This document shows, piece by piece, positions 1 to 64,000 of a DNA stretch of 64,000 nucleotides; position 1 is the first letter of the stretch, and the number at the start of each line of letters is the position of its first letter. This DNA is from an uncultured Planctomycetales bacterium. GTDB lineage: Bacteria > Omnitrophota > Gorgyraeia > Gygaellales > Profunditerraquicolaceae. Location of the stretch: contig CAZRVK010000002.1 in NCBI GenBank assembly GCA_964603585.1, forward strand, positions 115,513-179,512. Reading direction: 5' to 3'. The notes beneath the pieces are model-generated. The model did no database searches. It had not been told where the DNA came from and was given only the letters and a program-made list of their open reading frames with translations. Position numbers and translations under genes: made by a program.

Positions 1-10
1 AGCCGCGCCG

Positions 11-805
11 CTATATTATCCCTACTACCCTCGACCAGGCGGCACCGGTGTTCTTGATCTTTACCGGGAAACAAATCACTTTAAATCCATAATCCGGAAG
101 TTTCTCTAAATTAGCCAAACGTTCGATATGGATAAACTCCCTTTTCCTGCCATAAAAATGCGCCGGATAGAAATATTTAACATCTTTCTTTTCCATGAAG
201 TCTTTCAGCATAAATCGATAAGGCCGGTCAATCCCCATGGTATCTACCCCGAATATCTTGATCCCGCAATCCAATAAATAATCTATTGTTGAGGGATCTA
301 TCCCTGGGTAATCGGAAAAATATTTCGGAGAGCCATATAATTTATCCGCTCCAGTACGCAAAAGCACAATATCATTTTCCTTAAGGAAATAATTTATCTT
401 TTTAAGACAATTTGCGATATCTTCAGATTTAATGGTTTCATTTGGTTTTTTATGGGATAAATCCAGCTTAACCCCATCGGCATAACACCATTCAAGAGGA
501 ATTTCTTCTGCGGTTTTAGACAAACGATTCTCGGATTTCGATCCGTAATGGAATGAATAGTCCAGGTGAGTCCCGACATGTACTGGCGAATGCACTACTT
601 CCAGCGACAGGAATTCTTCATCGGGTAAATCCTCTTTTTTTACTATGCGCAATCCCAAGGCATATTGTAATTTCCCAACCCAGGTTTTCCCCATGATCAC
701 ACGGTTGAATTTCTCGACACCCGCCTTATGGCTGGTACGCTCGATTTCAACCTTATGCACTTCAAAGGCTTTTTCGTCAATGGGCAGACTTAAATCGATT
801 ATCAT
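11..805 (-). CDS. Cyclase-family protein (kynurenine formamidase-like metal-dependent hydrolase, PF04199-like); last gene of KS/ACP operon
   Basis: 264-aa ORF with an HxGTHxD-type motif (HVGTHLD) and the overall pattern of arylformamidase/putative-cyclase proteins. Its start lies 2 nt from the ACP stop. Confidence 0.6.
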   Translation of the reverse strand: MIIDLSLPIDEKAFEVHKVEIERTSHKAGVEKFNRVIMGKTWVGKLQYALGLRIVKKEDLPDEEFLSLEVVHSPVHVGTHLDYSFHYGSKSENRLSKTAEEIPLEWCYADGVKLDLSHKKPNETIKSEDIANCLKKINYFLKENDIVLLRTGADKLYGSPKYFSDYPGIDPSTIDYLLDCGIKIFGVDTMGIDRPYRFMLKDFMEKKDVKYFYPAHFYGRKREFIHIERLANLEKLPDYGFKVICFPVKIKNTGAAWSRVVGII

Positions 806-807
806 TC

Positions 808-1053
808 TTAAGCTATTTTGCTTTTAATGATACCCTCGATATCATTGATAGAGGAAAATTTGGTTACCTCCTGGGGAGAAAGTTTGGTGCCAAAGGCCTT
901 CTCCAGGGCAATCACAGATTCCACCATTTCGGTTGAATCAACCCCGATACTATCAGACAAAGAAAGGTCATCTTTTAATTCTTCGGGCTTAACCTTCAAT
1001 AAATTCACCAGGACATCTTTTATTTTACCCTTAATATCCATCATCCACCTCAC
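808..1053 (-). CDS. Acyl carrier protein
   Basis: Roughly 80 aa, with an LSDSIGVDS phosphopantetheine-attachment Ser motif and an acidic helical fold pattern. The real start may be the internal MMDIK methionine. Confidence 0.7.
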   Translation of the reverse strand: MRWMMDIKGKIKDVLVNLLKVKPEELKDDLSLSDSIGVDSTEMVESVIALEKAFGTKLSPQEVTKFSSINDIEGIIKSKIA

Positions 1054-1112
1054 TCTATTTTTTCTACTTTTTTCCTATCCACAAACCTGTCATCTGTGAA
1101 CTGTCAGACAAA

Positions 1113-2573
1113 CTAAATCTGCACCTCGCCTTTTGTAGCTGCAGCCTCCCATTTATTTATCCCGTTCATGACATCCTGAAAGCAAAGTTTTGCCAATATA
1201 TCAAAGTTGCTTTCCATGATCCGGTTGATCCTGCCGGGCTTTGAAAAGAACTCACGCATACACCAAGAACCCAGCCTCCCCAGATCTTCGGTAGTAAGAT
1301 GATCTGTCGGAATGACCGGATGCAAGAAATCCCAGGTGCTAAAATCAACTTTCTTGGTGTCGATCCAGTTTTTCTTCAAAGCAATTTTCCACATCGGGGA
1401 ATTCGGGGCCGGAGTAACATAACCTACCCACAAAACATCCGGATCAACCTGGTCGGTAAACTCAAACCGCTGTTTTATTATCTCCTCGGTATCATAATCA
1501 AAACCCATCATGATATCGGCAACTATGGCAATATCATGCTTTCTTAAAAGCTCAATGGTCTTTTTAATCTGCTCTATAGTTATACCTTTTGCGATCTTCT
1601 TCAACTCCGATTGAGTCGTCACCTCAATACCAAACACCCCCATAAACAGCCCGGTTTCTTTCATCAGCGGCAGCACGGATTCGCAATTAACCCAATCGAT
1701 CGCCCGGCCTAAAGAAACCCATTTGATATCGATCTTCTTTTGTTTCTTTAATTCGCAAAACCTCCTGACACGCGCAGGATCGACGTTAAAGTTATCATCC
1801 TGGATGACAACCACCTTAACCCCGTATTTATTCTGTAACAATTCCATCTCTTCAATTACGCGTTCCGGAGATTTAGCGCGCCATTTCAAGAAATCCGAAG
1901 GGCTCCTTGGGTCAAATTGATCCCACTCATAACAGAAGGTACAGGCCGAGGGACATCCGCGCGATGTCACCATATCCACAAACGGTTTCCAATAAGTATG
2001 CCCTACATATTTATCCATGGGGAATAAATCATATGCCGGTAACGGCAGCTTATCCAAATCTTCCATAAGAGGCTTATGCGGCCCCATCACGATCTGGCCG
2101 TCGATGCGCGAGGTAACTCCTCCCACATCCTTAAAATTCTTCTTCTTGTCGATCGCCTCGATCAAATCCCCAAAAGACTCTTCTTCCCCCATCACCACGA
2201 AATCCACCTCCGGATTCTCTTCCAGGGTATGCACAGGCATAGCAGAATACCATAAACCTCCAAGGATTATTTTTGTTTTAGGCAGTGCATGCTTGATCTT
2301 TACCGCAGCCTCTTTAAAATGCCGTAAAACTCCATATCCGCCATAACCATGCAGCTGCTCTCCCATTACCACGACATCAGGATTAATAGTCTTGACCTTC
2401 TCCACCAATTCATCCATTGGGATCTGATCGGCTTTGCCGTCGATCACTGCAACATCTTCATAGCCGCGCTGGCGGACATACGCTGCCCAATGGGCATAGA
2501 GCTGATTTGGCGAACGATGTATCCCATGTGTTGCCCATGCGCCAACTTTTGGCATAACAAACAAAATCTTCAT
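1113..2573 (-). CDS. B12-binding domain radical SAM protein
   Basis: 486 aa. The N-terminal half looks like a cobalamin-binding Rossmann domain, and the CPSACTFC sequence gives the CxxxCxxC radical SAM cluster motif. Its start overlaps the KS-beta stop by 4 nt. Confidence 0.8.
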   Translation of the reverse strand: MKILFVMPKVGAWATHGIHRSPNQLYAHWAAYVRQRGYEDVAVIDGKADQIPMDELVEKVKTINPDVVVMGEQLHGYGGYGVLRHFKEAAVKIKHALPKTKIILGGLWYSAMPVHTLEENPEVDFVVMGEEESFGDLIEAIDKKKNFKDVGGVTSRIDGQIVMGPHKPLMEDLDKLPLPAYDLFPMDKYVGHTYWKPFVDMVTSRGCPSACTFCYEWDQFDPRSPSDFLKWRAKSPERVIEEMELLQNKYGVKVVVIQDDNFNVDPARVRRFCELKKQKKIDIKWVSLGRAIDWVNCESVLPLMKETGLFMGVFGIEVTTQSELKKIAKGITIEQIKKTIELLRKHDIAIVADIMMGFDYDTEEIIKQRFEFTDQVDPDVLWVGYVTPAPNSPMWKIALKKNWIDTKKVDFSTWDFLHPVIPTDHLTTEDLGRLGSWCMREFFSKPGRINRIMESNFDILAKLCFQDVMNGINKWEAAATKGEVQI

Positions 2574-3817
2574 TTCTTTTCTCCTCTCTCAACCACTAAC
2601 ACCGAGTTAATCCCGCCCCTTCCGCGGGAAATAATTAACGCCTTATTTATTGGGTACTCCCTGGCCTGACCCCGGACATAATTCAGGCCGTTTAGATCCG
2701 GATCATCCAAATTCAAAGTCGGAGGTATCAAATTATGCTCCATGGATAGAAGGGCAATGATCAGATCCAGCGCACCGCTTGCCCCCAGAAGATTGCCAAA
2801 CATGGATTTAGGGCAAGTCGCCGGGACATCTTTGAGTTTAGGACCAAAAACCTTTCTTAAGGCATTTATTTCGCTTTGGTCCCAAATATCCACCGCTAAA
2901 CCATCCAAACTTATATAATCTATTTCCTCTTTGTTGGTTTTAGCGTCAGCCAAAGCCATTTCAATCGCGCGGGCCAATTGCTCGCCGGAGATATCCGGAT
3001 TAATCCGATCCACACCATCACAGGCCATGCCATAACCGGTAATATAGCCTAAAATATTCGCGCTGCGTGCACGTGCTCTTGATTCTGGCTCCATGACAAT
3101 GATCCCGGCTCCTTCGGCGATCACAAAACCATTACGCTTACGGTCAAATGGCCGATAAGCCTGTTCGGGATGTTCATTATCCTTGGAAAGTCCGCCGTAA
3201 GTATTACAGCACAATAAAGCGTATGGAGTAACCGGCGCTTCCATTCCTCCTCCCAGGATCATATTCAATTTCCCTTTAGCCAATGTTTTACGCGCATAGC
3301 CGAGGGCATCCGAAGAACTTGCCCGGTCAGCAACTATGGTCTTAGAAAAACCCTTGATCCCATAATAAATCGAAACCTGACCTTGAGGTGCAGCAGGAAA
3401 CCATGCAGAGGCCATATAGGGAGATACGCCTTCACGGCCCTCGATATACAAATCGCGCAGTTCTGTCTCGGCATAAAGCCAACCGCCTATAGCATTGCCT
3501 AAGAAGATCCCCACCTGGTTGGGATCTTCTTTTTTGATGTCGATCCCGGCATCGGCAAGCGCCAGCTCCGAAGCAATCAAAGCCATATGTGCAAAAGGAT
3601 CCATTTTTTTAAGCAGGCGCTCTGAAAAATTGCTGTATTTTTCCAAATCATCGATTTGCCCTGCAATATGCGAGGGGTATTTTGAAGCATCGAAACGGGT
3701 GATATTCTTTATAAACGACCTTCCGGATTTAATATTGGCCCAAAACTGCCTTCGGCCGATACCTGAAGGAGCCACAACCCCAATTCCTGTCACCGCAACC
3801 TTAGACATTTTATCCAC
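2570..3817 (-). CDS. Ketosynthase-like protein lacking the catalytic Cys/His/His (KS-beta / chain-length-factor-like)
   Basis: 415 aa with a thiolase/KS fold. The active-site Cys position reads DRASSSD, and both catalytic His positions are replaced (LDGLAVD and GNLLGASG). It overlaps the upstream KS gene by 8 nt. Confidence 0.75.
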   Translation of the reverse strand: MDKMSKVAVTGIGVVAPSGIGRRQFWANIKSGRSFIKNITRFDASKYPSHIAGQIDDLEKYSNFSERLLKKMDPFAHMALIASELALADAGIDIKKEDPNQVGIFLGNAIGGWLYAETELRDLYIEGREGVSPYMASAWFPAAPQGQVSIYYGIKGFSKTIVADRASSSDALGYARKTLAKGKLNMILGGGMEAPVTPYALLCCNTYGGLSKDNEHPEQAYRPFDRKRNGFVIAEGAGIIVMEPESRARARSANILGYITGYGMACDGVDRINPDISGEQLARAIEMALADAKTNKEEIDYISLDGLAVDIWDQSEINALRKVFGPKLKDVPATCPKSMFGNLLGASGALDLIIALLSMEHNLIPPTLNLDDPDLNGLNYVRGQAREYPINKALIISRGRGGINSVLVVERGEKK

Positions 3818-5072
3818 CGAACCTTTTTATAATTAATGCTGAATGTATCCCGGAGAAACCGCTCGAGGTTTTAATGATCATATCCACTTTTTTTTCACGT
3901 GCGACATTCGGTACATAATCCAAATCACATAACGGGTCTTTCTCCTCCTGATTGATTGTCGGAGGTAAAACATTCTTGGCAAAAATTTGAGAACAAACGG
4001 TTAATTCTACGGCATTAGCCGCCGCCAAAGGATGGCCGATCATAGACTTTAAGGAACTGGCGGGAAGTTTATACGCATAATCACCCCAAACCATTTTATA
4101 GGCTGCAGTCTCGAAAATATCATTCATTTTTGTAGAAGATCCGTGCGCATTGATATAATCTATATCATTGGGCCTGACTCCGGCGTCTTTGATCGCCAAA
4201 TTGATGCAATTGGCCATTGCCGTCCCATCGGCAGGCAAATCTGTCATATGAAATGCGTTGCAACTGGTGCCAAAACCAATCACCTCTGCGTAAATATGCG
4301 CATTACGTTTTAATGCATGATTTAGTTCTTCAAGAATCAGGATCCCCGCGCCTTCCGATAGAACAAAACCGTTCCGTTTTTTATCAAATGGCCGCGAAGC
4401 CTTCTCCGGGGATTCATTATTCACTCCTAAAACGCTGACTACGTCAAAGGCGCCAAAAGTGATAGGGGTTATCGGGGCCTCTGCCGCGCCACAGATCATG
4501 ACATCCTGCCCTCCATCCTGGATTACCTCCAAACCAAAACCCAAAGAATCGGTACCTGCGGTGCATCCGGTAGAAATAGTATTACAAACCCCTTTTAAAC
4601 CATAGCGGGCATTGACTTCAATGGATGGGGTATTAAACATCGCCGCATCATAAAGATCGGGCCTGACTTTCGCCGGATTGATCGGTTTTTTACCGTCATC
4701 GGTAACTAAAGCAAATTCCTCTTCCATGTATTTGGTCCCGCAAATCGCATTTGCCAGACAAACCCCGATACGTTCTACATCCTCCTTGGAAAAATCTATT
4801 TTACTGTCTTTAACCGCCATATCCGCAGCCACTACCCCGAACTGCACGTAACGGTCCATACGCACCGCTTCATCATGCGTCAGGCCTAATTTAAAGGGAT
4901 CAAAATCGCGGACTTCCGCGGCAATTTTAGTATGAAAAACCGATACATCGAAACTATCGACTAATCTTACCCCGGACTTCCCGCTGGCCATTGCCTGCCA
5001 CACATTATCCTTACCGATACCATTTGGAGAAACTACCCCTAACCCCGTGATCACTACACGCCTTTTATTCAT
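3810..5072 (-). CDS. Beta-ketoacyl-ACP synthase (FabF/KS-alpha-like, catalytically intact)
   Basis: Carries the active-site Cys (ISTGCTAGTDS) and both His motifs (AHGSSTKMND and GHPLAAANAVE). I placed the start at MNKRRVVITGLG, which has an AAAGGA RBS 9 nt upstream. The ORF track's longer N-terminus (to 5117) is probably spurious. Confidence 0.85.
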   Translation of the reverse strand: MNKRRVVITGLGVVSPNGIGKDNVWQAMASGKSGVRLVDSFDVSVFHTKIAAEVRDFDPFKLGLTHDEAVRMDRYVQFGVVAADMAVKDSKIDFSKEDVERIGVCLANAICGTKYMEEEFALVTDDGKKPINPAKVRPDLYDAAMFNTPSIEVNARYGLKGVCNTISTGCTAGTDSLGFGLEVIQDGGQDVMICGAAEAPITPITFGAFDVVSVLGVNNESPEKASRPFDKKRNGFVLSEGAGILILEELNHALKRNAHIYAEVIGFGTSCNAFHMTDLPADGTAMANCINLAIKDAGVRPNDIDYINAHGSSTKMNDIFETAAYKMVWGDYAYKLPASSLKSMIGHPLAAANAVELTVCSQIFAKNVLPPTINQEEKDPLCDLDYVPNVAREKKVDMIIKTSSGFSGIHSALIIKRFGG

Positions 5073-5131
5073 AAATAATCCTTTTTGAACTGTCACTTTA
5101 CAGCTTTTACCACACACTCACCATTAATTAA

Positions 5132-5725
5132 CTATTTATTCCCCTCTTCTACCCGTGTCACCTTAAACACAATATTCCCGCCATCCGGACAGGTGACCGT
5201 ATCAATCGCATTTGGATCAGGCATAAAGAAGAATTTTGCTCCAAAATTCAAAGCAAACAATGCCGGGAAAGCAGTATGGAATGCCGCGCCACAAAACCCG
5301 GGGATACATTTTAACCCGGTAGTCTCCCACTTATCTCCTACTTTATACCCATAGCTGCATTTACCTTGAGCTTTTACTACCTCAACGATCATTTTCTTAG
5401 GATTCGGGCCTTTGAAATCAGGATCCTTAGGCACTACCTCAACTTTTCCCTGCTTATCCAGGATCTCGGCCTTAAATTCCAGTTTTCCTCCATCGGGACA
5501 GGTCACAAGAAGAGAGCGTTGATTATCACGAAAAGGGAATTTCGCGCCAAAACTTAAAGCATAGATCACATTGAACAATGCATGCGCTAATCCCAGGCAA
5601 AAATGCTTCGGGGGATGAGTAAAATCATCCAGGACCAATTCATCGCCGATCTTATACCCATGGTAACAAACGCCCTCGACTTTTGTAACCGTAAGCTTTA
5701 ATTTCGGAAAAGGGGTATCGACCAT
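5132..5725 (-). CDS. Tandem-repeat Cys/His-rich protein (TIGR04076-like, function unknown)
   Basis: 197 aa built from two internally duplicated ~90-aa halves. Each half carries C-x-[YH]-G-Y-K-[IV]-G-D, C-x-G-x-A-[HF], FGAKF and TCPDGG motifs. Confidence 0.5.
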   Translation of the reverse strand: MVDTPFPKLKLTVTKVEGVCYHGYKIGDELVLDDFTHPPKHFCLGLAHALFNVIYALSFGAKFPFRDNQRSLLVTCPDGGKLEFKAEILDKQGKVEVVPKDPDFKGPNPKKMIVEVVKAQGKCSYGYKVGDKWETTGLKCIPGFCGAAFHTAFPALFALNFGAKFFFMPDPNAIDTVTCPDGGNIVFKVTRVEEGNK

Positions 5726-5726
5726 T

Positions 5727-6731
5727 TTAATTTACAAACTCCTCGGTTTCTTCGATTAACTCTTCGTGGCTCAAGAATTTATTGGTATTCTCAACCCGGT
5801 GCACCAACTCGACCATTTTTTCATTTAATGGCGCGTTTAAATTATGTTCTTTCGCCAAAACCACGAATTCACCGTTTATATAATCTATCTCGGAAGAACG
5901 CCCGCGCTTAATACTCTGTAAAATCGAGCCATATAAAGGTTCTTTGCTCAAATTAGTCATGATCCCGGATAGAACCTTCGCCGCTTCAAGAGTAGGCATC
6001 CCGGTAATATTCGTCACCCTCTCCAGAGGAAAATCCGGTAAAGAGACCAGATCTATACCACAGGCTTCCACAACTTGCAAACCTTCTTTCCAAAGGCAAA
6101 TACTCAACCGGCTAATGCCTAAATCGGAAAATGCCTCCTGCATGCTCTGGCCTAATACCGCAGGGATACAATTATTGGCGTTTACAAAGATCTTCAAATA
6201 TTTCATCCCCCGGATATCCTCTGCAACAATCGTGGGGAATATTTTATTTAATTCATTCGACACTTCTACGACCCGCGAGTCGTTTTTCCCAAAGGCCTTT
6301 CCAATGATCCAGCTTCCTTCAAAATTATGGATCACTTTCCCAGGATCCAAATAAGTAGCTCCAAACATAACGATACTGGAGATTATATTATCCCGAGGGA
6401 TATATTTAGCAGCCAGGGCATCGGATCTTATTCCATTCTGCGTGGTTAAAACCAATGCTCCTTTTAACAGATCCCGGTTATTCTCCAGCGCGCGTTCAAG
6501 ATCCTGCGTCTTTGTGGCCAAAATCGCCAGATCCGGCTGGATTTTTAATTCTACATCAATATCGATGGAAACCCTTGAACTGCCTCTTGGCCCAGTAAGT
6601 TCAATACCGTTTTCTTTAATTGCGCTAACTGAATCGATATTACCCACAAGCGATACATCTGTGTTCTTTAATTTAAGGTATGCGGCTACTAGATTACCGA
6701 TAGCCCCAGCACCGATAACCACGATTTTCAT
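5727..6731 (-). CDS. 2-dehydropantoate 2-reductase family (ApbA/PanE-like) NAD(P)-dependent reductase
   Basis: MKIVVIGAGAIGNLVAAYL Rossmann GxGxxG at the N-terminus and a 334-aa length typical of ketopantoate reductase-like proteins. Confidence 0.7.
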   Translation of the reverse strand: MKIVVIGAGAIGNLVAAYLKLKNTDVSLVGNIDSVSAIKENGIELTGPRGSSRVSIDIDVELKIQPDLAILATKTQDLERALENNRDLLKGALVLTTQNGIRSDALAAKYIPRDNIISSIVMFGATYLDPGKVIHNFEGSWIIGKAFGKNDSRVVEVSNELNKIFPTIVAEDIRGMKYLKIFVNANNCIPAVLGQSMQEAFSDLGISRLSICLWKEGLQVVEACGIDLVSLPDFPLERVTNITGMPTLEAAKVLSGIMTNLSKEPLYGSILQSIKRGRSSEIDYINGEFVVLAKEHNLNAPLNEKMVELVHRVENTNKFLSHEELIEETEEFVN

Positions 6732-7006
6732 TATTTAAAATTAGTGTTATTCTTAGGGAATCCGTACTTTTTATAATCAAAATCGCTTTGATCCAAAAGA
6801 CGGATCATCATGCTATAAAAAGGCGTGGGGACATCGGAGAAAAAAGCGTTGATCACATCCTGCTCTTCCACGGCCGGAGCCTTCCTTAAGGCAGCATTTT
6901 CTTCCGCGCGCTTAACAACCACTTCCTCGGTAATATGCCGGTGAAAAACCGGGATTTTCGCAATTAAAACATTGAATCTTTCCTTAACCGTAGGATCCCA
7001 ATCCAT
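6731..7006 (-). CDS. Small protein with a possible PCP_red-like (protochlorophyllide reductase B C-terminal-like) domain; first gene of the operon
   Basis: 91 aa. The segment AKIPVFHRHITEEVVVKRAEENAALRK resembles the PF08369 pattern as I remember it. Its stop overlaps the reductase start codon. Confidence 0.35.
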   Translation of the reverse strand: MDWDPTVKERFNVLIAKIPVFHRHITEEVVVKRAEENAALRKAPAVEEQDVINAFFSDVPTPFYSMMIRLLDQSDFDYKKYGFPKNNTNFK

Positions 7007-7139
7007 TTTTACCCCCGCTAACTGAATATAGTAAAATTTTACTATTCAAATTTTACATATTATACCTGAAGACTACTATTTATGTCAAGAAGATTTTATA
7101 AAAGATGTAAAGCGCTTTTGAATATTGATGTTACGAACT

Positions 7140-7634
7140 TTACCGGTAATTGCAGAAGCCAAGAGGCAAAGAGAAATCCAGTGTTTTTAGATGTATGATC
7201 ACAGCCTGTAAATCATCCTTTTTCGGAGCAGAAACCCTAAGTTTATCCCCTTCGATCTGGGTCTGGACTTTAAGACCCAAACCTTTAATAATCCCGGTCA
7301 ATTCCTTGGCTTTTTCTTTATCTATGCCGATAGATAACTCTGCCAACTGGCGTAAAGTCCCTTCAAACGCCTTTTCCGGATCTTTGAACTTTAATGATTT
7401 AAGGGAAATCCCCCTTTTAGCCAAACGCGTAGCCAGGATATCCTTTAAAGCGCGTAATTTGAAGTCATCATCAGCAATAATGGTGATGCTTTTTTTATCC
7501 CGGTCATATTCCAACGATGACTTGCTATCCTTAAAGTCATACCGCTGGGCCAGCTCTTTTTTGGCTTGATTGACCGCATTATCCACTTCCTGCAAGTCAA
7601 CCTCGGAAACTATATCAAAGGAAAAGTTAGCCAT
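7140..7634 (-). CDS. yajQ: YajQ family cyclic di-GMP-binding protein (UPF0234)
   Basis: 164 aa with the N-terminus MANFSFDIVSEVDLQEVDNAVNQAKKELAQRYDFK, which is characteristic of YajQ. Confidence 0.9.
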   Translation of the reverse strand: MANFSFDIVSEVDLQEVDNAVNQAKKELAQRYDFKDSKSSLEYDRDKKSITIIADDDFKLRALKDILATRLAKRGISLKSLKFKDPEKAFEGTLRQLAELSIGIDKEKAKELTGIIKGLGLKVQTQIEGDKLRVSAPKKDDLQAVIIHLKTLDFSLPLGFCNYR

Positions 7635-7660
7635 GGAGACATTTAACCTCTGCGAACGGA

Positions 7661-8203
7661 TTATTTCAAATAAGCCTTAATGATCTTCTGTTCAGTAACC
7701 GGCTTATCCTGCGCACCAACCGGGGTATTTTCGATCTTTTCTACCACATCATACCCGGCAACGACTTCGCCAAAAATGGTATGGCGCATATTCAACCAGG
7801 GAGTTTTGGCGGTAGTGATAAAAAACTGGCTGCCATTCGTACCGGGCCCGGCATTGGCCATTGCCAATAATCCGGTTTTATCAAATTTTAAAACCGGAGT
7901 AACTTCATCTTCAAAAGGCTGGCCCCAGATAGAATCCCCTCCCATGCCTGTGCCGGTAGGATCCCCGCCCTGGATCATAAAACCCTTGATCACCCGGTGA
8001 AAAATGATCCCATTGTAATAACCTTTTTCTACGAGCTTCGTAAAGTTTTCGCAGGTTTTAGGGGCAAGATCAGGGAAAAGTTTTATTTCTATAGCGCCTT
8101 GCGTCGTCTCTAAGATCACGTTTTTGTTACTCATATTAAGCTCCTCTCCATATACACTGCTGACAAAAATTAAAGCAAGAAATACCCCCAGTAATTGTTT
8201 CAT
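7661..8203 (-). CDS. Peptidyl-prolyl cis-trans isomerase, cyclophilin type, secreted
   Basis: N-terminal signal peptide, then the [15 protein letters not shown]...GTGMGG cyclophilin core. Confidence 0.9.
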
Positions 8204-8231
8204 CTCTCCTCCGCATTTAATAGATAAAAGC

Positions 8232-8486
8232 CTACGATGATAATTCTACAACCTTTATTTTAAGGCCAGAAACCTTCTTTAAGGCGGCAGAAAAACCCTT
8301 CTTCTCCTTATCTGAACCCACTATCTCTAAGATTATCAATCCGGTATCCGAACATTTATCTAAGACACCGTCGTGAATACCCAGACGGGTTTTCACAATA
8401 CAGCCGAAATCGGTAAGCACCTTCTGGAAATTTACTGCCGCGCTGCGCCTTTTTTTCAAAACCGCCACTACAACCGTTCTTTTCAT
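8232..8486 (-). CDS. Hypothetical small protein (ACT/PII-like?)
   Basis: 84-aa ORF with good coding context. I cannot place it in a family. Confidence 0.3.
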
Positions 8487-8529
8487 CTTAACCCCCTCCT
8501 CGACAATTCCGCGTTTCTGCTACTTGGAT

Positions 8530-8895
8530 TTAAAAAAGCGCCTCGGAAGATATACTTTTATAATACCCCATTATTTTCTCTAAGGCTTTTGCCGTCATCA
8601 CCGTTAATACCACCGTCAGAATAACAGCTATCGCAGTAATAATTATTTTACTTTTGGCGCTAAAACGCGGGTTGCTCCACAACAAAGGAAGGGCAAAAGG
8701 CCCGATCGCCAGAAAAGAAATAATCAGGGTGGAGTTTCTTTGATACCATTTAACCTGTCGAGGTAAGTGCGGCACAGCCCCGACAAGGAATTCATTACAG
8801 TAGCGGCACTTAACGGCGTCCTCCTGTAGTGATTCCGCACAAAACGGGCAGTTTTTCATAAAGCTTAGTATACTTACCGGATAAATCCCGGTCAA
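8530..8895 (-). CDS. Zinc-ribbon domain membrane protein
   Basis: CPFC...CRYC zinc ribbon at the N-terminus followed by 2 to 3 hydrophobic helices. Confidence 0.5.
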   Translation of the reverse strand: MTGIYPVSILSFMKNCPFCAESLQEDAVKCRYCNEFLVGAVPHLPRQVKWYQRNSTLIISFLAIGPFALPLLWSNPRFSAKSKIIITAIAVILTVVLTVMTAKALEKIMGYYKSISSEALF

Positions 8896-8946
8896 GGATT
8901 ATTATATCTGCATTGCCAATTGCGTTCTTTGGCCATTAGGCGCAGG

Positions 8947-9243
8947 TCATGTAACCTCTTCGATCGGCAAGATAAAAGCCTTGATCCCTTCTTTGCCTAA
9001 TTTCTTTCTTAACTCTTTTATCCCGGACACTAATTTAGCGGCTTCAGGGGAAGTGCATGAGATGTAAAGCAGATTATTCCTGCCCGGCCAGATATCATTC
9101 CCCAGGTGCGTACCGGAACTCTGCCCCTTGCCATAAGTACCAACGATCTTCGTGTAGTTAGTTATGGCCAAATTAGATAAAAGCTCCATAGCTTCTATAT
9201 CAATTGCTTCGTTATAAGAGATCATAACCATTTTTAGGTTCAT
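8947..9243 (-). CDS. Small PII-like/DUF3240-like protein encoded downstream of the RND pump
   Basis: 98 aa. Its start overlaps the RND permease stop by 4 nt, and this position and size are typical of czcA/acrB-associated PII-like proteins. Confidence 0.35.
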   Translation of the reverse strand: MNLKMVMISYNEAIDIEAMELLSNLAITNYTKIVGTYGKGQSSGTHLGNDIWPGRNNLLYISCTSPEAAKLVSGIKELRKKLGKEGIKAFILPIEEVT

Positions 9244-12200
9244 TTTTTTGTCCCCTGATTCTTAATTTGTACGCTGCTTAAATCTTTCCCCTTCTGTTTA
9301 CGGTGGAATATAGCATACATCGTCGGCACAAAGAACATGGTGATCAAAGTCGACACGGTCAACCCCCCGATCATAGTGATCCCCAGAGGCTGCCAGGTCT
9401 CTGAACCTTCTCCCCGGGATAAAGCCAATGGCAAAAGCCCAACCAGTGTGGTAATAGTAGTCATCAGCACAGGCCTTAACCTCTCTCTGCCTCCTACAGT
9501 AACGGCTTCGTACATGGAAAACCCTCTTGCGCGTAAGATATGAATATAACTCACCAAAACTATGGCATTATTAACCACGATCCCCATCAACATCACTATG
9601 CCTAAGAAAGTCACTACGCTCAAGGTCGTACCTGTAGTAACAAAACCCAAAATAACCCCGATAAAAGTGAATGGTATCGCAAACATGATGATAAACGGAT
9701 CTAATAATGACTCGAATTGTGCCGCCATCACCATATAAACCAACGCGATCCCCATGATCAATAAAAGCGTGAGATCCTTAAAAGCCTTGCGTTGTTCTTC
9801 CGCCTCTCCACCCAGATTAAATGATATATCCGCGGGAACAGCTATTTTATCCAGTTCTTTCTTGAAATCCTCAACGATCTTTCCTGATGAACGCTTATAA
9901 GCGTTGCACTCAACCTTTACGACTCGTTCACGGTTCTTGCGGTCGATCTCCTGCGGTCCGGGAGATTCGTAGATTTTTGCGATATTGGCTAACTGGACCG
10001 GTTTTCTAACTACCCCTTTTATCTGTGCCAATTCGGCTAATGCGCCAAAAGAAGTTTTATCTTCCGGTAATGGTGGCAGAATTGATAAATTCTCGATATC
10101 CTCAATCTTTGCCCGGGAGGTATCTTCCAGCCGGACATAAATATCGTAGGTTTTACCTTTTTCCCGGTATTTAGTGGCGGTTGTCCCTTGAATAAAAGTT
10201 TTCAGGGTATCAGCGATAGTGTTCATATCCAAACCCAAAGCAGAGGCTTTTACCCTGTCTACTTCGATTTTCAGTTCCGGACGATTGAATTCACGGGAAA
10301 TGCTTACATCTACTGCTCCAGGGACATTCTCGAGTATTGCCTTTACCTTTTGGGCCAAAGCATCGGTTTCTTCAAAAGAATGGCCAATAATCTCTAATTG
10401 TATGCTTTTTCCCCCTCCTCCGGTAATTAACCTGCCGATCGGGTTCCCGGAAGAAACATCGGTTTTAATCACTCCCGGGATCAACTGTATATTGCGCCTC
10501 AACGCTTGAGCTACTTCGGAAACAGAACGCTTTCTTTCTGTTTTTACTACGAGTTTTACCCCGGCTGTGACAATATGCGTACCCGAGACATTCCCAAAAG
10601 CCCTGCCGATGCCGGGGATATTACCGCTTCGGACGTAGAAATACCTGGCTTCAGGGACTTCCTTATTAAACATCTCTTCGATCCTTTGCGCTACTTTATC
10701 GGTCTCTTCAACCCGCGTGCCGATAGGCAGGTTTACGGTAATCCGGACATCACCGGTGTCTTCTTCAGGTATAAATTCATTGCCCACAAATTTGGTCAGG
10801 GCTAAAGTAACGATAAAGGCGGCGAAAAACCCGATAACAATGACATTCTTATGCCTAAGTGCCCAGCCCAAGGAACGCCCGTAAAAAGCTTCCATCGCGC
10901 TAAACCACCGCTCGGACAAGTCATAAAATTTACTACTTTTCTTTTGCGTGCCATTTTGCGCAAAATTCAGCTTAAGCCATTTAGAGCACAACATTGGACT
11001 GAAAGTCGCTGCGGTAAAAAGCGAGGCTACCAAAGTCACAATAACAATTACCGCCAGTTCCCCGAATATTACCCCTACCACTCCCGGGATAAAAAGCATC
11101 GGCATAAATACTACTACCGTAGTTAAAGTAGAAGCGGCTACAGCCAAAAACATTTCAGAGGCTCCAAAGATCGAGGCTTCTTGCGGGCGTTCTCCTTTTT
11201 CGAAATGCCGGTAAACATTATCCACTATTACGATCGCGTTATCTACGACCATGCCGGAAGCAATGGCCAAAGAAGAAAGGCTGATAGTGTTAATAGTCTT
11301 GCCGCTTAAAAAAAGATAGATAAAACTGATTAACAGGGAAAAAGGAATAGTCAATGCGATGATCATGCTCGGGGCGAATTGACGCAAGAAAAACCATACC
11401 ACCAGGATCACCAGCAGAACCGCTAACCATACCGATGATGAAAGCGATTTCAACGAAACAATGATATCCTCCGAAGTATCGAATATCTTGATCATCTTGA
11501 CATCAGAAGGAAGTGTCTTTTTTAACTCATTCAGCCTTTTATGAACACGCCGCGCAACCTCCACAGCATTAGTGCCGCTTTGTTTCTGTATCATCATCGT
11601 CAATCCCGGCTTTCGATCAATGCGCACCAGTGTGGTTATTTCTTTAAAACCATCCTCGATCCTGGCCACATCCTTGAGATAGACAAACCCCTGGTCACGC
11701 CTGCCTAAAATAACTGTATTGATCTCTTCCGGAGTAGCAAATTCTCCGGGCAGACGGATCAAATAATCCGTAAGCCCCGATTTAATACTGCCTACGGGCT
11801 GGGTCACATTCTCCTGCTTCAATACATTCTGAATATCGAGTATGGAAAAACCATAACCTTCCAACCGTTGTTTATCAACCCAAATATTGATTTGCCGCTC
11901 CAATCCCCCCCCCTGGAACTGGACTGTGCCGACTCCTGGAAGCTGGCGCAGGGCGTCGCCGATCCTTTTATCGATCAAATCATAAAGTTCAGTATAGGTT
12001 TGTTCGGCGGTAAAACCGATAAAAAGGATCGGGATATTGGAAGTGTTAAATTTAAAAATAAACGGGTTCTCCATCTCCTCGGGGATATCCGGCAGGAGGC
12101 GTTTGGCCAATTCAATCCGATCACGGATATCATTGGAGGCTTCATCCAAATTAGTCCCCCAAACAAATTTTAAGGAAATCACCGATACCCCCTCGGAAGA

Positions 12201-12449
12201 AGAGGAGGTGATCTTTTCCAATCCCGGGGTAGTGGCGAGCTGATTCTCCAATTCCTCTGTCACTTTGATCTCAACATCCTCCGGACTTGCTCCGGGATAA
12301 GTAGAAATCACGCTGATAACCGGGGGTTCAATCTCGGGGAAGCTATCTATACCTAACCGCGATAGGCTATAAAAGGCCAAAAGTACGATCGAAGCAAAGA
12401 TCATTAAATTAGTAACCGGCCTTTTTACGCCAAATTCCGGTAAATTCAT
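9240..12449 (-). CDS. Efflux RND transporter permease subunit (AcrB/CzcA family)
   Basis: 1069 aa with 12 TM segments and two large periplasmic loops. The HAE-RND signature regions are present. Confidence 0.95.
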   Translation of the reverse strand: MNLPEFGVKRPVTNLMIFASIVLLAFYSLSRLGIDSFPEIEPPVISVISTYPGASPEDVEIKVTEELENQLATTPGLEKITSSSSEGVSVISLKFVWGTNLDEASNDIRDRIELAKRLLPDIPEEMENPFIFKFNTSNIPILFIGFTAEQTYTELYDLIDKRIGDALRQLPGVGTVQFQGGGLERQINIWVDKQRLEGYGFSILDIQNVLKQENVTQPVGSIKSGLTDYLIRLPGEFATPEEINTVILGRRDQGFVYLKDVARIEDGFKEITTLVRIDRKPGLTMMIQKQSGTNAVEVARRVHKRLNELKKTLPSDVKMIKIFDTSEDIIVSLKSLSSSVWLAVLLVILVVWFFLRQFAPSMIIALTIPFSLLISFIYLFLSGKTINTISLSSLAIASGMVVDNAIVIVDNVYRHFEKGERPQEASIFGASEMFLAVAASTLTTVVVFMPMLFIPGVVGVIFGELAVIVIVTLVASLFTAATFSPMLCSKWLKLNFAQNGTQKKSSKFYDLSERWFSAMEAFYGRSLGWALRHKNVIVIGFFAAFIVTLALTKFVGNEFIPEEDTGDVRITVNLPIGTRVEETDKVAQRIEEMFNKEVPEARYFYVRSGNIPGIGRAFGNVSGTHIVTAGVKLVVKTERKRSVSEVAQALRRNIQLIPGVIKTDVSSGNPIGRLITGGGGKSIQLEIIGHSFEETDALAQKVKAILENVPGAVDVSISREFNRPELKIEVDRVKASALGLDMNTIADTLKTFIQGTTATKYREKGKTYDIYVRLEDTSRAKIEDIENLSILPPLPEDKTSFGALAELAQIKGVVRKPVQLANIAKIYESPGPQEIDRKNRERVVKVECNAYKRSSGKIVEDFKKELDKIAVPADISFNLGGEAEEQRKAFKDLTLLLIMGIALVYMVMAAQFESLLDPFIIMFAIPFTFIGVILGFVTTGTTLSVVTFLGIVMLMGIVVNNAIVLVSYIHILRARGFSMYEAVTVGGRERLRPVLMTTITTLVGLLPLALSRGEGSETWQPLGITMIGGLTVSTLITMFFVPTMYAIFHRKQKGKDLSSVQIKNQGTKK

Positions 12450-13351
12450 TTTAAACCATTCTCCTGTTCAATGCTGACGACGGCATTATCATAAAGTTTT
12501 TGTTGGCCCATGATCACAACCATATCCCCGGATTTTACACCTTTTAGAACCTCCAAATACCCTCCCTGGCGAATACCCGCAACAACGTTACGCAAAACCG
12601 CCTTTTGGTTCTCTATTACATAAACAAAATTATTGGGTTCTTTCCCCAGTATAGCTTCTTTTAAAACTACAGGTATATTCTTATGCTGCTGCAAAATTAA
12701 ACTGACCCTGGCAAACATCCCAGATTTTAATTTCCCCCCCTGATTATCCACAGTAATCTGGATTGGGGCGGACCGGGTAGATAAATCTACTACCGGACTG
12801 ATTTTCGTTACTTTCCCCGGAAACTCATCCTGCGGGTAAGCATCCACGGTGATCATGGCCTCCTGGCCCAACAAAACCCGCGATAAATACTTTTCCGGGA
12901 CATCCAAATCTATTTTGACCTTCTCCATATTCACCACCAAAGCTATCGATGTATCAGGTCCGACAAGCTGCCCGATATCCGCGTAAAACCTCCCCACAAT
13001 CCCGCTCAAAGGGCTTTCTACCGGAGCCTTTTCAAATTTCAGCCCTACCTCATCACGGTCAATATAAGCAATGGCTTCGCCCTTCTTCACTACTGCCCCG
13101 TCCTCCTTAGACTTTTCGATCACCTTTCCGCTGACCTTAGGATAAACTATTGCTTCATCCTGGGCCTTGATATTGCCCACATATTCGATCACCTCATTTA
13201 AATCGCTTAAAACTATTTTGACTGCTTTAACAGGGATTATCTCCTGCGGCTTTTTCGTCTCTTGTTTATTTTGACAACCTAATAAAGGCGTAAAGAGCAA
13301 GGATACGCATATAAATATTGAGATTTGTTTTGGCTTGAAATTTGACATCAA
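12446..13351 (-). CDS. Efflux RND periplasmic adaptor (membrane fusion protein), lipoprotein
   Basis: Lipobox LLGC, then biotinyl-lipoyl and beta-barrel MFP domains. It overlaps the RND gene by 4 nt. Confidence 0.85.
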   Translation of the reverse strand: MMSNFKPKQISIFICVSLLFTPLLGCQNKQETKKPQEIIPVKAVKIVLSDLNEVIEYVGNIKAQDEAIVYPKVSGKVIEKSKEDGAVVKKGEAIAYIDRDEVGLKFEKAPVESPLSGIVGRFYADIGQLVGPDTSIALVVNMEKVKIDLDVPEKYLSRVLLGQEAMITVDAYPQDEFPGKVTKISPVVDLSTRSAPIQITVDNQGGKLKSGMFARVSLILQQHKNIPVVLKEAILGKEPNNFVYVIENQKAVLRNVVAGIRQGGYLEVLKGVKSGDMVVIMGQQKLYDNAVVSIEQENGLK

Positions 13352-14646
13352 AATCCCCCTGTGGCTTTATCGAAATTGGCTTTGGCAATAATATAATCGT
13401 AGACAGCCTGTTTTTTATTGAACATAGACACATTATACTGCAAATCCGCATCATTGAAATCAAGAAAACTTGCAATCCCCTGGTCTTTTTTTTGCTGAAA
13501 CACCGCCAGATTATCCTTATAAAACTTGATATTGCTTTCTGCGGTCTTTAACCCCGAAATAGCGTTTTTTAGACCCAGATAGGAATTCTTCAATTCTAAA
13601 GAAATATCTTTAACCGCTTTTTCTTTCAAAAGCTGTGCTTCCTTAAGATCAATGATCGCCTGCTCTACTTTGGCTTTAGTCGCCCAGCCATCGAATACCG
13701 GCCAAGAAAAAGTAAAACCCAGGGTATTATAATCATTCCAGGCTCGGCTGGAGCCGCTAGCGGTAGCGCCGGTAATAGTACCGGCGCTGGCGATTGCAGC
13801 GCTGTTCCGGCTGAAATACTCCCAGGAGGCAAATATCGTCGGGCGATTGCCTGCCTTGGCGATTTCGACTGCCTTTTTTGCCTGAATAGATTGGGCCTCA
13901 TACTGCCGGATTTCCGGACGGGTCCTCATTGCTTTCAAAAAAGCCTCATCATAGGCTATTTCCGCCGACTCATACTCAAGGGAAGAATCCGACCTTATTT
14001 TAACCTCATCATCAAGGTATAACAAATTCCTAATCAAAGCCTCCGCCGCAGTAAGCTGATTTAAAGAAATGTCATACGCCTGGCTGACACTGCTCAAAGA
14101 TTCCTCTATTTTCAAGATCTCTGAAGCCGAGGCTTGACCAGATTCATATCGCGCCTTTAAAAAGTTCAAATGTTCTTGAGTATTATCCAGTATCGCCTTA
14201 TTTAAGACAACAAAATTCTTGGTAAGAATAAAGGTATAAAATGCTTTTTTTACAGTCAATACCGTTTCTAATTTTGCCTGGTCGAGCAATGCCTGCGCCA
14301 CTTCCATCCCGGACTGGTTATATTTGATCGTGTTGATCAGGCTACCACCCTGGTAAAGTATCTGCCTTACCGTCGTCTGGGTAGTGCTCACGGCCAGGTC
14401 TTTCCTGGTCAATCCTTTAGTATCTGTCCAGCCTCCCATGAAATCCAATGAAGGCCAAAGGGCCCCGTACGATTCCGCGATCTTTTTCTTTGCCTTATTT
14501 ACATCCTCGGCTTTAAGCAACACATCCCGGTTATCCCGAAGCGCAATAGCAACCGCCTCATCTAAATTCAGGTTAACCTCTCCCGCTCTTAAAGGAAACG
14601 GCAGCATAAAGAAAATGAAGCAAAATACCACAGCTAAATTATTCAT
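13348..14646 (-). CDS. TolC-family outer membrane efflux protein
   Basis: 432 aa with a signal peptide and the two-repeat alpha/beta architecture of outer membrane factors. Confidence 0.85.
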   Translation of the reverse strand: MNNLAVVFCFIFFMLPFPLRAGEVNLNLDEAVAIALRDNRDVLLKAEDVNKAKKKIAESYGALWPSLDFMGGWTDTKGLTRKDLAVSTTQTTVRQILYQGGSLINTIKYNQSGMEVAQALLDQAKLETVLTVKKAFYTFILTKNFVVLNKAILDNTQEHLNFLKARYESGQASASEILKIEESLSSVSQAYDISLNQLTAAEALIRNLLYLDDEVKIRSDSSLEYESAEIAYDEAFLKAMRTRPEIRQYEAQSIQAKKAVEIAKAGNRPTIFASWEYFSRNSAAIASAGTITGATASGSSRAWNDYNTLGFTFSWPVFDGWATKAKVEQAIIDLKEAQLLKEKAVKDISLELKNSYLGLKNAISGLKTAESNIKFYKDNLAVFQQKKDQGIASFLDFNDADLQYNVSMFNKKQAVYDYIIAKANFDKATGGF

Positions 14647-15098
14647 TTGTTATCCAAATTATCTTCGAGAAGAATATCTTTTATCCTAGTTAAAATCCGC
14701 AGATACTGTCTTCGATCTTCCGCCGATATAGCGCTGAATATCCTAATCAGCATCCGGCGCTTGTGCTGGTTAATCTCCTTAACCAAGGTATTGCCCTCTG
14801 CAGTCAATCTAACTTTTATGATCCGCCTATCATTATTGTCAAAAACCCGCACCAGATACCCATCCCTGACCAGGCGGTCTACGATCCCGGTCATAGCCGC
14901 AGTGGTTACATTCATAAAATGCGCCAAATCCGACATATTAGACTGGCCGTTAGAATGTAAAAAACCCAGGATCAGGAATTGCGGCAGGGTGATCTTGCCC
15001 TTGAATTCCTGCATATGCCGGCGGGAGAATTCTTTCATGATCACCGGCATTATCTCATTCATTTTATCGGCGAATTCCGATAAGGAAGATTCAGACAA
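14643..15098 (-). CDS. MarR family transcriptional regulator
   Basis: Winged-helix sequence LAHFMNVTTAAMTGIVDRLVRDGYLVRVFDNNDRR. It is the first gene of the efflux operon. Confidence 0.85.
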   Translation of the reverse strand: MSESSLSEFADKMNEIMPVIMKEFSRRHMQEFKGKITLPQFLILGFLHSNGQSNMSDLAHFMNVTTAAMTGIVDRLVRDGYLVRVFDNNDRRIIKVRLTAEGNTLVKEINQHKRRMLIRIFSAISAEDRRQYLRILTRIKDILLEDNLDNK

Positions 15099-15192
15099 TA
15101 TTCAACCTCCTAAATAGTTAATGTTGTTAACTATAAATCATATTAAGTTTATCCCCAAAAAGCAAGAAAGTCAAGGAAAATATGCGGATAGG

Positions 15193-15453
15193 TCAAACGG
15201 CTGGATGGATGAAAAGTTTACGCAGGCTTAAAAACCATACGAACCCAAAGAATACCGAGAAAACTATAAGAAATACCCCCATAATCCTGGTATTTCGTAA
15301 TTCTTTAGGCATCGAGATTGGCTCAACCCGCCAATTAATTTGCGCATAGAAGATTCTTTGCATTTCTATCGCCAGTGCAGGAAAAATAACCAAAAAACAT
15401 CCAAAAGATAAATTCAATAAACCGACTATAATAATGCCAATAGAGACTATCAT
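15193..15453 (-). CDS. Small membrane protein (PadR-associated)
   Basis: 86 aa with two TM helices. Its start overlaps the PadR stop. Confidence 0.3.
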   Translation of the reverse strand: MIVSIGIIIVGLLNLSFGCFLVIFPALAIEMQRIFYAQINWRVEPISMPKELRNTRIMGVFLIVFSVFFGFVWFLSLRKLFIHPAV

Positions 15454-15965
15454 AGGGTTTTTATCAGCTCGGAAAGGAATTTTGCCTCTGTTTCTACCAT
15501 TTGCAAATTATGTTCTAAAATACTGACGCCGGAAGACGGTTTATCTTTTTTCAAATTACTCACCATTTGAGTCAGGCCAACAGTAAGTTTTTCCATCACA
15601 CGCAGGCGCGCGCGCAGCTTATGTTTAGCCAGATCCGGATCAATATAATTCAAGAAATACAGACTAAGATCGAGGCTGAATTCCGGACGCTTGAAATTGA
15701 GAAAACTCTGGGTGAGCAAATCCTGAAAACGCAACTGGCCTTTTTCAGTAAGTTCGTAAACAAATCGTTCTGGACGGCGATTGGGTTTATTCTTACGCTT
15801 TACAACCATGCCTTTTTTTTCCAGGACCCTCAAAGGATAATAAACTGACTTTAATTCTACCCCGGCAAATAAAGACAAAATCTCACGGATCTTTTTTTTG
15901 ATTTCATATCCGTGCTTGGGACTTTCCTTTAATAACCCTAACAAGATTATTTCGTGTTCGATCAT
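15450..15965 (-). CDS. PadR family transcriptional regulator
   Basis: [19 protein letters not shown]...[13 protein letters not shown] winged-helix PadR signature. Confidence 0.75.
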
Positions 15966-16909
15966 CCGAAAATGCCTATGCTTCTGAACTTTTGATACCT
16001 GTCTTCTAAAAGCTTTTCTGTGCTTTTAGACTTTAATTCCTTCAAATGTTTCAAGAGGATTTCCTTTAAGTTCTTTGCCGCGACCTGCGGATCACGATGG
16101 GCTCCGCCTAACGGCTCAAGGACCACTTCCTCAATGATCCCAAATTTCAAGAGATCACTGGCGGTTAATTTCAATACCTCCGCCGCATTCGGGGCTTTAC
16201 TCCCGCTTTTCCATAATATCGCGGCACACCCTTCAGGAGAAATAACCGAATAATAGGAATTTTCCATCACACAAACCCTATCGGCCACACCGATCCCCAA
16301 AGCGCCTCCTGACCCCCCCTCACCAATTACGGTAGCTATGATCGGGACGGCGATTCTGGTCATCTCGCGAAGATTAACTGCGATCGCCTGGGCTTGGCCG
16401 CGCTCCTCTGCACCGATCCCGGGATATGCCCCCGGGGTATCGATAAAAACCACCACCGGCAAACCAAATTTCTCCGCCAGACGCATCAACCGCAAGGCTT
16501 TCCGGTAACCTTCCGGATGGGCACATCCGAAATTACGCATCAGATTTTCTTTAGTGTCCCTTCCCTTTTGATGCCCCATTACCAAAACCCTTTGGCCGGC
16601 GATCTTGGCAAAACCGCAGATAAGCGCCCGGTCATCAGCAAACGTCCGGTCTCCATGAACCTCTATAAAATCCGTCATGATCATCGCGATATAATCCAAG
16701 GTATACGGCCTTTGCGGATGGCGGGCAATCTGCACTCTCTGCCAGGCAGTCAAATTGCTATACGTATCCTTCCTCAAATGTTCCAGTTTTTCTTCCAACC
16801 TCTTTACTTCAGAGGATAAATCTATTTTTTTATCGGAATGGAAGTTTTTTAACTCCTGGATCTTCTTTTCTAATTCCAAAATCGGTTTTTCAAAATCTAA
16901 TCCGGCCAT
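15962..16909 (-). CDS. accA: Acetyl-CoA carboxylase carboxyltransferase subunit alpha
   Basis: 315 aa with a [20 protein letters not shown] start and the conserved AccA core ([19 protein letters not shown]). Confidence 0.9.
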
Positions 16910-16968
16910 AAGTTAATCCACAGTTAACAGATCACAGTCCATAGATATTCGATCCGCCTTTTGATTAA

Positions 16969-17793
16969 TTAGTCGACAATAGTTACTTCGGTGCCGATCG
17001 GAACAATCGCATATAATTCCTCTACCTCATTATTGGCCATACGCACACAGCCTTGCGTAACTTGTTTGCCCAGGGCTTTAGGTTCTGTTGTCCCATGAAT
17101 ACCATAGCTGGGCACATCGATCCCCATCCAGCGTGTGCCTAAAACGTTCTCTGGGCTGCCGGGAGGCACTACTGCTCCGGCCTTAAACCATGTGGGATCG
17201 ATCAGTTTATTGATTATCTTAAAAGTGCCGACCGGGGTCGAATTATTAGATCCGGTAGAAACAATATATGTTTTAAAAACCTCTTCATTGGTCTTTAGAA
17301 TAAGTATGTTCTGCGATTTATCCACCAGAATGCTAAAAGGCGCAGTCCACACTTTAAGTTTCCGGCCCAAGATGATCTTATCGCTGGATAAATTATTGCT
17401 TTTTTTGATCAATTCCGGGGTTGTATTGAATTGTTTGGCGATCTTAGCCAGAGTGTCCCCGGGTTTTATCTCATAAAGCTCGCTTTTAGGAGTGATCTCC
17501 GGAGAAAACAACTGCTTAATATTTAAATCTTCTATCTTCTTCTGCCAATTCATCACCTCGCTGGAATCAGGGAAATTATGAACCATTTCCTGATATAAAG
17601 ACCTTGTTTCCATTAAATCGCCTTTTATCTCTGCGGTTTTTGCCTTAGCTAACAAGGCTGAAAGTGACAATCCGGAAGAAGAATTATTCTTAACAGCTCC
17701 GGCATTCTTTTCTCCGAGGAATGATTTAACAACCACAAAAACAAGCAGTGCCACCATAAACAAAATAAAAACAGCCATAATTCTCTTAGCCAA
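16969..17793 (-). CDS. LysM domain-containing L,D-transpeptidase (YkuD family)
   Basis: LysM sequence (IKPGDTLAKIAKQF...) followed by a YkuD catalytic region (HGT...GCVRM). Confidence 0.8.
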   Translation of the reverse strand: MAKRIMAVFILFMVALLVFVVVKSFLGEKNAGAVKNNSSSGLSLSALLAKAKTAEIKGDLMETRSLYQEMVHNFPDSSEVMNWQKKIEDLNIKQLFSPEITPKSELYEIKPGDTLAKIAKQFNTTPELIKKSNNLSSDKIILGRKLKVWTAPFSILVDKSQNILILKTNEEVFKTYIVSTGSNNSTPVGTFKIINKLIDPTWFKAGAVVPPGSPENVLGTRWMGIDVPSYGIHGTTEPKALGKQVTQGCVRMANNEVEELYAIVPIGTEVTIVD

Positions 17794-17813
17794 TTCTAAA
17801 GCTCCCTTCTTTT

Positions 17814-18263
17814 CTATACATGGGCAAAAAAAGCCACCGCTGCCCCCAACAAGAACCCCGCAATAACCTCAACCGGGGTATGCCCGATCAACTCCCTTAA
17901 CCGGCCTTCGGGGATCTTGCCTTTCCAGTAAATATCTTCCATTATCCTATTCAATATCCTTGCCTGTCTGCCACTGGCTCTCCTGACCCCTTGGGCATCA
18001 AACATAACTACAATGGCAAAAGAAGCGGCCAAAGCAAAATGTACGGAATCAAAGCCATATTGCAAACCTACCGCAACCGCTAAACAAGAAGCACCGGCAG
18101 CATGACTCGAAGGCATACCACCAGTACCTACAAACCAGCGAAAATCGAATTTATGCTCAACAATTATCCCGATAATCACTTTTATGGTTTGAGCAATAAC
18201 CCAAGTAAAAAGGGTGGTGATAAAAATCTTGTTCTTGCCTATTTGCGCAAATATTTCTTCCAT
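17814..18263 (-). CDS. Divergent PAP2 family membrane protein (YuiD/DUF212)
   Basis: 149 aa with a GGMPSSHAA motif and four TM helices. Confidence 0.75.
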   Translation of the reverse strand: MEEIFAQIGKNKIFITTLFTWVIAQTIKVIIGIIVEHKFDFRWFVGTGGMPSSHAAGASCLAVAVGLQYGFDSVHFALAASFAIVVMFDAQGVRRASGRQARILNRIMEDIYWKGKIPEGRLRELIGHTPVEVIAGFLLGAAVAFFAHV

Positions 18264-18266
18264 GAT

Positions 18267-18887
18267 CTATTGAGCTGGGGCGGGAATGACTTCGATCTTA
18301 ATTTTAGCAGGAAAAGTAGATTTGCCGTCTTTAACCACAAACCCTTGGTTGCCGGCTTCGGCCTTATCCTTGCTGATCTTCTGTTTTATCTCCTTGCCTA
18401 CCTTGTGAACCTGCACCCTTAATTCCCGGATAGCTTTCTTAAGTTCGACTACAGACCCCATTCTCACCTTAAAAGCCTCGTTTTCCTGAATAATCCGGGA
18501 AAGGTCGGAATTAATCTTGTCTTTTTCCATTTTTAAATCTGCATTTTCTGATTTTAACGCAGTCAACTGTAAATTCAGTTCTTCTGCACTCTTTTGCGCT
18601 TGCGACAGGGTATCTTCTAATTTCATTATTGTATCCTGGCTGCTTTTTAAGGTCCCCTTGATCTCATTATTCTGTTGTTCCAGCTGCTGTTGATATTCTT
18701 TTTCTTTCTCTAATGTTTGCAACAACTTTTGTTTGTCGTTTTGCAAAACGTCCAAACTCTCCTCCATTTGATCCATCTGCTTCTGCAGATCATAATGTTC
18801 CTTGAGAGAAGAATAATATTTATATCCGCTGAATATAGAAATCCCTGCCAGCAGAGTGATCAGGATCGCCATTTTATTTTTAACCAT
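18267..18887 (-). CDS. Membrane-anchored coiled-coil protein
   Basis: An N-terminal TM helix followed by a long heptad-rich Q/E/K-rich region. Confidence 0.4.
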   Translation of the reverse strand: MVKNKMAILITLLAGISIFSGYKYYSSLKEHYDLQKQMDQMEESLDVLQNDKQKLLQTLEKEKEYQQQLEQQNNEIKGTLKSSQDTIMKLEDTLSQAQKSAEELNLQLTALKSENADLKMEKDKINSDLSRIIQENEAFKVRMGSVVELKKAIRELRVQVHKVGKEIKQKISKDKAEAGNQGFVVKDGKSTFPAKIKIEVIPAPAQ

Positions 18888-19078
18888 AATCCAGCCCCTT
18901 TTAGTATTCTTTATTATATAAAGAGCCAGGAAAAAAGCAAGCCATTTCTTGCAATAAAAGCAGTGAGATTTCCGGGTTCTATGCGTCTATTAAATTGAAA
19001 GAAGCGGGTTAAAGCCAACTGGCATACCCTCTGACCACCATTATTGCACTATAACAAACCATAAGAAAGGAGAAATGT

Positions 19079-20605
19079 ATGTTAGCCAAAATATTCAGCT
19101 TAGGCATTATTGGAATAGAGGCGTATCCCATTGAGATTGAAATAGATGTTTCAAATGGCCTGCCGGCATTCACCATGGTAGGACTGGCTGATACTGCAGT
19201 CAAAGAAAGCAAGGAACGGGTTAAAGCCGCGATCAAGAACTCGGGATTCAGCTGGCCCAGGGAAAGAATCACCGTGAATTTAGCGCCCTCTGATATCAAG
19301 AAAGAAGGATCCTGTTTTGATCTTCCGATAGCCGTGGGGATACTTTGCGCTACTGAACAGTTGAATACCACCAGATTATCCGAATTCTGCCTTTTAGGGG
19401 AATTGTCTTTAGATGGCAGCCTTAGGCCCACACAAGGTATCCTCCCTGCCGCACTTAGCCTTACAAAATCCCAAATTAAGAGCTTTATTCTCCCCTGGCA
19501 AAATGCAAAAGAGGCTGCGATCGCACCCAATATACATATCTGGCCATTAAAAACATTAAAAAGCACCATTGAATTCATCAATAACCCTGAAACACACATG
19601 CCATTTTCCATGGATATTGAAGAAATGTTTAAACAATCTGCAAACTATCCGGTGGATTTTTCTGAAGTTAAAGGGCAAATTCACGCTAAAAGGGCAATTG
19701 AAGTAGCTGTAAGTGGAGGGCATAATATCCTGATGCTTGGGCCGCCGGGAAGCGGGAAAACCATGCTGGCAAAAAGGATACCCACCATTATGCCAGATTT
19801 AACGATTGAAGAAACCTTGGAAATAACCAAAATCCATTCTGTCATGGGTCTATTGCCTGTCAAAGACGGTATTATCACTACCCGGCCATTTCGCGCTCCT
19901 CATCATAGTGCCTCAAATATTGCCCTTGTTGGCGGCGGATCTATCCCCAGGCCAGGCGAGATAAGTTTAGCTCATCATGGAGTCCTTTTTTTGGATGAAC
20001 TCCCGGAATTCCACAGGGATTGTTTGGAATCCCTCCGGCAACCTTTAGAAGACGGATCAATAAGGATTTCCCGCGCAGCAAAATCGCTTATATTCCCTGC
20101 ATCCTTCATTCTTGCCTGCGCGATGAACCCCTGCCCGTGTGGATATTACACCGATCCTAAGAAAAACTGCCGCTGTAACACAAATAAAATCGCCAATTAC
20201 ATGGGCAAAATCTCCGGGCCTCTCTTGGACCGGATTGATATACACATCGAACTCCCATCGGTTTTATATAAAGAACTATCTGACACACAAGAAAGCGAAA
20301 GATCTGCGGCAATAAAAGAACGTGTGGAAAAAGCACGGCTAATACAGAGACAACGTTTTAAAACTTCGGGGATATTTTATAATGCCCAAATGAATACGAG
20401 GCTGATCAAGAAACACTGTCTGTTGAACAGCCAGGCAAAGGAATTGCTTAAAATGGCGATGACCGAACTGGGATTTTCTTCCCGGGCCTATGATAAGATA
20501 CTGAAAGTCTCTCGGAGCATTGCGGATCTATCTGGATCTGAAGAGATACTGGCAGAACACATTTCGGAAGCGGTTCAATACAGAAATCTGGACAAACAAT
20601 GCTGA
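19079..20605 (+). CDS. comM: YifB/ComM family Mg-chelatase-like AAA+ ATPase
   Basis: 508 aa. It has the Lon-like N-domain start (MLAKIFSLGIIGIEAYPIEIEIDV) and Walker A (GPPGSGKT), and GGAGAA sits 6 nt upstream of the start. Confidence 0.9.
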   Translation: MLAKIFSLGIIGIEAYPIEIEIDVSNGLPAFTMVGLADTAVKESKERVKAAIKNSGFSWPRERITVNLAPSDIKKEGSCFDLPIAVGILCATEQLNTTRLSEFCLLGELSLDGSLRPTQGILPAALSLTKSQIKSFILPWQNAKEAAIAPNIHIWPLKTLKSTIEFINNPETHMPFSMDIEEMFKQSANYPVDFSEVKGQIHAKRAIEVAVSGGHNILMLGPPGSGKTMLAKRIPTIMPDLTIEETLEITKIHSVMGLLPVKDGIITTRPFRAPHHSASNIALVGGGSIPRPGEISLAHHGVLFLDELPEFHRDCLESLRQPLEDGSIRISRAAKSLIFPASFILACAMNPCPCGYYTDPKKNCRCNTNKIANYMGKISGPLLDRIDIHIELPSVLYKELSDTQESERSAAIKERVEKARLIQRQRFKTSGIFYNAQMNTRLIKKHCLLNSQAKELLKMAMTELGFSSRAYDKILKVSRSIADLSGSEEILAEHISEAVQYRNLDKQC

Positions 20606-20703
20606 AAAGATTAATGTGCAGAAGATTATCCTGCGGGGAATATAACTGTCAATCAAAGCCAAGGGGCAAAATGAACAATCGAGGGCATAAAAAGGAGGAT
20701 ATA

Positions 20704-20973
20704 ATGTTAAATGAAAAAACCCCATTAAATCCGAAAATCCAATATAGAAGCAATGGATATTACAAACGCTTATACAGTAAAGATGCCATTATTACGCGTT
20801 TGGGGCACATAACTATCGTTCATATCGATCACCCGAGTAAAAAAGAAATTCGAAAACGCATAGAAGAGGTCATGCGTGAAGAAATAGCAGGAGAGGCATT
20901 CTTTGATGATTGCCCTTTATGCCAGGAATTCCAAAAACATCCATATGATATTGTTTATTACATGCAAGATTAG
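20704..20973 (+). CDS. Hypothetical protein
   Basis: I placed the start at MLNEK because AAAGGAGG sits 8 nt upstream. The longer ORF-track start overlaps the comM 3' end and has no RBS. Confidence 0.3.
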   Translation: MLNEKTPLNPKIQYRSNGYYKRLYSKDAIITRLGHITIVHIDHPSKKEIRKRIEEVMREEIAGEAFFDDCPLCQEFQKHPYDIVYYMQD

Positions 20974-21144
20974 CACAAAAGGCATACAGCTAAACAAGGA
21001 GGCAAAGATAACCTTTGTATAAGCAAAACCTACTATGCCAAGAATAGCCCGTTTTATTAAAGCCAACGGTTTCTACCATCTGATATCCCGTTCTTTAAAC
21101 GAAATATGGAAAAGGCTTCGTGGCTGTAAGCTTCTTTTCTTTCT

Positions 21145-21873
21145 TTAACTATCCTTTGAGAATGCCAGGTATCCCATAACAATCAGATTAAATACTGGGA
21201 GTGCAGCAAAAACCCTGATCCACATAGGTTGTCTTAAAATGATCGCTATCCTGCACCAGACAAATGAAGAAAAAACAAGCGCTCCGAATGGCCCGACATA
21301 AGGCAAAACTGAAGTCAGGGATAAAAGTATCCAAAAATAACTTACTTCTGCGATCTTACAAGTTAAAAAAAGGCTGACGACGGGGATCCAGGCAAACCAA
21401 AGCGGGCCATGATTGGTCTTTTTGGCAATCAGATACAGGCAAATTGCTGTATACACAAATAAGAAAAATAAGATGATCACCAGGGGAAGCAATCTGGCGG
21501 GAGTTACTACTATATTACCTGTTTGACCATTGGAAGAAATAACCGGAGGCTTATGCTCACTAATTATTTTTGGGGTCTCGGGCTCCGGCGGCGACGATTC
21601 TACAGAAAAAACGCGCTCTTCCAGTTGTTCAATCGGGATTTCCACAGGTTGCGCGGATGGTTGTCTTATATCTTCATTATTTATTTTTTCTATATCACGC
21701 AGAAAATACGGCACTTCTATATCGTCTATTGAAACCACGATTTTAGTTTCATCCCGCGATAGAATATTGGCTTCAACCACACTGCCGGATTTTAGAACGA
21801 TTGTATCGGCAAAGGCGGGAGAGAAAAAAAGCAGTAAAGAAACGACAGCGGATAAAATGTTTTTCTTCAGCAT
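21145..21873 (-). CDS. Secreted/membrane protein, paralog A (signal peptide + conserved ~60-aa domain + 3-TM C-terminus)
   Basis: I placed the start at MLKKNILSAVVSLLLFFSPAFA, which is a signal peptide. It is a paralog of 34317..35117. Confidence 0.5.
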   Translation of the reverse strand: MLKKNILSAVVSLLLFFSPAFADTIVLKSGSVVEANILSRDETKIVVSIDDIEVPYFLRDIEKINNEDIRQPSAQPVEIPIEQLEERVFSVESSPPEPETPKIISEHKPPVISSNGQTGNIVVTPARLLPLVIILFFLFVYTAICLYLIAKKTNHGPLWFAWIPVVSLFLTCKIAEVSYFWILLSLTSVLPYVGPFGALVFSSFVWCRIAIILRQPMWIRVFAALPVFNLIVMGYLAFSKDS

Positions 21874-22005
21874 AAACCACCGTTTTACGGAATAATAATT
21901 ATAATGCGGGCTGCAAAGGCCCTTTGAAATTATTATATACCACACCTTTAAGGAGTCAAGAATAAAGGATTGCTCCTCCGGAGAAAAAAACAATACAATA
22001 ATTCC

Positions 22006-23028
22006 TCAATGGGATAAGTCCTGTTTTATCCGTTTTGTGACCAGCTCTGCCAAAACCGCGTGGCCGTATCCGCTTAGGTGAACGGGATCGATCGAAAAAA
22101 CTCCGGGATCAGGATTGATTGACGCAAATTCATGCAAAAGATCAATAGTATGCAGACGCGGATAAAAAGAGGCGATCTGCAGTATTCTTTTGTGGAGATC
22201 ACCATATTTATATTCGTTGAATTTGGCATCAAAGGCAGGCACTATAAAAAGGTAGCTTGTAAATCCGTTTTCCTCCTGAAGCTTATTCAATAATGCAAGC
22301 CCGGCGCCTGGAGGATTGATCTTGATTTTTTCTATAATGCGAAGCGACATCTGGTATAAATAAAACAGGAATTTAGATTTGCTGATAAAATAAGCAATGC
22401 CTCCCCGCTTGGCTGAACCATCTTTAGGGGCAGTATTATTTTCTATCGACTGCCACTTTAAATACCAGGAAATCCCTGAATCAGCAAATTGATCAAAATC
22501 ATTAATGCAAAAAACAATGATCACTATATCCGGCTTATAACGTAATCCCTTGACTCGAAGTGTCTCCACCTCCTTCAATGTATCATAACCTACCACGGCC
22601 ATATTGAAAACCTCGTATTTACGTTTTATAAGATCCTGGTTGAGCAGTCCTTCGATTTTTCTTGGGAAAATATCTTTAACATCGCTTATCGTTTCTCCGA
22701 CGCTAACAGAATCACCCAAAATAATTATTCTTACAATGCCGGCAGGTTTAGCCTCTCTAAATTCATAATCCCGGAATCCCGATGAGTTTGTAAAGAATCC
22801 CCGGTACTCCGGATACCGGTCTTGTCCTTTCATTATATAGTTTTTCTTATATTCAAAGCTTAAAACCGGGTTAGCGGAACGTACAAAGAAATCACCTGTA
22901 ACCGGGACCCTAAGCATTTTTCGATAAGGATTAAAGATGCGGATCAGTATCTCCCCCAGCAAAAGGCTGAAAATAACAATAAAAACGGTAAAAATAGTTT
23001 TATGGAAAAGGCTGCTCATATTTTGCAA
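22006..23028 (-). CDS. SGNH/GDSL hydrolase-family protein, N-terminal membrane anchor
   Basis: A TM helix followed by GDS (ILGDSVSVG), an IND block and DPVHLSGYGH (DxxH). Confidence 0.6.
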   Translation of the reverse strand: MQNMSSLFHKTIFTVFIVIFSLLLGEILIRIFNPYRKMLRVPVTGDFFVRSANPVLSFEYKKNYIMKGQDRYPEYRGFFTNSSGFRDYEFREAKPAGIVRIIILGDSVSVGETISDVKDIFPRKIEGLLNQDLIKRKYEVFNMAVVGYDTLKEVETLRVKGLRYKPDIVIIVFCINDFDQFADSGISWYLKWQSIENNTAPKDGSAKRGGIAYFISKSKFLFYLYQMSLRIIEKIKINPPGAGLALLNKLQEENGFTSYLFIVPAFDAKFNEYKYGDLHKRILQIASFYPRLHTIDLLHEFASINPDPGVFSIDPVHLSGYGHAVLAELVTKRIKQDLSH

Positions 23029-23097
23029 TAATTATTAATGCCGTACCGACTTACGTTGACCGCAGTCGCGGTGAAAAAAATAAATTCTTTTGTTATT

Positions 23098-23655
23098 CTA
23101 TAGGAACCGGGGTGTCCGGATAGAAGTGGTGTATTCTGCGCTTCCCTGCCAGTTCGTAAATGCTCCGCTTCCGGTGAAAGCGACCAGGTTAACCGCAACC
23201 CGCCGGATATCACTGGCAATAAGAGGTACAGCTTCGCTGGCATCATAATAGAGAAACAGCGCCCCGTTTCTTCCGGTAGTAATCTTAATGCCGGAGGATC
23301 CCTGGTAATAAAGGAATGCTGGATCGATAACCGCGTTTATGGTCCTGGTGAGTTTATTGGTCCCGGTATCCAAGGTGATCACCACAGTTTTTGAGTTCTG
23401 GTCGGTGAAGGTGATGGAATTGGCGGAGAATGCCGTGATATTCTTGCAGAAACGCAGCCCTCCGGCAAGGTTATCCCCATCAACGATCTTATCCAGCGCA
23501 TCCTGGGCCAGCATATCCATATTCAGGGAATTCGGCAAATAAACCATCCCCTGTATACTGGAAACTAAGATCGCCGAGGTAACCGAAACGATTATCCCGA
23601 TAATCGTGATTATAACTACCAGCTCGATCAGGCTAAAACCTTTGTTATTTTTCAT
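23098..23655 (-). CDS. Prepilin-type N-terminal cleavage/methylation domain protein (pseudopilin)
   Basis: MKNNKGFSLIELVVIITIIGII is a class III signal with G|F and E+5. Confidence 0.7.
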   Translation of the reverse strand: MKNNKGFSLIELVVIITIIGIIVSVTSAILVSSIQGMVYLPNSLNMDMLAQDALDKIVDGDNLAGGLRFCKNITAFSANSITFTDQNSKTVVITLDTGTNKLTRTINAVIDPAFLYYQGSSGIKITTGRNGALFLYYDASEAVPLIASDIRRVAVNLVAFTGSGAFTNWQGSAEYTTSIRTPRFL

Positions 23656-24053
23656 AACCCTATGGTTGTATTCTTGGCTATATAGGTACGCAGGGTAGCC
23701 AGATTATCCGTCGAGCCATCCTTTCTGACCTGGACCAATACTTGTTTAAGGCTCTCTGCACTAAGATCATCGCCAAAAATATAAGAAACTGTCCTGACCA
23801 CAGTAAAAGGATAGTTATTGTAACTATTCGTAGTGAGGCTGGTAATATTAGCATAGGCAAGATTATTAACCACTTCCATCTCCATCCGGGCTAAATTCAT
23901 AGCCGTAGTATATTCTTTTGACCTGGAAGAAGAGATGGCAAGCTCAATGACAAACCTCCCTACTGTAGCCGCAATAACCCCCAAAATGACCACTGTCATA
24001 ATGATCTCGATAAAAGTGAATGAACGTTTTCCTTTTATAGGCTTAAGGAACAC
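23652..24053 (-). CDS. Prepilin-type N-terminal cleavage/methylation domain protein (pseudopilin)
   Basis: KGKRSFTFIEIIMTVVILGVIAA prepilin motif. It overlaps the downstream gene by 4 nt. Confidence 0.7.
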   Translation of the reverse strand: MFLKPIKGKRSFTFIEIIMTVVILGVIAATVGRFVIELAISSSRSKEYTTAMNLARMEMEVVNNLAYANITSLTTNSYNNYPFTVVRTVSYIFGDDLSAESLKQVLVQVRKDGSTDNLATLRTYIAKNTTIGL

Positions 24054-24825
24054 TGGCAGATATCTCCTGGTAAGCGGATATATTTCCGGTTAAGGTATTA
24101 TAAGTTGCCTGGATGGTCTTATATAATCCTGATCCCGCAATCCTTCCGGTTGAAATAATGGTAATATCATCTATGGGGGTAGTACAGACACTCCCTGGGG
24201 TTGGGCGGACAGCGCAAATAGTCGTCGATGAGCCATCGGTCATCACACATTGCAGAGTTATGGTCGCGGGGTTCATATTCCCTGACCAGCGAATACGGGT
24301 AAGCGGAAGCGTGGTGCTGGCGGGAATTGCCGTATCAGTTATATTGACACTCCCTCCTGGAGGCGCAATCGACCCTGAAAAAACCGTTACGCCGTTGATC
24401 AGGACTTGCGTCAATGAACGCATATTACTCCAAATGACATTCAGCGAAGCAATGGTGATCGCAGCCAGAGAGGTGTTCTGCAGAGTAATGCCTAAGAGGT
24501 CTCTCTGGCCGATACCGCCAGTCGAGGCAGAGGTAGCGTTTATTACTAAATAAGCAGCGGCTTTGGCTTTACTGGTAAAACTAAAAAAGTTATCCCCGTC
24601 TATATTAACTGTAGTGGGCAAAACAAAGGTTGCCCCGCTGTTTCTATATTGATATATTGCATAATATATCCCTGCCTGCGCATTATAACGGGCGCGTAAC
24701 AGCCTTTGCCAGGTATTAAAACCTTGAAAGCGGTTGGCAATGAACTGGACACTGCCTAAAATAGCAATTCCGACAAAGAGGATCAATACAATGACCGCAA
24801 TCAGGGCAAATCCATTCTTGCGCAT
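24043..24825 (-). CDS. Pilin-like minor pseudopilin (PilX-like N-terminus)
   Basis: MRKNGFALIAVIVLILFVGIAILG hydrophobic N-terminus and a Thr/Ser-rich body. Confidence 0.5.
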   Translation of the reverse strand: MRKNGFALIAVIVLILFVGIAILGSVQFIANRFQGFNTWQRLLRARYNAQAGIYYAIYQYRNSGATFVLPTTVNIDGDNFFSFTSKAKAAAYLVINATSASTGGIGQRDLLGITLQNTSLAAITIASLNVIWSNMRSLTQVLINGVTVFSGSIAPPGGSVNITDTAIPASTTLPLTRIRWSGNMNPATITLQCVMTDGSSTTICAVRPTPGSVCTTPIDDITIISTGRIAGSGLYKTIQATYNTLTGNISAYQEISASVP

Positions 24826-24979
24826 AATTTACTTTATCATAAATAAAGGCCTCGGACAAAGGAAAAAACAAAACTCCTTTTGCAATTTTTTGTAATACTC
24901 TTTTTGTCTTACATGTGAATTGCCTGATATGGCTCTTTATGGTTTTATTCCTACCGGAAACGAGAATTTAATCTGCTCT

Positions 24980-26020
24980 TTATCCCGAGTCCGGAACTCG
25001 GCCTTGTATGATTGCATTAAATAATTCGCCGGCTATTGCACGATGCCCTGAAGGATTTGGGTGGCAAAGATCCTGCTTGCCTGTAATTGGATGCCGGCCA
25101 TCTTTAAGCCAAAGATCCTGTTGATGCTTGAAATTATGCCTGTAAGAATCTATCATATTCACAAAAACAAACCGATTTTTGTCGGCTATTTCTCTGATTA
25201 TATTCATCTCTTTATCATTAGAATCTGTTTCCTCATAATCCAAATACGGGTTAAATAATATAACCACCCTTGAAGAATGTGAATCGGCATATTGCTTCAA
25301 CTCTTTAAACCCATCAATTACAGCTTGATAGGAAGATTTTTTAGCATCGGTCAAGGAATCCAGCAAATAAATCCTTTGCAATATAAATCTAACCATATCT
25401 GATTGCGAAGCTAACGCCCTTATTATTTTAAAACGCCATAAAAAGTTAAACCCTGGGTAAGGAGTCTTATCCAAGTCAGGAATATTCAAGAAAAACGGCA
25501 GCACCTGCGGCAATACTGAAATATCATTTATGCAATAACTCAAGACTATTATATCCGGAGCATATTTATCGGCCTTTACCTTTAATTGTTCGATCTCGTT
25601 ATTTATATTATATCCGTGCACGGAGAAATTAAGCACCTCATACTTCAAGCCTTCTTTATTGGTTACAGACCATTGATTGAGTTTATCTTCCAATACTTTT
25701 GCGAAAGTCTGATTCATCTCTACGCCGCTTCCAAAAGCAATCGAATCCCCTAATACAGCGATACGTAAAGTATCGGCGGGTTTTAAAAGGGCATATTCTC
25801 TATCCCGCATCCCATCCGAATTTATGCCCGGAGTGGAGGGATTTAGCTCATAAACCAGTTTTTGATTATTAGAGAGAATTACCTGGCTGTAGCTATTAAA
25901 GTATCTACTTCGATTTGGGCACAGTTGAAATATCCTGAAATTGACTTCAAGCATGAGTAAAACTAATACTATAGATAGTATAGTCAGCAATATCTTTGCG
26001 AAAAAACTCTTCATCTTCAC
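24980..26020 (-). CDS. SGNH/GDSL hydrolase-family protein, N-terminal membrane anchor
   Basis: A TM helix followed by IAVLGDSIAFGSG, SYCINDI and DGRHPITG...HPNPSGH. Confidence 0.6.
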   Translation of the reverse strand: MKMKSFFAKILLTILSIVLVLLMLEVNFRIFQLCPNRSRYFNSYSQVILSNNQKLVYELNPSTPGINSDGMRDREYALLKPADTLRIAVLGDSIAFGSGVEMNQTFAKVLEDKLNQWSVTNKEGLKYEVLNFSVHGYNINNEIEQLKVKADKYAPDIIVLSYCINDISVLPQVLPFFLNIPDLDKTPYPGFNFLWRFKIIRALASQSDMVRFILQRIYLLDSLTDAKKSSYQAVIDGFKELKQYADSHSSRVVILFNPYLDYEETDSNDKEMNIIREIADKNRFVFVNMIDSYRHNFKHQQDLWLKDGRHPITGKQDLCHPNPSGHRAIAGELFNAIIQGRVPDSG

Positions 26021-26176
26021 CTCCGATGTTCTATTTTATCATAATCGCTTAGAAATTGTAAGTCCTATGTAGATACTTTTACGCATGTAACTGTTGCGCA
26101 ATAACTTATACCATTAACGTTCCACACTAATCATTATTCTGATTTCTTTTAAGAATAATAAACTCATCCCCTTATC

Positions 26177-26205
26177 TTGAATTCCGTTAAAGGATATGCT
26201 ATATT
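26177..26205 (+). promoter_or_regulatory. Sigma-70-like promoter (TTGAAT-17-TATATT) for the riboswitch-controlled transcript
   Basis: A -35 at 26177..26182 and a -10 at 26200..26205 separated by 17 nt, about 8 nt upstream of the riboswitch start. Confidence 0.45.
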
Positions 26206-26212
26206 TCCTTAT

Positions 26213-26307
26213 AGATGTTACGATAAAGGCAAACCCGGTGAAAACCGGGGGCGCAAAACTTATAGAGCCTAAAGCCGAAAGCGGCTATGGTAGTCAGGTG
26301 CCGAAAC
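26213..26307 (+). promoter_or_regulatory. Cyclic-di-GMP-I (GEMM) riboswitch aptamer
   Basis: Reads AAAGGCAAACC, then CCCGGUGAAAACCGGG (a P2 hairpin with a GAAA tetraloop), then GGCGCAAAAC (matching GACGCAAAGC), then AGCCUAAAGCC, then a GCCGAAAGCGGC hairpin. This order matches the GEMM-I consensus as I recall it from the V. cholerae Vc2 aptamer. Confidence 0.65.
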
Positions 26308-26325
26308 ATAAACAGATAAATATGA

Positions 26326-26363
26326 ACCCATAGGCACTTTAAGACTATGGGTTTTTTGTTTTA
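26326..26363 (+). terminator. Intrinsic terminator (riboswitch expression platform)
   Basis: ACCCATAG, an 11-nt loop, CTATGGGT, then TTTTTTGTTTT. It lies between the aptamer and the RBS/ATG at 26401. Confidence 0.65.
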
Positions 26364-26400
26364 TAAAAACATAGGAAACGGGAGAAAAAGGAGGTGGGAT

Positions 26401-26733
26401 ATGTTTACAAAGGTAACGGCTGTTATTATGATAATGTTGTTATGTTTTGCTGCGGGGGCATATGCCCAAGAGGAAGGTGAGCATAATGCTATCACCAAAC
26501 TCGGCCAGGGGGTAATCAACGGAACCACTTTTTGGCTGGAATTTCCCAAACAGATATATAACACCACAAAGGAAGACGATATCCTGGTCGGATTAACCTA
26601 TGGCTTGGTCAAGGGCGTAGCATACAGCGTATTGCGGCTGGCCTCGGGTGTATATGATATCACCACGATGCCTATTCCTCCCTATGACCGGGTATTGCTC
26701 GAACCAAAGTTTGTATTTGAAGGCTGGGAATAA
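26401..26733 (+). CDS. Small secreted protein (signal peptide), function unknown
   Basis: I placed the start at MFTKV because AAGGAGGTG sits 6 nt upstream. The longer ORF-track start lies inside the terminator hairpin. There is a signal peptide ending in AYAQ. Confidence 0.6.
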   Translation: MFTKVTAVIMIMLLCFAAGAYAQEEGEHNAITKLGQGVINGTTFWLEFPKQIYNTTKEDDILVGLTYGLVKGVAYSVLRLASGVYDITTMPIPPYDRVLLEPKFVFEGWE

Positions 26734-26796
26734 GATCATTCCGGGAGGAAATGATCAAAAACTAAAGGAGAGGGTCGTTCGGCTGACCCTCTCCTT

Positions 26797-27816
26797 TTAA
26801 TTTGCAAGCAATTTCTCGATCTCCGGGATGAGGCTTGTATTATTTTGGCTGAAACACAGCTCTTTTGCCTTTACAAAATAATCATTTGCCTTCTCCCCCT
26901 GACCAACCGATAAATAAACTAAACCGATATTATATTTGATCTTGGGGTTTTCTTTATCCAGCCATTCAGCCTGTAAAAGTGCAGCCAAGGCCAAGTCATA
27001 TTGTTTAAGCTGGCCGTATGCGCTACCCAAATTTGTATATGCGTTGATCAAAGACGGATCAAGCTCAACTGCCCTGGTGAAACAAGAAACCGCCGAAGAA
27101 TAATCTTTTTCAGAAGCATAGATAACCCCTAACCGGTAATATGCCTGCGCGTATCCAGGATGCGCGGCAATCAGCTGATTAAAGAGATCGATCGCCTTAG
27201 AGACTTCATTTCTCTTAAATGCCTCCGATGCCTCCTGCAACAACCCCTCCATAGAAACTTCCGGGGTCAACTCCTCTGGCAAGAGCGCAATATCTTCTGA
27301 GCCATCCTTAATCTCCTGATCGATCCTGGCCAAGGCGTTTTTTGCCGGCACAAATCCCGGGTCAAGCTTCAAAGCAGCGGTAAAGTATTCTTCGGAGTTT
27401 TTATAATCGCCGTTTTTAAAATAAGTCAACCCCAAACTATACAACACGATTTTCTTGCCGGGGTCATAATAGCCGATCAGGCGCACAGCGTCTTTAAGGA
27501 GGTTTTGTGCCTCTACAGCCTCCCCTGTTTCCAGGTGCAAAGCAGCCAGATTGATATAAGCCTGGGAATTATCCGGGCATAATTCTATGGCATCCCGAAA
27601 GCATTCCTGGGCTTGCACATATTTCTTTTCTTCAAAATAAACCAGGCCCTGATTAAGAGTTGAGATGTATTCTGAATTTGCCGATGCATTGTCCAGCGTG
27701 ATGACCTTTACTCCATAAGGGAACCCCGGGATTTCTTCTGTGGCCAAGGATATGCCTAAAAAACAGGAAAGGGAGATTAGTATGGCGCAGAAAATGCGCA
27801 AGGATAGAGTAATCAT
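26797..27816 (-). CDS. Tetratricopeptide repeat protein, secreted
   Basis: A signal peptide and repeated TPR motifs (AxxYxxLGxxY...). Confidence 0.75.
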   Translation of the reverse strand: MITLSLRIFCAILISLSCFLGISLATEEIPGFPYGVKVITLDNASANSEYISTLNQGLVYFEEKKYVQAQECFRDAIELCPDNSQAYINLAALHLETGEAVEAQNLLKDAVRLIGYYDPGKKIVLYSLGLTYFKNGDYKNSEEYFTAALKLDPGFVPAKNALARIDQEIKDGSEDIALLPEELTPEVSMEGLLQEASEAFKRNEVSKAIDLFNQLIAAHPGYAQAYYRLGVIYASEKDYSSAVSCFTRAVELDPSLINAYTNLGSAYGQLKQYDLALAALLQAEWLDKENPKIKYNIGLVYLSVGQGEKANDYFVKAKELCFSQNNTSLIPEIEKLLAN

Positions 27817-27881
27817 GATTTTTATTATACAATGTCAGTCTGAAAATCTCAACAAGAAAAATTCCTTTATTATTATCATGA

Positions 27882-29495
27882 TCAAAGGATCTTCTTCTCA
27901 TAGACTGAAAATATCCCTATTGATCTAACCTTGATGAAATTATCAAAAATATATGCCTTAAGCTGCGGGAAGTCCCCCAACCGCTTATCAGTAGTCAAAA
28001 AAGACTTTTCCTCCAAAACCACAATCGCAACTTGTTTTTTCTTAAGATCATCTACGACCCATTCATCAAGTTTTGCATCGTACCGCTTAGAATAACTAAA
28101 ACCCTTGTCAAACCATAAAACCGGTTGGGGCGAAGGGAAATTAAGCAGGCCATAAAATATCGTGAAATCCGGAAAAATAAAAAATGGCTTGTTCTGGGCC
28201 TCAAGATATTCATAAACCGCCGCGATGTCAGACTCCTGGACATCGTAACCTAACACCTCCGTAGGCTGGCCCCATTTCAGGACTTCCAACTTCTTAATAA
28301 AAGATCTCTTGGGAAATTTGGATCCGGAGAAAACATCCTGCACTTTGCGGGTTAAAGCAGTTTCAACACCGTAAACGATGACATATATGCTCGATAAACC
28401 GATCAAAACGGCCAGCACCCAATTTAGGACAACTCGTTTCCTCGGACTCTTTTTGGGGAGGATAAATCCGCTGACGGCGGCTAAAATGATCCCCAGGAAA
28501 GGAAAACCATTCTCTTTTTGATTCATGGCAGTACGCATAAAAAGATACTGGAAAAATACGGTATAGATACACAAAAACGAGGCCAATAACCTGGGCAGAG
28601 AAAACTCCTTGCCCTGGATAAGATTAAACAAATAATGAAAAAATACGTATACCGCGACAACCAAAGAAAACCAAAATAGATATTGAATAAATAATAACCC
28701 GGCGCTATCAAAAAATGCGGCATGGAATGGATTATAAATAATCCGGTTCATGCCAACTTCCCAGGGAATTCGAAGGAAATATTCAAGAAAAACCGCAGGG
28801 CGGGAATAAATCACTAACCAGAGGCAAAATACCGAAAGGCTAAGGAAAAAACCCAGAAAAAACCACATTGACCTGGAAACAACCATTTTCAGGCTAAACT
28901 CACTGCCCAAAATAATCAACAGGAAATACAGGGGGAAAATAAATGCCCCGGCATTTTGCTTACTGATCAATGATAAAAGGGCACAAACCCCGGAAGCCAA
29001 AAGAAGTGATCTTGCCGCGGCAACAGACAAGCGATAAAGCAAAACCGGCAAAACAAAGGTTATACCTGCCAAAGAAAAGAAGAATGCGGTTTGTTCCGCA
29101 TTTGTCGTGCCGTAAATCGAGTAAAACCATACTGCGGTGATTATCCCGCAAAGATAAGCCAGCCAGCTTCTTCCCGGAAAAAGGATTTTGATTATCACTA
29201 TCCCGCAAAGAGTCGCCAGAAGATTAACGAATGAAGCGGCAAATATATAGGCAAAATAATTTACCCCTAATAGTTTAAAGAACCCTGCCTGCAGCCAGAA
29301 CGCCATCGGGCCAAAAGGCATAAAGAAGTCTTTAAAGGGCACCTGGCCGCAAAGGATACGCCATGCGCCATCAAAGGTCATCGACTGGTCAAAAGCAAAA
29401 AACCCCCGGCTGCCGGAAGCAAAGCATAAAAAAAATCCTGCGGAAATGATCCCCCCGATAATCAGTAATTCCGCGATCTTATAAAAAAGCTTCAC
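27882..29495 (-). CDS. Polytopic membrane protein, putative GT-C-type glycosyltransferase
   Basis: At least 11 TM helices, an FDQSMTFDG acidic motif in the first loop and a ~150-aa soluble C-terminal domain. Confidence 0.45.
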   Translation of the reverse strand: MKLFYKIAELLIIGGIISAGFFLCFASGSRGFFAFDQSMTFDGAWRILCGQVPFKDFFMPFGPMAFWLQAGFFKLLGVNYFAYIFAASFVNLLATLCGIVIIKILFPGRSWLAYLCGIITAVWFYSIYGTTNAEQTAFFFSLAGITFVLPVLLYRLSVAAARSLLLASGVCALLSLISKQNAGAFIFPLYFLLIILGSEFSLKMVVSRSMWFFLGFFLSLSVFCLWLVIYSRPAVFLEYFLRIPWEVGMNRIIYNPFHAAFFDSAGLLFIQYLFWFSLVVAVYVFFHYLFNLIQGKEFSLPRLLASFLCIYTVFFQYLFMRTAMNQKENGFPFLGIILAAVSGFILPKKSPRKRVVLNWVLAVLIGLSSIYVIVYGVETALTRKVQDVFSGSKFPKRSFIKKLEVLKWGQPTEVLGYDVQESDIAAVYEYLEAQNKPFFIFPDFTIFYGLLNFPSPQPVLWFDKGFSYSKRYDAKLDEWVVDDLKKKQVAIVVLEEKSFLTTDKRLGDFPQLKAYIFDNFIKVRSIGIFSVYEKKIL

Positions 29496-29518
29496 TTTCT
29501 ATTACCCACAGGTTAACA

Positions 29519-30988
29519 TTAATTTCCCAGGCGGTATGGCCTAAGAAGCCTTAAAAACTCCGGGCTGACCGCATAACCGATTTTTGCTGCCAGATCAGCA
29601 TGCCTGATCGCCAATTCATATTCTTGCCGTGAATAATAAACTACGGCCAGATTATTATGCGCCAGGAAATAATCCGGCGCCAGCTCAATGGCTTTTTGAT
29701 ACATTTGGATAGCCTCTTCTGTCCTGCCTAATTCGGCATAAACAATCCCCAGGTTATAATAAACCCTCGGGGTGTTCGGTTTAAATTTTATGGTCCTCTC
29801 GTAAAAAGTCAGATCATCCCGCCAATAAAGATTCTGCCTGACAGTAAGAAATGAATACCATCCTAATAACGCGATCACCAAAATCATACCGGCCGATTTG
29901 CGGTTTTTACCCCGATAAAAACAACAGACCCCATATGCGCATAACAAAAAAAATCCCATCGCCGGGAAATAAAGCCAATGCTCCATCATATACGATGAAT
30001 TAATGCGATAAATATTAGTGACAGGCAAAATAGCGATAAAAAACCAGCCAATAGCGAATGATACGACCGGAGCGGCATTTATTTGCCTGAAGAAAAAAAA
30101 CAAAGATGCCAGTAATATCATAAACCCGCTGATCACCTTTGGATCGGCATAATGAAAGATCCTGTCTCCATACTCCATATGCAGATTTAACGGCATAAGC
30201 AAAAGACCGAGGTAATTTGTTAAAGCGGCAAAGAAAATCGGGATGCGGGACAGGATATTCCCTCCTCCCGGAATATGAGGAAGAAAATGATTAAGGCTAA
30301 AAAATCTTAGTCCCAGATAAAGCAGGATCAACGCTACAATTGCCAGCATTTTAAGCAAGGCCAGCCGTTTACGAAAGACGTAATGGTAAAGCAAAACCAA
30401 AAGGGGGAAGATTAAACTGCTTTCCTTGGATAAAAGCGCTAAGCCATAACTAAATAAAATCAACAAATACGCCTTGGGTTTTTCAAAATCCATATATTTA
30501 ACATAAAACCCCAAAGAAGCCAGCAAAAAAAACGCCGCCAGAGAATCCTGGCGGCCAGAGATATAAGAGACGGCTTCTGTATTAATCGGATGCACCACAA
30601 ATAATAAACTGCTGACTAAAGAAAGTAATTTATCCCGGAAAATGATATTGAGGAGCCAGTACAGGCTTAACCCCACCAAAACATGCAGCAGGATATTGGT
30701 AAAATGATACCCGCCGGGATTCAAACCCCAAAGAGAGTAATTTATTAAATAGGTCAGCATTTGCAGTGGCCGGTATAAATCATAATCCCTGCCTCCGGCA
30801 ATACCAACATCTTCAGTAAAGATCCTGCCGATATTAAGGAAACTCTCCAGGCGGGGGTTATTTTCTATATAGATATGGTCATCCCAGATAAACTGGCCCG
30901 GTAAAGAGTTAAAATAAACAAGGAACCCTAAGATGATTATGACAAGCGGCGCGAGTTTTTCTGTCCTGGAAAGAAAGTTTAACTGCAT
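29519..30988 (-). CDS. Multi-TM + C-terminal TPR protein (TMTC/PMT_2-like putative GT-C glycosyltransferase)
   Basis: FIWDDHIYIENN motif in the first loop, about 11 TM helices and C-terminal TPR repeats (YYNLGIVYAELGRTEEAI...). Confidence 0.55.
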   Translation of the reverse strand: MQLNFLSRTEKLAPLVIIILGFLVYFNSLPGQFIWDDHIYIENNPRLESFLNIGRIFTEDVGIAGGRDYDLYRPLQMLTYLINYSLWGLNPGGYHFTNILLHVLVGLSLYWLLNIIFRDKLLSLVSSLLFVVHPINTEAVSYISGRQDSLAAFFLLASLGFYVKYMDFEKPKAYLLILFSYGLALLSKESSLIFPLLVLLYHYVFRKRLALLKMLAIVALILLYLGLRFFSLNHFLPHIPGGGNILSRIPIFFAALTNYLGLLLMPLNLHMEYGDRIFHYADPKVISGFMILLASLFFFFRQINAAPVVSFAIGWFFIAILPVTNIYRINSSYMMEHWLYFPAMGFFLLCAYGVCCFYRGKNRKSAGMILVIALLGWYSFLTVRQNLYWRDDLTFYERTIKFKPNTPRVYYNLGIVYAELGRTEEAIQMYQKAIELAPDYFLAHNNLAVVYYSRQEYELAIRHADLAAKIGYAVSPEFLRLLRPYRLGN

Positions 30989-31031
30989 ATTATAGTGATG
31001 AGATAACTGGCAGTTTCGAAAGGCCTGGTAT

Positions 31032-32087
31032 TTATTTATTCAACACTTCGATAATAATGCTTTGGCTAGAGGTATTGCCTAAATTATCCTGAACCGTTAA
31101 AGTTGCCGTAAAATGCCTGGGTTCAAATGAAGCACTGTAATAAGTATTTACCGGGTTGGCTTTCGTAGAAACGTCCCCGTCCCCAAAATCCCAGGAATAA
31201 GAAACTATCCGGGCATGGGGGCTAAAAGAACCCTTGGCGGAAAATTGTACCCGAAGAGGAGAAAATCCTTTTACCGGTCTGGCGTTGACTACCGCCGTGA
31301 TCATTCCGGAATCCGGATCCCGCTCACGAGGCACAGCAACCACAACAGCCTGCGGTGTCTCCTTAAGCTTCGGTTTTGTTTCCTCGGCAATATCCGGAGC
31401 AATTGCCAAAGCTGGCTCCAGATGCGATCCGGCAGCATTGGTTTTTTCTATCCCCAATGGTTGTGGCTGTACGACTGTTCCTGCTGGCGCAACTGCCGCT
31501 TCCTTAATAACGGCTAAACCCGGAGTAAACTGTTCCTTGGCCAAGTCGTTTTTGACATAGTTAGCCATCTTTTCTTTTAATTTTGCGACACGCGCAAACT
31601 CCAGAGCATCTTTTTGTTCTTCGATCTTGAGGATCTTCTCTCTGTATTTTGGATCATGGTCATAGCGGTAATCTGAAACCCCAATAAAAGGGAGACGGAA
31701 TACTCCAGTCACCAGCTTAAACATCATGATCGGGTAATCTGCAAATCCCATCTTGAACCGGTTCTCGATCGCCCCCATCTTCTTATAAAAATCTTCGATT
31801 ATCCTCCGGCGCCGGCTGAATCTTTCTTTTGCCAATGCCAAATCCTCTGGCACAGTATTATTCTCGCCTACAGTATATTCAACGATCGTGTAATTATCAC
31901 GGGAAACAACATACCCTTTATCATACGGTACAGTCCCCTTCTGGAATTTATAAGTGGCACATCCGGATAATAATACCATTAAGATAAGAACACTCCCCCA
32001 CTTCAAACAGCGGAGTGATTTAAAAAAATCCCGGTCCTGCGCTTCAGAGAAAATGGCGGCCTTCCCAAGAGATATTATTCCAAGCAT
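31032..32087 (-). CDS. PKD domain-containing lipoprotein
   Basis: Lipobox LLSGC and a C-terminal PKD motif (WDFGDG...). Confidence 0.65.
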   Translation of the reverse strand: MLGIISLGKAAIFSEAQDRDFFKSLRCLKWGSVLILMVLLSGCATYKFQKGTVPYDKGYVVSRDNYTIVEYTVGENNTVPEDLALAKERFSRRRRIIEDFYKKMGAIENRFKMGFADYPIMMFKLVTGVFRLPFIGVSDYRYDHDPKYREKILKIEEQKDALEFARVAKLKEKMANYVKNDLAKEQFTPGLAVIKEAAVAPAGTVVQPQPLGIEKTNAAGSHLEPALAIAPDIAEETKPKLKETPQAVVVAVPRERDPDSGMITAVVNARPVKGFSPLRVQFSAKGSFSPHARIVSYSWDFGDGDVSTKANPVNTYYSASFEPRHFTATLTVQDNLGNTSSQSIIIEVLNK

Positions 32088-32120
32088 TTATTTCTCCTCT
32101 TTGATATTCAACGCTTTAAA

Positions 32121-33857
32121 CTACAGAAGGGGTTTAAATATTACTATATTCAATTGCGCATCTTCGCTTTTTTGGATGGTTTTTATGCTTTGCGCTATCT
32201 TACGGGCATTCTCAAGGTCAAGGCCGCTAACTTCATAACTCCTTAAAAACGCATCCACATCAGACGTTTTGTCTAAAGACCACTCCTGCATCATCCTTAG
32301 AATTTCCTTATTGATATCTTGGGCGGGCTCTAATCCCGCCAGATGAATAGCCGCAGGGTTAATAAATATTATATCTCGATTCCCATTAAAAACCAAAACC
32401 CCTTCACTGATATTGCCAAACGCGGCGTTAAAAACCTTTGCCTGCATGACAAGTTCATCTTTTTCCTTCTGCAGTTTTTTAGTCGCTGATTTAAGCTGGG
32501 CATCTACTGACTTGGAAATAATGGCATTTATTTCCGCCATTGCCTGGTCTGTATCAACAGCCCCGCCAGAGGTGAGTTTTTCAAATACCGGCTTAAGCTC
32601 GCTGGAAAAATCCTCTTGTTTGTCTTTTTCAAGCTGTTCTAAGATATCCTCTTTGTTTTCAAAGAGCTTACGGATCTCTTCCTCCGGCATTCCTTTTAAA
32701 CCAAGCAATTTCTTGATCATGAATTCGAAATCCGTAGAAACCTTGGCCCGGGCCAGGACACCTTTTAAAAAAGCCCCTTGCTTTTTTAAAGTCATCTGTC
32801 CTTTCATCAGCCCAGACAAAAGCTTCTGCGCTTCGGTCTGATCCAAGATCCCCATAAGAGAATTGGACATTTGCTCAATAAGCCCGCGCAATTCATCGGC
32901 CACCTGAATGCTCTTAACCTGGCGCGTTAATTCCTTACCCAAAACAGCAGCTGACTTATAAATCTTTTTAGTATCTTCGTCATCTTTATTCTCGATCAGG
33001 CATTTATAAAGATCGTCCTTAACCCTATCAAGCTTGAGATTTACCGAATTCAATATGGATTGGGCCTTATCACCTCCAACCTTGTTCAGCAAATGCACGG
33101 TCTCGACTATAGCATTTGCTTCATCAAGCGGATTGGCAACGAACTTTTCCGTAAATACTGCCTGATCCGATCCTTCTTTTAAAGAAGGATCTATCAGATA
33201 AAGCAATTTTTCCTCCGGATGTTCCTCGATAGGATTAGGCACAATCGATTCACCGGTTGATTCCTTAGGGCCTTCTTCTGCGGGCTCATTTTCTGACTGG
33301 GCAAAAATACGCTCTAATTCCGCCATCTCTTCAACGCTCATTTTAGCCTGTTCAGAAACAACTTTTTCCCCCATGCCAATAAGCTCATATTTGATCGGAT
33401 TGAGTTTTATATGCCTGATATTCTTTTCTTTAAAAGCCTCTTCCACCCCCCCCATGGCAATGATCTCCTGCGGCCGGCAAGCAAAGATGCTTAAAAGGCT
33501 TAAGAAATCCTCCCGGGTAAAATCTTTCTCAAACTCCAGGCTAACCACCTTCACGGAAGTAAATAAATTGACCAGCTTATCCACAACCGGATTCTTTTCT
33601 TCCAGAAAAATATCCTGATATTTTATTTTCCTTTCGGCGATATAAATAGCCAGGCTGTTCTTTGCCTGGATAACATTCCCCAGGATATCAAATGCGTCCT
33701 GGATCGGTTGTTTAGCCAAGGGATGCTCGATGCCAAAGTCATGTGCCTGGGAAACCGCCCGAGCCAGGAATTTTACCATGTCAGAAAGCTGTTTCTTTTC
33801 CTGGATCGAGATCTCCCCCGAACCTGGATTTTTCTTATTATCCTGTGGTTGTTCCAT
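32121..33857 (-). CDS. Hypothetical coiled-coil protein with C-terminal PAS-like domain
   Basis: 578 aa. It is largely helical and charged, with a PAS-like pattern in the last ~100 aa (VLVFNGNRDIIFINPAAIHLAGL). Confidence 0.4.
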   Translation of the reverse strand: MEQPQDNKKNPGSGEISIQEKKQLSDMVKFLARAVSQAHDFGIEHPLAKQPIQDAFDILGNVIQAKNSLAIYIAERKIKYQDIFLEEKNPVVDKLVNLFTSVKVVSLEFEKDFTREDFLSLLSIFACRPQEIIAMGGVEEAFKEKNIRHIKLNPIKYELIGMGEKVVSEQAKMSVEEMAELERIFAQSENEPAEEGPKESTGESIVPNPIEEHPEEKLLYLIDPSLKEGSDQAVFTEKFVANPLDEANAIVETVHLLNKVGGDKAQSILNSVNLKLDRVKDDLYKCLIENKDDEDTKKIYKSAAVLGKELTRQVKSIQVADELRGLIEQMSNSLMGILDQTEAQKLLSGLMKGQMTLKKQGAFLKGVLARAKVSTDFEFMIKKLLGLKGMPEEEIRKLFENKEDILEQLEKDKQEDFSSELKPVFEKLTSGGAVDTDQAMAEINAIISKSVDAQLKSATKKLQKEKDELVMQAKVFNAAFGNISEGVLVFNGNRDIIFINPAAIHLAGLEPAQDINKEILRMMQEWSLDKTSDVDAFLRSYEVSGLDLENARKIAQSIKTIQKSEDAQLNIVIFKPLL

Positions 33858-33918
33858 AAAAACCTCTTTGCCTAATCGACTTCATCAGTTTCCATATCCT
33901 TATCCGAAAAGCCGGGGA

Positions 33919-34218
33919 TTACTGTTTTGAACCGGTTGACTTGGCCGCTCCTTCAGGGGCTGTTGTAAGTATCTCTTTGGGAAGAGCCACGCCATGTTTG
34001 CGTAACTGTTCTTTCAGATAAAAACTTTCCTTTCTTAAAGCGATCAGCTCCTGCATCATATCGGTAGCCTCCATCATCTTCATCCGGCCATTCAACTGTT
34101 CAAGAGAAACCAAAAGAACGTTATTCTGTTTCATTAAGCTCATTGTATGGATAAAAAACACGACTATGGTAAAAACAAGCAGTAACATAATGATAATATC
34201 ATTCTTTCTATAATTCAT
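33919..34218 (-). CDS. Small TM + coiled-coil protein (FtsB/DivIC-like?)
   Basis: 99 aa with an N-terminal TM helix followed by a coiled coil. Confidence 0.3.
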   Translation of the reverse strand: MNYRKNDIIIMLLLVFTIVVFFIHTMSLMKQNNVLLVSLEQLNGRMKMMEATDMMQELIALRKESFYLKEQLRKHGVALPKEILTTAPEGAAKSTGSKQ

Positions 34219-34316
34219 CTGTGCCTCCTTTAATGTAAATACCGGGATTTCATCCTATTATAATATATTAGACGGATAAAAAACAAGGCTTTTATTTATA
34301 CCGTCTGCGGTAAAGA

Positions 34317-35117
34317 CTATTCGGAAAATGCCAGATACCCAAGAACTACCAGGTTCGCTAAGGGTAAAAGCATCAATATCCCGACCCATCCGGGTTTATT
34401 ACGCGCTAAAGCGACTTTATAATAAAGATACCCGGAAAATGCAAGCACAGCCAAAGCGCCGATTACAGGGATAAAAGAAGCGAGAAATATAAATAACCAC
34501 CAGTAGCTTAAATTGGCCACCTTAAACATCAAAAGGAGTTGAGCGATCGGGACCCAAGCCATCCAAAGAGGGCCTTGATTTGTTTTTTGGGCGATGAAAG
34601 CCATACAGAGTGAAGAATAAACGTAAATACCCACAGATATGATCAGTATCACCAGCAAAACAATCCCGCTCGCCGCCGCACCCAAAAGCCTGCTATTTCT
34701 TTTATCACTTAATGCAGATTTAGTAACATCCCCTGAACTTTTGCCTTTTTCCTCCGCGGGGCTGGAACTTATCGAACTGTTTTCGGTTTGCATCTCGGAT
34801 CCGCTTTGCTCCGGGATAACAGAAGAAGATCCGGTATTATCCATAGAAACGCCTGCCGGGGCCTCCGGCTGAACAGGTTGATCGCCATATATCTGGACGG
34901 CGGGAATATGGCTAATGACCTCTTCGCCGATTTTATCGATTTCGTTTAAAAAATACGGGACCCTGACCCCCTCCAGCTCCACGATAACTTTAGTCTCATC
35001 TCGCTCCACAATCGGCGCTTCAATTTGCGAACCAGAGGTAAAAGTGATCACTTCTGCAAAAGCAGTACTGACGGAAACAACCAAAGCCGCGCATACCAAA
35101 AACACCTTTATCTTCAT
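34317..35117 (-). CDS. Secreted/membrane protein, paralog B of 21145..21873
   Basis: I placed the start at MKIKVFLVCAALVVSVSTAFA. It shares the ~60-aa N-domain (RDETKIVV...VPYFL..I.KI) and the 3-TM C-terminus (N.GPLW.AW.P) with paralog A. Confidence 0.5.
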   Translation of the reverse strand: MKIKVFLVCAALVVSVSTAFAEVITFTSGSQIEAPIVERDETKVIVELEGVRVPYFLNEIDKIGEEVISHIPAVQIYGDQPVQPEAPAGVSMDNTGSSSVIPEQSGSEMQTENSSISSSPAEEKGKSSGDVTKSALSDKRNSRLLGAAASGIVLLVILIISVGIYVYSSLCMAFIAQKTNQGPLWMAWVPIAQLLLMFKVANLSYWWLFIFLASFIPVIGALAVLAFSGYLYYKVALARNKPGWVGILMLLPLANLVVLGYLAFSE

Positions 35118-35183
35118 TTCGACTCCCTTCATATTTTAACCGCCCTCCTTTAACCACTTAGACTGCACCATAATCAGCGCGAT

Positions 35184-36761
35184 TCAAGCCTTATTAATTC
35201 CAAACACAGCTGCTGCAAGAAACAGTAAAAACAAAAAGATGCTCCCAAGAGTCACTACCCCGGCCAGAAAAGCGATCAAGCAGCCGGTTTTTCTCTGACT
35301 TATCATTTCCTCGCGTTCGGTCTTTTGCGCGGTCTGAAATGCATCGATAACTCCCAGGGCCCAGGGAAGGAACAAAAACGACGAGCAAAACACAAGCAGT
35401 CCTTTACCCGCCTGGCCATTGTAAAACTGCCCAAGGCCGGGGATAAAGAAGCTTAAAACCGCGGCCAATTCCGGGGATTGTTTCTTTTGGACAAATCCCC
35501 CGTGTTTTATCATATTACACGCCTGGCAATAAACCCCCGAATCCAGCACAACCTGACATTCAGAACAAATATTTTTGGCGCAAAAATTACATATTGCAAC
35601 AGCATTTTTATCCAAATGATTCGTACATTTCAAAGCCTCACCGGAAGAATTAAGCTTAAAAACGTCATAATCCTCATTTAAAGCCCCGAGGAATTTCAGG
35701 CTTAAAGCGCGTCTAAAGACTGCGACAGGCAGGTATGCAGCTGCCAAACAATATGTTATGCAGATAATTAAAGGAACAAAGATCATCCCTAAAACCGCCA
35801 TATATGCAATATTTAAAGCCGGGGGAATAACCGTATAAATCAAATAGCAGATTATAGCAACCATAACCCCGGGTAAAATTAACCCTAAAAATGCCATTAA
35901 AGAAACTGCCACATATGCCAGACCGGAACAAAACCATAAAGCAATAACAATCAGGATATAAAGGATAACGCTATTCTTATTGGCCCTTAATAAACTCCAT
36001 ACCGTGGACCAGGCCTGGGTAAACTTGATCTGTTTCTTAAGCATTACCGGTAAAACAAAATGCATCGTAATAAAAAAAATCGCTGTGGATATAAAAATTA
36101 GCAAGAGGATTGAAATTCCATAAGGCAGGGCAGTAAGAAATATCTGTTTAAATCCCGCGGTCATAGGTTTATCAAAAACCCCTATTTTGATCAAGGCCCT
36201 GATAAGCGGATAGATCAAACCACCCAGGACAATTGCAAACCCGGCCGTAAAAGATAAATAAAATCCGCATAATGAATTTCCGATATTCTTATATTCCCGA
36301 AAAGGACCCCTTATCGAAGCATCATTCTTCGCCACCGCACCTAAAAAAATAAAAGAGAATCTGGAGAATAACCACGTCATTAAAATTATAATAAATAGGC
36401 AAAGAAGCGCTACCAAGGAAATGATCGCCACAGATACAGGTTCTTTTGCCGAAGCCCGACCTTGAATATCACAGGTATTGGATTTATCGGCTGCGGACTG
36501 GGATTCCGGGAGTTTACCAACATCAGATTTATTGGCTGAAGATTGAGAATCCGGCTTTGATTGTGAGAGTACGGATTGCTTATTTTCGGACTTTTTCTCC
36601 GGCAATGGCAGGCTTAAACCTCCTCCTCCGGCTAAATATCCTGCCATCCAGGCAATAAAAGTAAAGATCAACCATTTTTTAAGATTAAAAGGCCGAAAAC
36701 ACACCGCCATGGTCCACTCGAAAGAAGACTCAATAATCTTGGTAAAATTTACCATCGTCAT
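35184..36761 (-). CDS. Multi-TM membrane protein with Cys-rich zinc-ribbon and C-terminal TM2-like domain
   Basis: CTNHLDKNAVAICNFCAKNICSECQVVLDSGVYCQAC Cys cluster. The C-terminus matches a TM2 domain (FFIPGLGQFYNGQ). Confidence 0.45.
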   Translation of the reverse strand: MTMVNFTKIIESSFEWTMAVCFRPFNLKKWLIFTFIAWMAGYLAGGGGLSLPLPEKKSENKQSVLSQSKPDSQSSANKSDVGKLPESQSAADKSNTCDIQGRASAKEPVSVAIISLVALLCLFIIILMTWLFSRFSFIFLGAVAKNDASIRGPFREYKNIGNSLCGFYLSFTAGFAIVLGGLIYPLIRALIKIGVFDKPMTAGFKQIFLTALPYGISILLLIFISTAIFFITMHFVLPVMLKKQIKFTQAWSTVWSLLRANKNSVILYILIVIALWFCSGLAYVAVSLMAFLGLILPGVMVAIICYLIYTVIPPALNIAYMAVLGMIFVPLIICITYCLAAAYLPVAVFRRALSLKFLGALNEDYDVFKLNSSGEALKCTNHLDKNAVAICNFCAKNICSECQVVLDSGVYCQACNMIKHGGFVQKKQSPELAAVLSFFIPGLGQFYNGQAGKGLLVFCSSFLFLPWALGVIDAFQTAQKTEREEMISQRKTGCLIAFLAGVVTLGSIFLFLLFLAAAVFGINKA

Positions 36762-36766
36762 TCCTC

Positions 36767-37351
36767 CTATTTCATAAGCGACAAGGCTTCGGCCCTGGTT
36801 TTCTCATTTTTCTGAAAAATACCCCTCACTGCCGAAGTCACCGTTAGAGTCCCGGGCTTTTTTACTCCGCGCATCGACATACACATATGTTCCGCTTCAA
36901 TAACCACCATACAACCCTGTGGTTTCAGCTTAGACATGATAATTTCTGCGATCTGCGTGGTCAATCTTTCCTGCACCTGCGGGCGCTTCGACAAAATATC
37001 TACAACCCGGACCAGCTTACTTAAACCGGTAACCCTGCCTTGTTTTGGGATATAGGCAATATGCGCCTTGCCGATAAAAGGGATCAAATGGTGCTCACAA
37101 ATGCTGTATAACGGGATCCCTTTTAACAGAACGATCTCTTCGTGTTTTTGATCCAGGATAACCTCTAACTCCTTTTTCGGGTCTTGCCTTATCCCGGAGA
37201 ATATCTCTTCATACATCTCTGATACCCGTCGAGGGGTATCTAAAAGATCCTGCCTCTGGGGATCTTCACCGATAGCTACTAAAATATCCCTGATCGCGCG
37301 TTCAATCTTCTTCTTGTCCATTACAAACCCTTTCTTCTTTATTTCCCACAA
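36767..37351 (-). CDS. folE: GTP cyclohydrolase I
   Basis: [18 protein letters not shown] active-site region. The true start may be the internal MDKKKIE at 37321. Confidence 0.9.
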
Positions 37352-37405
37352 AAACAGGCTTTCGCTAACTGCCTTATCAACATATTACCCCGAGGCTAAA
37401 GATTC

Positions 37406-38791
37406 TTATTTGCCAATACAAAAATCGTCAAAGATCTTATTTAAAAGTTCCGGAGAAAACCTTAAGCCCAAAATATCGTCCAAATACCCCAGGGCATCTT
37501 TAGTATCCTGGGCAATAAACTCAAGTGATAGTTTATTATCCAATGAATCCTGCGCTTCTGCAATAAGTTTTTGCGCATGCCTAAGGGCTGTAATATGCCG
37601 GCTGTTACTCATTATAACCGATTCAGGCGCAATAACCTCCCCCTTATAGATCAACCGCCAGATCGTATCCTCCAGCAAATGGATATTCTTAGACCTTTTA
37701 GCGGAAATCTCGATTAAGTGCGGGAATTTCTGCACAAGCACAGGTTTTTCGATCTTTTGCTTAAGGTCTATCTTATTGATAATGGCGATAACCGCGCGTT
37801 TTTTGAGTTTCTTGATCAGATACTTATCTTCCCTGGATAGCTTTCTACTGCCGTCAAATAATAAAAGTACCAGATCCGCTGAATCAATATGCCTTTTCGA
37901 GCGCAAAATTGCCTTTTTTTCCACTAAATCCCGTGGCTGTAAAATACCGGCAGTATCTATGATCTTAACGGGGATCCCCTTAATATCAACGACCTCTTCA
38001 ATGGTATCACGGGTAGTTCCGGAGATCGCAGTAACAATGGAACGCTCCTCCTTAAGAATGGCGTTCAGTAATGAGGATTTCCCAACATTTGCGCACCCAC
38101 AAATCACAACACTAATACCATCGCGCATCAATTTGCCTTGATGTGCCGTATCCAAAATACCATTTAAATACGCCGAGACCTCTTTTAATTTTACTTTTAA
38201 AGCCTCAAGTGAATTACGATCGATTTCTTCTTCCGGGAAATCTATATTAACCTCTAATACGGCTTGGATTTCCAATAATTTGTCTCTGACCTTATTTATC
38301 TGGCCGGACAAAACGCCATTTAACTGCTGCATGCCGATCTTTACAGCAGAATCGGTTTTTGCCTGGATGATATCCAGGACCGCTTCGGCTTGTGCCAAAT
38401 CTATCCTGCCATTTAGAAAAGCACGCCTGGTAAATTCCCCTGGCTGGGCCAAACGGGCACCATTTGCGATCACTATATCCAATATTGCGCCGATCATAAC
38501 ATTGCCTCCATGGCAATTGATTTCTGCGACATCTTCCTTAGTAAAAGAGCGCGGCGCGCGCATTATCGCCAGAATAACTTCATCAACAATCTTTGCCTTA
38601 CTATCAATGATCCAACCGTAATGCATGGTATAGGTCTTCGAATCAGACGGCTTTTTGCCTTTTTTAGGGATAAATATCTTATCCATGATAGAAAGCGCGT
38701 CTTTACCGCTTAAGCGCACGATCCCGATACCGGATTCTCCGGAAGGAGTAGCAATCGCCGCAATCGTATCATCCATATTTGCATAAATCAT
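37406..38791 (-). CDS. mnmE: tRNA uridine-5-carboxymethylaminomethyl modification GTPase MnmE
   Basis: 461 aa with G-domain GKSSLLNAIL/DTAG motifs and a C-terminal CIGK tetrapeptide. Confidence 0.9.
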   Translation of the reverse strand: MIYANMDDTIAAIATPSGESGIGIVRLSGKDALSIMDKIFIPKKGKKPSDSKTYTMHYGWIIDSKAKIVDEVILAIMRAPRSFTKEDVAEINCHGGNVMIGAILDIVIANGARLAQPGEFTRRAFLNGRIDLAQAEAVLDIIQAKTDSAVKIGMQQLNGVLSGQINKVRDKLLEIQAVLEVNIDFPEEEIDRNSLEALKVKLKEVSAYLNGILDTAHQGKLMRDGISVVICGCANVGKSSLLNAILKEERSIVTAISGTTRDTIEEVVDIKGIPVKIIDTAGILQPRDLVEKKAILRSKRHIDSADLVLLLFDGSRKLSREDKYLIKKLKKRAVIAIINKIDLKQKIEKPVLVQKFPHLIEISAKRSKNIHLLEDTIWRLIYKGEVIAPESVIMSNSRHITALRHAQKLIAEAQDSLDNKLSLEFIAQDTKDALGYLDDILGLRFSPELLNKIFDDFCIGK

Positions 38792-40161
38792 ATACGATCC
38801 CTGCCACCTGTCATAAAACCTTTACCGGAAAATACATCTCTTACCTCGGCAACCACAAATAAAGAACCGGTGGCCAGGATCATATCTTTCCGGCCGGCTT
38901 GGGTCATGGCCAAAGCGGCTGCTTCTTTAACTGCAGAGGTTATAATTATTCTTTTGCCTGAAAAATATCCCGCTAAAACCCCCGGATCAGTTGCCCGGGG
39001 AGTATTGGCCATGGTTAAAATCACAGTATCCGCCAAAGACTTCAATACAGAGCAGATCCCTTTTATATCCTTGTCCCTTGATATCCCCAAGATCAAAATC
39101 AAATGTTCATATTTAAAATTTTCTCTGATCGCTTTCTTTAGAGCCTGGGCAGAAGCAATATTTTGTGCGCCATCCAGGACAATTAAAGGCTCTCGGGAAA
39201 CTATTTCACACCGGCCGGGCCAAATGGTCCGGTGCACACCTCGCCAAACACTGCCGTTACTGATCTTGATCCCTTGCCTGCGTAAAGCCACAATCACGCC
39301 GATAGCGACACTGGCGTTAACTTCTTGATGGGCTCCAATAAGCGGGACCTTGAAATATGTGCGCCTCCTGGAAGCGCAAACATATCCAGGCAATAAATTT
39401 TGCCGGCCGGCCTTAAGGAGTGTGACTGCACACTCACGAGCGCGAAGGCTTATTTCCGCCATAGCCTCTTTTGCCTGGGGGGCAGTGACTACAATACAAG
39501 AATTACCATTTAATGAATAAGCCGGCCCCGGCTTTATGATCCCGGACTTTTCTTTTGCGATTGCGCTCAAAGTTTTTCCCAATTTATCGGTGTGCTCATA
39601 GCTTATAGGGGTAATAGCACATACCAATGGGTGGACTACATTCGTCGCATCCAAGCGTCCTCCCAAGCCGGTTTCTACAACTAAAAAATCGACTCTCTTC
39701 TTTTTAAAATAACTGAACGCCAATGCGGTATAAATCTCGAAGAAAGAAAGCGCCCCGTATGGTGAATCCTCATTGAACCTTTTAATCGCGGGCTTAAGCC
39801 TTGCTACAAATTTCTCCAGGGAATTCTTCGTAATCAAACCCTCAAAATCATCCTGGGCCTGGCATCGGCCAATCGGCCTTAAGATCCTGATCCGCTCCCT
39901 AAAATCCGATAAATGAGGAGAGGTATACAATCCGGTTGTATATCCGGCTTCTCTTAAAATATAAGCGATAAAGGCACAGGTTGAACCCTTGCCTTTTGAT
40001 CCGGCGATATGGATACAGCGTAAATAATCCTGGGGGTTTCCTATTGTCTGCAGAAAACTCCGAATACGTTTAAGGCCTATGGATTCCTTATATTTCCAAG
40101 AGGGGATATTCTCGTAATTAATAAAGGATTCCAGATATTTAACCGCATTCTGATAAGACAT
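38788..40161 (-). CDS. folC: Bifunctional folylpolyglutamate synthase/dihydrofolate synthase
   Basis: IHIAGSKGKGST P-loop typical of the Mur ligase/FolC family. It overlaps mnmE by 4 nt. Confidence 0.9.
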   Translation of the reverse strand: MSYQNAVKYLESFINYENIPSWKYKESIGLKRIRSFLQTIGNPQDYLRCIHIAGSKGKGSTCAFIAYILREAGYTTGLYTSPHLSDFRERIRILRPIGRCQAQDDFEGLITKNSLEKFVARLKPAIKRFNEDSPYGALSFFEIYTALAFSYFKKKRVDFLVVETGLGGRLDATNVVHPLVCAITPISYEHTDKLGKTLSAIAKEKSGIIKPGPAYSLNGNSCIVVTAPQAKEAMAEISLRARECAVTLLKAGRQNLLPGYVCASRRRTYFKVPLIGAHQEVNASVAIGVIVALRRQGIKISNGSVWRGVHRTIWPGRCEIVSREPLIVLDGAQNIASAQALKKAIRENFKYEHLILILGISRDKDIKGICSVLKSLADTVILTMANTPRATDPGVLAGYFSGKRIIITSAVKEAAALAMTQAGRKDMILATGSLFVVAEVRDVFSGKGFMTGGRDRI

Positions 40162-40188
40162 TACATGTATACCTAAGTCTTAGATATA

Positions 40189-41751
40189 TTAATGACGGAA
40201 ATGCCTGATACCGGTTAAGACCATAGCAATCTTATATTTATCTGCCATTTTAATGATCGCTTCATCGGCAATTGACCCCCCGGGCTGAATTATCGCTTTT
40301 ATCTTGTGTTTGGCAGCTACCTGGATGGCATCCTCTTTCGGGAAAAAGGCATCGGAGGCTAAAACCGAATTAGCGGCCATTGCGCCGGCTTTTTTAGTAG
40401 CGATGAAAACCGAATCCACCCGCGACATTTGTCCGGCCCCTATACCTACGGTTTTTCTTCCCTTGGCCAGGATGATCGCATTGGATTTTACATGTTTTCC
40501 CACCTTCCAGGCAAAGATCAAAGATTCTAATTCTTTCTTAGACGGCTTTTTCTTGGTTACTACTTTCAATTTGGACTCTTCCAGAGTAAGGATATCTTCT
40601 TCCTGAACCAACACCCCGCCTCCAACCCTTTTGAAATCTAGATAACGACTGGCGCAAAGCATCTCGGGGAATTCCAAAAGCCTTAGGTTTTTCTTTCCTT
40701 TCAACAAATCCAGTGCTTCCTGGCTAAAATCCGGGCAGATAATACACTCCAAAAACCCGCTTTTTACGATTAATTCAGCCAAATCCAAAGTAACTTTGCG
40801 GTTTATCGCTAAAATCCCTCCAAAAGCCGAAAGCCTATCCGAATTCCAGGCATCCAAATAAGCTTTCAGAAGATCGTCGTTTTCTGCGACGCCGCAAGGG
40901 TTATTATGTTTTACAAACACGACCGCTGGCAATTCGAATTCTTTTACGATATTTACCGCGGCATTTAAATCCAGGATATTATTAAAAGAAAGCTCTTTTC
41001 CCCAAAGCTGCTTGGCCAACGCTAACCCAGAGACCTGATAGCTGTCCCGATAAAAAGCCGCCTTCTGATGCGGATTCTCCCCATAACGTAGATCCTGGAC
41101 CTTTGCAAAATCAAGCCTCAATTCCGAAGGAAACCCATTCCCTCCTTCCGTATCCCGGGGGAGAAGATGTGACTTTAAATATTCATAGATCCGGCGGTCA
41201 TATTCTGCAGTAACCCTAAAAACCTCGATCCCCAGCTCCTGCAAAGTCACTTCGGACAAAGCCTGCTGTTTTTTAAGCTCTTCGATGATCTTCGGGTATT
41301 GGGTGGGACAACTTACCACTGCCACCGATTGATGGTTTTTAGCCGCAGAACGCAGCATGCTTGGGCCGCCGATATCGATATTCTCAATTGCCTCCCCAAT
41401 GGAAACATTAGGGTCCTGTATTACCTTATCAAAAGGATATAAATTCACTACTACCATATCGATCAAAGGGATATCATGGTATTTTAGCTGTTCCATGTGT
41501 TTCGGGTTATTTCTTAAAGCAAGCAGTCCGGCATGGATCTTAGGATGCAAGGTCTTTACCCGGCCGTCCAGCATCTCGGCAAACCCGGTATATTCGGAAA
41601 CTTCCTTGACCGGGATATTATTCTCTTTGAGCAATTTAGCGGTACCTCCGGTAGAAAGGATATCCACTCCCAAACTGATCAACTCCCGGGCAAATTCCAC
41701 AATACCGGTTTTATCCGATAAACTAACCAATGCGCGTTTGATCTTGAGCAT
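40189..41751 (-). CDS. purH: Bifunctional AICAR transformylase/IMP cyclohydrolase
   Basis: 520 aa with a KRALVSLSDKTGIVEFARELISLGVDILSTGGTAK MGS-like N-terminus. Confidence 0.95.
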   Translation of the reverse strand: MLKIKRALVSLSDKTGIVEFARELISLGVDILSTGGTAKLLKENNIPVKEVSEYTGFAEMLDGRVKTLHPKIHAGLLALRNNPKHMEQLKYHDIPLIDMVVVNLYPFDKVIQDPNVSIGEAIENIDIGGPSMLRSAAKNHQSVAVVSCPTQYPKIIEELKKQQALSEVTLQELGIEVFRVTAEYDRRIYEYLKSHLLPRDTEGGNGFPSELRLDFAKVQDLRYGENPHQKAAFYRDSYQVSGLALAKQLWGKELSFNNILDLNAAVNIVKEFELPAVVFVKHNNPCGVAENDDLLKAYLDAWNSDRLSAFGGILAINRKVTLDLAELIVKSGFLECIICPDFSQEALDLLKGKKNLRLLEFPEMLCASRYLDFKRVGGGVLVQEEDILTLEESKLKVVTKKKPSKKELESLIFAWKVGKHVKSNAIILAKGRKTVGIGAGQMSRVDSVFIATKKAGAMAANSVLASDAFFPKEDAIQVAAKHKIKAIIQPGGSIADEAIIKMADKYKIAMVLTGIRHFRH

Positions 41752-41793
41752 GACTGGCTACTCCTTTTCAAGAAAGACTTAACCTTGTAATAA

Positions 41794-42498
41794 TTATTTA
41801 TTTACGCGGAAGGTAATAACATCCCCATCTTGGACTATATACTCCTTCATTTCCAGGCGCAGATGATTATTGTTGCGTGCACCGGAGAATCCTCCATCAT
41901 TCATGAGATCCTGAAAACTCACTACTTCTGCCCGGATAAAACCTTTTTGGATATCCGAATGTATCGCCCCCGAAGCCTCCCAGGCTGTAGAACCCTTTTT
42001 AATCGACCAGGCATGCGCATCTTTTTCTCCGGCAGTAAAGTAAGTTATATAGCCAAATGAATTATAAGCCGAAAATAATAACTTATCCTTATCTTGAGCC
42101 TCTTCTTCTTTAGCAAAATAGATCGGCTTGACCGTTAAAAGAGGGTATCCGGAAATCGCCTTTTTTTCTTCTTCATCCAGGGATAAATCAAAAAGCATTT
42201 TTTCTTTGTCCAGCTCCGACTTAAAGCGGGAAAGCAGCTTTTTCTCCGCCTCATCAGCTGAACGCTGCAACCTTAATTCTACAAATTCCAGATCCGTCAT
42301 GATTAACACTAACCTAGAACTTTCCAGAGCGATAATCCCGTCCGCCTCTTTAATTTTATCTTCTGCGGTAATAATATCAGCTTGTATATAGACCCGCTTT
42401 GCGGATTTAAACATCTCTTCCAGGGTCTTAATCCTGGCATCCATAATATTAGCCTTGCCCTGGGCGATACCTTCGATACCAAAAATCCCTATTTTCAC
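41794..42498 (-). CDS. YchF-related protein with degenerate P-loop (DUF933/TGS C-terminal domain)
   Basis: The C-terminus (HSDIQKGFIRAEVVSFQDL...YIVQDGDVITFRVN) matches the YchF TGS domain. It is only 234 aa, against ~363 aa for YchF. Its N-terminus GIFGIEGIAQGKAN replaces the canonical GLPNVGKST. Confidence 0.5.
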   Translation of the reverse strand: MKIGIFGIEGIAQGKANIMDARIKTLEEMFKSAKRVYIQADIITAEDKIKEADGIIALESSRLVLIMTDLEFVELRLQRSADEAEKKLLSRFKSELDKEKMLFDLSLDEEEKKAISGYPLLTVKPIYFAKEEEAQDKDKLLFSAYNSFGYITYFTAGEKDAHAWSIKKGSTAWEASGAIHSDIQKGFIRAEVVSFQDLMNDGGFSGARNNNHLRLEMKEYIVQDGDVITFRVNK

Positions 42499-42537
42499 TT
42501 TCCTCTTTCCTTTCGTAGCGGTTAAACCTGTAAGGAC

Positions 42538-44505
42538 CTAATGAACCGATTCCTGCTCTTCATGCTTACGCGAAGCTTGATACTGGCTAATGATACCGGA
42601 AGCTATTTTATGAGGGAGTTCCGCATAATGTGACAAACGCATAGTATACGCCCCACGGCCCGCGGTCAGAGAGCGCAAGTCATTAGCGTAAGTGAACATC
42701 TCGGACAAAGGAGCAGTAGCCTTTACCACCTGCGACTTGCCTTTTATATCCATTCCTACCAGATGTCCGCGGCGTGAATTAATATCCCCAGAAATCGCCC
42801 CCAGGCAATCTTCCGGGATCACTATCTCTACATTCATTACCGGCTCCAGCAAAACCGGCCCGGCTTCCAATACCGCCTTCTTTAATGCCATTGAACCGGC
42901 AATTTGAAAGGCCATATCTGAAGAATCGACATCATGGTATGAGCCATCAACCAGGGTCACCCGGATATCTTCTATCGGATAGCCCGCAACCGCTCCCTCC
43001 AAGCACGCCTGCCGGATACCTTTTTCCGCGGAAGGAATGAAATTCCTGGGAATAGCCCCGCCGACTATTTTATCCACAAACTCAAACCCGCTGCCCCGAG
43101 GCATTGGATCAATAGTAATCCAAACATCCCCATATTGGCCCCGGCCGCCGGATTGCCGTTTAAACTTCCCCTGGATCCTGACAGATTTTGTGATTGTTTC
43201 CTTATATGACACCTTGGGAGTACCTAACTCCACATCCACATTGAACCTTTTTTTGATCCGGCCGACCATAACATCCAAATGTAAATCCCCTAAACCGGAA
43301 ATGATCAACTCCTTGCTTACAGCATCGTGCATAACCTTAAAAGTAGGGTCTTCAGTCACCAATTTATGCAACGCAATGGAGATCTTATCCTCATCCTGCC
43401 GGGATTTGGGCTTTACCGAAGCAGAAATAGCTGGCTCGGGGAAAACGATCTCCTTAAAAAGCACTGGATTCTTCTCGTCACAAAGGGAATCCCCGGTAAA
43501 AGTGTCTTTCAATTTCGCAATCGCTACAATATCCCCGCAAGAGGCGCTTTCTAACACCCTTTGCTCCTTACCCTGCAAAAGATAGACCGGGCCTATCCTT
43601 TCCTTAATACGTTTATTTGCATTATAGAAACTGGTATTGGCAAGCAGTTTCCCGGAAAAAACACGTAAAATTGTCAATTGGCCGACATAAGGATCGGAGA
43701 TGCTTTTAAAAACAAAACCCGAGAAAGGAGCGGATTCCGTAAGTGCAACAGTAACCTTTTCCTGGAGTTTTTCCGGATCCACCGCCTCAATAGGCGCACG
43801 CTCCAGAGGAGTAGGAAAATATTGTACAATATCATCTAAAAGGTCAACAACCCCCTTATCCGTCAATGCAGAGCCATAAAGCACAGGGAATAATTTTCTT
43901 TTTATAACCGCCTGGCGTAAACCGTCTTTGATCTCATCCAGAGAAAGGCGCAAAACCTCAAGATACTTTACCAGAAGATTATCATCACTTTCGGCAATCG
44001 CCTCCATTAAATCTGAATCCTCCAGGGATTCAATGAACACACAATTCTTGGAAAAATTAGATTTGAGGCCGGATAATACCTGTTTTACCTCGACGCCTTC
44101 CTTATCAGTTTTATTTACAAAGAACATACACGGGATACCGGCTTCTTCTGCTATCTGCCAGGCGCGTTCCGTACCGACCTCAACTCCAGAAGCAGCATCC
44201 ACAATAATAACCGCACAATCTGCAGCGCGTATACTGGAAACCACCTCCCCGGAAAAATCGGCGTAACCTGGAGTATCCAGGATCTGGATCCTCACCCCTT
44301 TATGATCACAATAAAGCAAGCTGGTATTAATAGAACTCTTGCGTTCAATCTCGTCAAAACTATAATCGCTAACGGTGTTGCCCTCGACTACGTTTCCTTT
44401 GCGCGGTGAACTCTTGCACAGATAAAGCATACTTTCTGCAAGGCTGGTTTTACCGGATTGGGCGTGACCTAAAAGAATAAGGCTCCTTTTATTTTTGACA
44501 TCCAT
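42538..44505 (-). CDS. Elongation factor G family GTPase (divergent paralog)
   Basis: G1 motif GHAQSGKTS, NKTD, and EF-G domains II to V. Switch II reads DTPGYADF where canonical EF-G has DTPGHVDF. Confidence 0.8.
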   Translation of the reverse strand: MDVKNKRSLILLGHAQSGKTSLAESMLYLCKSSPRKGNVVEGNTVSDYSFDEIERKSSINTSLLYCDHKGVRIQILDTPGYADFSGEVVSSIRAADCAVIIVDAASGVEVGTERAWQIAEEAGIPCMFFVNKTDKEGVEVKQVLSGLKSNFSKNCVFIESLEDSDLMEAIAESDDNLLVKYLEVLRLSLDEIKDGLRQAVIKRKLFPVLYGSALTDKGVVDLLDDIVQYFPTPLERAPIEAVDPEKLQEKVTVALTESAPFSGFVFKSISDPYVGQLTILRVFSGKLLANTSFYNANKRIKERIGPVYLLQGKEQRVLESASCGDIVAIAKLKDTFTGDSLCDEKNPVLFKEIVFPEPAISASVKPKSRQDEDKISIALHKLVTEDPTFKVMHDAVSKELIISGLGDLHLDVMVGRIKKRFNVDVELGTPKVSYKETITKSVRIQGKFKRQSGGRGQYGDVWITIDPMPRGSGFEFVDKIVGGAIPRNFIPSAEKGIRQACLEGAVAGYPIEDIRVTLVDGSYHDVDSSDMAFQIAGSMALKKAVLEAGPVLLEPVMNVEIVIPEDCLGAISGDINSRRGHLVGMDIKGKSQVVKATAPLSEMFTYANDLRSLTAGRGAYTMRLSHYAELPHKIASGIISQYQASRKHEEQESVH

Positions 44506-44604
44506 ATCATTTTCACTCCTTTTTAAAATAAAATAACCTGGGTTATTAATTATTTTTTTAGAGGAAAATCATAGCGCTGAAGATGCAAAAATATTTATGT
44601 GATT

Positions 44605-44633
44605 ATTATATAATAGGTAAAGAGGAGGGTCAA
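44605..44633 (-). promoter_or_regulatory. Sigma-70-like promoter (TTGACC-17-TATAAT) upstream of the EF-G-like gene
   Basis: The reverse complement gives TTGACC (44628..44633), a 17-nt spacer, then TATAAT (44605..44610). AAGGAG sits 9 nt before the EF-G ATG. Confidence 0.45.
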
Positions 44634-44697
44634 GGAATAGCTTGCCAGGGAAAAAGCCCGCTGTAAGCTCGTATAATGCGGATAATACCTGTTTCTT

Positions 44698-45921
44698 TTA
44701 CTCCAAATAGGTGTAGATCTTTCCCTTATAGTTACGAAGGACGTATTTACCCTTAGCCTGTGAAAGGATATAGTTAGGTCCCACGGGGATCTTGCCTCCG
44801 CCTCCAGGGCCGTCTATGACATAAGTAGGTATGGCATACCCAGAGGTATGCCCGCGTAATTTTTCCATAATATTGATCCCAACGGCAACAGGAGTACGAA
44901 AATGCTGCGTTCCCCTCACGGGATCACACTGGTAAATATAATACGGCCTAACCCTAATCTGCAGCAACTCCTGCATCAGTTTTTTCATGATATACGGCCG
45001 GTCATTAATGCCTTTTAAAAGCACACTTTGGCTGCCTAAGGGGATACCGGACTCCGAAAGCATATCACAGGCGATCTTACAACGCTTAGAAATCTCTTTA
45101 GGGTGGTTAAAATGTATGCTCATCCAAATAGGCGAATATTTCTTAAGCATATTGACCAGTTTTTCCGTAATCCTCTGGGGCAGGGTAACCGGCACACGCG
45201 TGCCGATCCTGACAAATTCTACATGAGAGATCGCTCTGATCCTCATAACCAAACTTTCTATTTCCTCATCTTCCAAGGTAAGAGGATCTCCCCCGGAAAT
45301 CAGGACATCTCTAACCTTACGATTCTGCCGTATATACTCAATAGCAGCATCAAACCTTGTAGAAGCACCGCTTTTTTCTTCTTCATGGTCACCCACCAGC
45401 CTTCTTCTGGTACAATGCCGGCAATACATTGCGCAATGGTCGGTAGCTAAAAGTAAAACCCTGTCCGGATAACGATGCACCAGATGCGCCGCAGGAGAAT
45501 CCCGATCCTCTGCGCAAGGATCCGTCATTTCATGAGGAGCAACTACCAATTCCTCCGCAGAAGGAACCGCTTGCCTGCGGATAGGACAAGCCGGGTCTTC
45601 CGGATCCATAAGCGCCGCCCAGTAGGGAGTGATCGCCATGGCAAGCCTGCCTTTAGCCTTATCGATACCCTTCTCTTCTTCCGGGGTCAACTTAATGATC
45701 TGGGTCAACTCCTCTTTACTGTGAATACGATGCTTTAACTGCCAGTGCCAATCCTCCCAATCCAGGGGATTCACATCTTTATAAATACCGATCTGCTGAT
45801 AATCTCGAGGCCTCTTACCAATACGCGCGGGGGCAGCAACTTCTAATTGCAATTTGGGATTTTCAACCGTAATCACATTATTAGTGGGATTGCTCAAGTT
45901 ACTCCTTTCGCTTAAAAGCAC
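44698..45921 (-). CDS. kamA: Lysine 2,3-aminomutase (KamA-type radical SAM/PLP enzyme)
   Basis: Nearly colinear with my recollection of clostridial KamA: ITPYWAALMDPEDP, HRYPDRVLLLATDHCAMYCRHCTRRR (CxxxCxxC), RPYYIYQCD, GHTSGYAIPTYVIDGPGGGGK. Confidence 0.9.
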   Translation of the reverse strand: MLLSERSNLSNPTNNVITVENPKLQLEVAAPARIGKRPRDYQQIGIYKDVNPLDWEDWHWQLKHRIHSKEELTQIIKLTPEEEKGIDKAKGRLAMAITPYWAALMDPEDPACPIRRQAVPSAEELVVAPHEMTDPCAEDRDSPAAHLVHRYPDRVLLLATDHCAMYCRHCTRRRLVGDHEEEKSGASTRFDAAIEYIRQNRKVRDVLISGGDPLTLEDEEIESLVMRIRAISHVEFVRIGTRVPVTLPQRITEKLVNMLKKYSPIWMSIHFNHPKEISKRCKIACDMLSESGIPLGSQSVLLKGINDRPYIMKKLMQELLQIRVRPYYIYQCDPVRGTQHFRTPVAVGINIMEKLRGHTSGYAIPTYVIDGPGGGGKIPVGPNYILSQAKGKYVLRNYKGKIYTYLE

Positions 45922-46894
45922 TCGTTAATATCGCCTCAATAAGATCCTCGTATTTCATTCCGGAGGCATAAGCCATAACCGGAAAATTCGATTCCTTTGG
46001 ATCAAGACCAGGTAACGGGTTTATCTCCAAGACATAGGGGATATTATCTTTACTCAAACGGATATCCGTCCGGGAAATATCCAAACACCCTACAGAATGA
46101 TGAGTCTTAAGCGCTACCTCTTTAACCCGCCTTTCGGTTTCTTTATCTAACCTGGCCGGGCAATGGAACGTAGGGGTTAACCCTAATTCGCGGTTACCCT
46201 GGTATTCCTTCATCTTCCAGGAATAAAAAAATTCTTCTTGGTTAGAGCAGGTAGAAAAGTCGATTTCCAGGATAGGCAGGATCGTGGTTTTGCCGTTTTC
46301 CAGGATCCCTACCGTAAGCTCCTTGCCCTCAATGAACTCCTCAACCAATGCCTCCTGATGATAATTGTGGATCAACTCCTTGACTTTCTTATAAAGCCCG
46401 GAGCTATCTCTGACCACATTAGATGAATTGATCCCTTTGGCAGAACCTTCGCAATTGGGTTTGACTATCAGCGGAAACTTTAATTCGGCAAGCAACTTCT
46501 CGTTCCCGGTCTCAAAAACCTGGAAATTGGGAGTGGGGATATTCTCTGCTAAAAGTATCTTCTTGGTTAAAGCCTTGTTCAAGGCCAAAGCCAGAGAAAA
46601 AGTATTTGAACCGGTATAAGGCACATCCAAATAATCCAATATCGCAGGGATCTCTGATTCACGGAACTTCCCAGACTTTCCTTCTGCGATATTAAAAACC
46701 ATATCTACGGTGTTTTTGCGAAAATAGGAAAACAGGTTCGGGTATTCGGCCTCCACAAGCTCAACGCTGTGCCCTTTTTTATTTAAAGCAGAGGCGATCG
46801 CATTTATGGTTTCTTCGGAATCGAATTCCGAGAAATAATCCTCCGGCTTTGTCAGATCTTTTTTCTTCAGGTTATAGGTTAAGGCGATTTTCAT
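45899..46894 (-). CDS. ATP-grasp ligase, D-alanine--D-alanine ligase family (short form)
   Basis: 331 aa with Ddl-like N-domain and ATP-grasp motifs (LDVPYTGS, EEFIEGKELTVGIL, VLEINPLPGL). It overlaps kamA by 23 nt. Confidence 0.7.
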   Translation of the reverse strand: MKIALTYNLKKKDLTKPEDYFSEFDSEETINAIASALNKKGHSVELVEAEYPNLFSYFRKNTVDMVFNIAEGKSGKFRESEIPAILDYLDVPYTGSNTFSLALALNKALTKKILLAENIPTPNFQVFETGNEKLLAELKFPLIVKPNCEGSAKGINSSNVVRDSSGLYKKVKELIHNYHQEALVEEFIEGKELTVGILENGKTTILPILEIDFSTCSNQEEFFYSWKMKEYQGNRELGLTPTFHCPARLDKETERRVKEVALKTHHSVGCLDISRTDIRLSKDNIPYVLEINPLPGLDPKESNFPVMAYASGMKYEDLIEAILTSAFKRKE

Positions 46895-46916
46895 CGCGAT
46901 TTTGACGCTCTCCGTG

Positions 46917-47906
46917 TTAATTCAGATTATTTCTTTCCAGGGCCGCCTTTAATATCCTGCCAATGATCTCATTATAAGAGATCCCTATCTGTTTGGCAAC
47001 CACCTCAAAAACATCTTCTGTCGATAGAGACGGCAAAGGATTGATCTCCAGGACATAGGCATTACCTTCATTATCCACCCGGAAATCAACCCGACCAAAA
47101 TCACAGCATTCAACAGCATTATAGGTGCGCAGCGCAAGCTCGGAAATTTTCTTCGCCAAGTCTGCTCCAATTCGCGCCGGACAAATATATTCCAGGCGGT
47201 CAGAAGTAATCCTGGAAAAGGTATAAAATTTATCGTTCAATTTGAGCTTGCCGTCGATTTTAATCTGAACGATCGGCATCACCTCCGGACGGTCATTCCC
47301 GATCAAGGCTACGGTAAACTCCTGCCCGGAGATAAACTGTTCTACAAGCGCCGGCTGTTTATAAATACTAATAATGCGTTCTGCCTGGGTTTTGAGCTCT
47401 TCCATGTTTTCTACCCGGGAATCTTCCGATAATCCCTTGGAGGAACCTTCAAAACGTGGCTTTACGATCATGGGGAATACCAGATGATCTGTATTTACTA
47501 AAGACTCCGGGCTTTTTATTTCAAAGAATTTTGGCGTAGGGATGCCTTCCGCGATAAAAATCTTTTTCGCCATCAACTTATCCAGGGTTAAAGCCAAAGT
47601 CAAGGCATCTGCCCCGACAAAAGGAATACCTGACATCTCTAAAAGCATCGGGACTTGGGATTCCCGGTTACGCCCGGTAAGCCCTTCGGATATATTAAAA
47701 ACGATGTCTACATCCAGCCTCCCGATAGTTTCGATTAGATTTAGGACATTGCCGATCTTCTTGACCTTGTATCCTTGTGAGGCAATCGCCTGTGCAATAA
47801 CATCTATTGTGGAAGGATGGTCGAATTCCGCGTTTGCATCCGGCGGGTCTCCCTCCTTGAACTTGTAATCGGTCTTCAAATCATAGGTTAAGCCAACTGT
47901 TTTCAT
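46917..47906 (-). CDS. ATP-grasp ligase, D-alanine--D-alanine ligase family (short form), paralog of 45899..46894
   Basis: 329 aa with the same architecture (SGIPFVGA, EQFISGQEFTVALI, VLEINPLPSL). Confidence 0.7.
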   Translation of the reverse strand: MKTVGLTYDLKTDYKFKEGDPPDANAEFDHPSTIDVIAQAIASQGYKVKKIGNVLNLIETIGRLDVDIVFNISEGLTGRNRESQVPMLLEMSGIPFVGADALTLALTLDKLMAKKIFIAEGIPTPKFFEIKSPESLVNTDHLVFPMIVKPRFEGSSKGLSEDSRVENMEELKTQAERIISIYKQPALVEQFISGQEFTVALIGNDRPEVMPIVQIKIDGKLKLNDKFYTFSRITSDRLEYICPARIGADLAKKISELALRTYNAVECCDFGRVDFRVDNEGNAYVLEINPLPSLSTEDVFEVVAKQIGISYNEIIGRILKAALERNNLN

Positions 47907-47921
47907 TATTATATAATCCCC

Positions 47922-47957
47922 AAAAAAAATAAGGGCAGGAAGAACTCAACCGCCCTT
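47922..47957 (-). terminator. Hairpin + U-run (intrinsic terminator / leader attenuator) immediately upstream of the ATP-grasp–KamA operon
   Basis: The minus strand reads AAGGGC, a 15-nt loop, GCCCTT, then AUUUUUUUU. It lies 16 nt upstream of the ATG at 47906 and downstream of a candidate promoter at 48040..48068. Confidence 0.5.
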
Positions 47958-48039
47958 AACACTCCTTTAGTTTTTACAATTGATCTCTAAGCCCTCGAAA
48001 TATATTTTTATCTGCCGAACATCTTGTATTTATATTATT

Positions 48040-48068
48040 TTTTACCACAACCTGCTGGGTTTGTCAAG
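48040..48068 (-). promoter_or_regulatory. Candidate sigma-70 promoter (TTGACA-17-TAAAAA) on the minus strand
   Basis: The reverse complement reads TTGACA, the 17-nt spacer aacccagcaggttgtgg, then TAAAAA(AT). Confidence 0.35.
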
Positions 48069-48159
48069 ATTTTTTTAAACATTACATCGACGAGAAAAAA
48101 CAATAATTACGAAAATGTTCAATTGATTCACAAAAAACAATTTATATCCCGATAACATT

Positions 48160-49101
48160 TTATCTCCCCCTTAACCTTTTTATCAATGCCGCCTTTAAAA
48201 CAGCCGGATCAGAAACAAACATCCATATCAAACGCGGACGCTTGATCAAATAATAACCCCAGCAAATGGAATCATAGGCTAATATGCCGGCGCAATGCAA
48301 CAGAATACCGATAAAACTCTCATTCTTGATAATTGTTAAATAACGGTTTCTGATCAAATCCAGATTTAAAATGTCGTTCAAATATCCCCTGGCAAAGCCT
48401 TTACCTGCGCCAGGCATTCCCCGGACAGTCCCCCCCCGGACATGATAAGCTATGGCGGAGGGCAAATAATATCCTTTCCAGCCAAACCGGTTTGCCCTCC
48501 AGGCGATATCAAGATCTGCATAAAAAATACCGAATGCCTGATCAAAATATTCTTTTTCTTTAATTTGATCCAGCATTTTTTTACGGTAAAATGCTGCTGC
48601 GCCGCTGACTCCAAAAATAAAACCCGGTTTATCAAATTGGCCCCGGTCCTTTTGGCCATAACCACGATCCTTGGCCCTGCGGAAGAAATCCGGGGATAAC
48701 CCGGTTGAATCCAGGGTTACCTTGTCTGGACGCAGGATCTTTCCGCTGACCATTCCTATCGCAGACCCCATATAAAATCCTTTAACTGCCTGCAGGATGA
48801 AATCCTGATCCAAAACAACATCATCATTAAGGCAAAGTATATACTTACCGTTACTAAAGTGAAGCCCCATATTTAAAGCCTCGGAATAAGACAGCTGTTT
48901 TTCTGTTTTGTGGAGAATAATCGAGGGGTTAAACGATAATGCCTTATTGCGGAATTCCGGGTCTGGGGTGTTATCGATCACGATAACCTGCAATGCGCGG
49001 TAAGACTGCACAGAAACCGAAGCAAGGCAATCTTTCCATAAACCATTCATGCCGGCAGTAACAATGATAACGCTAATCATTTCATTTGACCTGCTATTCA
49101 T
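48160..49101 (-). CDS. Glycosyltransferase family 2
   Basis: The N-terminus is a GT-A fold (ISVIIVTAG...DN, then DDV). The start may be the internal MISVIIV at 49080. Confidence 0.8.
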   Translation of the reverse strand: MNSRSNEMISVIIVTAGMNGLWKDCLASVSVQSYRALQVIVIDNTPDPEFRNKALSFNPSIILHKTEKQLSYSEALNMGLHFSNGKYILCLNDDVVLDQDFILQAVKGFYMGSAIGMVSGKILRPDKVTLDSTGLSPDFFRRAKDRGYGQKDRGQFDKPGFIFGVSGAAAFYRKKMLDQIKEKEYFDQAFGIFYADLDIAWRANRFGWKGYYLPSAIAYHVRGGTVRGMPGAGKGFARGYLNDILNLDLIRNRYLTIIKNESFIGILLHCAGILAYDSICWGYYLIKRPRLIWMFVSDPAVLKAALIKRLRGR

Positions 49102-49123
49102 TTTAACTTAGAATTATAACACA

Positions 49124-50230
49124 ATGTTAAGCCTATTCCTAATTCTAATCTTTTGCCGGCCGTTTATTTCATCCCTGGCCTGGCCAGAAATAAATCAGGC
49201 TCATTCCACAATATTAATTGCTTTCCTGGGATTATGGCTGTTCAAACAGAAATCTAAATTCCATCTAACCGGGAAGTTAGCCGGTTTTGGCGGCATCTTC
49301 GCTGCCGCCATACTCATTTCTATTGTATTCTCCCAGGATAAAATTGCCAGTATAAGGGAATGTTACAAATATCTATTGGCTATAATGATTTTCTTATCTT
49401 GCAGTTATTTAACCCAAAAACAGAAGAAAACAGTGGCCGATTGCCTAGTTCTAAGCGGGGTATCTATCGGCCTTGCGGCAATATATCAATTTTTCTTTGG
49501 ATTCCAGCACACCCTGGAACACCTCGATCCCGCCATACAATATTCCCAATTTACCATGGAGTATCTTTGTTTAAAACGCGTCTTTTTCCCGTTTGTTACC
49601 CCAAACATCCTGGCGGGATATCTGGCGATAACCATCCCCCTTTGCCTTACCCTTAAGCATGGCAAATTAATTGCGCTTGTGCCATTTGCTGCACTGTGCC
49701 TGACCAGATCGATCGGCGGATTATTAAGCCTGCTGATAGGATTATCAGTTTATTATTATTTAAAAGGCATAAATAGGAAAATGTTTCTCGGTATATGCGC
49801 CATAGCTGTTATCTCGGGATTGATCTTCGTCTGGAGGTCAACAGGGACACATGCGCATATCAAGCCGTTTTTTTCCTTAAGCATGAGAATGGATTATTGG
49901 GAGCAAACCTTACGCATAATCCGGGAGTTCCCTTTGACCGGGATAGGTATAGGGAATTTTAATCTGGCAGCTTCACGCTACGCTCATAATTCTTATTTGC
50001 AAATATGGGCAGAAATGGGAATCCTGGGATTAATCAGCATACTCTGGATATCTGCAGATACCCTTAAACACCTGGTTAAAAGGATAAAAAACTCTCCCGC
50101 ACAAAATATTCTTTACGGGTTAGCAGCGGCAAACGCAGTGTTTTTGATAAACAATGTTTACAGCTTTGACTTCTTCTTACCGGAAATCAGTCTTATCTGG
50201 TGGGCAATTCTTGGCTTGAGCAGAGAATAG
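49124..50230 (+). CDS. O-antigen ligase/polymerase family (Wzy/WaaL-like) membrane protein
   Basis: 368 aa with about 10 TM helices and a periplasmic loop carrying H...Y.N.YLQ-like residues (YAHNSYLQIWAEMG). Confidence 0.6.
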   Translation: MLSLFLILIFCRPFISSLAWPEINQAHSTILIAFLGLWLFKQKSKFHLTGKLAGFGGIFAAAILISIVFSQDKIASIRECYKYLLAIMIFLSCSYLTQKQKKTVADCLVLSGVSIGLAAIYQFFFGFQHTLEHLDPAIQYSQFTMEYLCLKRVFFPFVTPNILAGYLAITIPLCLTLKHGKLIALVPFAALCLTRSIGGLLSLLIGLSVYYYLKGINRKMFLGICAIAVISGLIFVWRSTGTHAHIKPFFSLSMRMDYWEQTLRIIREFPLTGIGIGNFNLAASRYAHNSYLQIWAEMGILGLISILWISADTLKHLVKRIKNSPAQNILYGLAAANAVFLINNVYSFDFFLPEISLIWWAILGLSRE

Positions 50231-51937
50231 GTCATAAAATGATTTGTTTTCCCTTAATAATCTGCCGGCTTCTCCGGAAATAACCTTATCCGCCGATGAC
50301 AGAAAATAAACCCGGTCCGCATGCATAACGGCGGAAAGCCGGTGGGAAACAAGGATAACGCTTGAGATCCCCGGAGACCTCTTGAGCCTGGCAAGGATCC
50401 GTTCTTCACTTTCTGAATCCATCGATGACATAGCCTCATCAAGGATGAGTATCTTGGGCCTCTTTACTATCGCCCGGGCAATAGCCAGCCGCTGTTTTTG
50501 CCCCTCGGATATCTTACAGGCGTTCTCGCCAATAATGCTTTTGTATCCTGCCGGCAGACGCTGAATAAATTCATCCGCTTCGGTTAAAACAGCAGCTTCG
50601 ATAATATCACTCATCCTGACCGAAGCATCCCCATATCGTAGATTATTCTCGATAGTGTCATTCCATAAAAACGGGTCTTGCAAGGCAATGCCTATCTGAG
50701 CACGTAACGAACGCAATCGATAATCGCAAATATTGCGTCCGTCAATGAAAATCGTTCCCGCCTCCGGTTGATACAACCTAAGGATCAAATTCAATATAGT
50801 AGTCTTGCCGCTGGCGGAATGCCCGACTAAAGCATTGACCCCCATGCCAAAAGACAAATCCATGCCTTTCAATAAATACCCTTGGCGGCCATATCTGAAA
50901 ACAACGCCTTGGAGCCTGATTTCAGGGTTTTTGATAAGTATATCCCTGGCCTGCGGGCCATCGGCTATACTGCTTTTTTCTTTCAATAGGTCTTCCAGCC
51001 TTTTACAAGAGACTAACCCGAGAGAGATCCTCTGGAAGGCAAATGCAATCCTTGACTGGATATTTACCAGTTGGGATAAATATAACATGATCGCAGTAAA
51101 CGTCCCCATGGAGATCCTTCCGCGGATAACTTGGTATCCTCCAAAAAGGGTGATCATCCCGACCATTATCCTCTCGAGGCTGGAACCCAGGAAATTACTT
51201 ATGATCTCTAACCTTATACTTTTATAATTGATCCGTATGTTATTAGTTAAGGCTCTAAGATAATTCACTGACTCTTTTTTTTCCTTACCGAAAGCCTTTA
51301 CCAGGTACATATGGGAGAAAACTTCCTGTAACCTTTTAAAAATATTTTGCGAATTAACCAGCCATTCCCCCAGGGCCTTGCGCATGCGTAAAGTAAAAAA
51401 TGATACCGGCAAATATAAAACCGGGACAAGCAGTAAAGTGAATCCGGCCATTTGCCAATCAAGATAAGAAACGACGATCAGGGTAAGGAATAACTTCGGC
51501 AGGATATTAATAAGCTCTTCGGGGACACCGGAAATAAAATCGACCACCCTTTCGATATCATAACTTATCTTGAACATATGTTCACCGGTGGATTTATCCT
51601 GAAAGAAATCCACCGATAATCCCTGCAAATGGCTGAAGACTTTGCGATTTATTGCAAAACGCAGCTTTAAAGCAATCTTTTTCTTGAAGAAATTTTCCAG
51701 GGCCTTGATAACACCATCTATAATAAATACCCCTGCTCCGATAACCCCCAGGAAAAAGAAAGATTTCAGGTCTTTACCCATAATCGAGCGGTCCACTATC
51801 AGTTTGCCAAGATAAGGATTGACTAAACCCAGCAAAACGCTGATCCCGCTAAGAGCTAATATCATTACCTGCAATGCACGGTAAGGATAGACATATTTAA
51901 GGAATTTTAAAAAAAGCCTTAATTGTTCTTTATACAT
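50177..51937 (-). CDS. ABC transporter ATP-binding/permease protein (MsbA-like exporter)
   Basis: A 6-TM N-domain followed by an NBD with Walker A GHSASGKTT, signature LSEGQKQRLAIARA and Walker B ILILDEA. Confidence 0.9.
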   Translation of the reverse strand: MYKEQLRLFLKFLKYVYPYRALQVMILALSGISVLLGLVNPYLGKLIVDRSIMGKDLKSFFFLGVIGAGVFIIDGVIKALENFFKKKIALKLRFAINRKVFSHLQGLSVDFFQDKSTGEHMFKISYDIERVVDFISGVPEELINILPKLFLTLIVVSYLDWQMAGFTLLLVPVLYLPVSFFTLRMRKALGEWLVNSQNIFKRLQEVFSHMYLVKAFGKEKKESVNYLRALTNNIRINYKSIRLEIISNFLGSSLERIMVGMITLFGGYQVIRGRISMGTFTAIMLYLSQLVNIQSRIAFAFQRISLGLVSCKRLEDLLKEKSSIADGPQARDILIKNPEIRLQGVVFRYGRQGYLLKGMDLSFGMGVNALVGHSASGKTTILNLILRLYQPEAGTIFIDGRNICDYRLRSLRAQIGIALQDPFLWNDTIENNLRYGDASVRMSDIIEAAVLTEADEFIQRLPAGYKSIIGENACKISEGQKQRLAIARAIVKRPKILILDEAMSSMDSESEERILARLKRSPGISSVILVSHRLSAVMHADRVYFLSSADKVISGEAGRLLRENKSFYDLFSAQAKNCPPDKTDFR

Positions 51938-52785
51938 TGCCTTTTATCTAAAAAAGCCTTGCGCACATAATGATTGGTTAGGAATAAATACCCCATACGG
52001 GGAAGATCATACAATAACCCCGGGAAGAACTTCTTACCGTAATGTCTCGCGCCTTCGTTTTTGGCTATCATATAATAACGGTTTCGCCAGCAGAGATACT
52101 GCCGGAAGAGCTTATCAAAACCGCTGCTGCCGCCGCTATGGCAGCATTTTGCCGCCGGATAAAAAACCGCCTTCCATCCCGCAATCTGCGCGCGCCAGGA
52201 CAGATCCACATCTTCTACCATAAAGAAAAATCTCTCGTCGAAATAACCATTTTCGTCTTTGATCTCAAGCAGCATCTTACGCCGGTAAAAACCGGCACAA
52301 GAGCAAAGGCCAAAAATATTTGTGATCCTGCCGTACCTGACATCATCCTTCTTATTGCTGGCGATATTAAAAAACCTGCGAAACTTGCTAAGATATATGC
52401 CGCAAGAAAACAGGGTCTTCTCATCGGGATTCAATATCTTAGGCTGAACCATTCCCACAGGATATTTCATCTCCTTGATAAAACCAAGTGCTGAATCAAT
52501 AAACCCATCGCAAAGCCTGACATCGCAATCCAGGGTTAATATCCATTCTCCGCTTGAGGCATCAATCCCCTGGTTCCTTGCCCGGGAAGCGCCAAGATTA
52601 TTCTTATTCTCGATCACTTTAACCCGGGGATATTGCCTTTTGACAAAATCTACCGTCCCGTCGTCTGATCCGTTATCTACAAGAATAACCTCGATCTGGG
52701 CGCTTTTAATCTGCGAAAACAAGGAATCCAGACATGCATCGGCTGCGGAAAGGTTGTTAAAGGTCAAAATTACTACTGAAAGCAT
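51919..52785 (-). CDS. Glycosyltransferase family 2
   Basis: MLSVVILTFNNLSAADACLDSL...VDNGSDDGT and a DxD motif (LDCD). Confidence 0.85.
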   Translation of the reverse strand: MLSVVILTFNNLSAADACLDSLFSQIKSAQIEVILVDNGSDDGTVDFVKRQYPRVKVIENKNNLGASRARNQGIDASSGEWILTLDCDVRLCDGFIDSALGFIKEMKYPVGMVQPKILNPDEKTLFSCGIYLSKFRRFFNIASNKKDDVRYGRITNIFGLCSCAGFYRRKMLLEIKDENGYFDERFFFMVEDVDLSWRAQIAGWKAVFYPAAKCCHSGGSSGFDKLFRQYLCWRNRYYMIAKNEGARHYGKKFFPGLLYDLPRMGYLFLTNHYVRKAFLDKRQCIKNN

Positions 52786-54109
52786 TCTTTATCCCCTCTA
52801 AATCTTTTATGGTTAAATCATCATTGTAGGCTTTGGGTTTCGAGTTCCCATCATAATCCTGCCATTCGCAAGGGAGCTGTTCTTTTTTGGCTCTCAAATA
52901 ATTAAAATATTGCGTCCCCGGGAAAGGCGTGGCAAAAGAGAATTGCACGGAATCAGGATGCACGTCTTTTATATAACCTACAGTCGCCTTTAACGTGTCC
53001 TTGTTTTCTCCCGGCAGTCCAAGGCAAAATGTCAGGTGCACCTTTACTCCGGACCTTTTAGTGGCCTTAATCATGGAGGTAGCTTTATCCAAATCCAGAT
53101 TTTTCCGGCAGAGGCTTAAAATCCCTTTATCCGCGGATTCGATCCCGTATTTGATCGCATAAAGTCCGGCCTCGGACATATTATCCAGCAATTCTTCATC
53201 CATAAGATCTGCTCTTGCCATTACCGCCCAGGGGACTTTGATCCCTCTATTCTTTATTTGAGCGCAAATATCCAGAACATGCCTGCGGTCAACATTAAAG
53301 ACATCATCATCAAAATATACCGCCTTAAAATCGAATTTATTTAAAAGATACTCCATCTCATCTACGACATCTACCGGGTTTCTTTTTCTATAGCCTTTAT
53401 TCCGGTAAATTACTTGTGGCCAAAGACAAAAACTGCAGCAAAAAGGGCACCCCCGGCTGCTCCACATCTGCACGTTGGGAACAGCTAACCCGGCAAAACC
53501 ATCATTGTAATTGTAAATCGGCACATCCAACCTTTCCGGCCAGGGTAAAGCATCTATCTCGATATCCAAAGACGGCTCATTGATAATTATTCCCGAGGCA
53601 GAACGTAACCCCAATCCCCCGACATTTTTAGGATCGCATCCTCGCTCTAAACAAGTTACCAGTTCTACTAACGCCATTTCATACTCCGCGATAAGCACGT
53701 AATCAATAAAATCGTATTCATCCAGGATCTGACGGGCAAAAGTACTGGCATGAGTCCCGCAAAGAGCAATTTGTACAGAAGGTGCTTTACGGAGAATCTT
53801 ACGGACCAGACTAAGATCATTCTTAAAAGAGGGGGTCGAAACTTCCACTACCGCCAGCGCAGGATCAAAATCGGCTATTTTACGAATACACTCCTCTTCG
53901 GAGATCCTTTCTGCAATGGCATCGATCAATTTCGCTTCTTTTCCCCGGCTTTTCATGAACGCTGCGGCATAAGCAAGAAAAAAAGGAAAAGGGATATAAT
54001 GGAGTTTTCCGTCTGCCTCCGGCAGAGCGGTAAAAGGCCAGCGGGAACCCGACCTTACCCCCAGCCTATTATCCTCAAACCAAGGCAGGTTAACTAAAAC
54101 TGTACGCAT
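52757..54109 (-). CDS. B12-binding domain radical SAM protein
   Basis: An N-terminal cobalamin-binding-like domain. GCPFCCSFC fits CxxxCxxC, and a PGENKDT-type region follows. Confidence 0.8.
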   Translation of the reverse strand: MRTVLVNLPWFEDNRLGVRSGSRWPFTALPEADGKLHYIPFPFFLAYAAAFMKSRGKEAKLIDAIAERISEEECIRKIADFDPALAVVEVSTPSFKNDLSLVRKILRKAPSVQIALCGTHASTFARQILDEYDFIDYVLIAEYEMALVELVTCLERGCDPKNVGGLGLRSASGIIINEPSLDIEIDALPWPERLDVPIYNYNDGFAGLAVPNVQMWSSRGCPFCCSFCLWPQVIYRNKGYRKRNPVDVVDEMEYLLNKFDFKAVYFDDDVFNVDRRHVLDICAQIKNRGIKVPWAVMARADLMDEELLDNMSEAGLYAIKYGIESADKGILSLCRKNLDLDKATSMIKATKRSGVKVHLTFCLGLPGENKDTLKATVGYIKDVHPDSVQFSFATPFPGTQYFNYLRAKKEQLPCEWQDYDGNSKPKAYNDDLTIKDLEGIKNAFSSNFDL

Positions 54110-54110
54110 A

Positions 54111-54920
54111 TTATTTATTCAGGTTAAGGTGTTGCTCGATCTGTTCAAAGAATATCTTGATCTTAGAGATGTTCTGGTTCACATCTTTGGAATCACAATT
54201 GATGCACTCCGTGACACTGCGCAGGAGATCTAAGTTTTTAAGCAATATGGCACATTGCTCCTGAATGGCTTTTTGCAGATTATCTTGAGCAACCATAAAA
54301 GATTTGTTGAGAGCCTCCCGGGTTTGGTTAAGATCCCAGTCTATTTTATCCAGGCTGGTCCTTAAAGTAGATACCCCTTCCCTGGCATCATATTGGGACT
54401 GGCTTAAAAGGTCTTTGAGCTCTTCCAACATTTGAAGGGCATCCCCATTCAGCTCGGTTAAGACATTGTTTAATGTTACCATCCCGGCCTTAACATCCAG
54501 ATCAAACCGGCCGATACTATCATTAATACCTTTGAGCGCACGATTGGTATCCAAACTGCCCCTGATCAATCCTTCATTCAAAGACTCTAACATCCTCTCC
54601 GCCTGCGCAAAGAATACCACCAGTCGCGTATCCATATCAGTTAATCTTTGGTTTAGATATTTCGAGATCAACTGCACCTCAAACTTAAGGTCAAAAAGCA
54701 TTTGGCCAAGGTCGGCAAATACACGAATAAGCGCCGATAACAAAATACCGGCTAATATTACTGCCAGAGGTATCAATGGCGGCTTAGACTTATCGGGCAT
54801 GGAAACGAACAAATAAACACCTAAGCATACGCCGAATATAGAGATAAGCCAGGAAAACACCAAAAGAACTAATACCGAAGGCAATTTTTTAATCTTCATT
54901 TGGACGCTCCTTTTGGGCAA
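54111..54920 (-). CDS. Membrane-anchored coiled-coil protein
   Basis: Two N-terminal TM helices followed by ~200 aa of coiled coil. A Wzz-like role is my speculation. Confidence 0.35.
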   Translation of the reverse strand: MPKRSVQMKIKKLPSVLVLLVFSWLISIFGVCLGVYLFVSMPDKSKPPLIPLAVILAGILLSALIRVFADLGQMLFDLKFEVQLISKYLNQRLTDMDTRLVVFFAQAERMLESLNEGLIRGSLDTNRALKGINDSIGRFDLDVKAGMVTLNNVLTELNGDALQMLEELKDLLSQSQYDAREGVSTLRTSLDKIDWDLNQTREALNKSFMVAQDNLQKAIQEQCAILLKNLDLLRSVTECINCDSKDVNQNISKIKIFFEQIEQHLNLNK

Positions 54921-56215
54921 AATACATTTCTGCTCTTTTCCTGGGACATCTCCAGCATAGGGATAATCCCGGGGAATCTATCGATCAAATTCTGTAACCA
55001 CAGGTCAATATTATCTGCAACACTCAAGAAATGGCTTTTAATATAAGCATGTTTTTTTGTCAGGAATCCGCTCCAATCCGGATGGCGTTCAACCAGAATG
55101 ATCAGCTTCTCCAGCAACTTGCTATCGCTAACCGCATATACACAGGTCAATAAATCCCGGTAAAGTTCCCGTTGAAAATCGATATTCTTAAACCTGTCTT
55201 TTATTCCTTTGGCGGTAACAAGGATCATGGCTAAAATACTTTGCGCAAACTCCTGACGGGGATAGAGAAAGGTGGGGATATTATCCCAGGCTAATGCATA
55301 CTGATAAAAAAAAGCCAGATCCAATAAGGCCAGCCAGGAAGATAATAAGTGGTCCGAAGCGCGGCCCAATTCATCTTTTCCCTGAAAGATCAAAAGTTCA
55401 AGGTCTTTCAGACAATGGTGAAAAACCAGCAGGAAATCAAGATAAATAAGCTCTACCCGCGCGCAAACCAAATCCTCCTCTAAATAACGGTTGGCCAATC
55501 CGACATTATCCTTCATTTTAAAAGCAAAGCTTTCTGGAGCGGAATAATACTCTTTTTCCTGATAATATCTAACGTGCCATCTCCAATATGTGTTTAAAAG
55601 CGAGGCCAGATCATCTTTTTTCAGATGATGGCATACAGCCTGTGGCTGATACGATAAACCATATCCTAAACTGCTAAGCCTGCGGCTTAAATCAACGTCC
55701 TCATAATTATTTTTAAGCTGCTCATTATAAAAACCGACCAGGCTAAGCGCCTTTTTGCTGAATACCGTGTTTGAGCCAAAAAGAAATTCCGGCGGGCGCA
55801 AGGGATCATCCCAATACTGCCGCATATGCACAGAACGCCAAAGGTCAAATACCGAAGAAATATTGTCTTCAACCAATTTCCCCCCGGCTCCGGCGATATT
55901 CGGATTATCGAATCCTCGCATTAAAGACGACAGCCATGTGCTTTCCGGGATGCAATCAGCGTCTAAAGCAGCGATGTATTCGCTCTCGATGGACTTTATC
56001 GCGGTATTTCTGGCGCAGGCTAATCCCAGATTATACTGGTGTCTTAATAATCTTACCGGATACCTCCCGGCAATTTGACCGGTGCCATCGCTTGATCCAT
56101 CATCGACGACTACTATCTCCTCCACCGGATAATCCTGCTTAAGGACAGCCTCCAGGCAACAGGCAATCGTAGAAGCGGCATTAAAACAAGGGATATAGAT
56201 ACTGGTCTTCTTCAT
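54896..56215 (-). CDS. Glycosyltransferase family 2 with C-terminal helical extension
   Basis: IYIPCFNAASTIACCLEAVLKQDYPVEEIVVVDDGSSDGT and a DxD motif (LDADC). Confidence 0.8.
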   Translation of the reverse strand: MKKTSIYIPCFNAASTIACCLEAVLKQDYPVEEIVVVDDGSSDGTGQIAGRYPVRLLRHQYNLGLACARNTAIKSIESEYIAALDADCIPESTWLSSLMRGFDNPNIAGAGGKLVEDNISSVFDLWRSVHMRQYWDDPLRPPEFLFGSNTVFSKKALSLVGFYNEQLKNNYEDVDLSRRLSSLGYGLSYQPQAVCHHLKKDDLASLLNTYWRWHVRYYQEKEYYSAPESFAFKMKDNVGLANRYLEEDLVCARVELIYLDFLLVFHHCLKDLELLIFQGKDELGRASDHLLSSWLALLDLAFFYQYALAWDNIPTFLYPRQEFAQSILAMILVTAKGIKDRFKNIDFQRELYRDLLTCVYAVSDSKLLEKLIILVERHPDWSGFLTKKHAYIKSHFLSVADNIDLWLQNLIDRFPGIIPMLEMSQEKSRNVFCPKGASK

Positions 56216-57396
56216 TTTCTCATGCTTCTTATTTTTGCTCGTAAGGTGGCTTTAGCTGATCTGATCTCCTCGGATAAACCCGGACGCAAGCCGGGCTTTA
56301 AATTTCGGCGCTTAAGTATAATAAGCCGTGCCTTACGCAGGAGTTTTCCCGCCAGATATTTTGTATTTTGATATGCCTGAAAATACTTTTTCTCATAAAA
56401 AGCGCGTTTTTTGAGTTTTTTTACCTTTGCCAAAACAGGCTGCTTTACAGACGGCTTGCCGAAATTATGATCGTAACAGCTCATCATGCATCCCTGGCAT
56501 CCATGTTTTATGATCCGCTGGCGAATACGGTTATGGCGGTACGAATCCCAGATATCAGATAATTTCTTACTCCGGACATTACCGATAATATATTTCGATA
56601 ATACCCAGCAGGGATACACATTGCCTTCGGCAGATATCGGACAAGAACTCCACAACGCCGGACAATGGTCAAAAACCCGTTCTTTCTTTGCCTGCCGGGA
56701 TAAATACGCGGGGATATTGCAAAGATACCCTTCGGGGTTAGTATGGATCCCGTACTCCCGGGCAAGCCTGACAGTCTCTTTGATATTCTTATTCACATCT
56801 TCGAGTAAATTATCAGGAAAGAGAAAATTATCCTTACGATGCTTATCCAGGAGGAAAATCTCGCTAAAAGGCTGGAATTTCACCGTAGTCACCCCATATT
56901 TATGCGCCAAATCCATCACATAAGGCAATGAGGCATAATTCAAAGCGCTGATCGTCGTTGCAATGGTGCTTTCGATCTTGTATTCTCTTAGGTGCTTTAA
57001 TGCCTCGACCGCTTTATGAAAATTACCTTTACCTCTTAAAGAATCATGGACATCCTCATTTCCCTCAATGGAGATATTTACCACCCCCATCCCGGCTAAA
57101 GCAAGCTTCCTGGCAACATCCTTATCAAGCAAAGTCCCGTTTGACGTAAGGCAGGTATTGATTTTATGATGACTGACTAAACTAACCAGATCAAAAATAT
57201 CCTCTCGAAGTAACGGCTCTCCTCCGCTAAAAACTATGCTCTCCGGGCAAAGCAAAGAAGCGTCGTTAATCAATCCGCGCAGCTCGTGGGAGCTCAATTC
57301 CTTATTGCCTGCCGTATCGGGGATCTGGCACATCGCACATCTTAAGTTGCATCGATGAGTTACAGAAACAATAATTTCTTTAAGACGATTTGCCAT
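56212..57396 (-). CDS. Radical SAM/SPASM domain protein
   Basis: VTHRCNLRCAMC (CxxxCxxC) and a C-terminal Cys-rich SPASM region (CPALWSSCP...YPCW...CQGCMMSC). Confidence 0.8.
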   Translation of the reverse strand: MANRLKEIIVSVTHRCNLRCAMCQIPDTAGNKELSSHELRGLINDASLLCPESIVFSGGEPLLREDIFDLVSLVSHHKINTCLTSNGTLLDKDVARKLALAGMGVVNISIEGNEDVHDSLRGKGNFHKAVEALKHLREYKIESTIATTISALNYASLPYVMDLAHKYGVTTVKFQPFSEIFLLDKHRKDNFLFPDNLLEDVNKNIKETVRLAREYGIHTNPEGYLCNIPAYLSRQAKKERVFDHCPALWSSCPISAEGNVYPCWVLSKYIIGNVRSKKLSDIWDSYRHNRIRQRIIKHGCQGCMMSCYDHNFGKPSVKQPVLAKVKKLKKRAFYEKKYFQAYQNTKYLAGKLLRKARLIILKRRNLKPGLRPGLSEEIRSAKATLRAKIRSMRK

Positions 57397-58553
57397 TATT
57401 CCCTCTTTCCCGAAGCCAGGCGGTCATAATCCTCCAATAAAGCCAAACCCTTTGCTAAAAGCGCCTTCTTCTCGGATTTCCCAGCTTCGGTCCCGGTAAC
57501 CTTGCCGATAAAACTATCTACGATATCCTTTAAGGAATCCGATTCCGGATGTCCCCAGCAAGTCTGCAGGCACGGCTTAAGACAAAGACGCATCCTTTGA
57601 CGGGCATCTTCTGCCTCTTTAGTATGCAGGCAATCTGTCAAGCTCATTTGTCTAATATTCCCAAAGGCCGGGCCGCAGCTGCGCACAAAACCATCCGGGC
57701 CGATATCAACAAACACGAAAGGGTTGCACTTCCAATCCTTTCGGGTCAGTTTCCCCTGGAAATACCCCAACCAAAGGTAGGGATCATGCAAAGAAGCCAC
57801 TAATCCAGATTCATTCCTATACTGCTCGATTTTATCGATCTGCTTTTTAAAAGCATCTAAAAGATCTTGGGTGATCCACAAATGCCCGCCGGATATGGTA
57901 TTTTGCATATCATTTTGCGCAACTATCACCGGATGGTAAACCAAGCATTCCACCCCGATCTCTTTAGCCAAAAAAATGATCGCATAAAGTTCATCCACGT
58001 TTTCCTTCATCATCGTCGTCCAAATAGAAATCTGCGGCCCGGACTGTTTAATCCGCTTTGCCTGGCATAAAAGGTTTAGTGCATTTACTGCTTTTAAATA
58101 TGCCCCGGGCGTACCGCGGATATAGTCGTGCGTCTTTTGAGTAGCTCCATCCAAAGAAACCGCAATATTGCTTATCCCGGAGGCAATGATATTATCTGCG
58201 ATTGCCGGGGTATCAATCAAACTGCCATTAGTGACCACTTCGGTTTTCAGGCCCCGGGATACAGAATACCTGAGGATCTGAAAAATATCTTTCCTCAAAA
58301 ATACTTCGCCTCCGGTAAAAAGCACCGTGCAATCAGTGCCCCAGGCGGCCACCTCATCCAAAATCCTCTTAACCAGTTCCAGTTCAAGCTCACAATCCTT
58401 GAGCACATGCCGGACCCCGCACATCTGGCAGTTGAAATTACACCGGTGGGAGAGGCTGAAGAAAACCCAATACGGCTTAGCCAAAGGCCGGTTAAGCGCC
58501 TCGGAGAAATAAAAATCCAGGTTCATTTTAAATTCATCCAACAGATCAGCCAT
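57396..58553 (-). CDS. Radical SAM/SPASM domain protein
   Basis: LSHRCNFNCQMC and a C-terminal SPASM region (CNPFVFVDIGPDGFVRSCGP...CLKPCLQTC). Confidence 0.8.
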   Translation of the reverse strand: MADLLDEFKMNLDFYFSEALNRPLAKPYWVFFSLSHRCNFNCQMCGVRHVLKDCELELELVKRILDEVAAWGTDCTVLFTGGEVFLRKDIFQILRYSVSRGLKTEVVTNGSLIDTPAIADNIIASGISNIAVSLDGATQKTHDYIRGTPGAYLKAVNALNLLCQAKRIKQSGPQISIWTTMMKENVDELYAIIFLAKEIGVECLVYHPVIVAQNDMQNTISGGHLWITQDLLDAFKKQIDKIEQYRNESGLVASLHDPYLWLGYFQGKLTRKDWKCNPFVFVDIGPDGFVRSCGPAFGNIRQMSLTDCLHTKEAEDARQRMRLCLKPCLQTCWGHPESDSLKDIVDSFIGKVTGTEAGKSEKKALLAKGLALLEDYDRLASGKRE

Positions 58554-58566
58554 TTATCATGTCCTT

Positions 58567-59790
58567 TTAGGATCCATCCCAATACCTGTATTTAAAATCC
58601 CCGTTCATTCCCAGACCATACTTCTTCTTCAAATAAACACTTACGTGTTCTGCGACAATCCGGTGGTATTTATCATTGTAATGCGTATCGATCACAAACT
58701 GTAATGGCTCGGATTGTGCGGCATGTAATATCTTGTCTGATAAATCAAGATAAGAAACCCCCAACTCTAAACAGGCCTGCTCAATCTCCGGCAATTTAGA
58801 CTGGCTCATATTGACAATAATAAAATCCAGGTTGTGCTCCCGGAAAACCTTTTGATATTCTACCATCAAAAGAAATATTAATCTGTCGAAATCCTCTGCG
58901 TTATAGCCTTGGCGCCTCTTGTTCTGCCAGGCAACTATCCCCAGGGTATCTTTAAAATACTCCGCATCATTTTGCCTTAACTGGTGGTCAACCCTTTGCC
59001 TTTTAGCAAAATAATTCATCAATGTCAATATATTACTGCGGCTGTAGAGAGGTTTACCGGACCGGCTGGCATATCCTTCATTTATAGTCCGGTGCTGTCC
59101 GAGCAGGGCATCTTTACAAAAGGCCGCTTCTCTTTCAAAATCCTTACGGGTATGTTCGGGGTCCTGTAAAATCAAATTATTCTTGTCATCGCTAAGGATA
59201 AACCGCGGCTTGGCAGTTGTGGACCCCGGGGTTGTTATGTCCATACAGCGGTCCAAATAATCCTGTGAAAAGATAAAAATAACGGCTGCATCGGGATTGA
59301 ATTTAAAACCATCCCTTTTTACCTGCAGAAGTGACTGGTCGAAACCAAATCCCCCTATACCCATATTAATTATTTCCACCTTCGGCAATGCCTGTTCAAT
59401 CACTTCCGTAATACGATCTCCGTAATTAACCCCTTCGCCAAATAATGTGGACTCCCCAAGCGCAATTATCCTGAACTCTTCCTCCGGGGACTGAAGAGGA
59501 AATTCTCTATCCCTTAGGCCATGCGAATTAATAGAATATGTAACATTAAAATCGCTGGTGATAAGAGTAGCTTCGGCCCCGGGGTTAAGAACCCCGCCTA
59601 ATTCCGGATCAAATTTTTTATATGAAAAATCCCGCTGCTTGGATAAAGAAACCGTTTTGGTGTCGATATAAGCTATGGTCTTGGACAAAAGCGACCTCTT
59701 TAAATAATACCCGGTAAGATTCTCTCCAATAACTACCGCAAGCAATAAGGCCGCCACCAACATGGAAATATTAGCGAATAAATTCCTCAT
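58567..59790 (-). CDS. Membrane-anchored SGNH-hydrolase-like protein (degenerate GDS→GES)
   Basis: A TM helix, then IIALGESTLFGEG and a DTHYND (DxxH) C-terminal motif. It is the third such paralog in the window. Confidence 0.45.
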   Translation of the reverse strand: MRNLFANISMLVAALLLAVVIGENLTGYYLKRSLLSKTIAYIDTKTVSLSKQRDFSYKKFDPELGGVLNPGAEATLITSDFNVTYSINSHGLRDREFPLQSPEEEFRIIALGESTLFGEGVNYGDRITEVIEQALPKVEIINMGIGGFGFDQSLLQVKRDGFKFNPDAAVIFIFSQDYLDRCMDITTPGSTTAKPRFILSDDKNNLILQDPEHTRKDFEREAAFCKDALLGQHRTINEGYASRSGKPLYSRSNILTLMNYFAKRQRVDHQLRQNDAEYFKDTLGIVAWQNKRRQGYNAEDFDRLIFLLMVEYQKVFREHNLDFIIVNMSQSKLPEIEQACLELGVSYLDLSDKILHAAQSEPLQFVIDTHYNDKYHRIVAEHVSVYLKKKYGLGMNGDFKYRYWDGS

Positions 59791-59803
59791 TAACCGCTCC
59801 GGA

Positions 59804-60871
59804 CTATTTGGGCCTCAATAACCTTAAGAGTGACGGGAATGAAAAACAAGGCTGATAACAGTAAACATCACAGCGTTTAATATCCCGGCGTGCCGCAGAT
59901 GATTGCGGGGAATGCCATATCTGCTTTAAATCATAGTTATGCTCCCTGACCGGTATATGCGCCTTGCACATAAAAACACACGGTTCAAACTTTCCCTGTC
60001 TCTTCGGGTCTGACATAGTGATAAAAATATTCTTGTATCCGGCCATACATTGCCAGTCGCCTTTACGCATCCGGCGCAAATAATACCTGGCAATCAATTC
60101 GCTATCAATAAAATCATTGATCCTGACATGCCTGGCGCCAAACTCGGTGATTTTTTTATAAAGCTGTAAAAATAACTGTACCGCTTCGGGATCGGGCCAC
60201 AGCGAGGTATTTTCCTTACTGGAGAAATCCGTGTTATCCGGAAGATAAGGAAGGATATCCATGATATCCACCCCCAGAGAATCGGCCTCAATGAATAAAT
60301 CATAAAGCTCTGGGATATTAGGTTTTAAAACAACCGCCCCTATACCTATGGAATATTTAAGGCCGCCTCTTTTGCGCAGATCCGTTAATATCTTTATCCC
60401 CTGCACGGCATTTTCGTAAGACAAATCGTTTTGACGAAGGCGATTATGGGTGTTTTCCAGGCCATCGATAGAGATATGAAAATGCGAAACCCCGGCATAA
60501 GCCAGACGCGCAGCATGTTCTGCCAGATAAAAACCGTTGGTGGTAAGAATTACATCCATCCCGGTATGCCGTGCAAAGGTTGTGGTCTCGGCGATGAGAT
60601 CCGGGATCAGAAGCGGTTCTCCTCCGGTAAGCACGAGCCTTTTTATCCCAAACTGTTTCTTGGCAATTGTAATGATCTTTTTAATCTCCTCATACGGCAT
60701 CTCCTCCTCATGCTTAGTAATGTATTTATGCACCGAGCACATTCGGCAGCGCAGATTACATCTGCTGGTAAGGCTGATCTGAAGAGTATCCGGGTTAACC
60801 AGGGGATAACCAAAAGAGTACGCGGTTTTAAATAACAATACCTTACCAGCTTCTTTTAAGCCATTTATCAT
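59804..60871 (-). CDS. Radical SAM/SPASM domain protein
   Basis: LTSRCNLRCRMC and a C-terminal SPASM region (CMAGYKNIFI...CVFMC...CDVYCYQPC). Confidence 0.8.
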   Translation of the reverse strand: MINGLKEAGKVLLFKTAYSFGYPLVNPDTLQISLTSRCNLRCRMCSVHKYITKHEEEMPYEEIKKIITIAKKQFGIKRLVLTGGEPLLIPDLIAETTTFARHTGMDVILTTNGFYLAEHAARLAYAGVSHFHISIDGLENTHNRLRQNDLSYENAVQGIKILTDLRKRGGLKYSIGIGAVVLKPNIPELYDLFIEADSLGVDIMDILPYLPDNTDFSSKENTSLWPDPEAVQLFLQLYKKITEFGARHVRINDFIDSELIARYYLRRMRKGDWQCMAGYKNIFITMSDPKRQGKFEPCVFMCKAHIPVREHNYDLKQIWHSPQSSAARRDIKRCDVYCYQPCFSFPSLLRLLRPK

Positions 60872-63231
60872 CGTTTATCCAGGATCCGGTTGCACTCCTT
60901 GCAGGAAATGTTTTTCACATCCAGCCATCTCCGGAACCGCAGGTAATTACGCACGACCACCTTGGCATCTTGTTTATAAATATTGCCAAAATTAAATGTG
61001 GAGATGTTGCAGCAGGGATGCACAAAACAATCTGCATCTATATAAAAGCCGAAATTACAGAACCGGGTTTCTTTGCTCTCCAGAGAAATGCCGAGATTCA
61101 GTTCAACTCCTTTTTCCGCCGCATCTTTTTTCAAGGCGCCAAAGCTGGCACGGAAAGCATCCTCATAAAAATTCACCTGTTCTGCGTCAATAGATAAGCC
61201 GCGTGAAAAACTAACCAGGGGTATCAAAGTGACCTCCGGCACCAGGTTCAGGCGTGCCAGTTCTATTAAACTGCCGATTGCCGGGTAGTTTTTTTTCATC
61301 AAAACACTGTTAAAGGCAAGGACCGGTGATTTTTTGTTTGATTGCGACTTATAAGCGTTTAACCGCGTTATATTCCGCACAACTTTTTCTAAACTGCTTC
61401 CGGCCTTTATCGCAGCATATATCTCGGGGTTGGCAGAATCTACAGAGAACCTGATCTTATCTACCCCGATCTCAACTATCCTGCCAGCCATATATTCATC
61501 TAACAGGGTGCCGTTAGTTACAAACCAGACGGTCAATCCGCGTCGTTTTGTGTCCGCCAATATCTCTAAAATGTCCGGGCAAAGGAGGGGTTCCCCCAAC
61601 CCCTGGGTATTCACCTCTCTTATCCCGGGAAAAACACCTGACAGTTTATCCATAATTGCCGTGAATTTATCCCGGGTCAGGTTCTTTACCTCGTCCTGGT
61701 GCCCTCGCAATGACCTCCAACAAATATTACAATGCAAATTGCAATTATTGGTAACTTCAAACTGCAGGGTAGAAATCTGCTTGAGGACAGCACTATCTCT
61801 CTTGGAGCGGACCTTATCCATTAAGTGCTCGAGCAAAGAAACCGGTCTTTCCGCCAGTCCCGAGGCGAACCGGCCTTTAACCCGGATATGGGGATCGGAT
61901 TTTATTCGCAGATATTCAATGATCGCATCGAGCTTTTTTATCTCCGAAGCTAATCCTTTTGCCGACAATTTGGAGCGAAAAACCAGCAACTCCTGTATAA
62001 GCAGACTTATCGAAGCCTGATTATAATAGCCGTTTCTCTGGAGATAGATCAAATATCTTTTTGTGATCAGGAATATGTCGTTGGTAGTCGGCCCGGGGAA
62101 ATAGGCTGCACCCATCAGGCATGGTTTGGCGCAGGTGCGCATTGCTATGCGCATATCTTCTGCCTCCCGGGAAAACCAAATTTCGCGTAAAGTATTCTTA
62201 CTGAAATCACCGATCTGCCCGGGACAAACATTGACCTTACGGTCTTTGAGAATAATGATCCTGTTAAAACCGGCAAAACAAAACTTTGCTGAAGTAAGAG
62301 AATTTGCAAAATACTGCTTCAGGTTCTGCAACGAATCTACGGTGTTACTAATGAACCAGTGGTCTTTACAGCTCATTTTATAATCGATAACCCGGTCTAT
62401 CTCTTGATTTAACAAAGGCAACCTTTCCGGAGGGATAACAAACTCGTCTTTTATTGTCTTCTTATAATAATTATCGTTCTCGGAGGCATACGGTTGAAAG
62501 AATGCATTCACCCCGAGCTCATGGGCAAGACGCACATACTTAAGCATCTCGGGAAAGTTCCTATTCGTTAAAACGCAGGCCATCACAATCACCGGGCGAT
62601 CCGGACGGCTGCCGCGAGTAGAGGAAACTGACTTCCTTAAATCAGCAAACCTTTGGAGATTATTTATCACAATATCAAACAGGCCGGGACGGTTGCGATG
62701 ATAGTCATGGGTCGATGCGGTTGCGCCATCAATCGAAACGTTGATCTGATAAAGCGGGATATCCAGCAGCCTAAGGCAATTTTCTTCGTTCAATAACAGG
62801 CCATTGGTTGTGACCTCCGTCATAATGCCTAATTCATTTGAATATTTCAAGATATCAAACAAATATGTCAGCATAAACGGTTCCCCTCCGCTGAAATAAC
62901 ATTGGCTGACCCCCAACTCTTTAGCTTGGTCGAAAAGCTTCTTTAACTCTGCAAAACTTAATTCTTCCTCCGGGAGAGTCGCCTGACGAGACCATATTTT
63001 ACAGATCCTGCACTGCAATTGGCACCGCCTCATAAAATCGAACTGGATCACAGTCGGAGGGACAAGAGGGTAATCCAGGATCCTGGAATAATAATACCCG
63101 CAGTCGCGCCTAAACTGTTCAAGGTCTTCCAAGGGATGGCTCAAGATCAACCGGTTCAGCATTGCCTCGGCAAGATCGATATCTTCTTCGTAAAAACACT
63201 GTAATGATTTATCCGTTCTGCTCTCCATCAT
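60868..63231 (-). CDS. Fusion of two radical SAM/SPASM modules (double rSAM protein)
   Basis: 787 aa. The first module carries FMRRCQLQCRICKIW and a SPASM-like CFAGF...CPGQ...CAKPC. The second carries VTNNCNLHCNICWRS and a C-terminal CNFGFYIDADCFVHPCCN...CKECN. Confidence 0.8.
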   Translation of the reverse strand: MMESRTDKSLQCFYEEDIDLAEAMLNRLILSHPLEDLEQFRRDCGYYYSRILDYPLVPPTVIQFDFMRRCQLQCRICKIWSRQATLPEEELSFAELKKLFDQAKELGVSQCYFSGGEPFMLTYLFDILKYSNELGIMTEVTTNGLLLNEENCLRLLDIPLYQINVSIDGATASTHDYHRNRPGLFDIVINNLQRFADLRKSVSSTRGSRPDRPVIVMACVLTNRNFPEMLKYVRLAHELGVNAFFQPYASENDNYYKKTIKDEFVIPPERLPLLNQEIDRVIDYKMSCKDHWFISNTVDSLQNLKQYFANSLTSAKFCFAGFNRIIILKDRKVNVCPGQIGDFSKNTLREIWFSREAEDMRIAMRTCAKPCLMGAAYFPGPTTNDIFLITKRYLIYLQRNGYYNQASISLLIQELLVFRSKLSAKGLASEIKKLDAIIEYLRIKSDPHIRVKGRFASGLAERPVSLLEHLMDKVRSKRDSAVLKQISTLQFEVTNNCNLHCNICWRSLRGHQDEVKNLTRDKFTAIMDKLSGVFPGIREVNTQGLGEPLLCPDILEILADTKRRGLTVWFVTNGTLLDEYMAGRIVEIGVDKIRFSVDSANPEIYAAIKAGSSLEKVVRNITRLNAYKSQSNKKSPVLAFNSVLMKKNYPAIGSLIELARLNLVPEVTLIPLVSFSRGLSIDAEQVNFYEDAFRASFGALKKDAAEKGVELNLGISLESKETRFCNFGFYIDADCFVHPCCNISTFNFGNIYKQDAKVVVRNYLRFRRWLDVKNISCKECNRILDKR

Positions 63232-63247
63232 CCCTCGTTGATATTTT

Positions 63248-64000
63248 TCATTGCCGGCACAAGGCGTCTTTGTGGCCGCGGGCCTGGCACACCCTTTCGG
63301 CTTCAGCCGTGCGTTCAGTTTCCCTTATCGCCGTACATAAAGTGTTTATATCCTTCAATTCGGGTTCATACATTTCCGGGAATAAACAAAATTGCCTGCA
63401 TTTACGGATCGTCTTCCTCATTATCCTGGCGCCTTTACCGTACCAAATCTTTCGTAAACTGTTTTTCCTGATATCACCGATCATATCTCTGCACATCCAT
63501 ATCCCATAACTTTTCTTTTCATTATAAGAAATGATCAGCCGAGTAAATCCGATATAACAACTGCCTAATGGCGGCAGACAGCCGTTCTTGAAATAGTCGT
63601 TCAACAGATCGACTTGGGGAGGGAAATCCAAGTAACCGGTACGCGCATTAAACTCTTTAAGTTCATCCACAACCCCTTTAAAAGCCTGTAACTCTGAAGC
63701 AGGGATCCAAAAAGGGACCGATGCAAAATCCCTTTTAAGCGGATCAGCATTACTGACATGAGCCGGCCGGAGTGCCAGGCGCGTACACCCCAATTCCTGC
63801 CCCAGTAAAGCTATATTCAGCAAATCCCTGTAGTTTTGCCGCATAATGGTAGCTGTTAAACCGACCGATCTGCCGTTTTTAACGAACTTTCTTATATTGC
63901 CTGTCACCACATTAAAGGCCCCTGGCACACCGCGTATTGCATCATAAATCTCTGGCGTAGAGCCATCAAGCGATATCTGTAGATGGCCGGGGTTAGATCG
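63248..64000 (-). CDS. Radical SAM-like protein, 5'-truncated by window edge
   Basis: The reading frame stays open to position 64000 (…ISLDGSTPEIYDAIRGVPGAFNVV…). A C-terminal Cys-rich region (CRQFCLFPE) follows. The N-terminus lies outside the window. Confidence 0.55.
   Translation of the reverse strand, partial: RSNPGHLQISLDGSTPEIYDAIRGVPGAFNVVTGNIRKFVKNGRSVGLTATIMRQNYRDLLNIALLGQELGCTRLALRPAHVSNADPLKRDFASVPFWIPASELQAFKGVVDELKEFNARTGYLDFPPQVDLLNDYFKNGCLPPLGSCYIGFTRLIISYNEKKSYGIWMCRDMIGDIRKNSLRKIWYGKGARIMRKTIRKCRQFCLFPEMYEPELKDINTLCTAIRETERTAEAERVCQARGHKDALCRQ

Follow-up and report, generated by a model that had tools for sequence, protein, structure and literature searches.

Sugar radical SAM (rSAM) chemistry has, to our knowledge, been documented in just a handful of antibiotic and cofactor pathways, each with one or two such enzymes. 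The stretch of DNA analysed here (the window; 64,000 nt from an uncultured Planctomycetales bacterium, GCA_964603585.1, CAZRVK010000002.1:115513-179512) carries, at positions 48160-64000, seven rSAM domains together with three GT2 glycosyltransferases, a Wzy_C protein, an MsbA-like exporter and an anchored SGNH protein, which raises the question of what a bacterium makes with so many radical enzymes in such company. In our judgement, this region probably represents the downstream two-thirds of a ~24-kb cell-surface glycan operon of a kind conserved across Candidatus Omnitrophota, and would encode part of a surface glycan pathway that depends on Wzm/Wzt and in which sugars undergo radical tailoring by an unidentified chemistry. 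No description of the cluster was found in the searchable literature and the operon is apparently undescribed, in line with a first-pass annotation of the sequence that placed it in no described system class.

Organization and Extent of the Operon

Every gene listed in that annotation was found at the position it gave, and its count of seven rSAM domains in ~16 kb was upheld, with Pfam detecting Radical_SAM in the five genes named other than that at 63248..64000 and a CX3CX2C motif present in every rSAM module. All genes of the window described below lie on the minus strand apart from the Wzy_C gene, and between 48160 and the end of the window the spacing of neighboring genes is -54 to +22 nt. 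A public contig, L001, is identical to the window across 11,391 nt (0 mismatches) and lengthens the operon by 7.8 kb; gaps in this extension reach +37 nt, and the whole run from GT2_a (48160) to wzt comprises 18 genes spaced by -54 to +37 nt. The extension contributes three rSAM genes, a GT2-rSAM fusion, a second SGNH protein and a Wzt-like ABC ATPase, bringing the operon total to ten rSAM domains. The cluster had been expected to run past the window edge, and it does so into the GT2-rSAM fusion and the Wzt-like polysaccharide ABC ATPase. The gene at 63248..64000, previously described as truncated, is cut by the window edge only and is complete at L001:7491-8600. The contig itself stops inside wzt, and thus neither a Wzm nor an initiating transferase of this genome is seen.

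Glycosyltransferase, Membrane, and Export Genes

GT2_a (48160..49101, 313 aa; Pfam Glycos_transf_2, 53 bits) is 35% identical to GT2_b (51919..52785, 288 aa; 95.6 bits), and in L007 its ortholog (50% identity) lies directly after that of GT2_b. The latter is a core gene that is always next after the B12-like rSAM gene: its orthologs are 45-51% identical in L007 and L013, and L015, L016, L017, and the P0175 locus each have a GT2 gene of 278-289 aa immediately after the B12-like rSAM. GT2_c (54896..56215, 439 aa; 105.9 bits), also part of the conserved core, is composed of a GT2 domain with visible DDGS, DAD, and ED motifs followed by a ~220-aa C-terminal helical domain; its nearest PDB sequence is the chondroitin polymerase K4CP (5e-20), and orthologs of 45-50% identity occur in L007, L013, and L014.

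The Wzy_C-family polytopic membrane protein (49124..50230, plus strand, 368 aa) is of the O-antigen ligase, polymerase or O-oligosaccharyltransferase type (Wzy_C 67.6 bits, cut-off 31.7) and has at least six hydrophobic segments. Its gene starts 22 nt from the start of GT2_a, shares 54 nt at its 3' end with the 3' end of the ABC gene, and is absent from this position in L007, L013, and L014. The ABC gene encodes an MsbA-like half-size exporter (50177..51937, 586 aa; TMD and NBD matching ABC_membrane and ABC_tran) that scores 297 bits on the MsbA model against a cut-off of 602, lacks an N-terminal peptidase C39 domain, and overlaps GT2_b by 19 nt. Judged by comparison of the loci, both genes are lineage-specific insertions outside the conserved core. 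The N-terminally membrane-anchored SGNH-fold protein (58567..59790, 407 aa), a divergent member of the GDSL family, has one N-terminal hydrophobic segment and a weak Pfam GDSL_2 match; hhalign aligns it with the Pfam-positive GDSL345 paralogue family (probability 99.4%, E = 2.6e-21), and G-[DE]-S and His370 are invariant among its orthologs. Pfam and hhalign together back the initial calls of three GT2 proteins, a Wzy-like protein, an MsbA-like exporter, and an SGNH-like protein.

The Wzt-like ATPase is represented by its C-terminal 764 aa (L001:1-2295), in which Walker B and the H-loop are followed by an extension of ~660 aa made up of three ~220-aa repeats, several times the size of the carbohydrate-binding domain in Wzt of E. 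coli O9a. The fragment is 38-40% identical to 903-907-aa ATPases of related loci, whose NBDs match TagH (193 bits) and Wzt (151 bits) and each of which is preceded by an ABC2_membrane (Wzm-like) gene. A criterion for this type of export, a Wzt-type ATPase with a C-terminal extension together with a Wzm ABC-2 permease, is met, with the permease seen in relatives and not on the available contig of the window genome.

Conservation in Related Loci

Related loci add genes for WecA-like, GT4, Wzm/Wzt, GT9, and PMT_2 proteins, a DegT aminotransferase, a NodU-like carbamoyltransferase, a polysaccharide deacetylase, an Asn-synthase-type amidotransferase, and CysD/CysN, all of which are sugar-pathway functions. 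The WecA-like PF00953 gene, present in L011/L012 and L013, reaches 100 of the 326 bits required by the WecA model. Gene-neighborhood conservation, proposed in the first-pass annotation as a check, was observed, with syntenic loci conserving the cluster, and the envelope glycan context suggested there gains support from wzt and the GT2-rSAM fusion on L001 and from the glycan genes of the syntenic loci. On this comparative evidence, the cluster appears to be a widespread Omnitrophota trait and not an oddity of one MAG: the GT2-rSAM and B12-like rSAM families have hundreds of homologues at 50-65% identity, and the named ones are almost all from Omnitrophota. The assignment of the window itself to this phylum rests only on homologue names and on synteny with one assembly, and one relative is labeled Planctomycetales. 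Sulfatase-family genes were found adjoining L002 only, and the sole small genes in the syntenic loci are a DUF5989-type pair beside the carbamoyltransferase of L014.

The Radical SAM Paralogues

Nine of the ten rSAM domains are full-length paralogues that are mutually 23-35% identical, whereas their orthologs are 38-77% identical. Seven of the nine form orthogroups that each span 2-7 of the ten compared loci; two orthogroups, including that of rSAM394, occur in all seven loci covering the region, and two more occur in 6/10 compared loci. Low identity between paralogues, higher identity between orthologs, and the existence of orthogroups would fit specialized, non-redundant steps.

rSAM394 (56212..57396; Radical_SAM 91, SPASM 44.5 bits) and rSAM385 (57396..58553; Pfam Radical_SAM, with a SPASM/twitch-like C-terminal domain) both belong to conserved core orthogroups, and the former carries CNLRCAMC at residue 16. 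rSAM355 (59804..60871; Radical_SAM 95 bits; orthogroup in six loci), which has a Cys-bearing C-terminal domain, contains CNLRCRMC at residue 38 and Cys 275, 298, 302, 334, 338, and 342. The 787-aa two-module fusion (60868..63231; two Radical_SAM stretches, one SPASM match) bears CQLQCRIC at residue 70 and CNLHCNIC at residue 497, and consists of an N-module (787N, ~61882-63231) and a C-module (787C, ~60868-61881); the 787N family is rare, a search of 5.8 billion proteins yielding just 5 close members. rSAM369, of whose 369 aa the window holds the C-terminal 250 (63248..64000; weak SPASM and rSAM-family NCBIfam matches), has CNQHCIMC at residue 35 of the complete gene on L001 and orthologs of 50-77% identity in L002, L007, and L009.

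Five of the window's modules had been called SPASM-type, which holds in part. Against the Pfam SPASM model PF13186 (gathering threshold 21.5 bits), rSAM394 (44.5) and the 787 N-module (34.1) pass, as do rSAM402 (37.8), GT2-rSAM (22.6), and rSAM323 (23.4) of L001; rSAM385 is borderline at 21.1 bits, while rSAM355 and the 787 C-module (no match) and rSAM369 (17.4) fall short. All nine non-B12 modules can be aligned over a homologous Cys-bearing C-terminal domain with 5-8 Cys in all, three of them invariant, and with CX12GX4C and CxxPCxxxC-like motifs; sequence alone does not give the number of auxiliary clusters.

No rSAM attains any NCBIfam equivalog cut-off, the best model for rSAM394 being NirJ2 (123 bits, cut-off 500). 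MoaA (TIGR02666, 50-116 bits against 284) and anSME (TIGR03942, 71 bits against 349, with no sulfatase in the window's operon) were ruled out as identities; assignment to such housekeeping families would have refuted the initial interpretation, and with scores so far under the cut-offs this refutation fails. The nearest solved folds are those of the sugar-modifying enzymes BlsE and AprD4. BlsE, DesII, viperin, and MoaA are among the top fold or profile matches, and SkfB, SuiB, CteB, and PqqE are strong relatives by both fold and profile.

SPASM enzymes are best known as peptide maturases, and SkfB is the top PDB profile match of the modules. In addition, GT2_b and GT2_c reach their highest scores on the model of the mycofactocin glycosyltransferase MftF (84 and 116 bits). 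A reading in which these enzymes cross-link a peptide or protein from a gene elsewhere, to be glycosylated and exported like a glycocin or mycofactocin, is nevertheless very improbable. Gaps of -54 to +37 nt leave no credible small ORF, in agreement with the early remark that there is no room for a precursor peptide. No Cys/Gly-rich small ORF lies outside the coding frames of the operon and its L001 extension, the only intergenic stretch (253 nt, 47907-48159) holds junk ORFs of 17-43 aa, and the genes called in the syntenic loci include no recurrent small ORF. A precursor just outside the window, which would have made this an ordinary RiPP cluster, was sought past the edge in L001 and none was found. 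Neither PF05402 (the PqqD-like RiPP recognition element, RRE) nor a peptidase was matched at E <= 0.01 in any cluster protein, and leader peptidase and C39-ABC functions are likewise unmatched. All maturase models remain far under their cut-offs (StsB 93-104 vs 625, PapB 51-78 vs 340, WgkB 55-124 vs 650, PqqE 64-109 vs 381, MftC 78-114 vs 265). The mycofactocin system itself was ruled out by MftC, by MftF (84-116 vs 280), and by the lack of a small precursor or chaperone gene. SPASM RiPP clusters (sactipeptide, ranthipeptide, streptide, PQQ, mycofactocin) resemble this operon in their rSAM core with a Cys-rich C-terminal auxiliary-cluster domain and, for mycofactocin, in the GT2 partner MftF that accompanies the maturase, but here there is no precursor, RRE, peptidase, or peptide-type exporter, and it is glycosyltransferases, not RRE domains, to which the modules are joined. 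Loci of this kind will be mistaken for RiPP clusters by genome-mining tools.

The B12-Binding-Like Radical SAM Enzyme

The tenth rSAM domain is part of a 450-aa conserved core protein (52757..54109; Radical_SAM 59.5 bits) with a B12-binding-like domain (Pfam B12-binding 41.9 bits against 32.1). Its best NCBIfam match is HpnJ (TIGR03471, 249 bits against a cut-off of 577.6, model positions 1-389/472), and the best PDB fold match of its AF2 model (pLDDT 88) is AprD4 (6fd2; TM 0.77-0.79 over the full length, 20% identity). At least 1349 homologues were found at E <= 1e-20, the top 120 being 55-62% identical and, where named, almost all from Omnitrophota. HpnJ identity was ruled out by the score and by the absence of shc/hpn genes from the operon and related loci, and membership of the AprD4 family (NF033070) by 93 bits against 500. 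C-methylation, earlier suggested for this enzyme, is not favored, as its closest characterized relatives are HpnJ and AprD4, though cobalamin binding and methyl transfer are undetermined. Models of cobalamin-dependent methylase families score 40-126 bits (cut-offs 282-750), and HpnJ has been placed in a group of other or unknown transformations. AprD4, which is reported not to bind cobalamin (PMC12931638), is not a methylase and acts after glycosylation, on a pseudo-disaccharide.

A further possibility is that the rSAMs modify a lipid (polyprenol, hopanoid-like or membrane-spanning) to which the glycosyltransferases add a head group, yielding an unusual glycolipid. This is improbable: no lipid-synthesis gene (shc, prenyl synthase, fab, pls) is present in any of the ten loci examined, the GDGT-MAS match is confined to the generic rSAM core, the cluster does not conserve the MsbA-like gene, and the presence of Wzm/Wzt and WecA-like genes speaks for a glycan linked to polyprenyl-PP. 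HpnJ, the enzyme of hopanoid cyclitol ether formation, has itself been proposed to act on the sugar moiety, and together with calditol synthase (Cds) is thought to remodel a sugar already on its lipid carrier. The present system differs from both in having no hopanoid genes in or near the cluster and a B12-like rSAM family specific to the Omnitrophota cluster.

Module Fusions and the Proposed Level of Tailoring

Fusions of the modules differ by lineage and comprise GT2+rSAM, rSAM+rSAM, and GT2+rSAM+rSAM arrangements. The GT2+rSAM fusion (642 aa) has at least 366 homologues, the GT2_c+787N fusions measure 880 and 887 aa, and a GT2+rSAM+787C fusion measures 963 aa. GT2_c is N-terminal to a 787N-type rSAM as one protein in P0003, P0005 (L002), and L006. 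The 787N and 787C halves, which are fused in the window, are encoded by two individual genes in L007 (448 aa at 61% identity and 323 aa at 58%) and in L002 are each joined to a different GT2 protein.

Such fusions would equally channel a donor sugar if the rSAMs made unusual NDP-level sugars before transfer by the fused or adjacent GT2s, which would still constitute a Wzm/Wzt glycan pathway. The characterized sugar-acting relatives (BlsE, DesII, viperin, MoaA) all use soluble small molecules, and the window's operon contains no classical NDP-sugar tailoring genes detectable by Pfam. We regard this route as unlikely, though not to be dismissed, since rSAM modules outnumber glycosyltransferases about twofold (10 vs 4, and at least 13 vs 3 in L015), no nucleotidyltransferase or sugar-nucleotide binding domain is encoded in the window's operon, and AprD4, the closest fold to the B12-like enzyme, works after glycosylation.

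In the Wzm/Wzt-dependent pathway with radical tailoring that we favor, a WecA-type enzyme, seen in related loci only, would start the glycan on polyprenyl phosphate, and GT4 and GT2 transferases would lengthen the chain at the cytoplasmic face. The nine SPASM/twitch-type paralogues and the AprD4/HpnJ-like enzyme would abstract hydrogen from sugar carbons, tailoring individual residues without oxygen through oxidation, epimerization, dehydration or deoxygenation, decarboxylation, or ring contraction. Most likely, the lipid-linked oligosaccharide would be tailored after every glycosyl transfer, an order that would account for the rSAM-GT2 fusion. Wzm/Wzt would then export the finished chain, read by the triple-repeat extension of Wzt, before membrane-anchored SGNH enzymes modify it outside the cytoplasm and, in this genome, the Wzy_C-family enzyme attaches it to an acceptor. 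Gene content, synteny, the fusions, the orthogroups, the fold relatives and the lack of RiPP parts are observed. The role of sugars as substrates of the radical enzymes, the stage at which tailoring takes place, and each reaction are inferred; substrate and product are unidentified and there are no biochemical data. All characterized sugar rSAMs known to us act on small molecules (NDP-sugars or pseudo-oligosaccharides) and none on lipid-linked glycans, which counts against tailoring at this level.

A bolder proposal, possible but doubtful, is that the paralogous rSAMs act on the assembled lipid-linked polysaccharide and install bonds made by no known glycan pathway, such as cross-links joining residues by C-C or ether bonds, carbocyclic (cyclitol-type) units, or multiple polymer-level deoxygenations or epimerizations, giving a chemically new coat. 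If true, this would define a new class of glycan biosynthesis, "radical glycan maturation," an analogue of RiPP maturation on sugars, and the possibly hydrolysis-resistant coat would be a phylum-wide signature of Omnitrophota nanobacteria.

Relation to Known Pathways

ABC-transporter-dependent O-antigen, capsule, and teichoic acid pathways are exemplified by E. coli O9a, with WbdA/WbdD and Wzm/Wzt, and by TagGH. The operon resembles them in what would be a polyprenyl-linked glycan built fully in the cytoplasm by GT2 and GT4 enzymes, WecA-like initiation (here in related loci), a Wzm permease with a C-terminally extended Wzt ATPase, and a Wzy_C/WaaL-family protein, and differs in lacking classical NDP-sugar genes. 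We know of no such pathway with 5 to at least 13 radical SAM enzymes or with GT2-rSAM fusions. The AprD4, BtrN, GenK, DesII, and BlsE pathways, in which rSAMs tailor aminoglycoside and nucleoside sugars, employ one or two of these enzymes on soluble antibiotic intermediates, whereas here nine paralogues lie in an envelope-glycan export operon and fail to reach the family cut-offs (AprD4 as above; BlsE 62.7-91.6 vs 400).

Omnitrophota are ultra-small, possibly host-dependent bacteria that meet other cells only through their surface, for which the cluster predicts an unknown polymer. A glycan line with five conserved rSAM orthogroups (10 domains here, at least 13 in one relative), retained throughout an uncultured phylum and physically joined to glycosyltransferases, would open a new field of rSAM enzymology and glycobiology, and the orthogroups provide a concrete set for expression and testing.

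A Conserved Small Membrane Protein

The gene at 54111..54920 encodes a small conserved membrane protein of unknown function that matches no Pfam or NCBIfam family and probably starts at Met8, near 54899. In 1.84 billion proteins it has 142 representatives, which match at the N- and C-terminal ends only. Its orthologs (seven aligned, 106-269 aa) always lie between GT2_c and the B12-like rSAM, and the protein consists of a two-TM hairpin formed by its two hydrophobic segments, a coiled coil of variable length, and a conserved C-terminal motif, EQINCDxKDINQNIxQIKxFFExIExHLDLKK.

Organization and Extent of the Probable Glycan Operon

The genes of the operon were delimited by an ORF map and Pfam scans, which reproduced the gene content and coordinates proposed in the first-pass annotation. 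From 48160 to the window edge, adjacent genes overlap or lie no more than 22 nt apart. The minus strand encodes a GT2 glycosyltransferase (GT2_a, 48160-49101), a protein with ABC_membrane and ABC_tran domains (50177-51937), a second GT2 (GT2_b, 51919-52785), a radical SAM (rSAM) protein with a B12-binding domain (52757-54109; the B12-like rSAM), a membrane protein of unknown function (54111-54920), and a third GT2 (GT2_c, 54896-56215). These are followed, on the same strand, by rSAM394 (56212-57396; Radical_SAM and SPASM), rSAM385 (57396-58553; Radical_SAM), a weakly GDSL-like protein (58567-59790), rSAM355 (59804-60871; Radical_SAM), a 787-aa protein with two Radical_SAM stretches (60868-63231), and an rSAM fragment (63248-64000). 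The canonical CX3CX2C motif is present in every rSAM module. A Wzy_C-family gene (49124-50230) occupies the plus strand. It begins 22 nt away from the start codon of GT2_a, which is transcribed divergently (49101-49124), and at the other side it converges with the ABC gene, the two 3′ ends overlapping by 54 nt (50177-50230). A sigma-70-like match (TTGACC-17-TAGAAT) was observed at 49086-49114, within GT2_a, though such matches are no commoner than in shuffled sequence, and a promoter and terminator scan of 44400-52000 gave no excess over shuffles.

PDB sequence searches with the SGNH-like and Wzy-like proteins returned no match; for the former, profile-profile comparison instead settled the question in favor of the SGNH assignment made earlier. 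The 407-aa protein at 58567-59790 aligns from end to end with a family of GDSL paralogues that are themselves Pfam-positive (probability 99.4%, E = 2.6e-21). It carries a single N-terminal hydrophobic anchor, and its G-[DE]-S and His residues are invariant.

A 19.2-kb public contig (L001) shares identity with the window across 11,391 nt and carries the operon to virtual coordinate 71847. The rSAM gene at 63248-64000, previously described as truncated, is complete in this contig and encodes 369 aa (rSAM369). Upstream of it are genes for a 323-aa rSAM (rSAM323), a 345-aa membrane-anchored, canonical GDSL protein, a 642-aa GT2-rSAM fusion, and a 402-aa rSAM/SPASM protein (rSAM402). The furthest gene (L001:1-2295, virtual window 69553-71847) encodes the C-terminal 764 aa of a Wzt-like ABC ATPase. 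Walker B and the H-loop are present, and the extension behind them, ∼660 aa in length, is built from three repeats of ∼220 aa (pairwise z 27-35 against shuffles) and matches no Pfam family. The full operon thus spans 24 kb and contains ten rSAM domains, four GT2 domains, and two SGNH proteins, with gaps of -54 to +37 nt. L001 ends inside the ATPase gene, and the Wzm gene and initiating transferase of the window's own cluster are not visible in the available sequence; a second look-up with the GT2-rSAM protein found no sequence reaching past L001. The exact 787-aa fusion is not on record, and a 786-aa form led only to a 19-kb Logan contig.

Conserved Core, Accessory Genes, and Distribution

Neighborhood conservation, proposed earlier as a check, was confirmed: a six-gene core of rSAM385, rSAM394, GT2_c, the small membrane protein, the B12-like rSAM, and GT2_b (51919-58553 in the window) is kept in every related locus covering that region. 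A cluster head of Wzm, Wzt (903-907 aa), and GT2-rSAM also recurs among loci. In the window, GT2_b and GT2_a are separated by the Wzy_C gene and the MsbA-like ABC gene; in the related locus L007 they are adjacent, indicating that the two intervening genes are lineage-specific insertions.

The remaining gene content is accessory and differs among related loci. A WecA-like phosphoglycosyl transferase, a GT4, and an FAD oxidoreductase occur in L011 and L013; a GT9 heptosyltransferase-family gene, PMT_2 GT-C enzymes, and an Asn-synthase-type amidotransferase in L016; two DegT aminotransferases in the P0175 locus; a NodU-like carbamoyltransferase in L014 and the P0175 locus; a polysaccharide deacetylase in L015; CysD/CysN in L013, with CysD in L014; and an arylsulfotransferase in L017. 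The number of rSAM genes ranges from five (L014) to at least 13, six of them B12-type, in 21 kb (L015), so that the window version is expanded without being the extreme. L015:1-21362, in which the rSAM genes surround the common core of GT2, small protein, B12-like rSAM, and GT2, is the densest version seen; its NCBI label, "Patescibacteria group," probably reflects mis-binning.

The small membrane protein (54111-54920, minus strand) was aligned with its orthologs, seven sequences in all, which are conserved at both ends: in a two-transmembrane N-terminus and in a motif of 35 aa at the C-terminus. The conserved ends flank a coiled-coil insert of ∼0 to 150 aa that varies by lineage, giving total lengths of 106-269 aa. 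The family is represented by 142 sequences among 1.84 billion proteins, and it is pure speculation that it serves as a molecular ruler or adaptor.

The N-terminal module of the 787-aa fusion (787N) belongs to a very rare family, with five close relatives among 5.8 billion proteins; pattern scans recovered it at a single locus among 185,579 species genomes and at three loci from JGI metagenomes. This rarity makes it unsuitable for mapping the cluster, a purpose for which the GT2-rSAM and B12-like rSAM families are suitable. The former has at least 366 homologues, the top 120 all full-length and 51-65% identical, and the latter at least 1349 at E ≤ 1e-20, the top 120 at 55-62% identity. Where organism names are given, they are nearly always Candidatus Omnitrophota or Omnitrophica, and one relative is labeled "uncultured Planctomycetales." A window block of EF-G, YchF-like, PurH, FolC-like, and MnmE genes (37406-44505, minus strand) is syntenic, at 38-61% identity, with the cluster-flanking block of GCA_041643315.1 (L014:1-5775), where it abuts the opposite cluster end, which suggests that the whole glycan locus has been inverted between lineages. 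From the homologue names and this synteny it is inferred that the window most likely belongs to an Omnitrophota genome, the one Planctomycetales label notwithstanding.

Radical SAM Paralogues and Their Fusions

The earlier description of five modules as SPASM-type was overstated, as the Pfam SPASM model is positive for two, borderline for one, and unmatched in the other two. The nine non-B12 modules encoded across the operon can nonetheless all be aligned over a homologous C-terminal domain with three invariant Cys, CX12GX4C-like and CxxPCxxxC-like elements, and five to eight Cys in total. Mutual identity among the nine is 23-35% over their full length, and every traceable module has orthologs in other loci at 38-77% identity; judged by these comparisons, the set appears to be an old, specialized paralogue family. 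Single-linkage clustering of modules from ten loci yielded stable orthogroups. Those of rSAM385 and rSAM394 are present in all seven loci covering that region; among the ten loci, GT2-rSAM and rSAM355 each occur in six, 787N in four, rSAM402 and rSAM369 in three, and rSAM323 in two. None of these orthogroups is covered by an NCBIfam model.

Gene architectures indicate that modules have been shuffled by fusion between loci. The N- and C-modules of the 787-aa protein, fused in the window, are separate genes (448 and 323 aa) in L007, while the GT2_c ortholog is fused to 787N in L002 and L006 (880 aa and at least 841 aa), and the GT2-rSAM of L002 is additionally fused to a 787C-like module (963 aa). 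These "Rosetta stone" GT2-rSAM fusions functionally tie the rSAM modules to glycosyltransferases.

Candidate Identities and Clues to Chemistry

NCBIfam and Pfam subfamily models were applied to every rSAM, and no equivalog was found. Housekeeping identities were rejected, with MoaA, anSME, NirJ/Ahb, PqqE, and MftC scoring about one quarter to one third of their cut-offs. An anSME-sulfatase pairing was likewise rejected (anSME model 71 against 349), and sulfatase-family genes lie beside only one related locus.

When the nine modules are combined into one sequence profile, SkfB and BlsE are jointly the top-ranked relatives, and the margin over peptide maturases is small. A peptide (RiPP) pathway is nevertheless rejected, since maturase models all score far under cut-offs and the gaps hold neither space for a precursor nor any credible small ORF, in agreement with the original claim. 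Extension past the window edge revealed additional rSAM, GT2, SGNH, and ATPase genes and no RiPP precursor, and Pfam and NCBIfam scans of the operon proteins found no RiPP recognition element (RRE), PqqD, peptidase, or C39-ABC. Modification of a peptide therefore seems very improbable.

Among family models, the B12-like rSAM scores highest on HpnJ (249 bits; cut-off 577.6), which has been implicated in conversion of lipid-bound glucosamine to a cyclitol (PMC13459092). A lipid substrate is much less likely than a glycan, if not quite as remote as a peptide: lipid-synthesis genes occur in none of ten loci, and a ladderane, GDGT, or hopanoid pathway was rejected as the primary reading. The lipid rSAM systems reported from Omnitrophota (Mss, Tes, and Hbs), present in a minority of genomes, differ from the present cluster. 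The best match to the structural model of the B12-like rSAM (pLDDT 88.3) is the paromamine 1,2-diol dehydratase AprD4, with the alignment covering the entire model (TM 0.77-0.79), and AprD4 has been reported not to bind cobalamin (PMC12931638). Given these relatives, the C-methylation first suggested for this enzyme remains possible and is not the favored guess. GT2_c retains DDGS, DAD, and ED motifs, and its nearest solved sequence is chondroitin polymerase, a glycan-elongating enzyme. All of these clues are resemblances rather than tests.

Proposed Pathway

The envelope-glycan interpretation offered initially is supported and extended by these findings. We consider it probable that the cluster builds a Wzm/Wzt-exported surface glycan with rSAM tailoring after transfer; we are less sure of each detail, and the chemistry is entirely inferred. 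A WecA-type enzyme would start a polyprenyl-PP-linked glycan, to be extended in the cytoplasm by GT4 and GT2 enzymes. After each transfer, dedicated rSAM paralogues may abstract a sugar C-H, giving keto, epimerized, deoxy, decarboxylated, or ring-contracted residues without oxygen. Such tailoring suits anaerobes and would explain the missing classical NDP-sugar tailoring genes in the window operon. Alternatively, the rSAM proteins could act on nucleotide sugars before transfer, and this remains the main open alternative, although we regard it as unlikely. Under the preferred scheme of tailoring after transfer, GT2 fusion would keep the transfer and tailoring sites together.

The chain would then be exported by Wzm/Wzt. 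O9a-type Wzt carries carbohydrate-binding domains, and by analogy the triple-repeat Wzt extension may be the part that recognizes the modified terminus. The anchored SGNH proteins are predicted to work outside the cytoplasm, and in this genome the Wzy_C-family enzyme may ligate the chain to lipid A-core or protein.

The known assembly and export logic of the ABC-transporter-dependent pathway is shared by the present operon, and antibiotic pathways provide precedents for individual sugar-modifying rSAM enzymes. The novelty lies in how these elements are combined: an envelope-glycan operon containing a conserved battery of paralogous rSAM enzymes, GT2-rSAM fusions whose only annotation is "glycosyltransferase," a family of small membrane proteins specific to the cluster, and a phylum-wide distribution in Omnitrophota. 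That polymer-level radical maturation of a glycan represents categorically new chemistry is a doubtful, if conceivable, proposition. The main comparative Omnitrophota paper makes no mention of radical SAM, glycosyltransferases, or LPS (PMC10066038), and no description of the cluster was found in the searchable literature, which is incomplete for subscription journals, so that absence is not proof. The cluster itself is real, unusual, conserved, and testable.

Other Regions of the Window

Just downstream of the glycan operon, across a 253-nt gap, a lysine-2,3-aminomutase-like rSAM that scores just under the AblA cut-off (522.7 against 525.4 bits) is coupled to a pair of ATP-grasp genes resembling D-Ala-D-Ala ligase (44698-47906, minus strand). 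This trio, not found next to the cluster at any other locus, may constitute a beta-amino-acid dipeptide pathway.

At 1113-5117 (minus strand), a second B12-binding rSAM of 486 aa, whose best hits stay under cut-off (BchE 220 bits and HpnJ 166 bits), shows translational coupling to two FabF-like ketosynthases, a combination called "ladderane-like" by genome-mining tools. A Cariaco Basin study reported "ladderane-like" calls in Omnitrophota MAGs.

An Rfam scan of the window found nothing at the operon and only an unrelated c-di-GMP riboswitch, a c-di-GMP-I element at 26218-26305 (plus strand; 77.5 bits against 35). It lies directly upstream of a gene (26347-26733, plus strand) whose product, an exported protein of 128 aa, belongs to the "exosortase system-associated" family TIGR04073 (74.6 bits; cut-off 50).

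What looks like a second envelope-related region (22006-23028, 24980-26020, 27882-30988, and 31032-32087, minus strand) encodes two more membrane-anchored GDSL/SGNH paralogues, a PMT_2 (GT-C) and TPR protein, a PKD-domain protein, and a 537-aa polytopic membrane protein without family match. An AT-skew peak at 28-30 kb is probably due to Phe/Leu-rich membrane proteins. Finally, a complete RND efflux operon (9240-14646, minus strand) encodes a 1069-aa AcrB-type pump, an HlyD-family adaptor, and an OEP outer-membrane factor, which fits a diderm envelope.

Follow-up and report, generated by a model that had tools for sequence, protein, structure and literature searches.

The closest described precedent for a polypeptide with two radical SAM (rSAM) domains is FbiC, the FO synthase, which is a fusion of CofG and CofH and is represented by separate genes in other lineages (PMC11917521); it was the only precedent found in a literature search for proteins with several rSAM domains. 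Among rSAM auxiliary domains, SPASM binds two auxiliary clusters through a seven-cysteine motif (CX9-15GX4C-gap-CX2CX5CX3C-gap-C), and Twitch is a truncated SPASM with the first four of those seven cysteines and one auxiliary cluster (PMC6231123). Giant proteins described from the Omnitrophota join metabolic enzymes in one chain, Radical_SAM and glycosyltransferase domains among them (bioRxiv 10.64898/2026.06.07.730766). The published Omnitrophota work found mentions these rSAM and glycosyltransferase modules in giant proteins, as well as 'ladderane-like' BGC calls, but not the operon described here.

That operon lies partly in the window, the whole 64,000-nucleotide stretch of DNA that was analysed, and by sequence its closest named relatives are Candidatus Omnitrophota. 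One of its genes, gene G, is listed among the open reading frames of the window with 787 aa; it starts with two adjacent ATGs, and the public gene call takes the second, yielding 786 aa (P0001). Like FbiC (PMC11917521), gene G encodes one polypeptide with two rSAM domains, each of which would form its own 5'-deoxyadenosyl radical within one pathway. However, there is no homology to FbiC beyond the superfamily core, gene G has a Twitch-type domain on both halves, and CofG, CofH and FbiC do not appear among the 25 best-scoring NCBIfam families, the top 50 Foldseek matches or the top PDB matches. The giant Omnitrophota fusions show the same phylum-level fusing tendency, of which gene G, probably from this phylum to judge by its orthologs, would be a modest, two-module case. 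Gene G is very probably a genuine fusion of two adjacent rSAM genes, kept by selection, in which each half is a complete enzyme. Its features and those of the neighboring genes are listed in Table 1.

Table 1. Coordinates of gene G, its motifs and domains, and the adjoining operon genes in the window
Feature	Coordinates	Strand	Remarks
Fused gene G	60868..63231	(-)	rSAM + Twitch + helical extension, linker, rSAM + Twitch
First CX3CX2C (C70, C74, C77)	63001..63024	(-)	Predicted ligands of the SAM-binding [4Fe-4S] cluster, N half
Second CX3CX2C (C497, C501, C504)	61720..61743	(-)	Predicted ligands of the SAM-binding [4Fe-4S] cluster, C half
N-half Radical_SAM core, residues 66-201	62629..63036	(-)	Pfam PF04055; GGE motif (SGGEPF) at 114-119
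C-half Radical_SAM core, residues ~492-628	61348..61758	(-)	Pfam PF04055; GxGE motif (GLGEPL) at 544-549
N-half Twitch-type auxiliary region	62119..62280	(-)	C318-X17-C336, gap, C367-X3-C371
C-half Twitch-type auxiliary region	60892..61059	(-)	C725-X9-(G, here C735)-X4-C740-C741, gap, C777-X2-C780
Three-helix C-terminal extension of N half, residues 386-447	61891..62076	(-)	From alignment; also in stand-alone orthologs
Linker, ~16 aa, residues 448-463	61843..61890	(-)	HIRVKGRFASGLAERP; low pLDDT; site of former stop codon and intergenic spacer
TAATG stop/start overlap, +1 frame, at Met471	61819..61823	(-)	Possible vestige of pre-fusion gene boundary
Upstream rSAM gene F, 3' two-thirds	63248..64000	(-)	369 aa in full; start past window end
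Downstream rSAM gene H, 355 aa	59804..60871	(-)	ATG overlaps stop codon of G (ATGA)
SGNH-like I	58567..59790	(-)
rSAM J	57396..58553	(-)
rSAM/SPASM K	56212..57396	(-)
GT2 L	54896..56215	(-)
Membrane coiled-coil protein M	54111..54920	(-)
B12-rSAM N	52757..54109	(-)

Gene G contains only two CX3CX2C motifs, CQLQCRIC at residues 70-77 and CNLHCNIC at residues 497-504. The first-pass annotation had rightly read two rSAM modules into the single polypeptide and had placed the first motif near the N-terminus, where it lies; the second, which it had put near residue 480, sits further along. When the halves are scanned separately against PF04055 (Pfam gathering threshold, 29.5 bits), both match at E ~1e-19, the N half with 71.2 bits (E 1.5e-19) and the C half with 70.7 bits (E 2.1e-19), and chance matches to Radical_SAM are excluded for both. 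Each half is a member of the radical SAM superfamily by its CX3CX2C motif, its profile score and its fold. The N-half motif is invariant among all N-half relatives and the C-half motif among 27 orthologs, and the GGE and GxGE motifs are likewise intact in gene G and invariant across orthologs. The possibility that the second cysteine triad was a mere auxiliary motif of the first module is ruled out by the separate Pfam scan, the GGE-type motif and the confident stand-alone AF2 fold, and the triad is a true rSAM core. The two halves are 25% identical to one another and are distant paralogues.

Each core is followed by a cysteine-bearing region (C318-C371 and C725-C780), as had been reported, but the two complete SPASM modules claimed along with them do not hold up: there are four conserved auxiliary cysteines in the N half and five in the C half, counts that rule out a full SPASM domain in either. 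The seven-cysteine motif is absent from both, with only C318, C336 and C367-X3-C371 in the N half and only C725, C740/C741 and C777-X2-C780 in the C half. The four N-half cysteines are invariant in orthologs, and the region aligns with the Twitch cysteines of SkfB in the profile search against the PDB. The C-half auxiliary cysteines are invariant across 27 orthologs, at least 90% of which have a glycine at position 735, a cysteine in gene G; the product stops 7 residues past this region. Matches to Pfam SPASM (PF13186; cut-off, 21.5 bits) are borderline in both halves, at 23.2 bits for the N half and, for the C half, 19.0 bits within the half and 22.7 bits on its isolated 74-aa tail. The SPASM maturases anSME, PqqE, SuiB and CteB have a related fold, but their CX2CX5CX3C block and final cysteine are missing from the gene G halves, in which a second auxiliary cluster would therefore not be ligated canonically. 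A Twitch domain fits both halves, in the cysteine pattern and in the hairpin strands and helix suitably placed in the AF2 models, and on these grounds each half is assigned to the Twitch type, with a predicted capacity for one auxiliary cluster.

The AF2 models, which were made of the separate halves, are confident for each, with a pLDDT of 89.3 and a pTM of 0.87 for the C half and 84.4 and 0.79 for the N half, in agreement with the earlier suggestion that the halves are independent modules. Beta and alpha elements alternate in both, and in Foldseek both match many rSAM structures with a probability of 1.00, including Twitch/SPASM structures. The best match of the N half is BlsE (E 1.3e-14, TMt 0.74), with DesII near the top and SuiB also among the matches; the C half has SuiB and SkfB at the top, and also matches viperin, BlsE and MoaA. 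In a sequence-profile search of the PDB with the N half, SkfB (E 6e-40) and PqqE (E 4e-32) rank ahead of BlsE. GDGT-MAS is also among the PDB relatives.

The Twitch enzymes SkfB, BtrN, MoaA and BlsE share the rSAM core and truncated SPASM with the gene G halves and are their top sequence and structure neighbors, but at only 13-21% identity. The N half differs from them in its CX17C...CX3C arrangement, in lacking the conserved glycine and in an extra three-helix tail (386-399, 405-425 and 428-445 in the AF2 model); no RRE is present. No NCBIfam model reaches its cut-off on the fused protein; the best, the tungsten-cofactor rSAM maturase model TIGR04317, scores 214.9 bits against 380, and the BlsE model TIGR04466 scores 91.6 against 400. 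No NCBIfam equivalog is over its cut-off for any rSAM of the operon, and none of them can be given a named function on this basis.

The rSAM domains of the operon number at least 10, and two are B12-dependent; it also encodes three to four GT2 proteins as well as SGNH hydrolases. Upstream there are rSAM genes B, C, E and F, of which C encodes a GT2-rSAM. Gene F had already been recognized as another rSAM gene; its last ~250 codons are inside the window, and its CX3CX2C (residue 35 of 369), past the window end, is seen on Logan contig L001, which comes from another assembly of the same run and is identical over 11.4 kb, including gene G. Downstream, genes I to N (52757..59790, minus strand) have the same order as in the closest syntenic locus (L002). 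That locus has a complete Wzm/Wzt-like exporter, made up of a TagH/Wzt-like ATPase and a Wzm-like permease; for the window's own genome, the available contig (L001) covers only a cut ortholog of the ATPase. The GT2 proteins have similarity to glycosyltransferases of the EPS and MftF-like types, and the neighbors in related loci include sulfatase/PEtN-transferase-like, FAD-oxidoreductase and amine-oxidase/desaturase-like genes.

As a best guess, the halves would act on a sugar, glycan or glycolipid intermediate, which the GT2 proteins of the operon would build and the Wzm/Wzt-like transporter would export. Pointing in this direction are the exporter of L002, the GT2 similarities, the SGNH hydrolases, the sulfatase/PEtN-like and FAD-oxidoreductase neighbors, the fusions of a GT2 to N-half orthologs in other loci (P0003, P0005), the sugar-nucleoside enzyme BlsE as the best structural neighbor of the N half, with DesII also high on that list, and the absence of an RRE or PqqD domain, by Pfam, among the nine operon proteins of the window. 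This last result also bears on an unlikely alternative, a RiPP or peptide-derived-cofactor pathway similar to those of mycofactocin or sactipeptides, in which the halves would be maturases of one precursor and the GT2 proteins would glycosylate the product. The peptide-modifying enzymes SkfB and PqqE do lead the N-half profile search, SuiB and SkfB are at the top of the C-half Foldseek list, and the mycofactocin glycosyltransferase MftF is the best NCBIfam match of GT2 L and the second-ranked match of GT2-rSAM C, below cut-off in both cases. However, in Pfam scans PqqD/RRE families match none of the nine window proteins at E<=0.01 and neither of the separate halves at E<=10 (for the upstream rSAM genes B, C, E and F, NCBIfam alone was used), and the RiPP maturase models all score below their cut-offs. 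The exporter, moreover, belongs with the Wzm/Wzt (TagGH) transporters of glycopolymers and not with the peptidase-ABC type, and a non-systematic look over the tightly packed or overlapping genes showed no small conserved ORF.

It is improbable that the substrate is instead a membrane lipid of the hopanoid, ladderane or tetraether kind. The best NCBIfam match of the neighboring B12-rSAM is HpnJ, GDGT-MAS is a structural relative and the amine-oxidase/desaturase-like gene of related loci would suit such a pathway, but these matches are well under their cut-offs (249 bits against 577.6 for HpnJ), and no lipid-synthesis genes (cyclase, FAS or prenyltransferase) were found in the operon.

Each half would comprise a partial TIM barrel with CX3CX2C, [4Fe-4S] and SAM, followed by a Twitch-type domain with one auxiliary cluster, so that the fused polypeptide might hold about four Fe-S clusters. 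Each would cleave SAM to the 5'-deoxyadenosyl radical and carry out its own tailoring step, initiated by hydrogen abstraction, in the same pathway, and the fusion would fix the two enzymes at a 1:1 ratio and keep them close. If the product is indeed a radical-tailored surface glycan, rSAM carbohydrate chemistry would be extended well past the single-step BtrN, DesII and BlsE. More tentatively, the operon may be an undescribed rSAM 'assembly line' of Omnitrophota and related uncultured bacteria that makes a Wzm/Wzt-exported surface glycoconjugate with many radical-installed modifications; its enzymes could then act as one physical complex, of which the varied fusions would be Rosetta-stone traces.

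The halves of gene G do occur as separate genes elsewhere, as the first-pass annotation had proposed checking. In L002 they are adjacent genes of 448 aa and 323 aa with a 20-nt gap and with 61% and 58% identity to gene G, and the gene order downstream of them matches the window. In L007 and L011, gene F sits between the two half genes. There are also ~30 C-half orthologs that are stand-alone proteins of 310-335 aa. Orthologs of the C half far outnumber those of the N half, which indicates that the two activities are not obligately paired. A metagenome scan with the single protein as query gave no match, and one with the N-half alignment gave only 3 loci, two of them already known and the third (L093) ending before the junction.

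At the junction, the C-terminal end of the L002 N-half protein (P0002) aligns to P447, and the 323-aa gene begins at the residue aligned to V464; an ancestral stop codon and short spacer would thus have become the flexible ~16-aa linker. Several stand-alone orthologs begin near Met471, where the TAATG overlap may be left over from the earlier gene boundary. The fusion itself is an ordinary event, the loss of a stop codon between adjacent operon genes. The junction is read through in L010 (JGI 3300048839), an independent metagenome sample, with 86% amino acid identity and 0 indels over 392 codons, and with a continuous frame over the N tail, the linker and the C half at a nucleotide difference of 12%. 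Even residues 449-466 are 72% identical and free of indels. Between gene G and L010, dN/dS comes to 0.19 in the C half and 0.25 in the N tail, with purifying selection on both sides of the junction, and to 0.66 in the linker.

There is only a small chance that one half alone is catalytic and the other is a structural or electron-relay scaffold, or that the C half is also translated from an internal start. An ATG (Met471) and a TTG (Leu466) lie downstream of a GGAAAG-like purine tract, and Omnitrophota are reported to have very long multi-enzyme proteins, some modules of which may decay (bioRxiv 10.64898/2026.06.07.730766). However, the orthologs show no variation in either CX3CX2C triad, in either GGE-type motif or in the auxiliary cysteines, the dN/dS of the C half is ~0.2, and the TTG is not kept in L010, which has TTC there. 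An assembly, sequencing or gene-calling artefact, with two genes in the true genome and an N half that ends, for example, with the TAA that the TAATG at Met471 supplies in the +1 frame, was dropped as highly improbable: this overlap lies exactly where the C half would be expected to start, two genes are present in the nearest locus with full synteny and both assemblies of the window sequence are probably from the same reads, but the diverged, independent L010 contig keeps the same reading frame with no indel and under purifying selection on both sides.

A genuine fusion of two complete enzymes serves as Rosetta-stone evidence that two uncharacterised Twitch-type rSAM enzymes act in one pathway. 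The suggestion that the two modules carry out consecutive reactions on one substrate is a plausible hypothesis. However, fusion partners vary so much in this operon that the pattern points to pathway-wide co-operation and not to a specific hand-over from the N half to the C half. Tandem rSAM fusion had been called uncommon, which may be correct across the superfamily at large but not for this operon, in whose orthologs at least five other combinations are found. These include a GT2 with the N half, gene F with the C half, a GT2-rSAM with a C-half-like domain, J with K, and a B12-rSAM with three rSAM domains. Judged from these sequences, fusion is common in the operon and is not specific to the pair joined in gene G. 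The entire operon holds more interest than this one fusion, and the alternative neighbor fusions outline a conserved operon unusually rich in rSAM genes in poorly known uncultured bacteria. At least two CX3CX2C motifs are present in 44 of the 157 proteins retrieved at that stage, and relatives of the operon proteins reach 1,100-1,900 aa with 2-4 rSAM domains.

Exactly two CX3CX2C motifs occur in the fused gene G, CQLQCRIC at residues 70-77 and CNLHCNIC at residues 497-504, which confirms the two-triad ORF described in the first-pass annotation. The product is probably 786 rather than 787 residues long, because the public gene call (protein P0001) begins at the second of two adjacent ATG codons. 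Scanned apart, the N half (G_N) and the C half (G_C) score 71.2 and 70.7 bits against Pfam Radical_SAM (E about 1e-19; cut-off 29.5 bits), and the second triad thus belongs to a true radical SAM core. The core identity between the halves is just 25% (blastp E 3e-13); on sequence evidence they are old paralogues, with a recent tandem duplication ruled out. The upstream gene was also correctly recognized as a radical SAM gene, and is the 3' part of gene F (369 aa), the Cys triad of which lies beyond the window.

Coordinates of G and other features (window positions unless a metagenome locus is named)
Feature	Position	Strand	Remark
Fused gene G, 787 aa	60868..63231	-	ORF listing
Paired adjacent ATGs 3' of a GAGGG tract	63228..63231	-	Start of G
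TAATG stop/start overlap, +1 frame, at Met471	61819..61823	-	Sequence; also kept in L010
Cys735 in place of Gly	61027..61029	-	Window protein and its three closest relatives, P0158, P0159 and P0160
Gene F, 3' part	63248..64000		Radical SAM
Gene M, 269-aa membrane-anchored coiled-coil protein	54111..54920	-	No confident family match
B12-binding radical SAM gene	52757..54109	-	In the operon
B12-binding radical SAM gene	1113..2573	-	
GT2-radical SAM C plus G_C-like module, >948 aa	L006 2..2848		
J and K fused, 836 codons	L012 3194..5701		Two CX3CX2C
c-di-GMP-I riboswitch (RF01051)	26218..26305	+	77.5 bits; gathering score 35
128-aa ORF	26347..26733	+	41 nt 3' of the riboswitch
KamA-like and ATP-grasp gene set	44698..47906	-	Adjoins the EF-G-like gene

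The SPASM domain contains seven cysteines, arranged as CX9-15GX4C-gap-CX2CX5CX3C-gap-C, and two auxiliary clusters, and the Twitch domain is a truncated SPASM with one (PMC6231123). In G_N, the triad and a GGE motif (SGGEPF, residues 114-119) are conserved, and four cysteines further downstream (C318-X17-C336 and C367-X3-C371) never vary in the ortholog alignment; they are followed by a conserved three-helix tail (residues 386-447) that is also present in stand-alone orthologs. G_C preserves its triad, GLGEP at residues 544-549, C725-X9-G-X4-C740-C741 and, seven residues from the stop codon, C777-X2-C780. The glycine of CX9GX4C is kept by at least 90% of 27 G_C orthologs; its replacement by Cys735 gives CX9CX4CC and, judging from the sequence, a possible additional cluster ligand. 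Since a check of the Cys pattern found the CX2CX5CX3C block absent from both halves, and Pfam SPASM scores lie at the threshold (N half 23.2 bits, C half 19.0-22.7 bits, versus 21.5), both halves are assigned to the Twitch type, and each is expected from its Cys pattern to carry one SAM cluster and one auxiliary cluster. Of the two complete radical SAM + SPASM modules originally proposed, the two cores are therefore retained and the SPASM assignment is not.

Each half is predicted to fold confidently by itself (C half pLDDT 89.3, pTM 0.87; N half pLDDT 84.4, pTM 0.79). A Foldseek search of the PDB with the C half returned SuiB, SkfB, viperin, BlsE, MoaA and anSME (TM 0.62-0.72), and with the N half BlsE (E 1.3e-14, TMt 0.74, 21% identity), followed by SuiB and DesII. 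By sequence profile, the nearest families are SkfB, PqqE and BlsE for the N half and, weakly, TigE (8vpo), GDGT-MAS, BtrN, NifB and MoaA for the C half. NCBIfam equivalogs all stay well below their cut-offs for G, which leaves no basis for assigning it a specific function.

A Logan contig assembled independently from run SRR15237810 matches the window exactly over 11.4 kb, but this is weak support for the fusion because the same reads probably underlie both. Contig Ga0498923_0154082 (L010), from a different metagenome, encodes a protein (P0158) with 86% amino acid identity to the window protein, in a frame that stays open from the start of the contig, across the N-half tail and the linker, to the end of the C half. 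The 392 shared codons differ at 12% of nucleotides and contain no indels; dN/dS is 0.25 in the N tail and 0.19 in the C half, and reaches 0.66 in the linker (18 codons, few sites). These values and the open, indel-free frame show G to be a stable gene under selection and make an artefact or a decaying pseudogene very unlikely.

In the closest complete syntenic locus (L002, JGI Ga0172375_10000260), the halves are separate genes of 448 aa (P0002, 61% identical to residues 1-447) and 323 aa (58% identical to residues 467-787) with a 20-nt spacer, followed as in the window by radical SAM H, SGNH-like I, radical SAM J, radical SAM/SPASM K, GT2 L, membrane protein M and B12-radical SAM N. Stand-alone N-half orthologs end at the position of Pro447 and a stand-alone C-half gene begins at that of Val464; residues 448-463 (HIRVKGRFASGLAERP), which have low pLDDT and are the least conserved part, thus replace the former stop codon and spacer. 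Several stand-alone C-half orthologs begin at about the Met471 position, and the TAATG there may, as a suggestion only, be a relic of a pre-fusion overlapping boundary. Because gene F sits between G_N and G_C in two other loci (L007 and L011), adjacency in the lineage of L002 and the window preceded fusion.

Only the window genome and L010 were found to have G_N fused to G_C. About 30 G_C orthologs (45-71% identity) stand alone, with lengths of 310-335 aa; the named ones come from Candidatus Omnitrophota MAGs, plus one labelled Patescibacteria. The G_N family is rare, found only as P0002, P0004, P0212, fragments in L011 and L093, and GT2-fused forms. Fusion as such is common in this operon family, and the description of the design as uncommon does not hold for it: many different partners are involved, including GT2 L with G_N (P0003 and P0005, in L009 and L006), F with G_C (P0010, 625 aa), the pairs in the table, and B12-radical SAM N with three further radical SAM modules (P0054, 1,927 aa). 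At least two CX3CX2C motifs occur in 44 of 157 retrieved proteins (the top 150 of an exhaustive search plus the first homolog search), which indicates existence and abundance rather than an unbiased frequency, since the two-domain query favors such targets. According to a recent preprint (10.64898/2026.06.07.730766), Omnitrophota often make very long multi-enzyme proteins, including some with Radical_SAM and glycosyltransferase domains. G joins a known kind of multi-radical SAM fusion, for which FbiC is the characterized model: FbiC combines CofG and CofH in a single chain and is split in other lineages (PMC11917521), and G likewise has two radical SAM domains that are separate genes in relatives.

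More interesting than the fusion is the uncharacterized operon, which has at least 10 radical SAM domains. Across the window and its upstream extension in a longer Logan contig (L001), it comprises B (radical SAM/SPASM), C (GT2-radical SAM), D (SGNH), E, F, G and H (radical SAM), I (SGNH-like), J and K (radical SAM), L (GT2), M (membrane coiled-coil), N (B12-radical SAM) and a further GT2. The first, partial gene of L001 is an ortholog of a TagH/Wzt-like ABC ATPase, paired in L002 with a Wzm-like permease, and related loci also encode sulfatase/PEtN-transferase-like enzymes and an FAD oxidoreductase from the amine-oxidase family. Given these contents and the exporter, we tentatively favor, at somewhat under even odds, tailoring of a glycoconjugate built in the cytoplasm and ABC-exported. 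A peptide-derived product is unlikely, as a Pfam scan of nine operon proteins from the window was negative for RRE domains and nothing resembling a precursor ORF was noticed in the operon; a lipid is less probable still.

G combines two intact radical SAM active-site signatures, two Twitch-type Cys sets and a flexible linker, with both halves under selection and split in relatives. Each half would generate its own 5'-deoxyadenosyl radical and carry out a distinct tailoring step, and fusion would secure equal amounts and proximity of both enzymes. Because fusion partners change, the operon's radical SAM enzymes are suggested to act as a group, rather than through a specific hand-over from G_N to G_C.

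Gene M is the only gene in the window part of the operon without an enzyme-domain match; an ortholog is present in L002 (33% identity), and none was detected in L006, L007 or L009. Among NCBIfam models the operon's B12-radical SAM protein matches HpnJ best, but it does not qualify as an equivalog, scoring 249 bits where the cut-off is 577.6. The window is chromosomal, with EF-G-like, PurH, MnmE, Mur ligase and AcrB genes. A KamA-like lysine-2,3-aminomutase radical SAM gene (LAM_C domain), followed by two D-Ala-D-Ala-ligase-like ATP-grasp genes, could form a beta-lysine or peptide-ligation module. The ORF beyond the c-di-GMP-I riboswitch has an N-terminal hydrophobic segment that, judged by eye, is signal-peptide-like.
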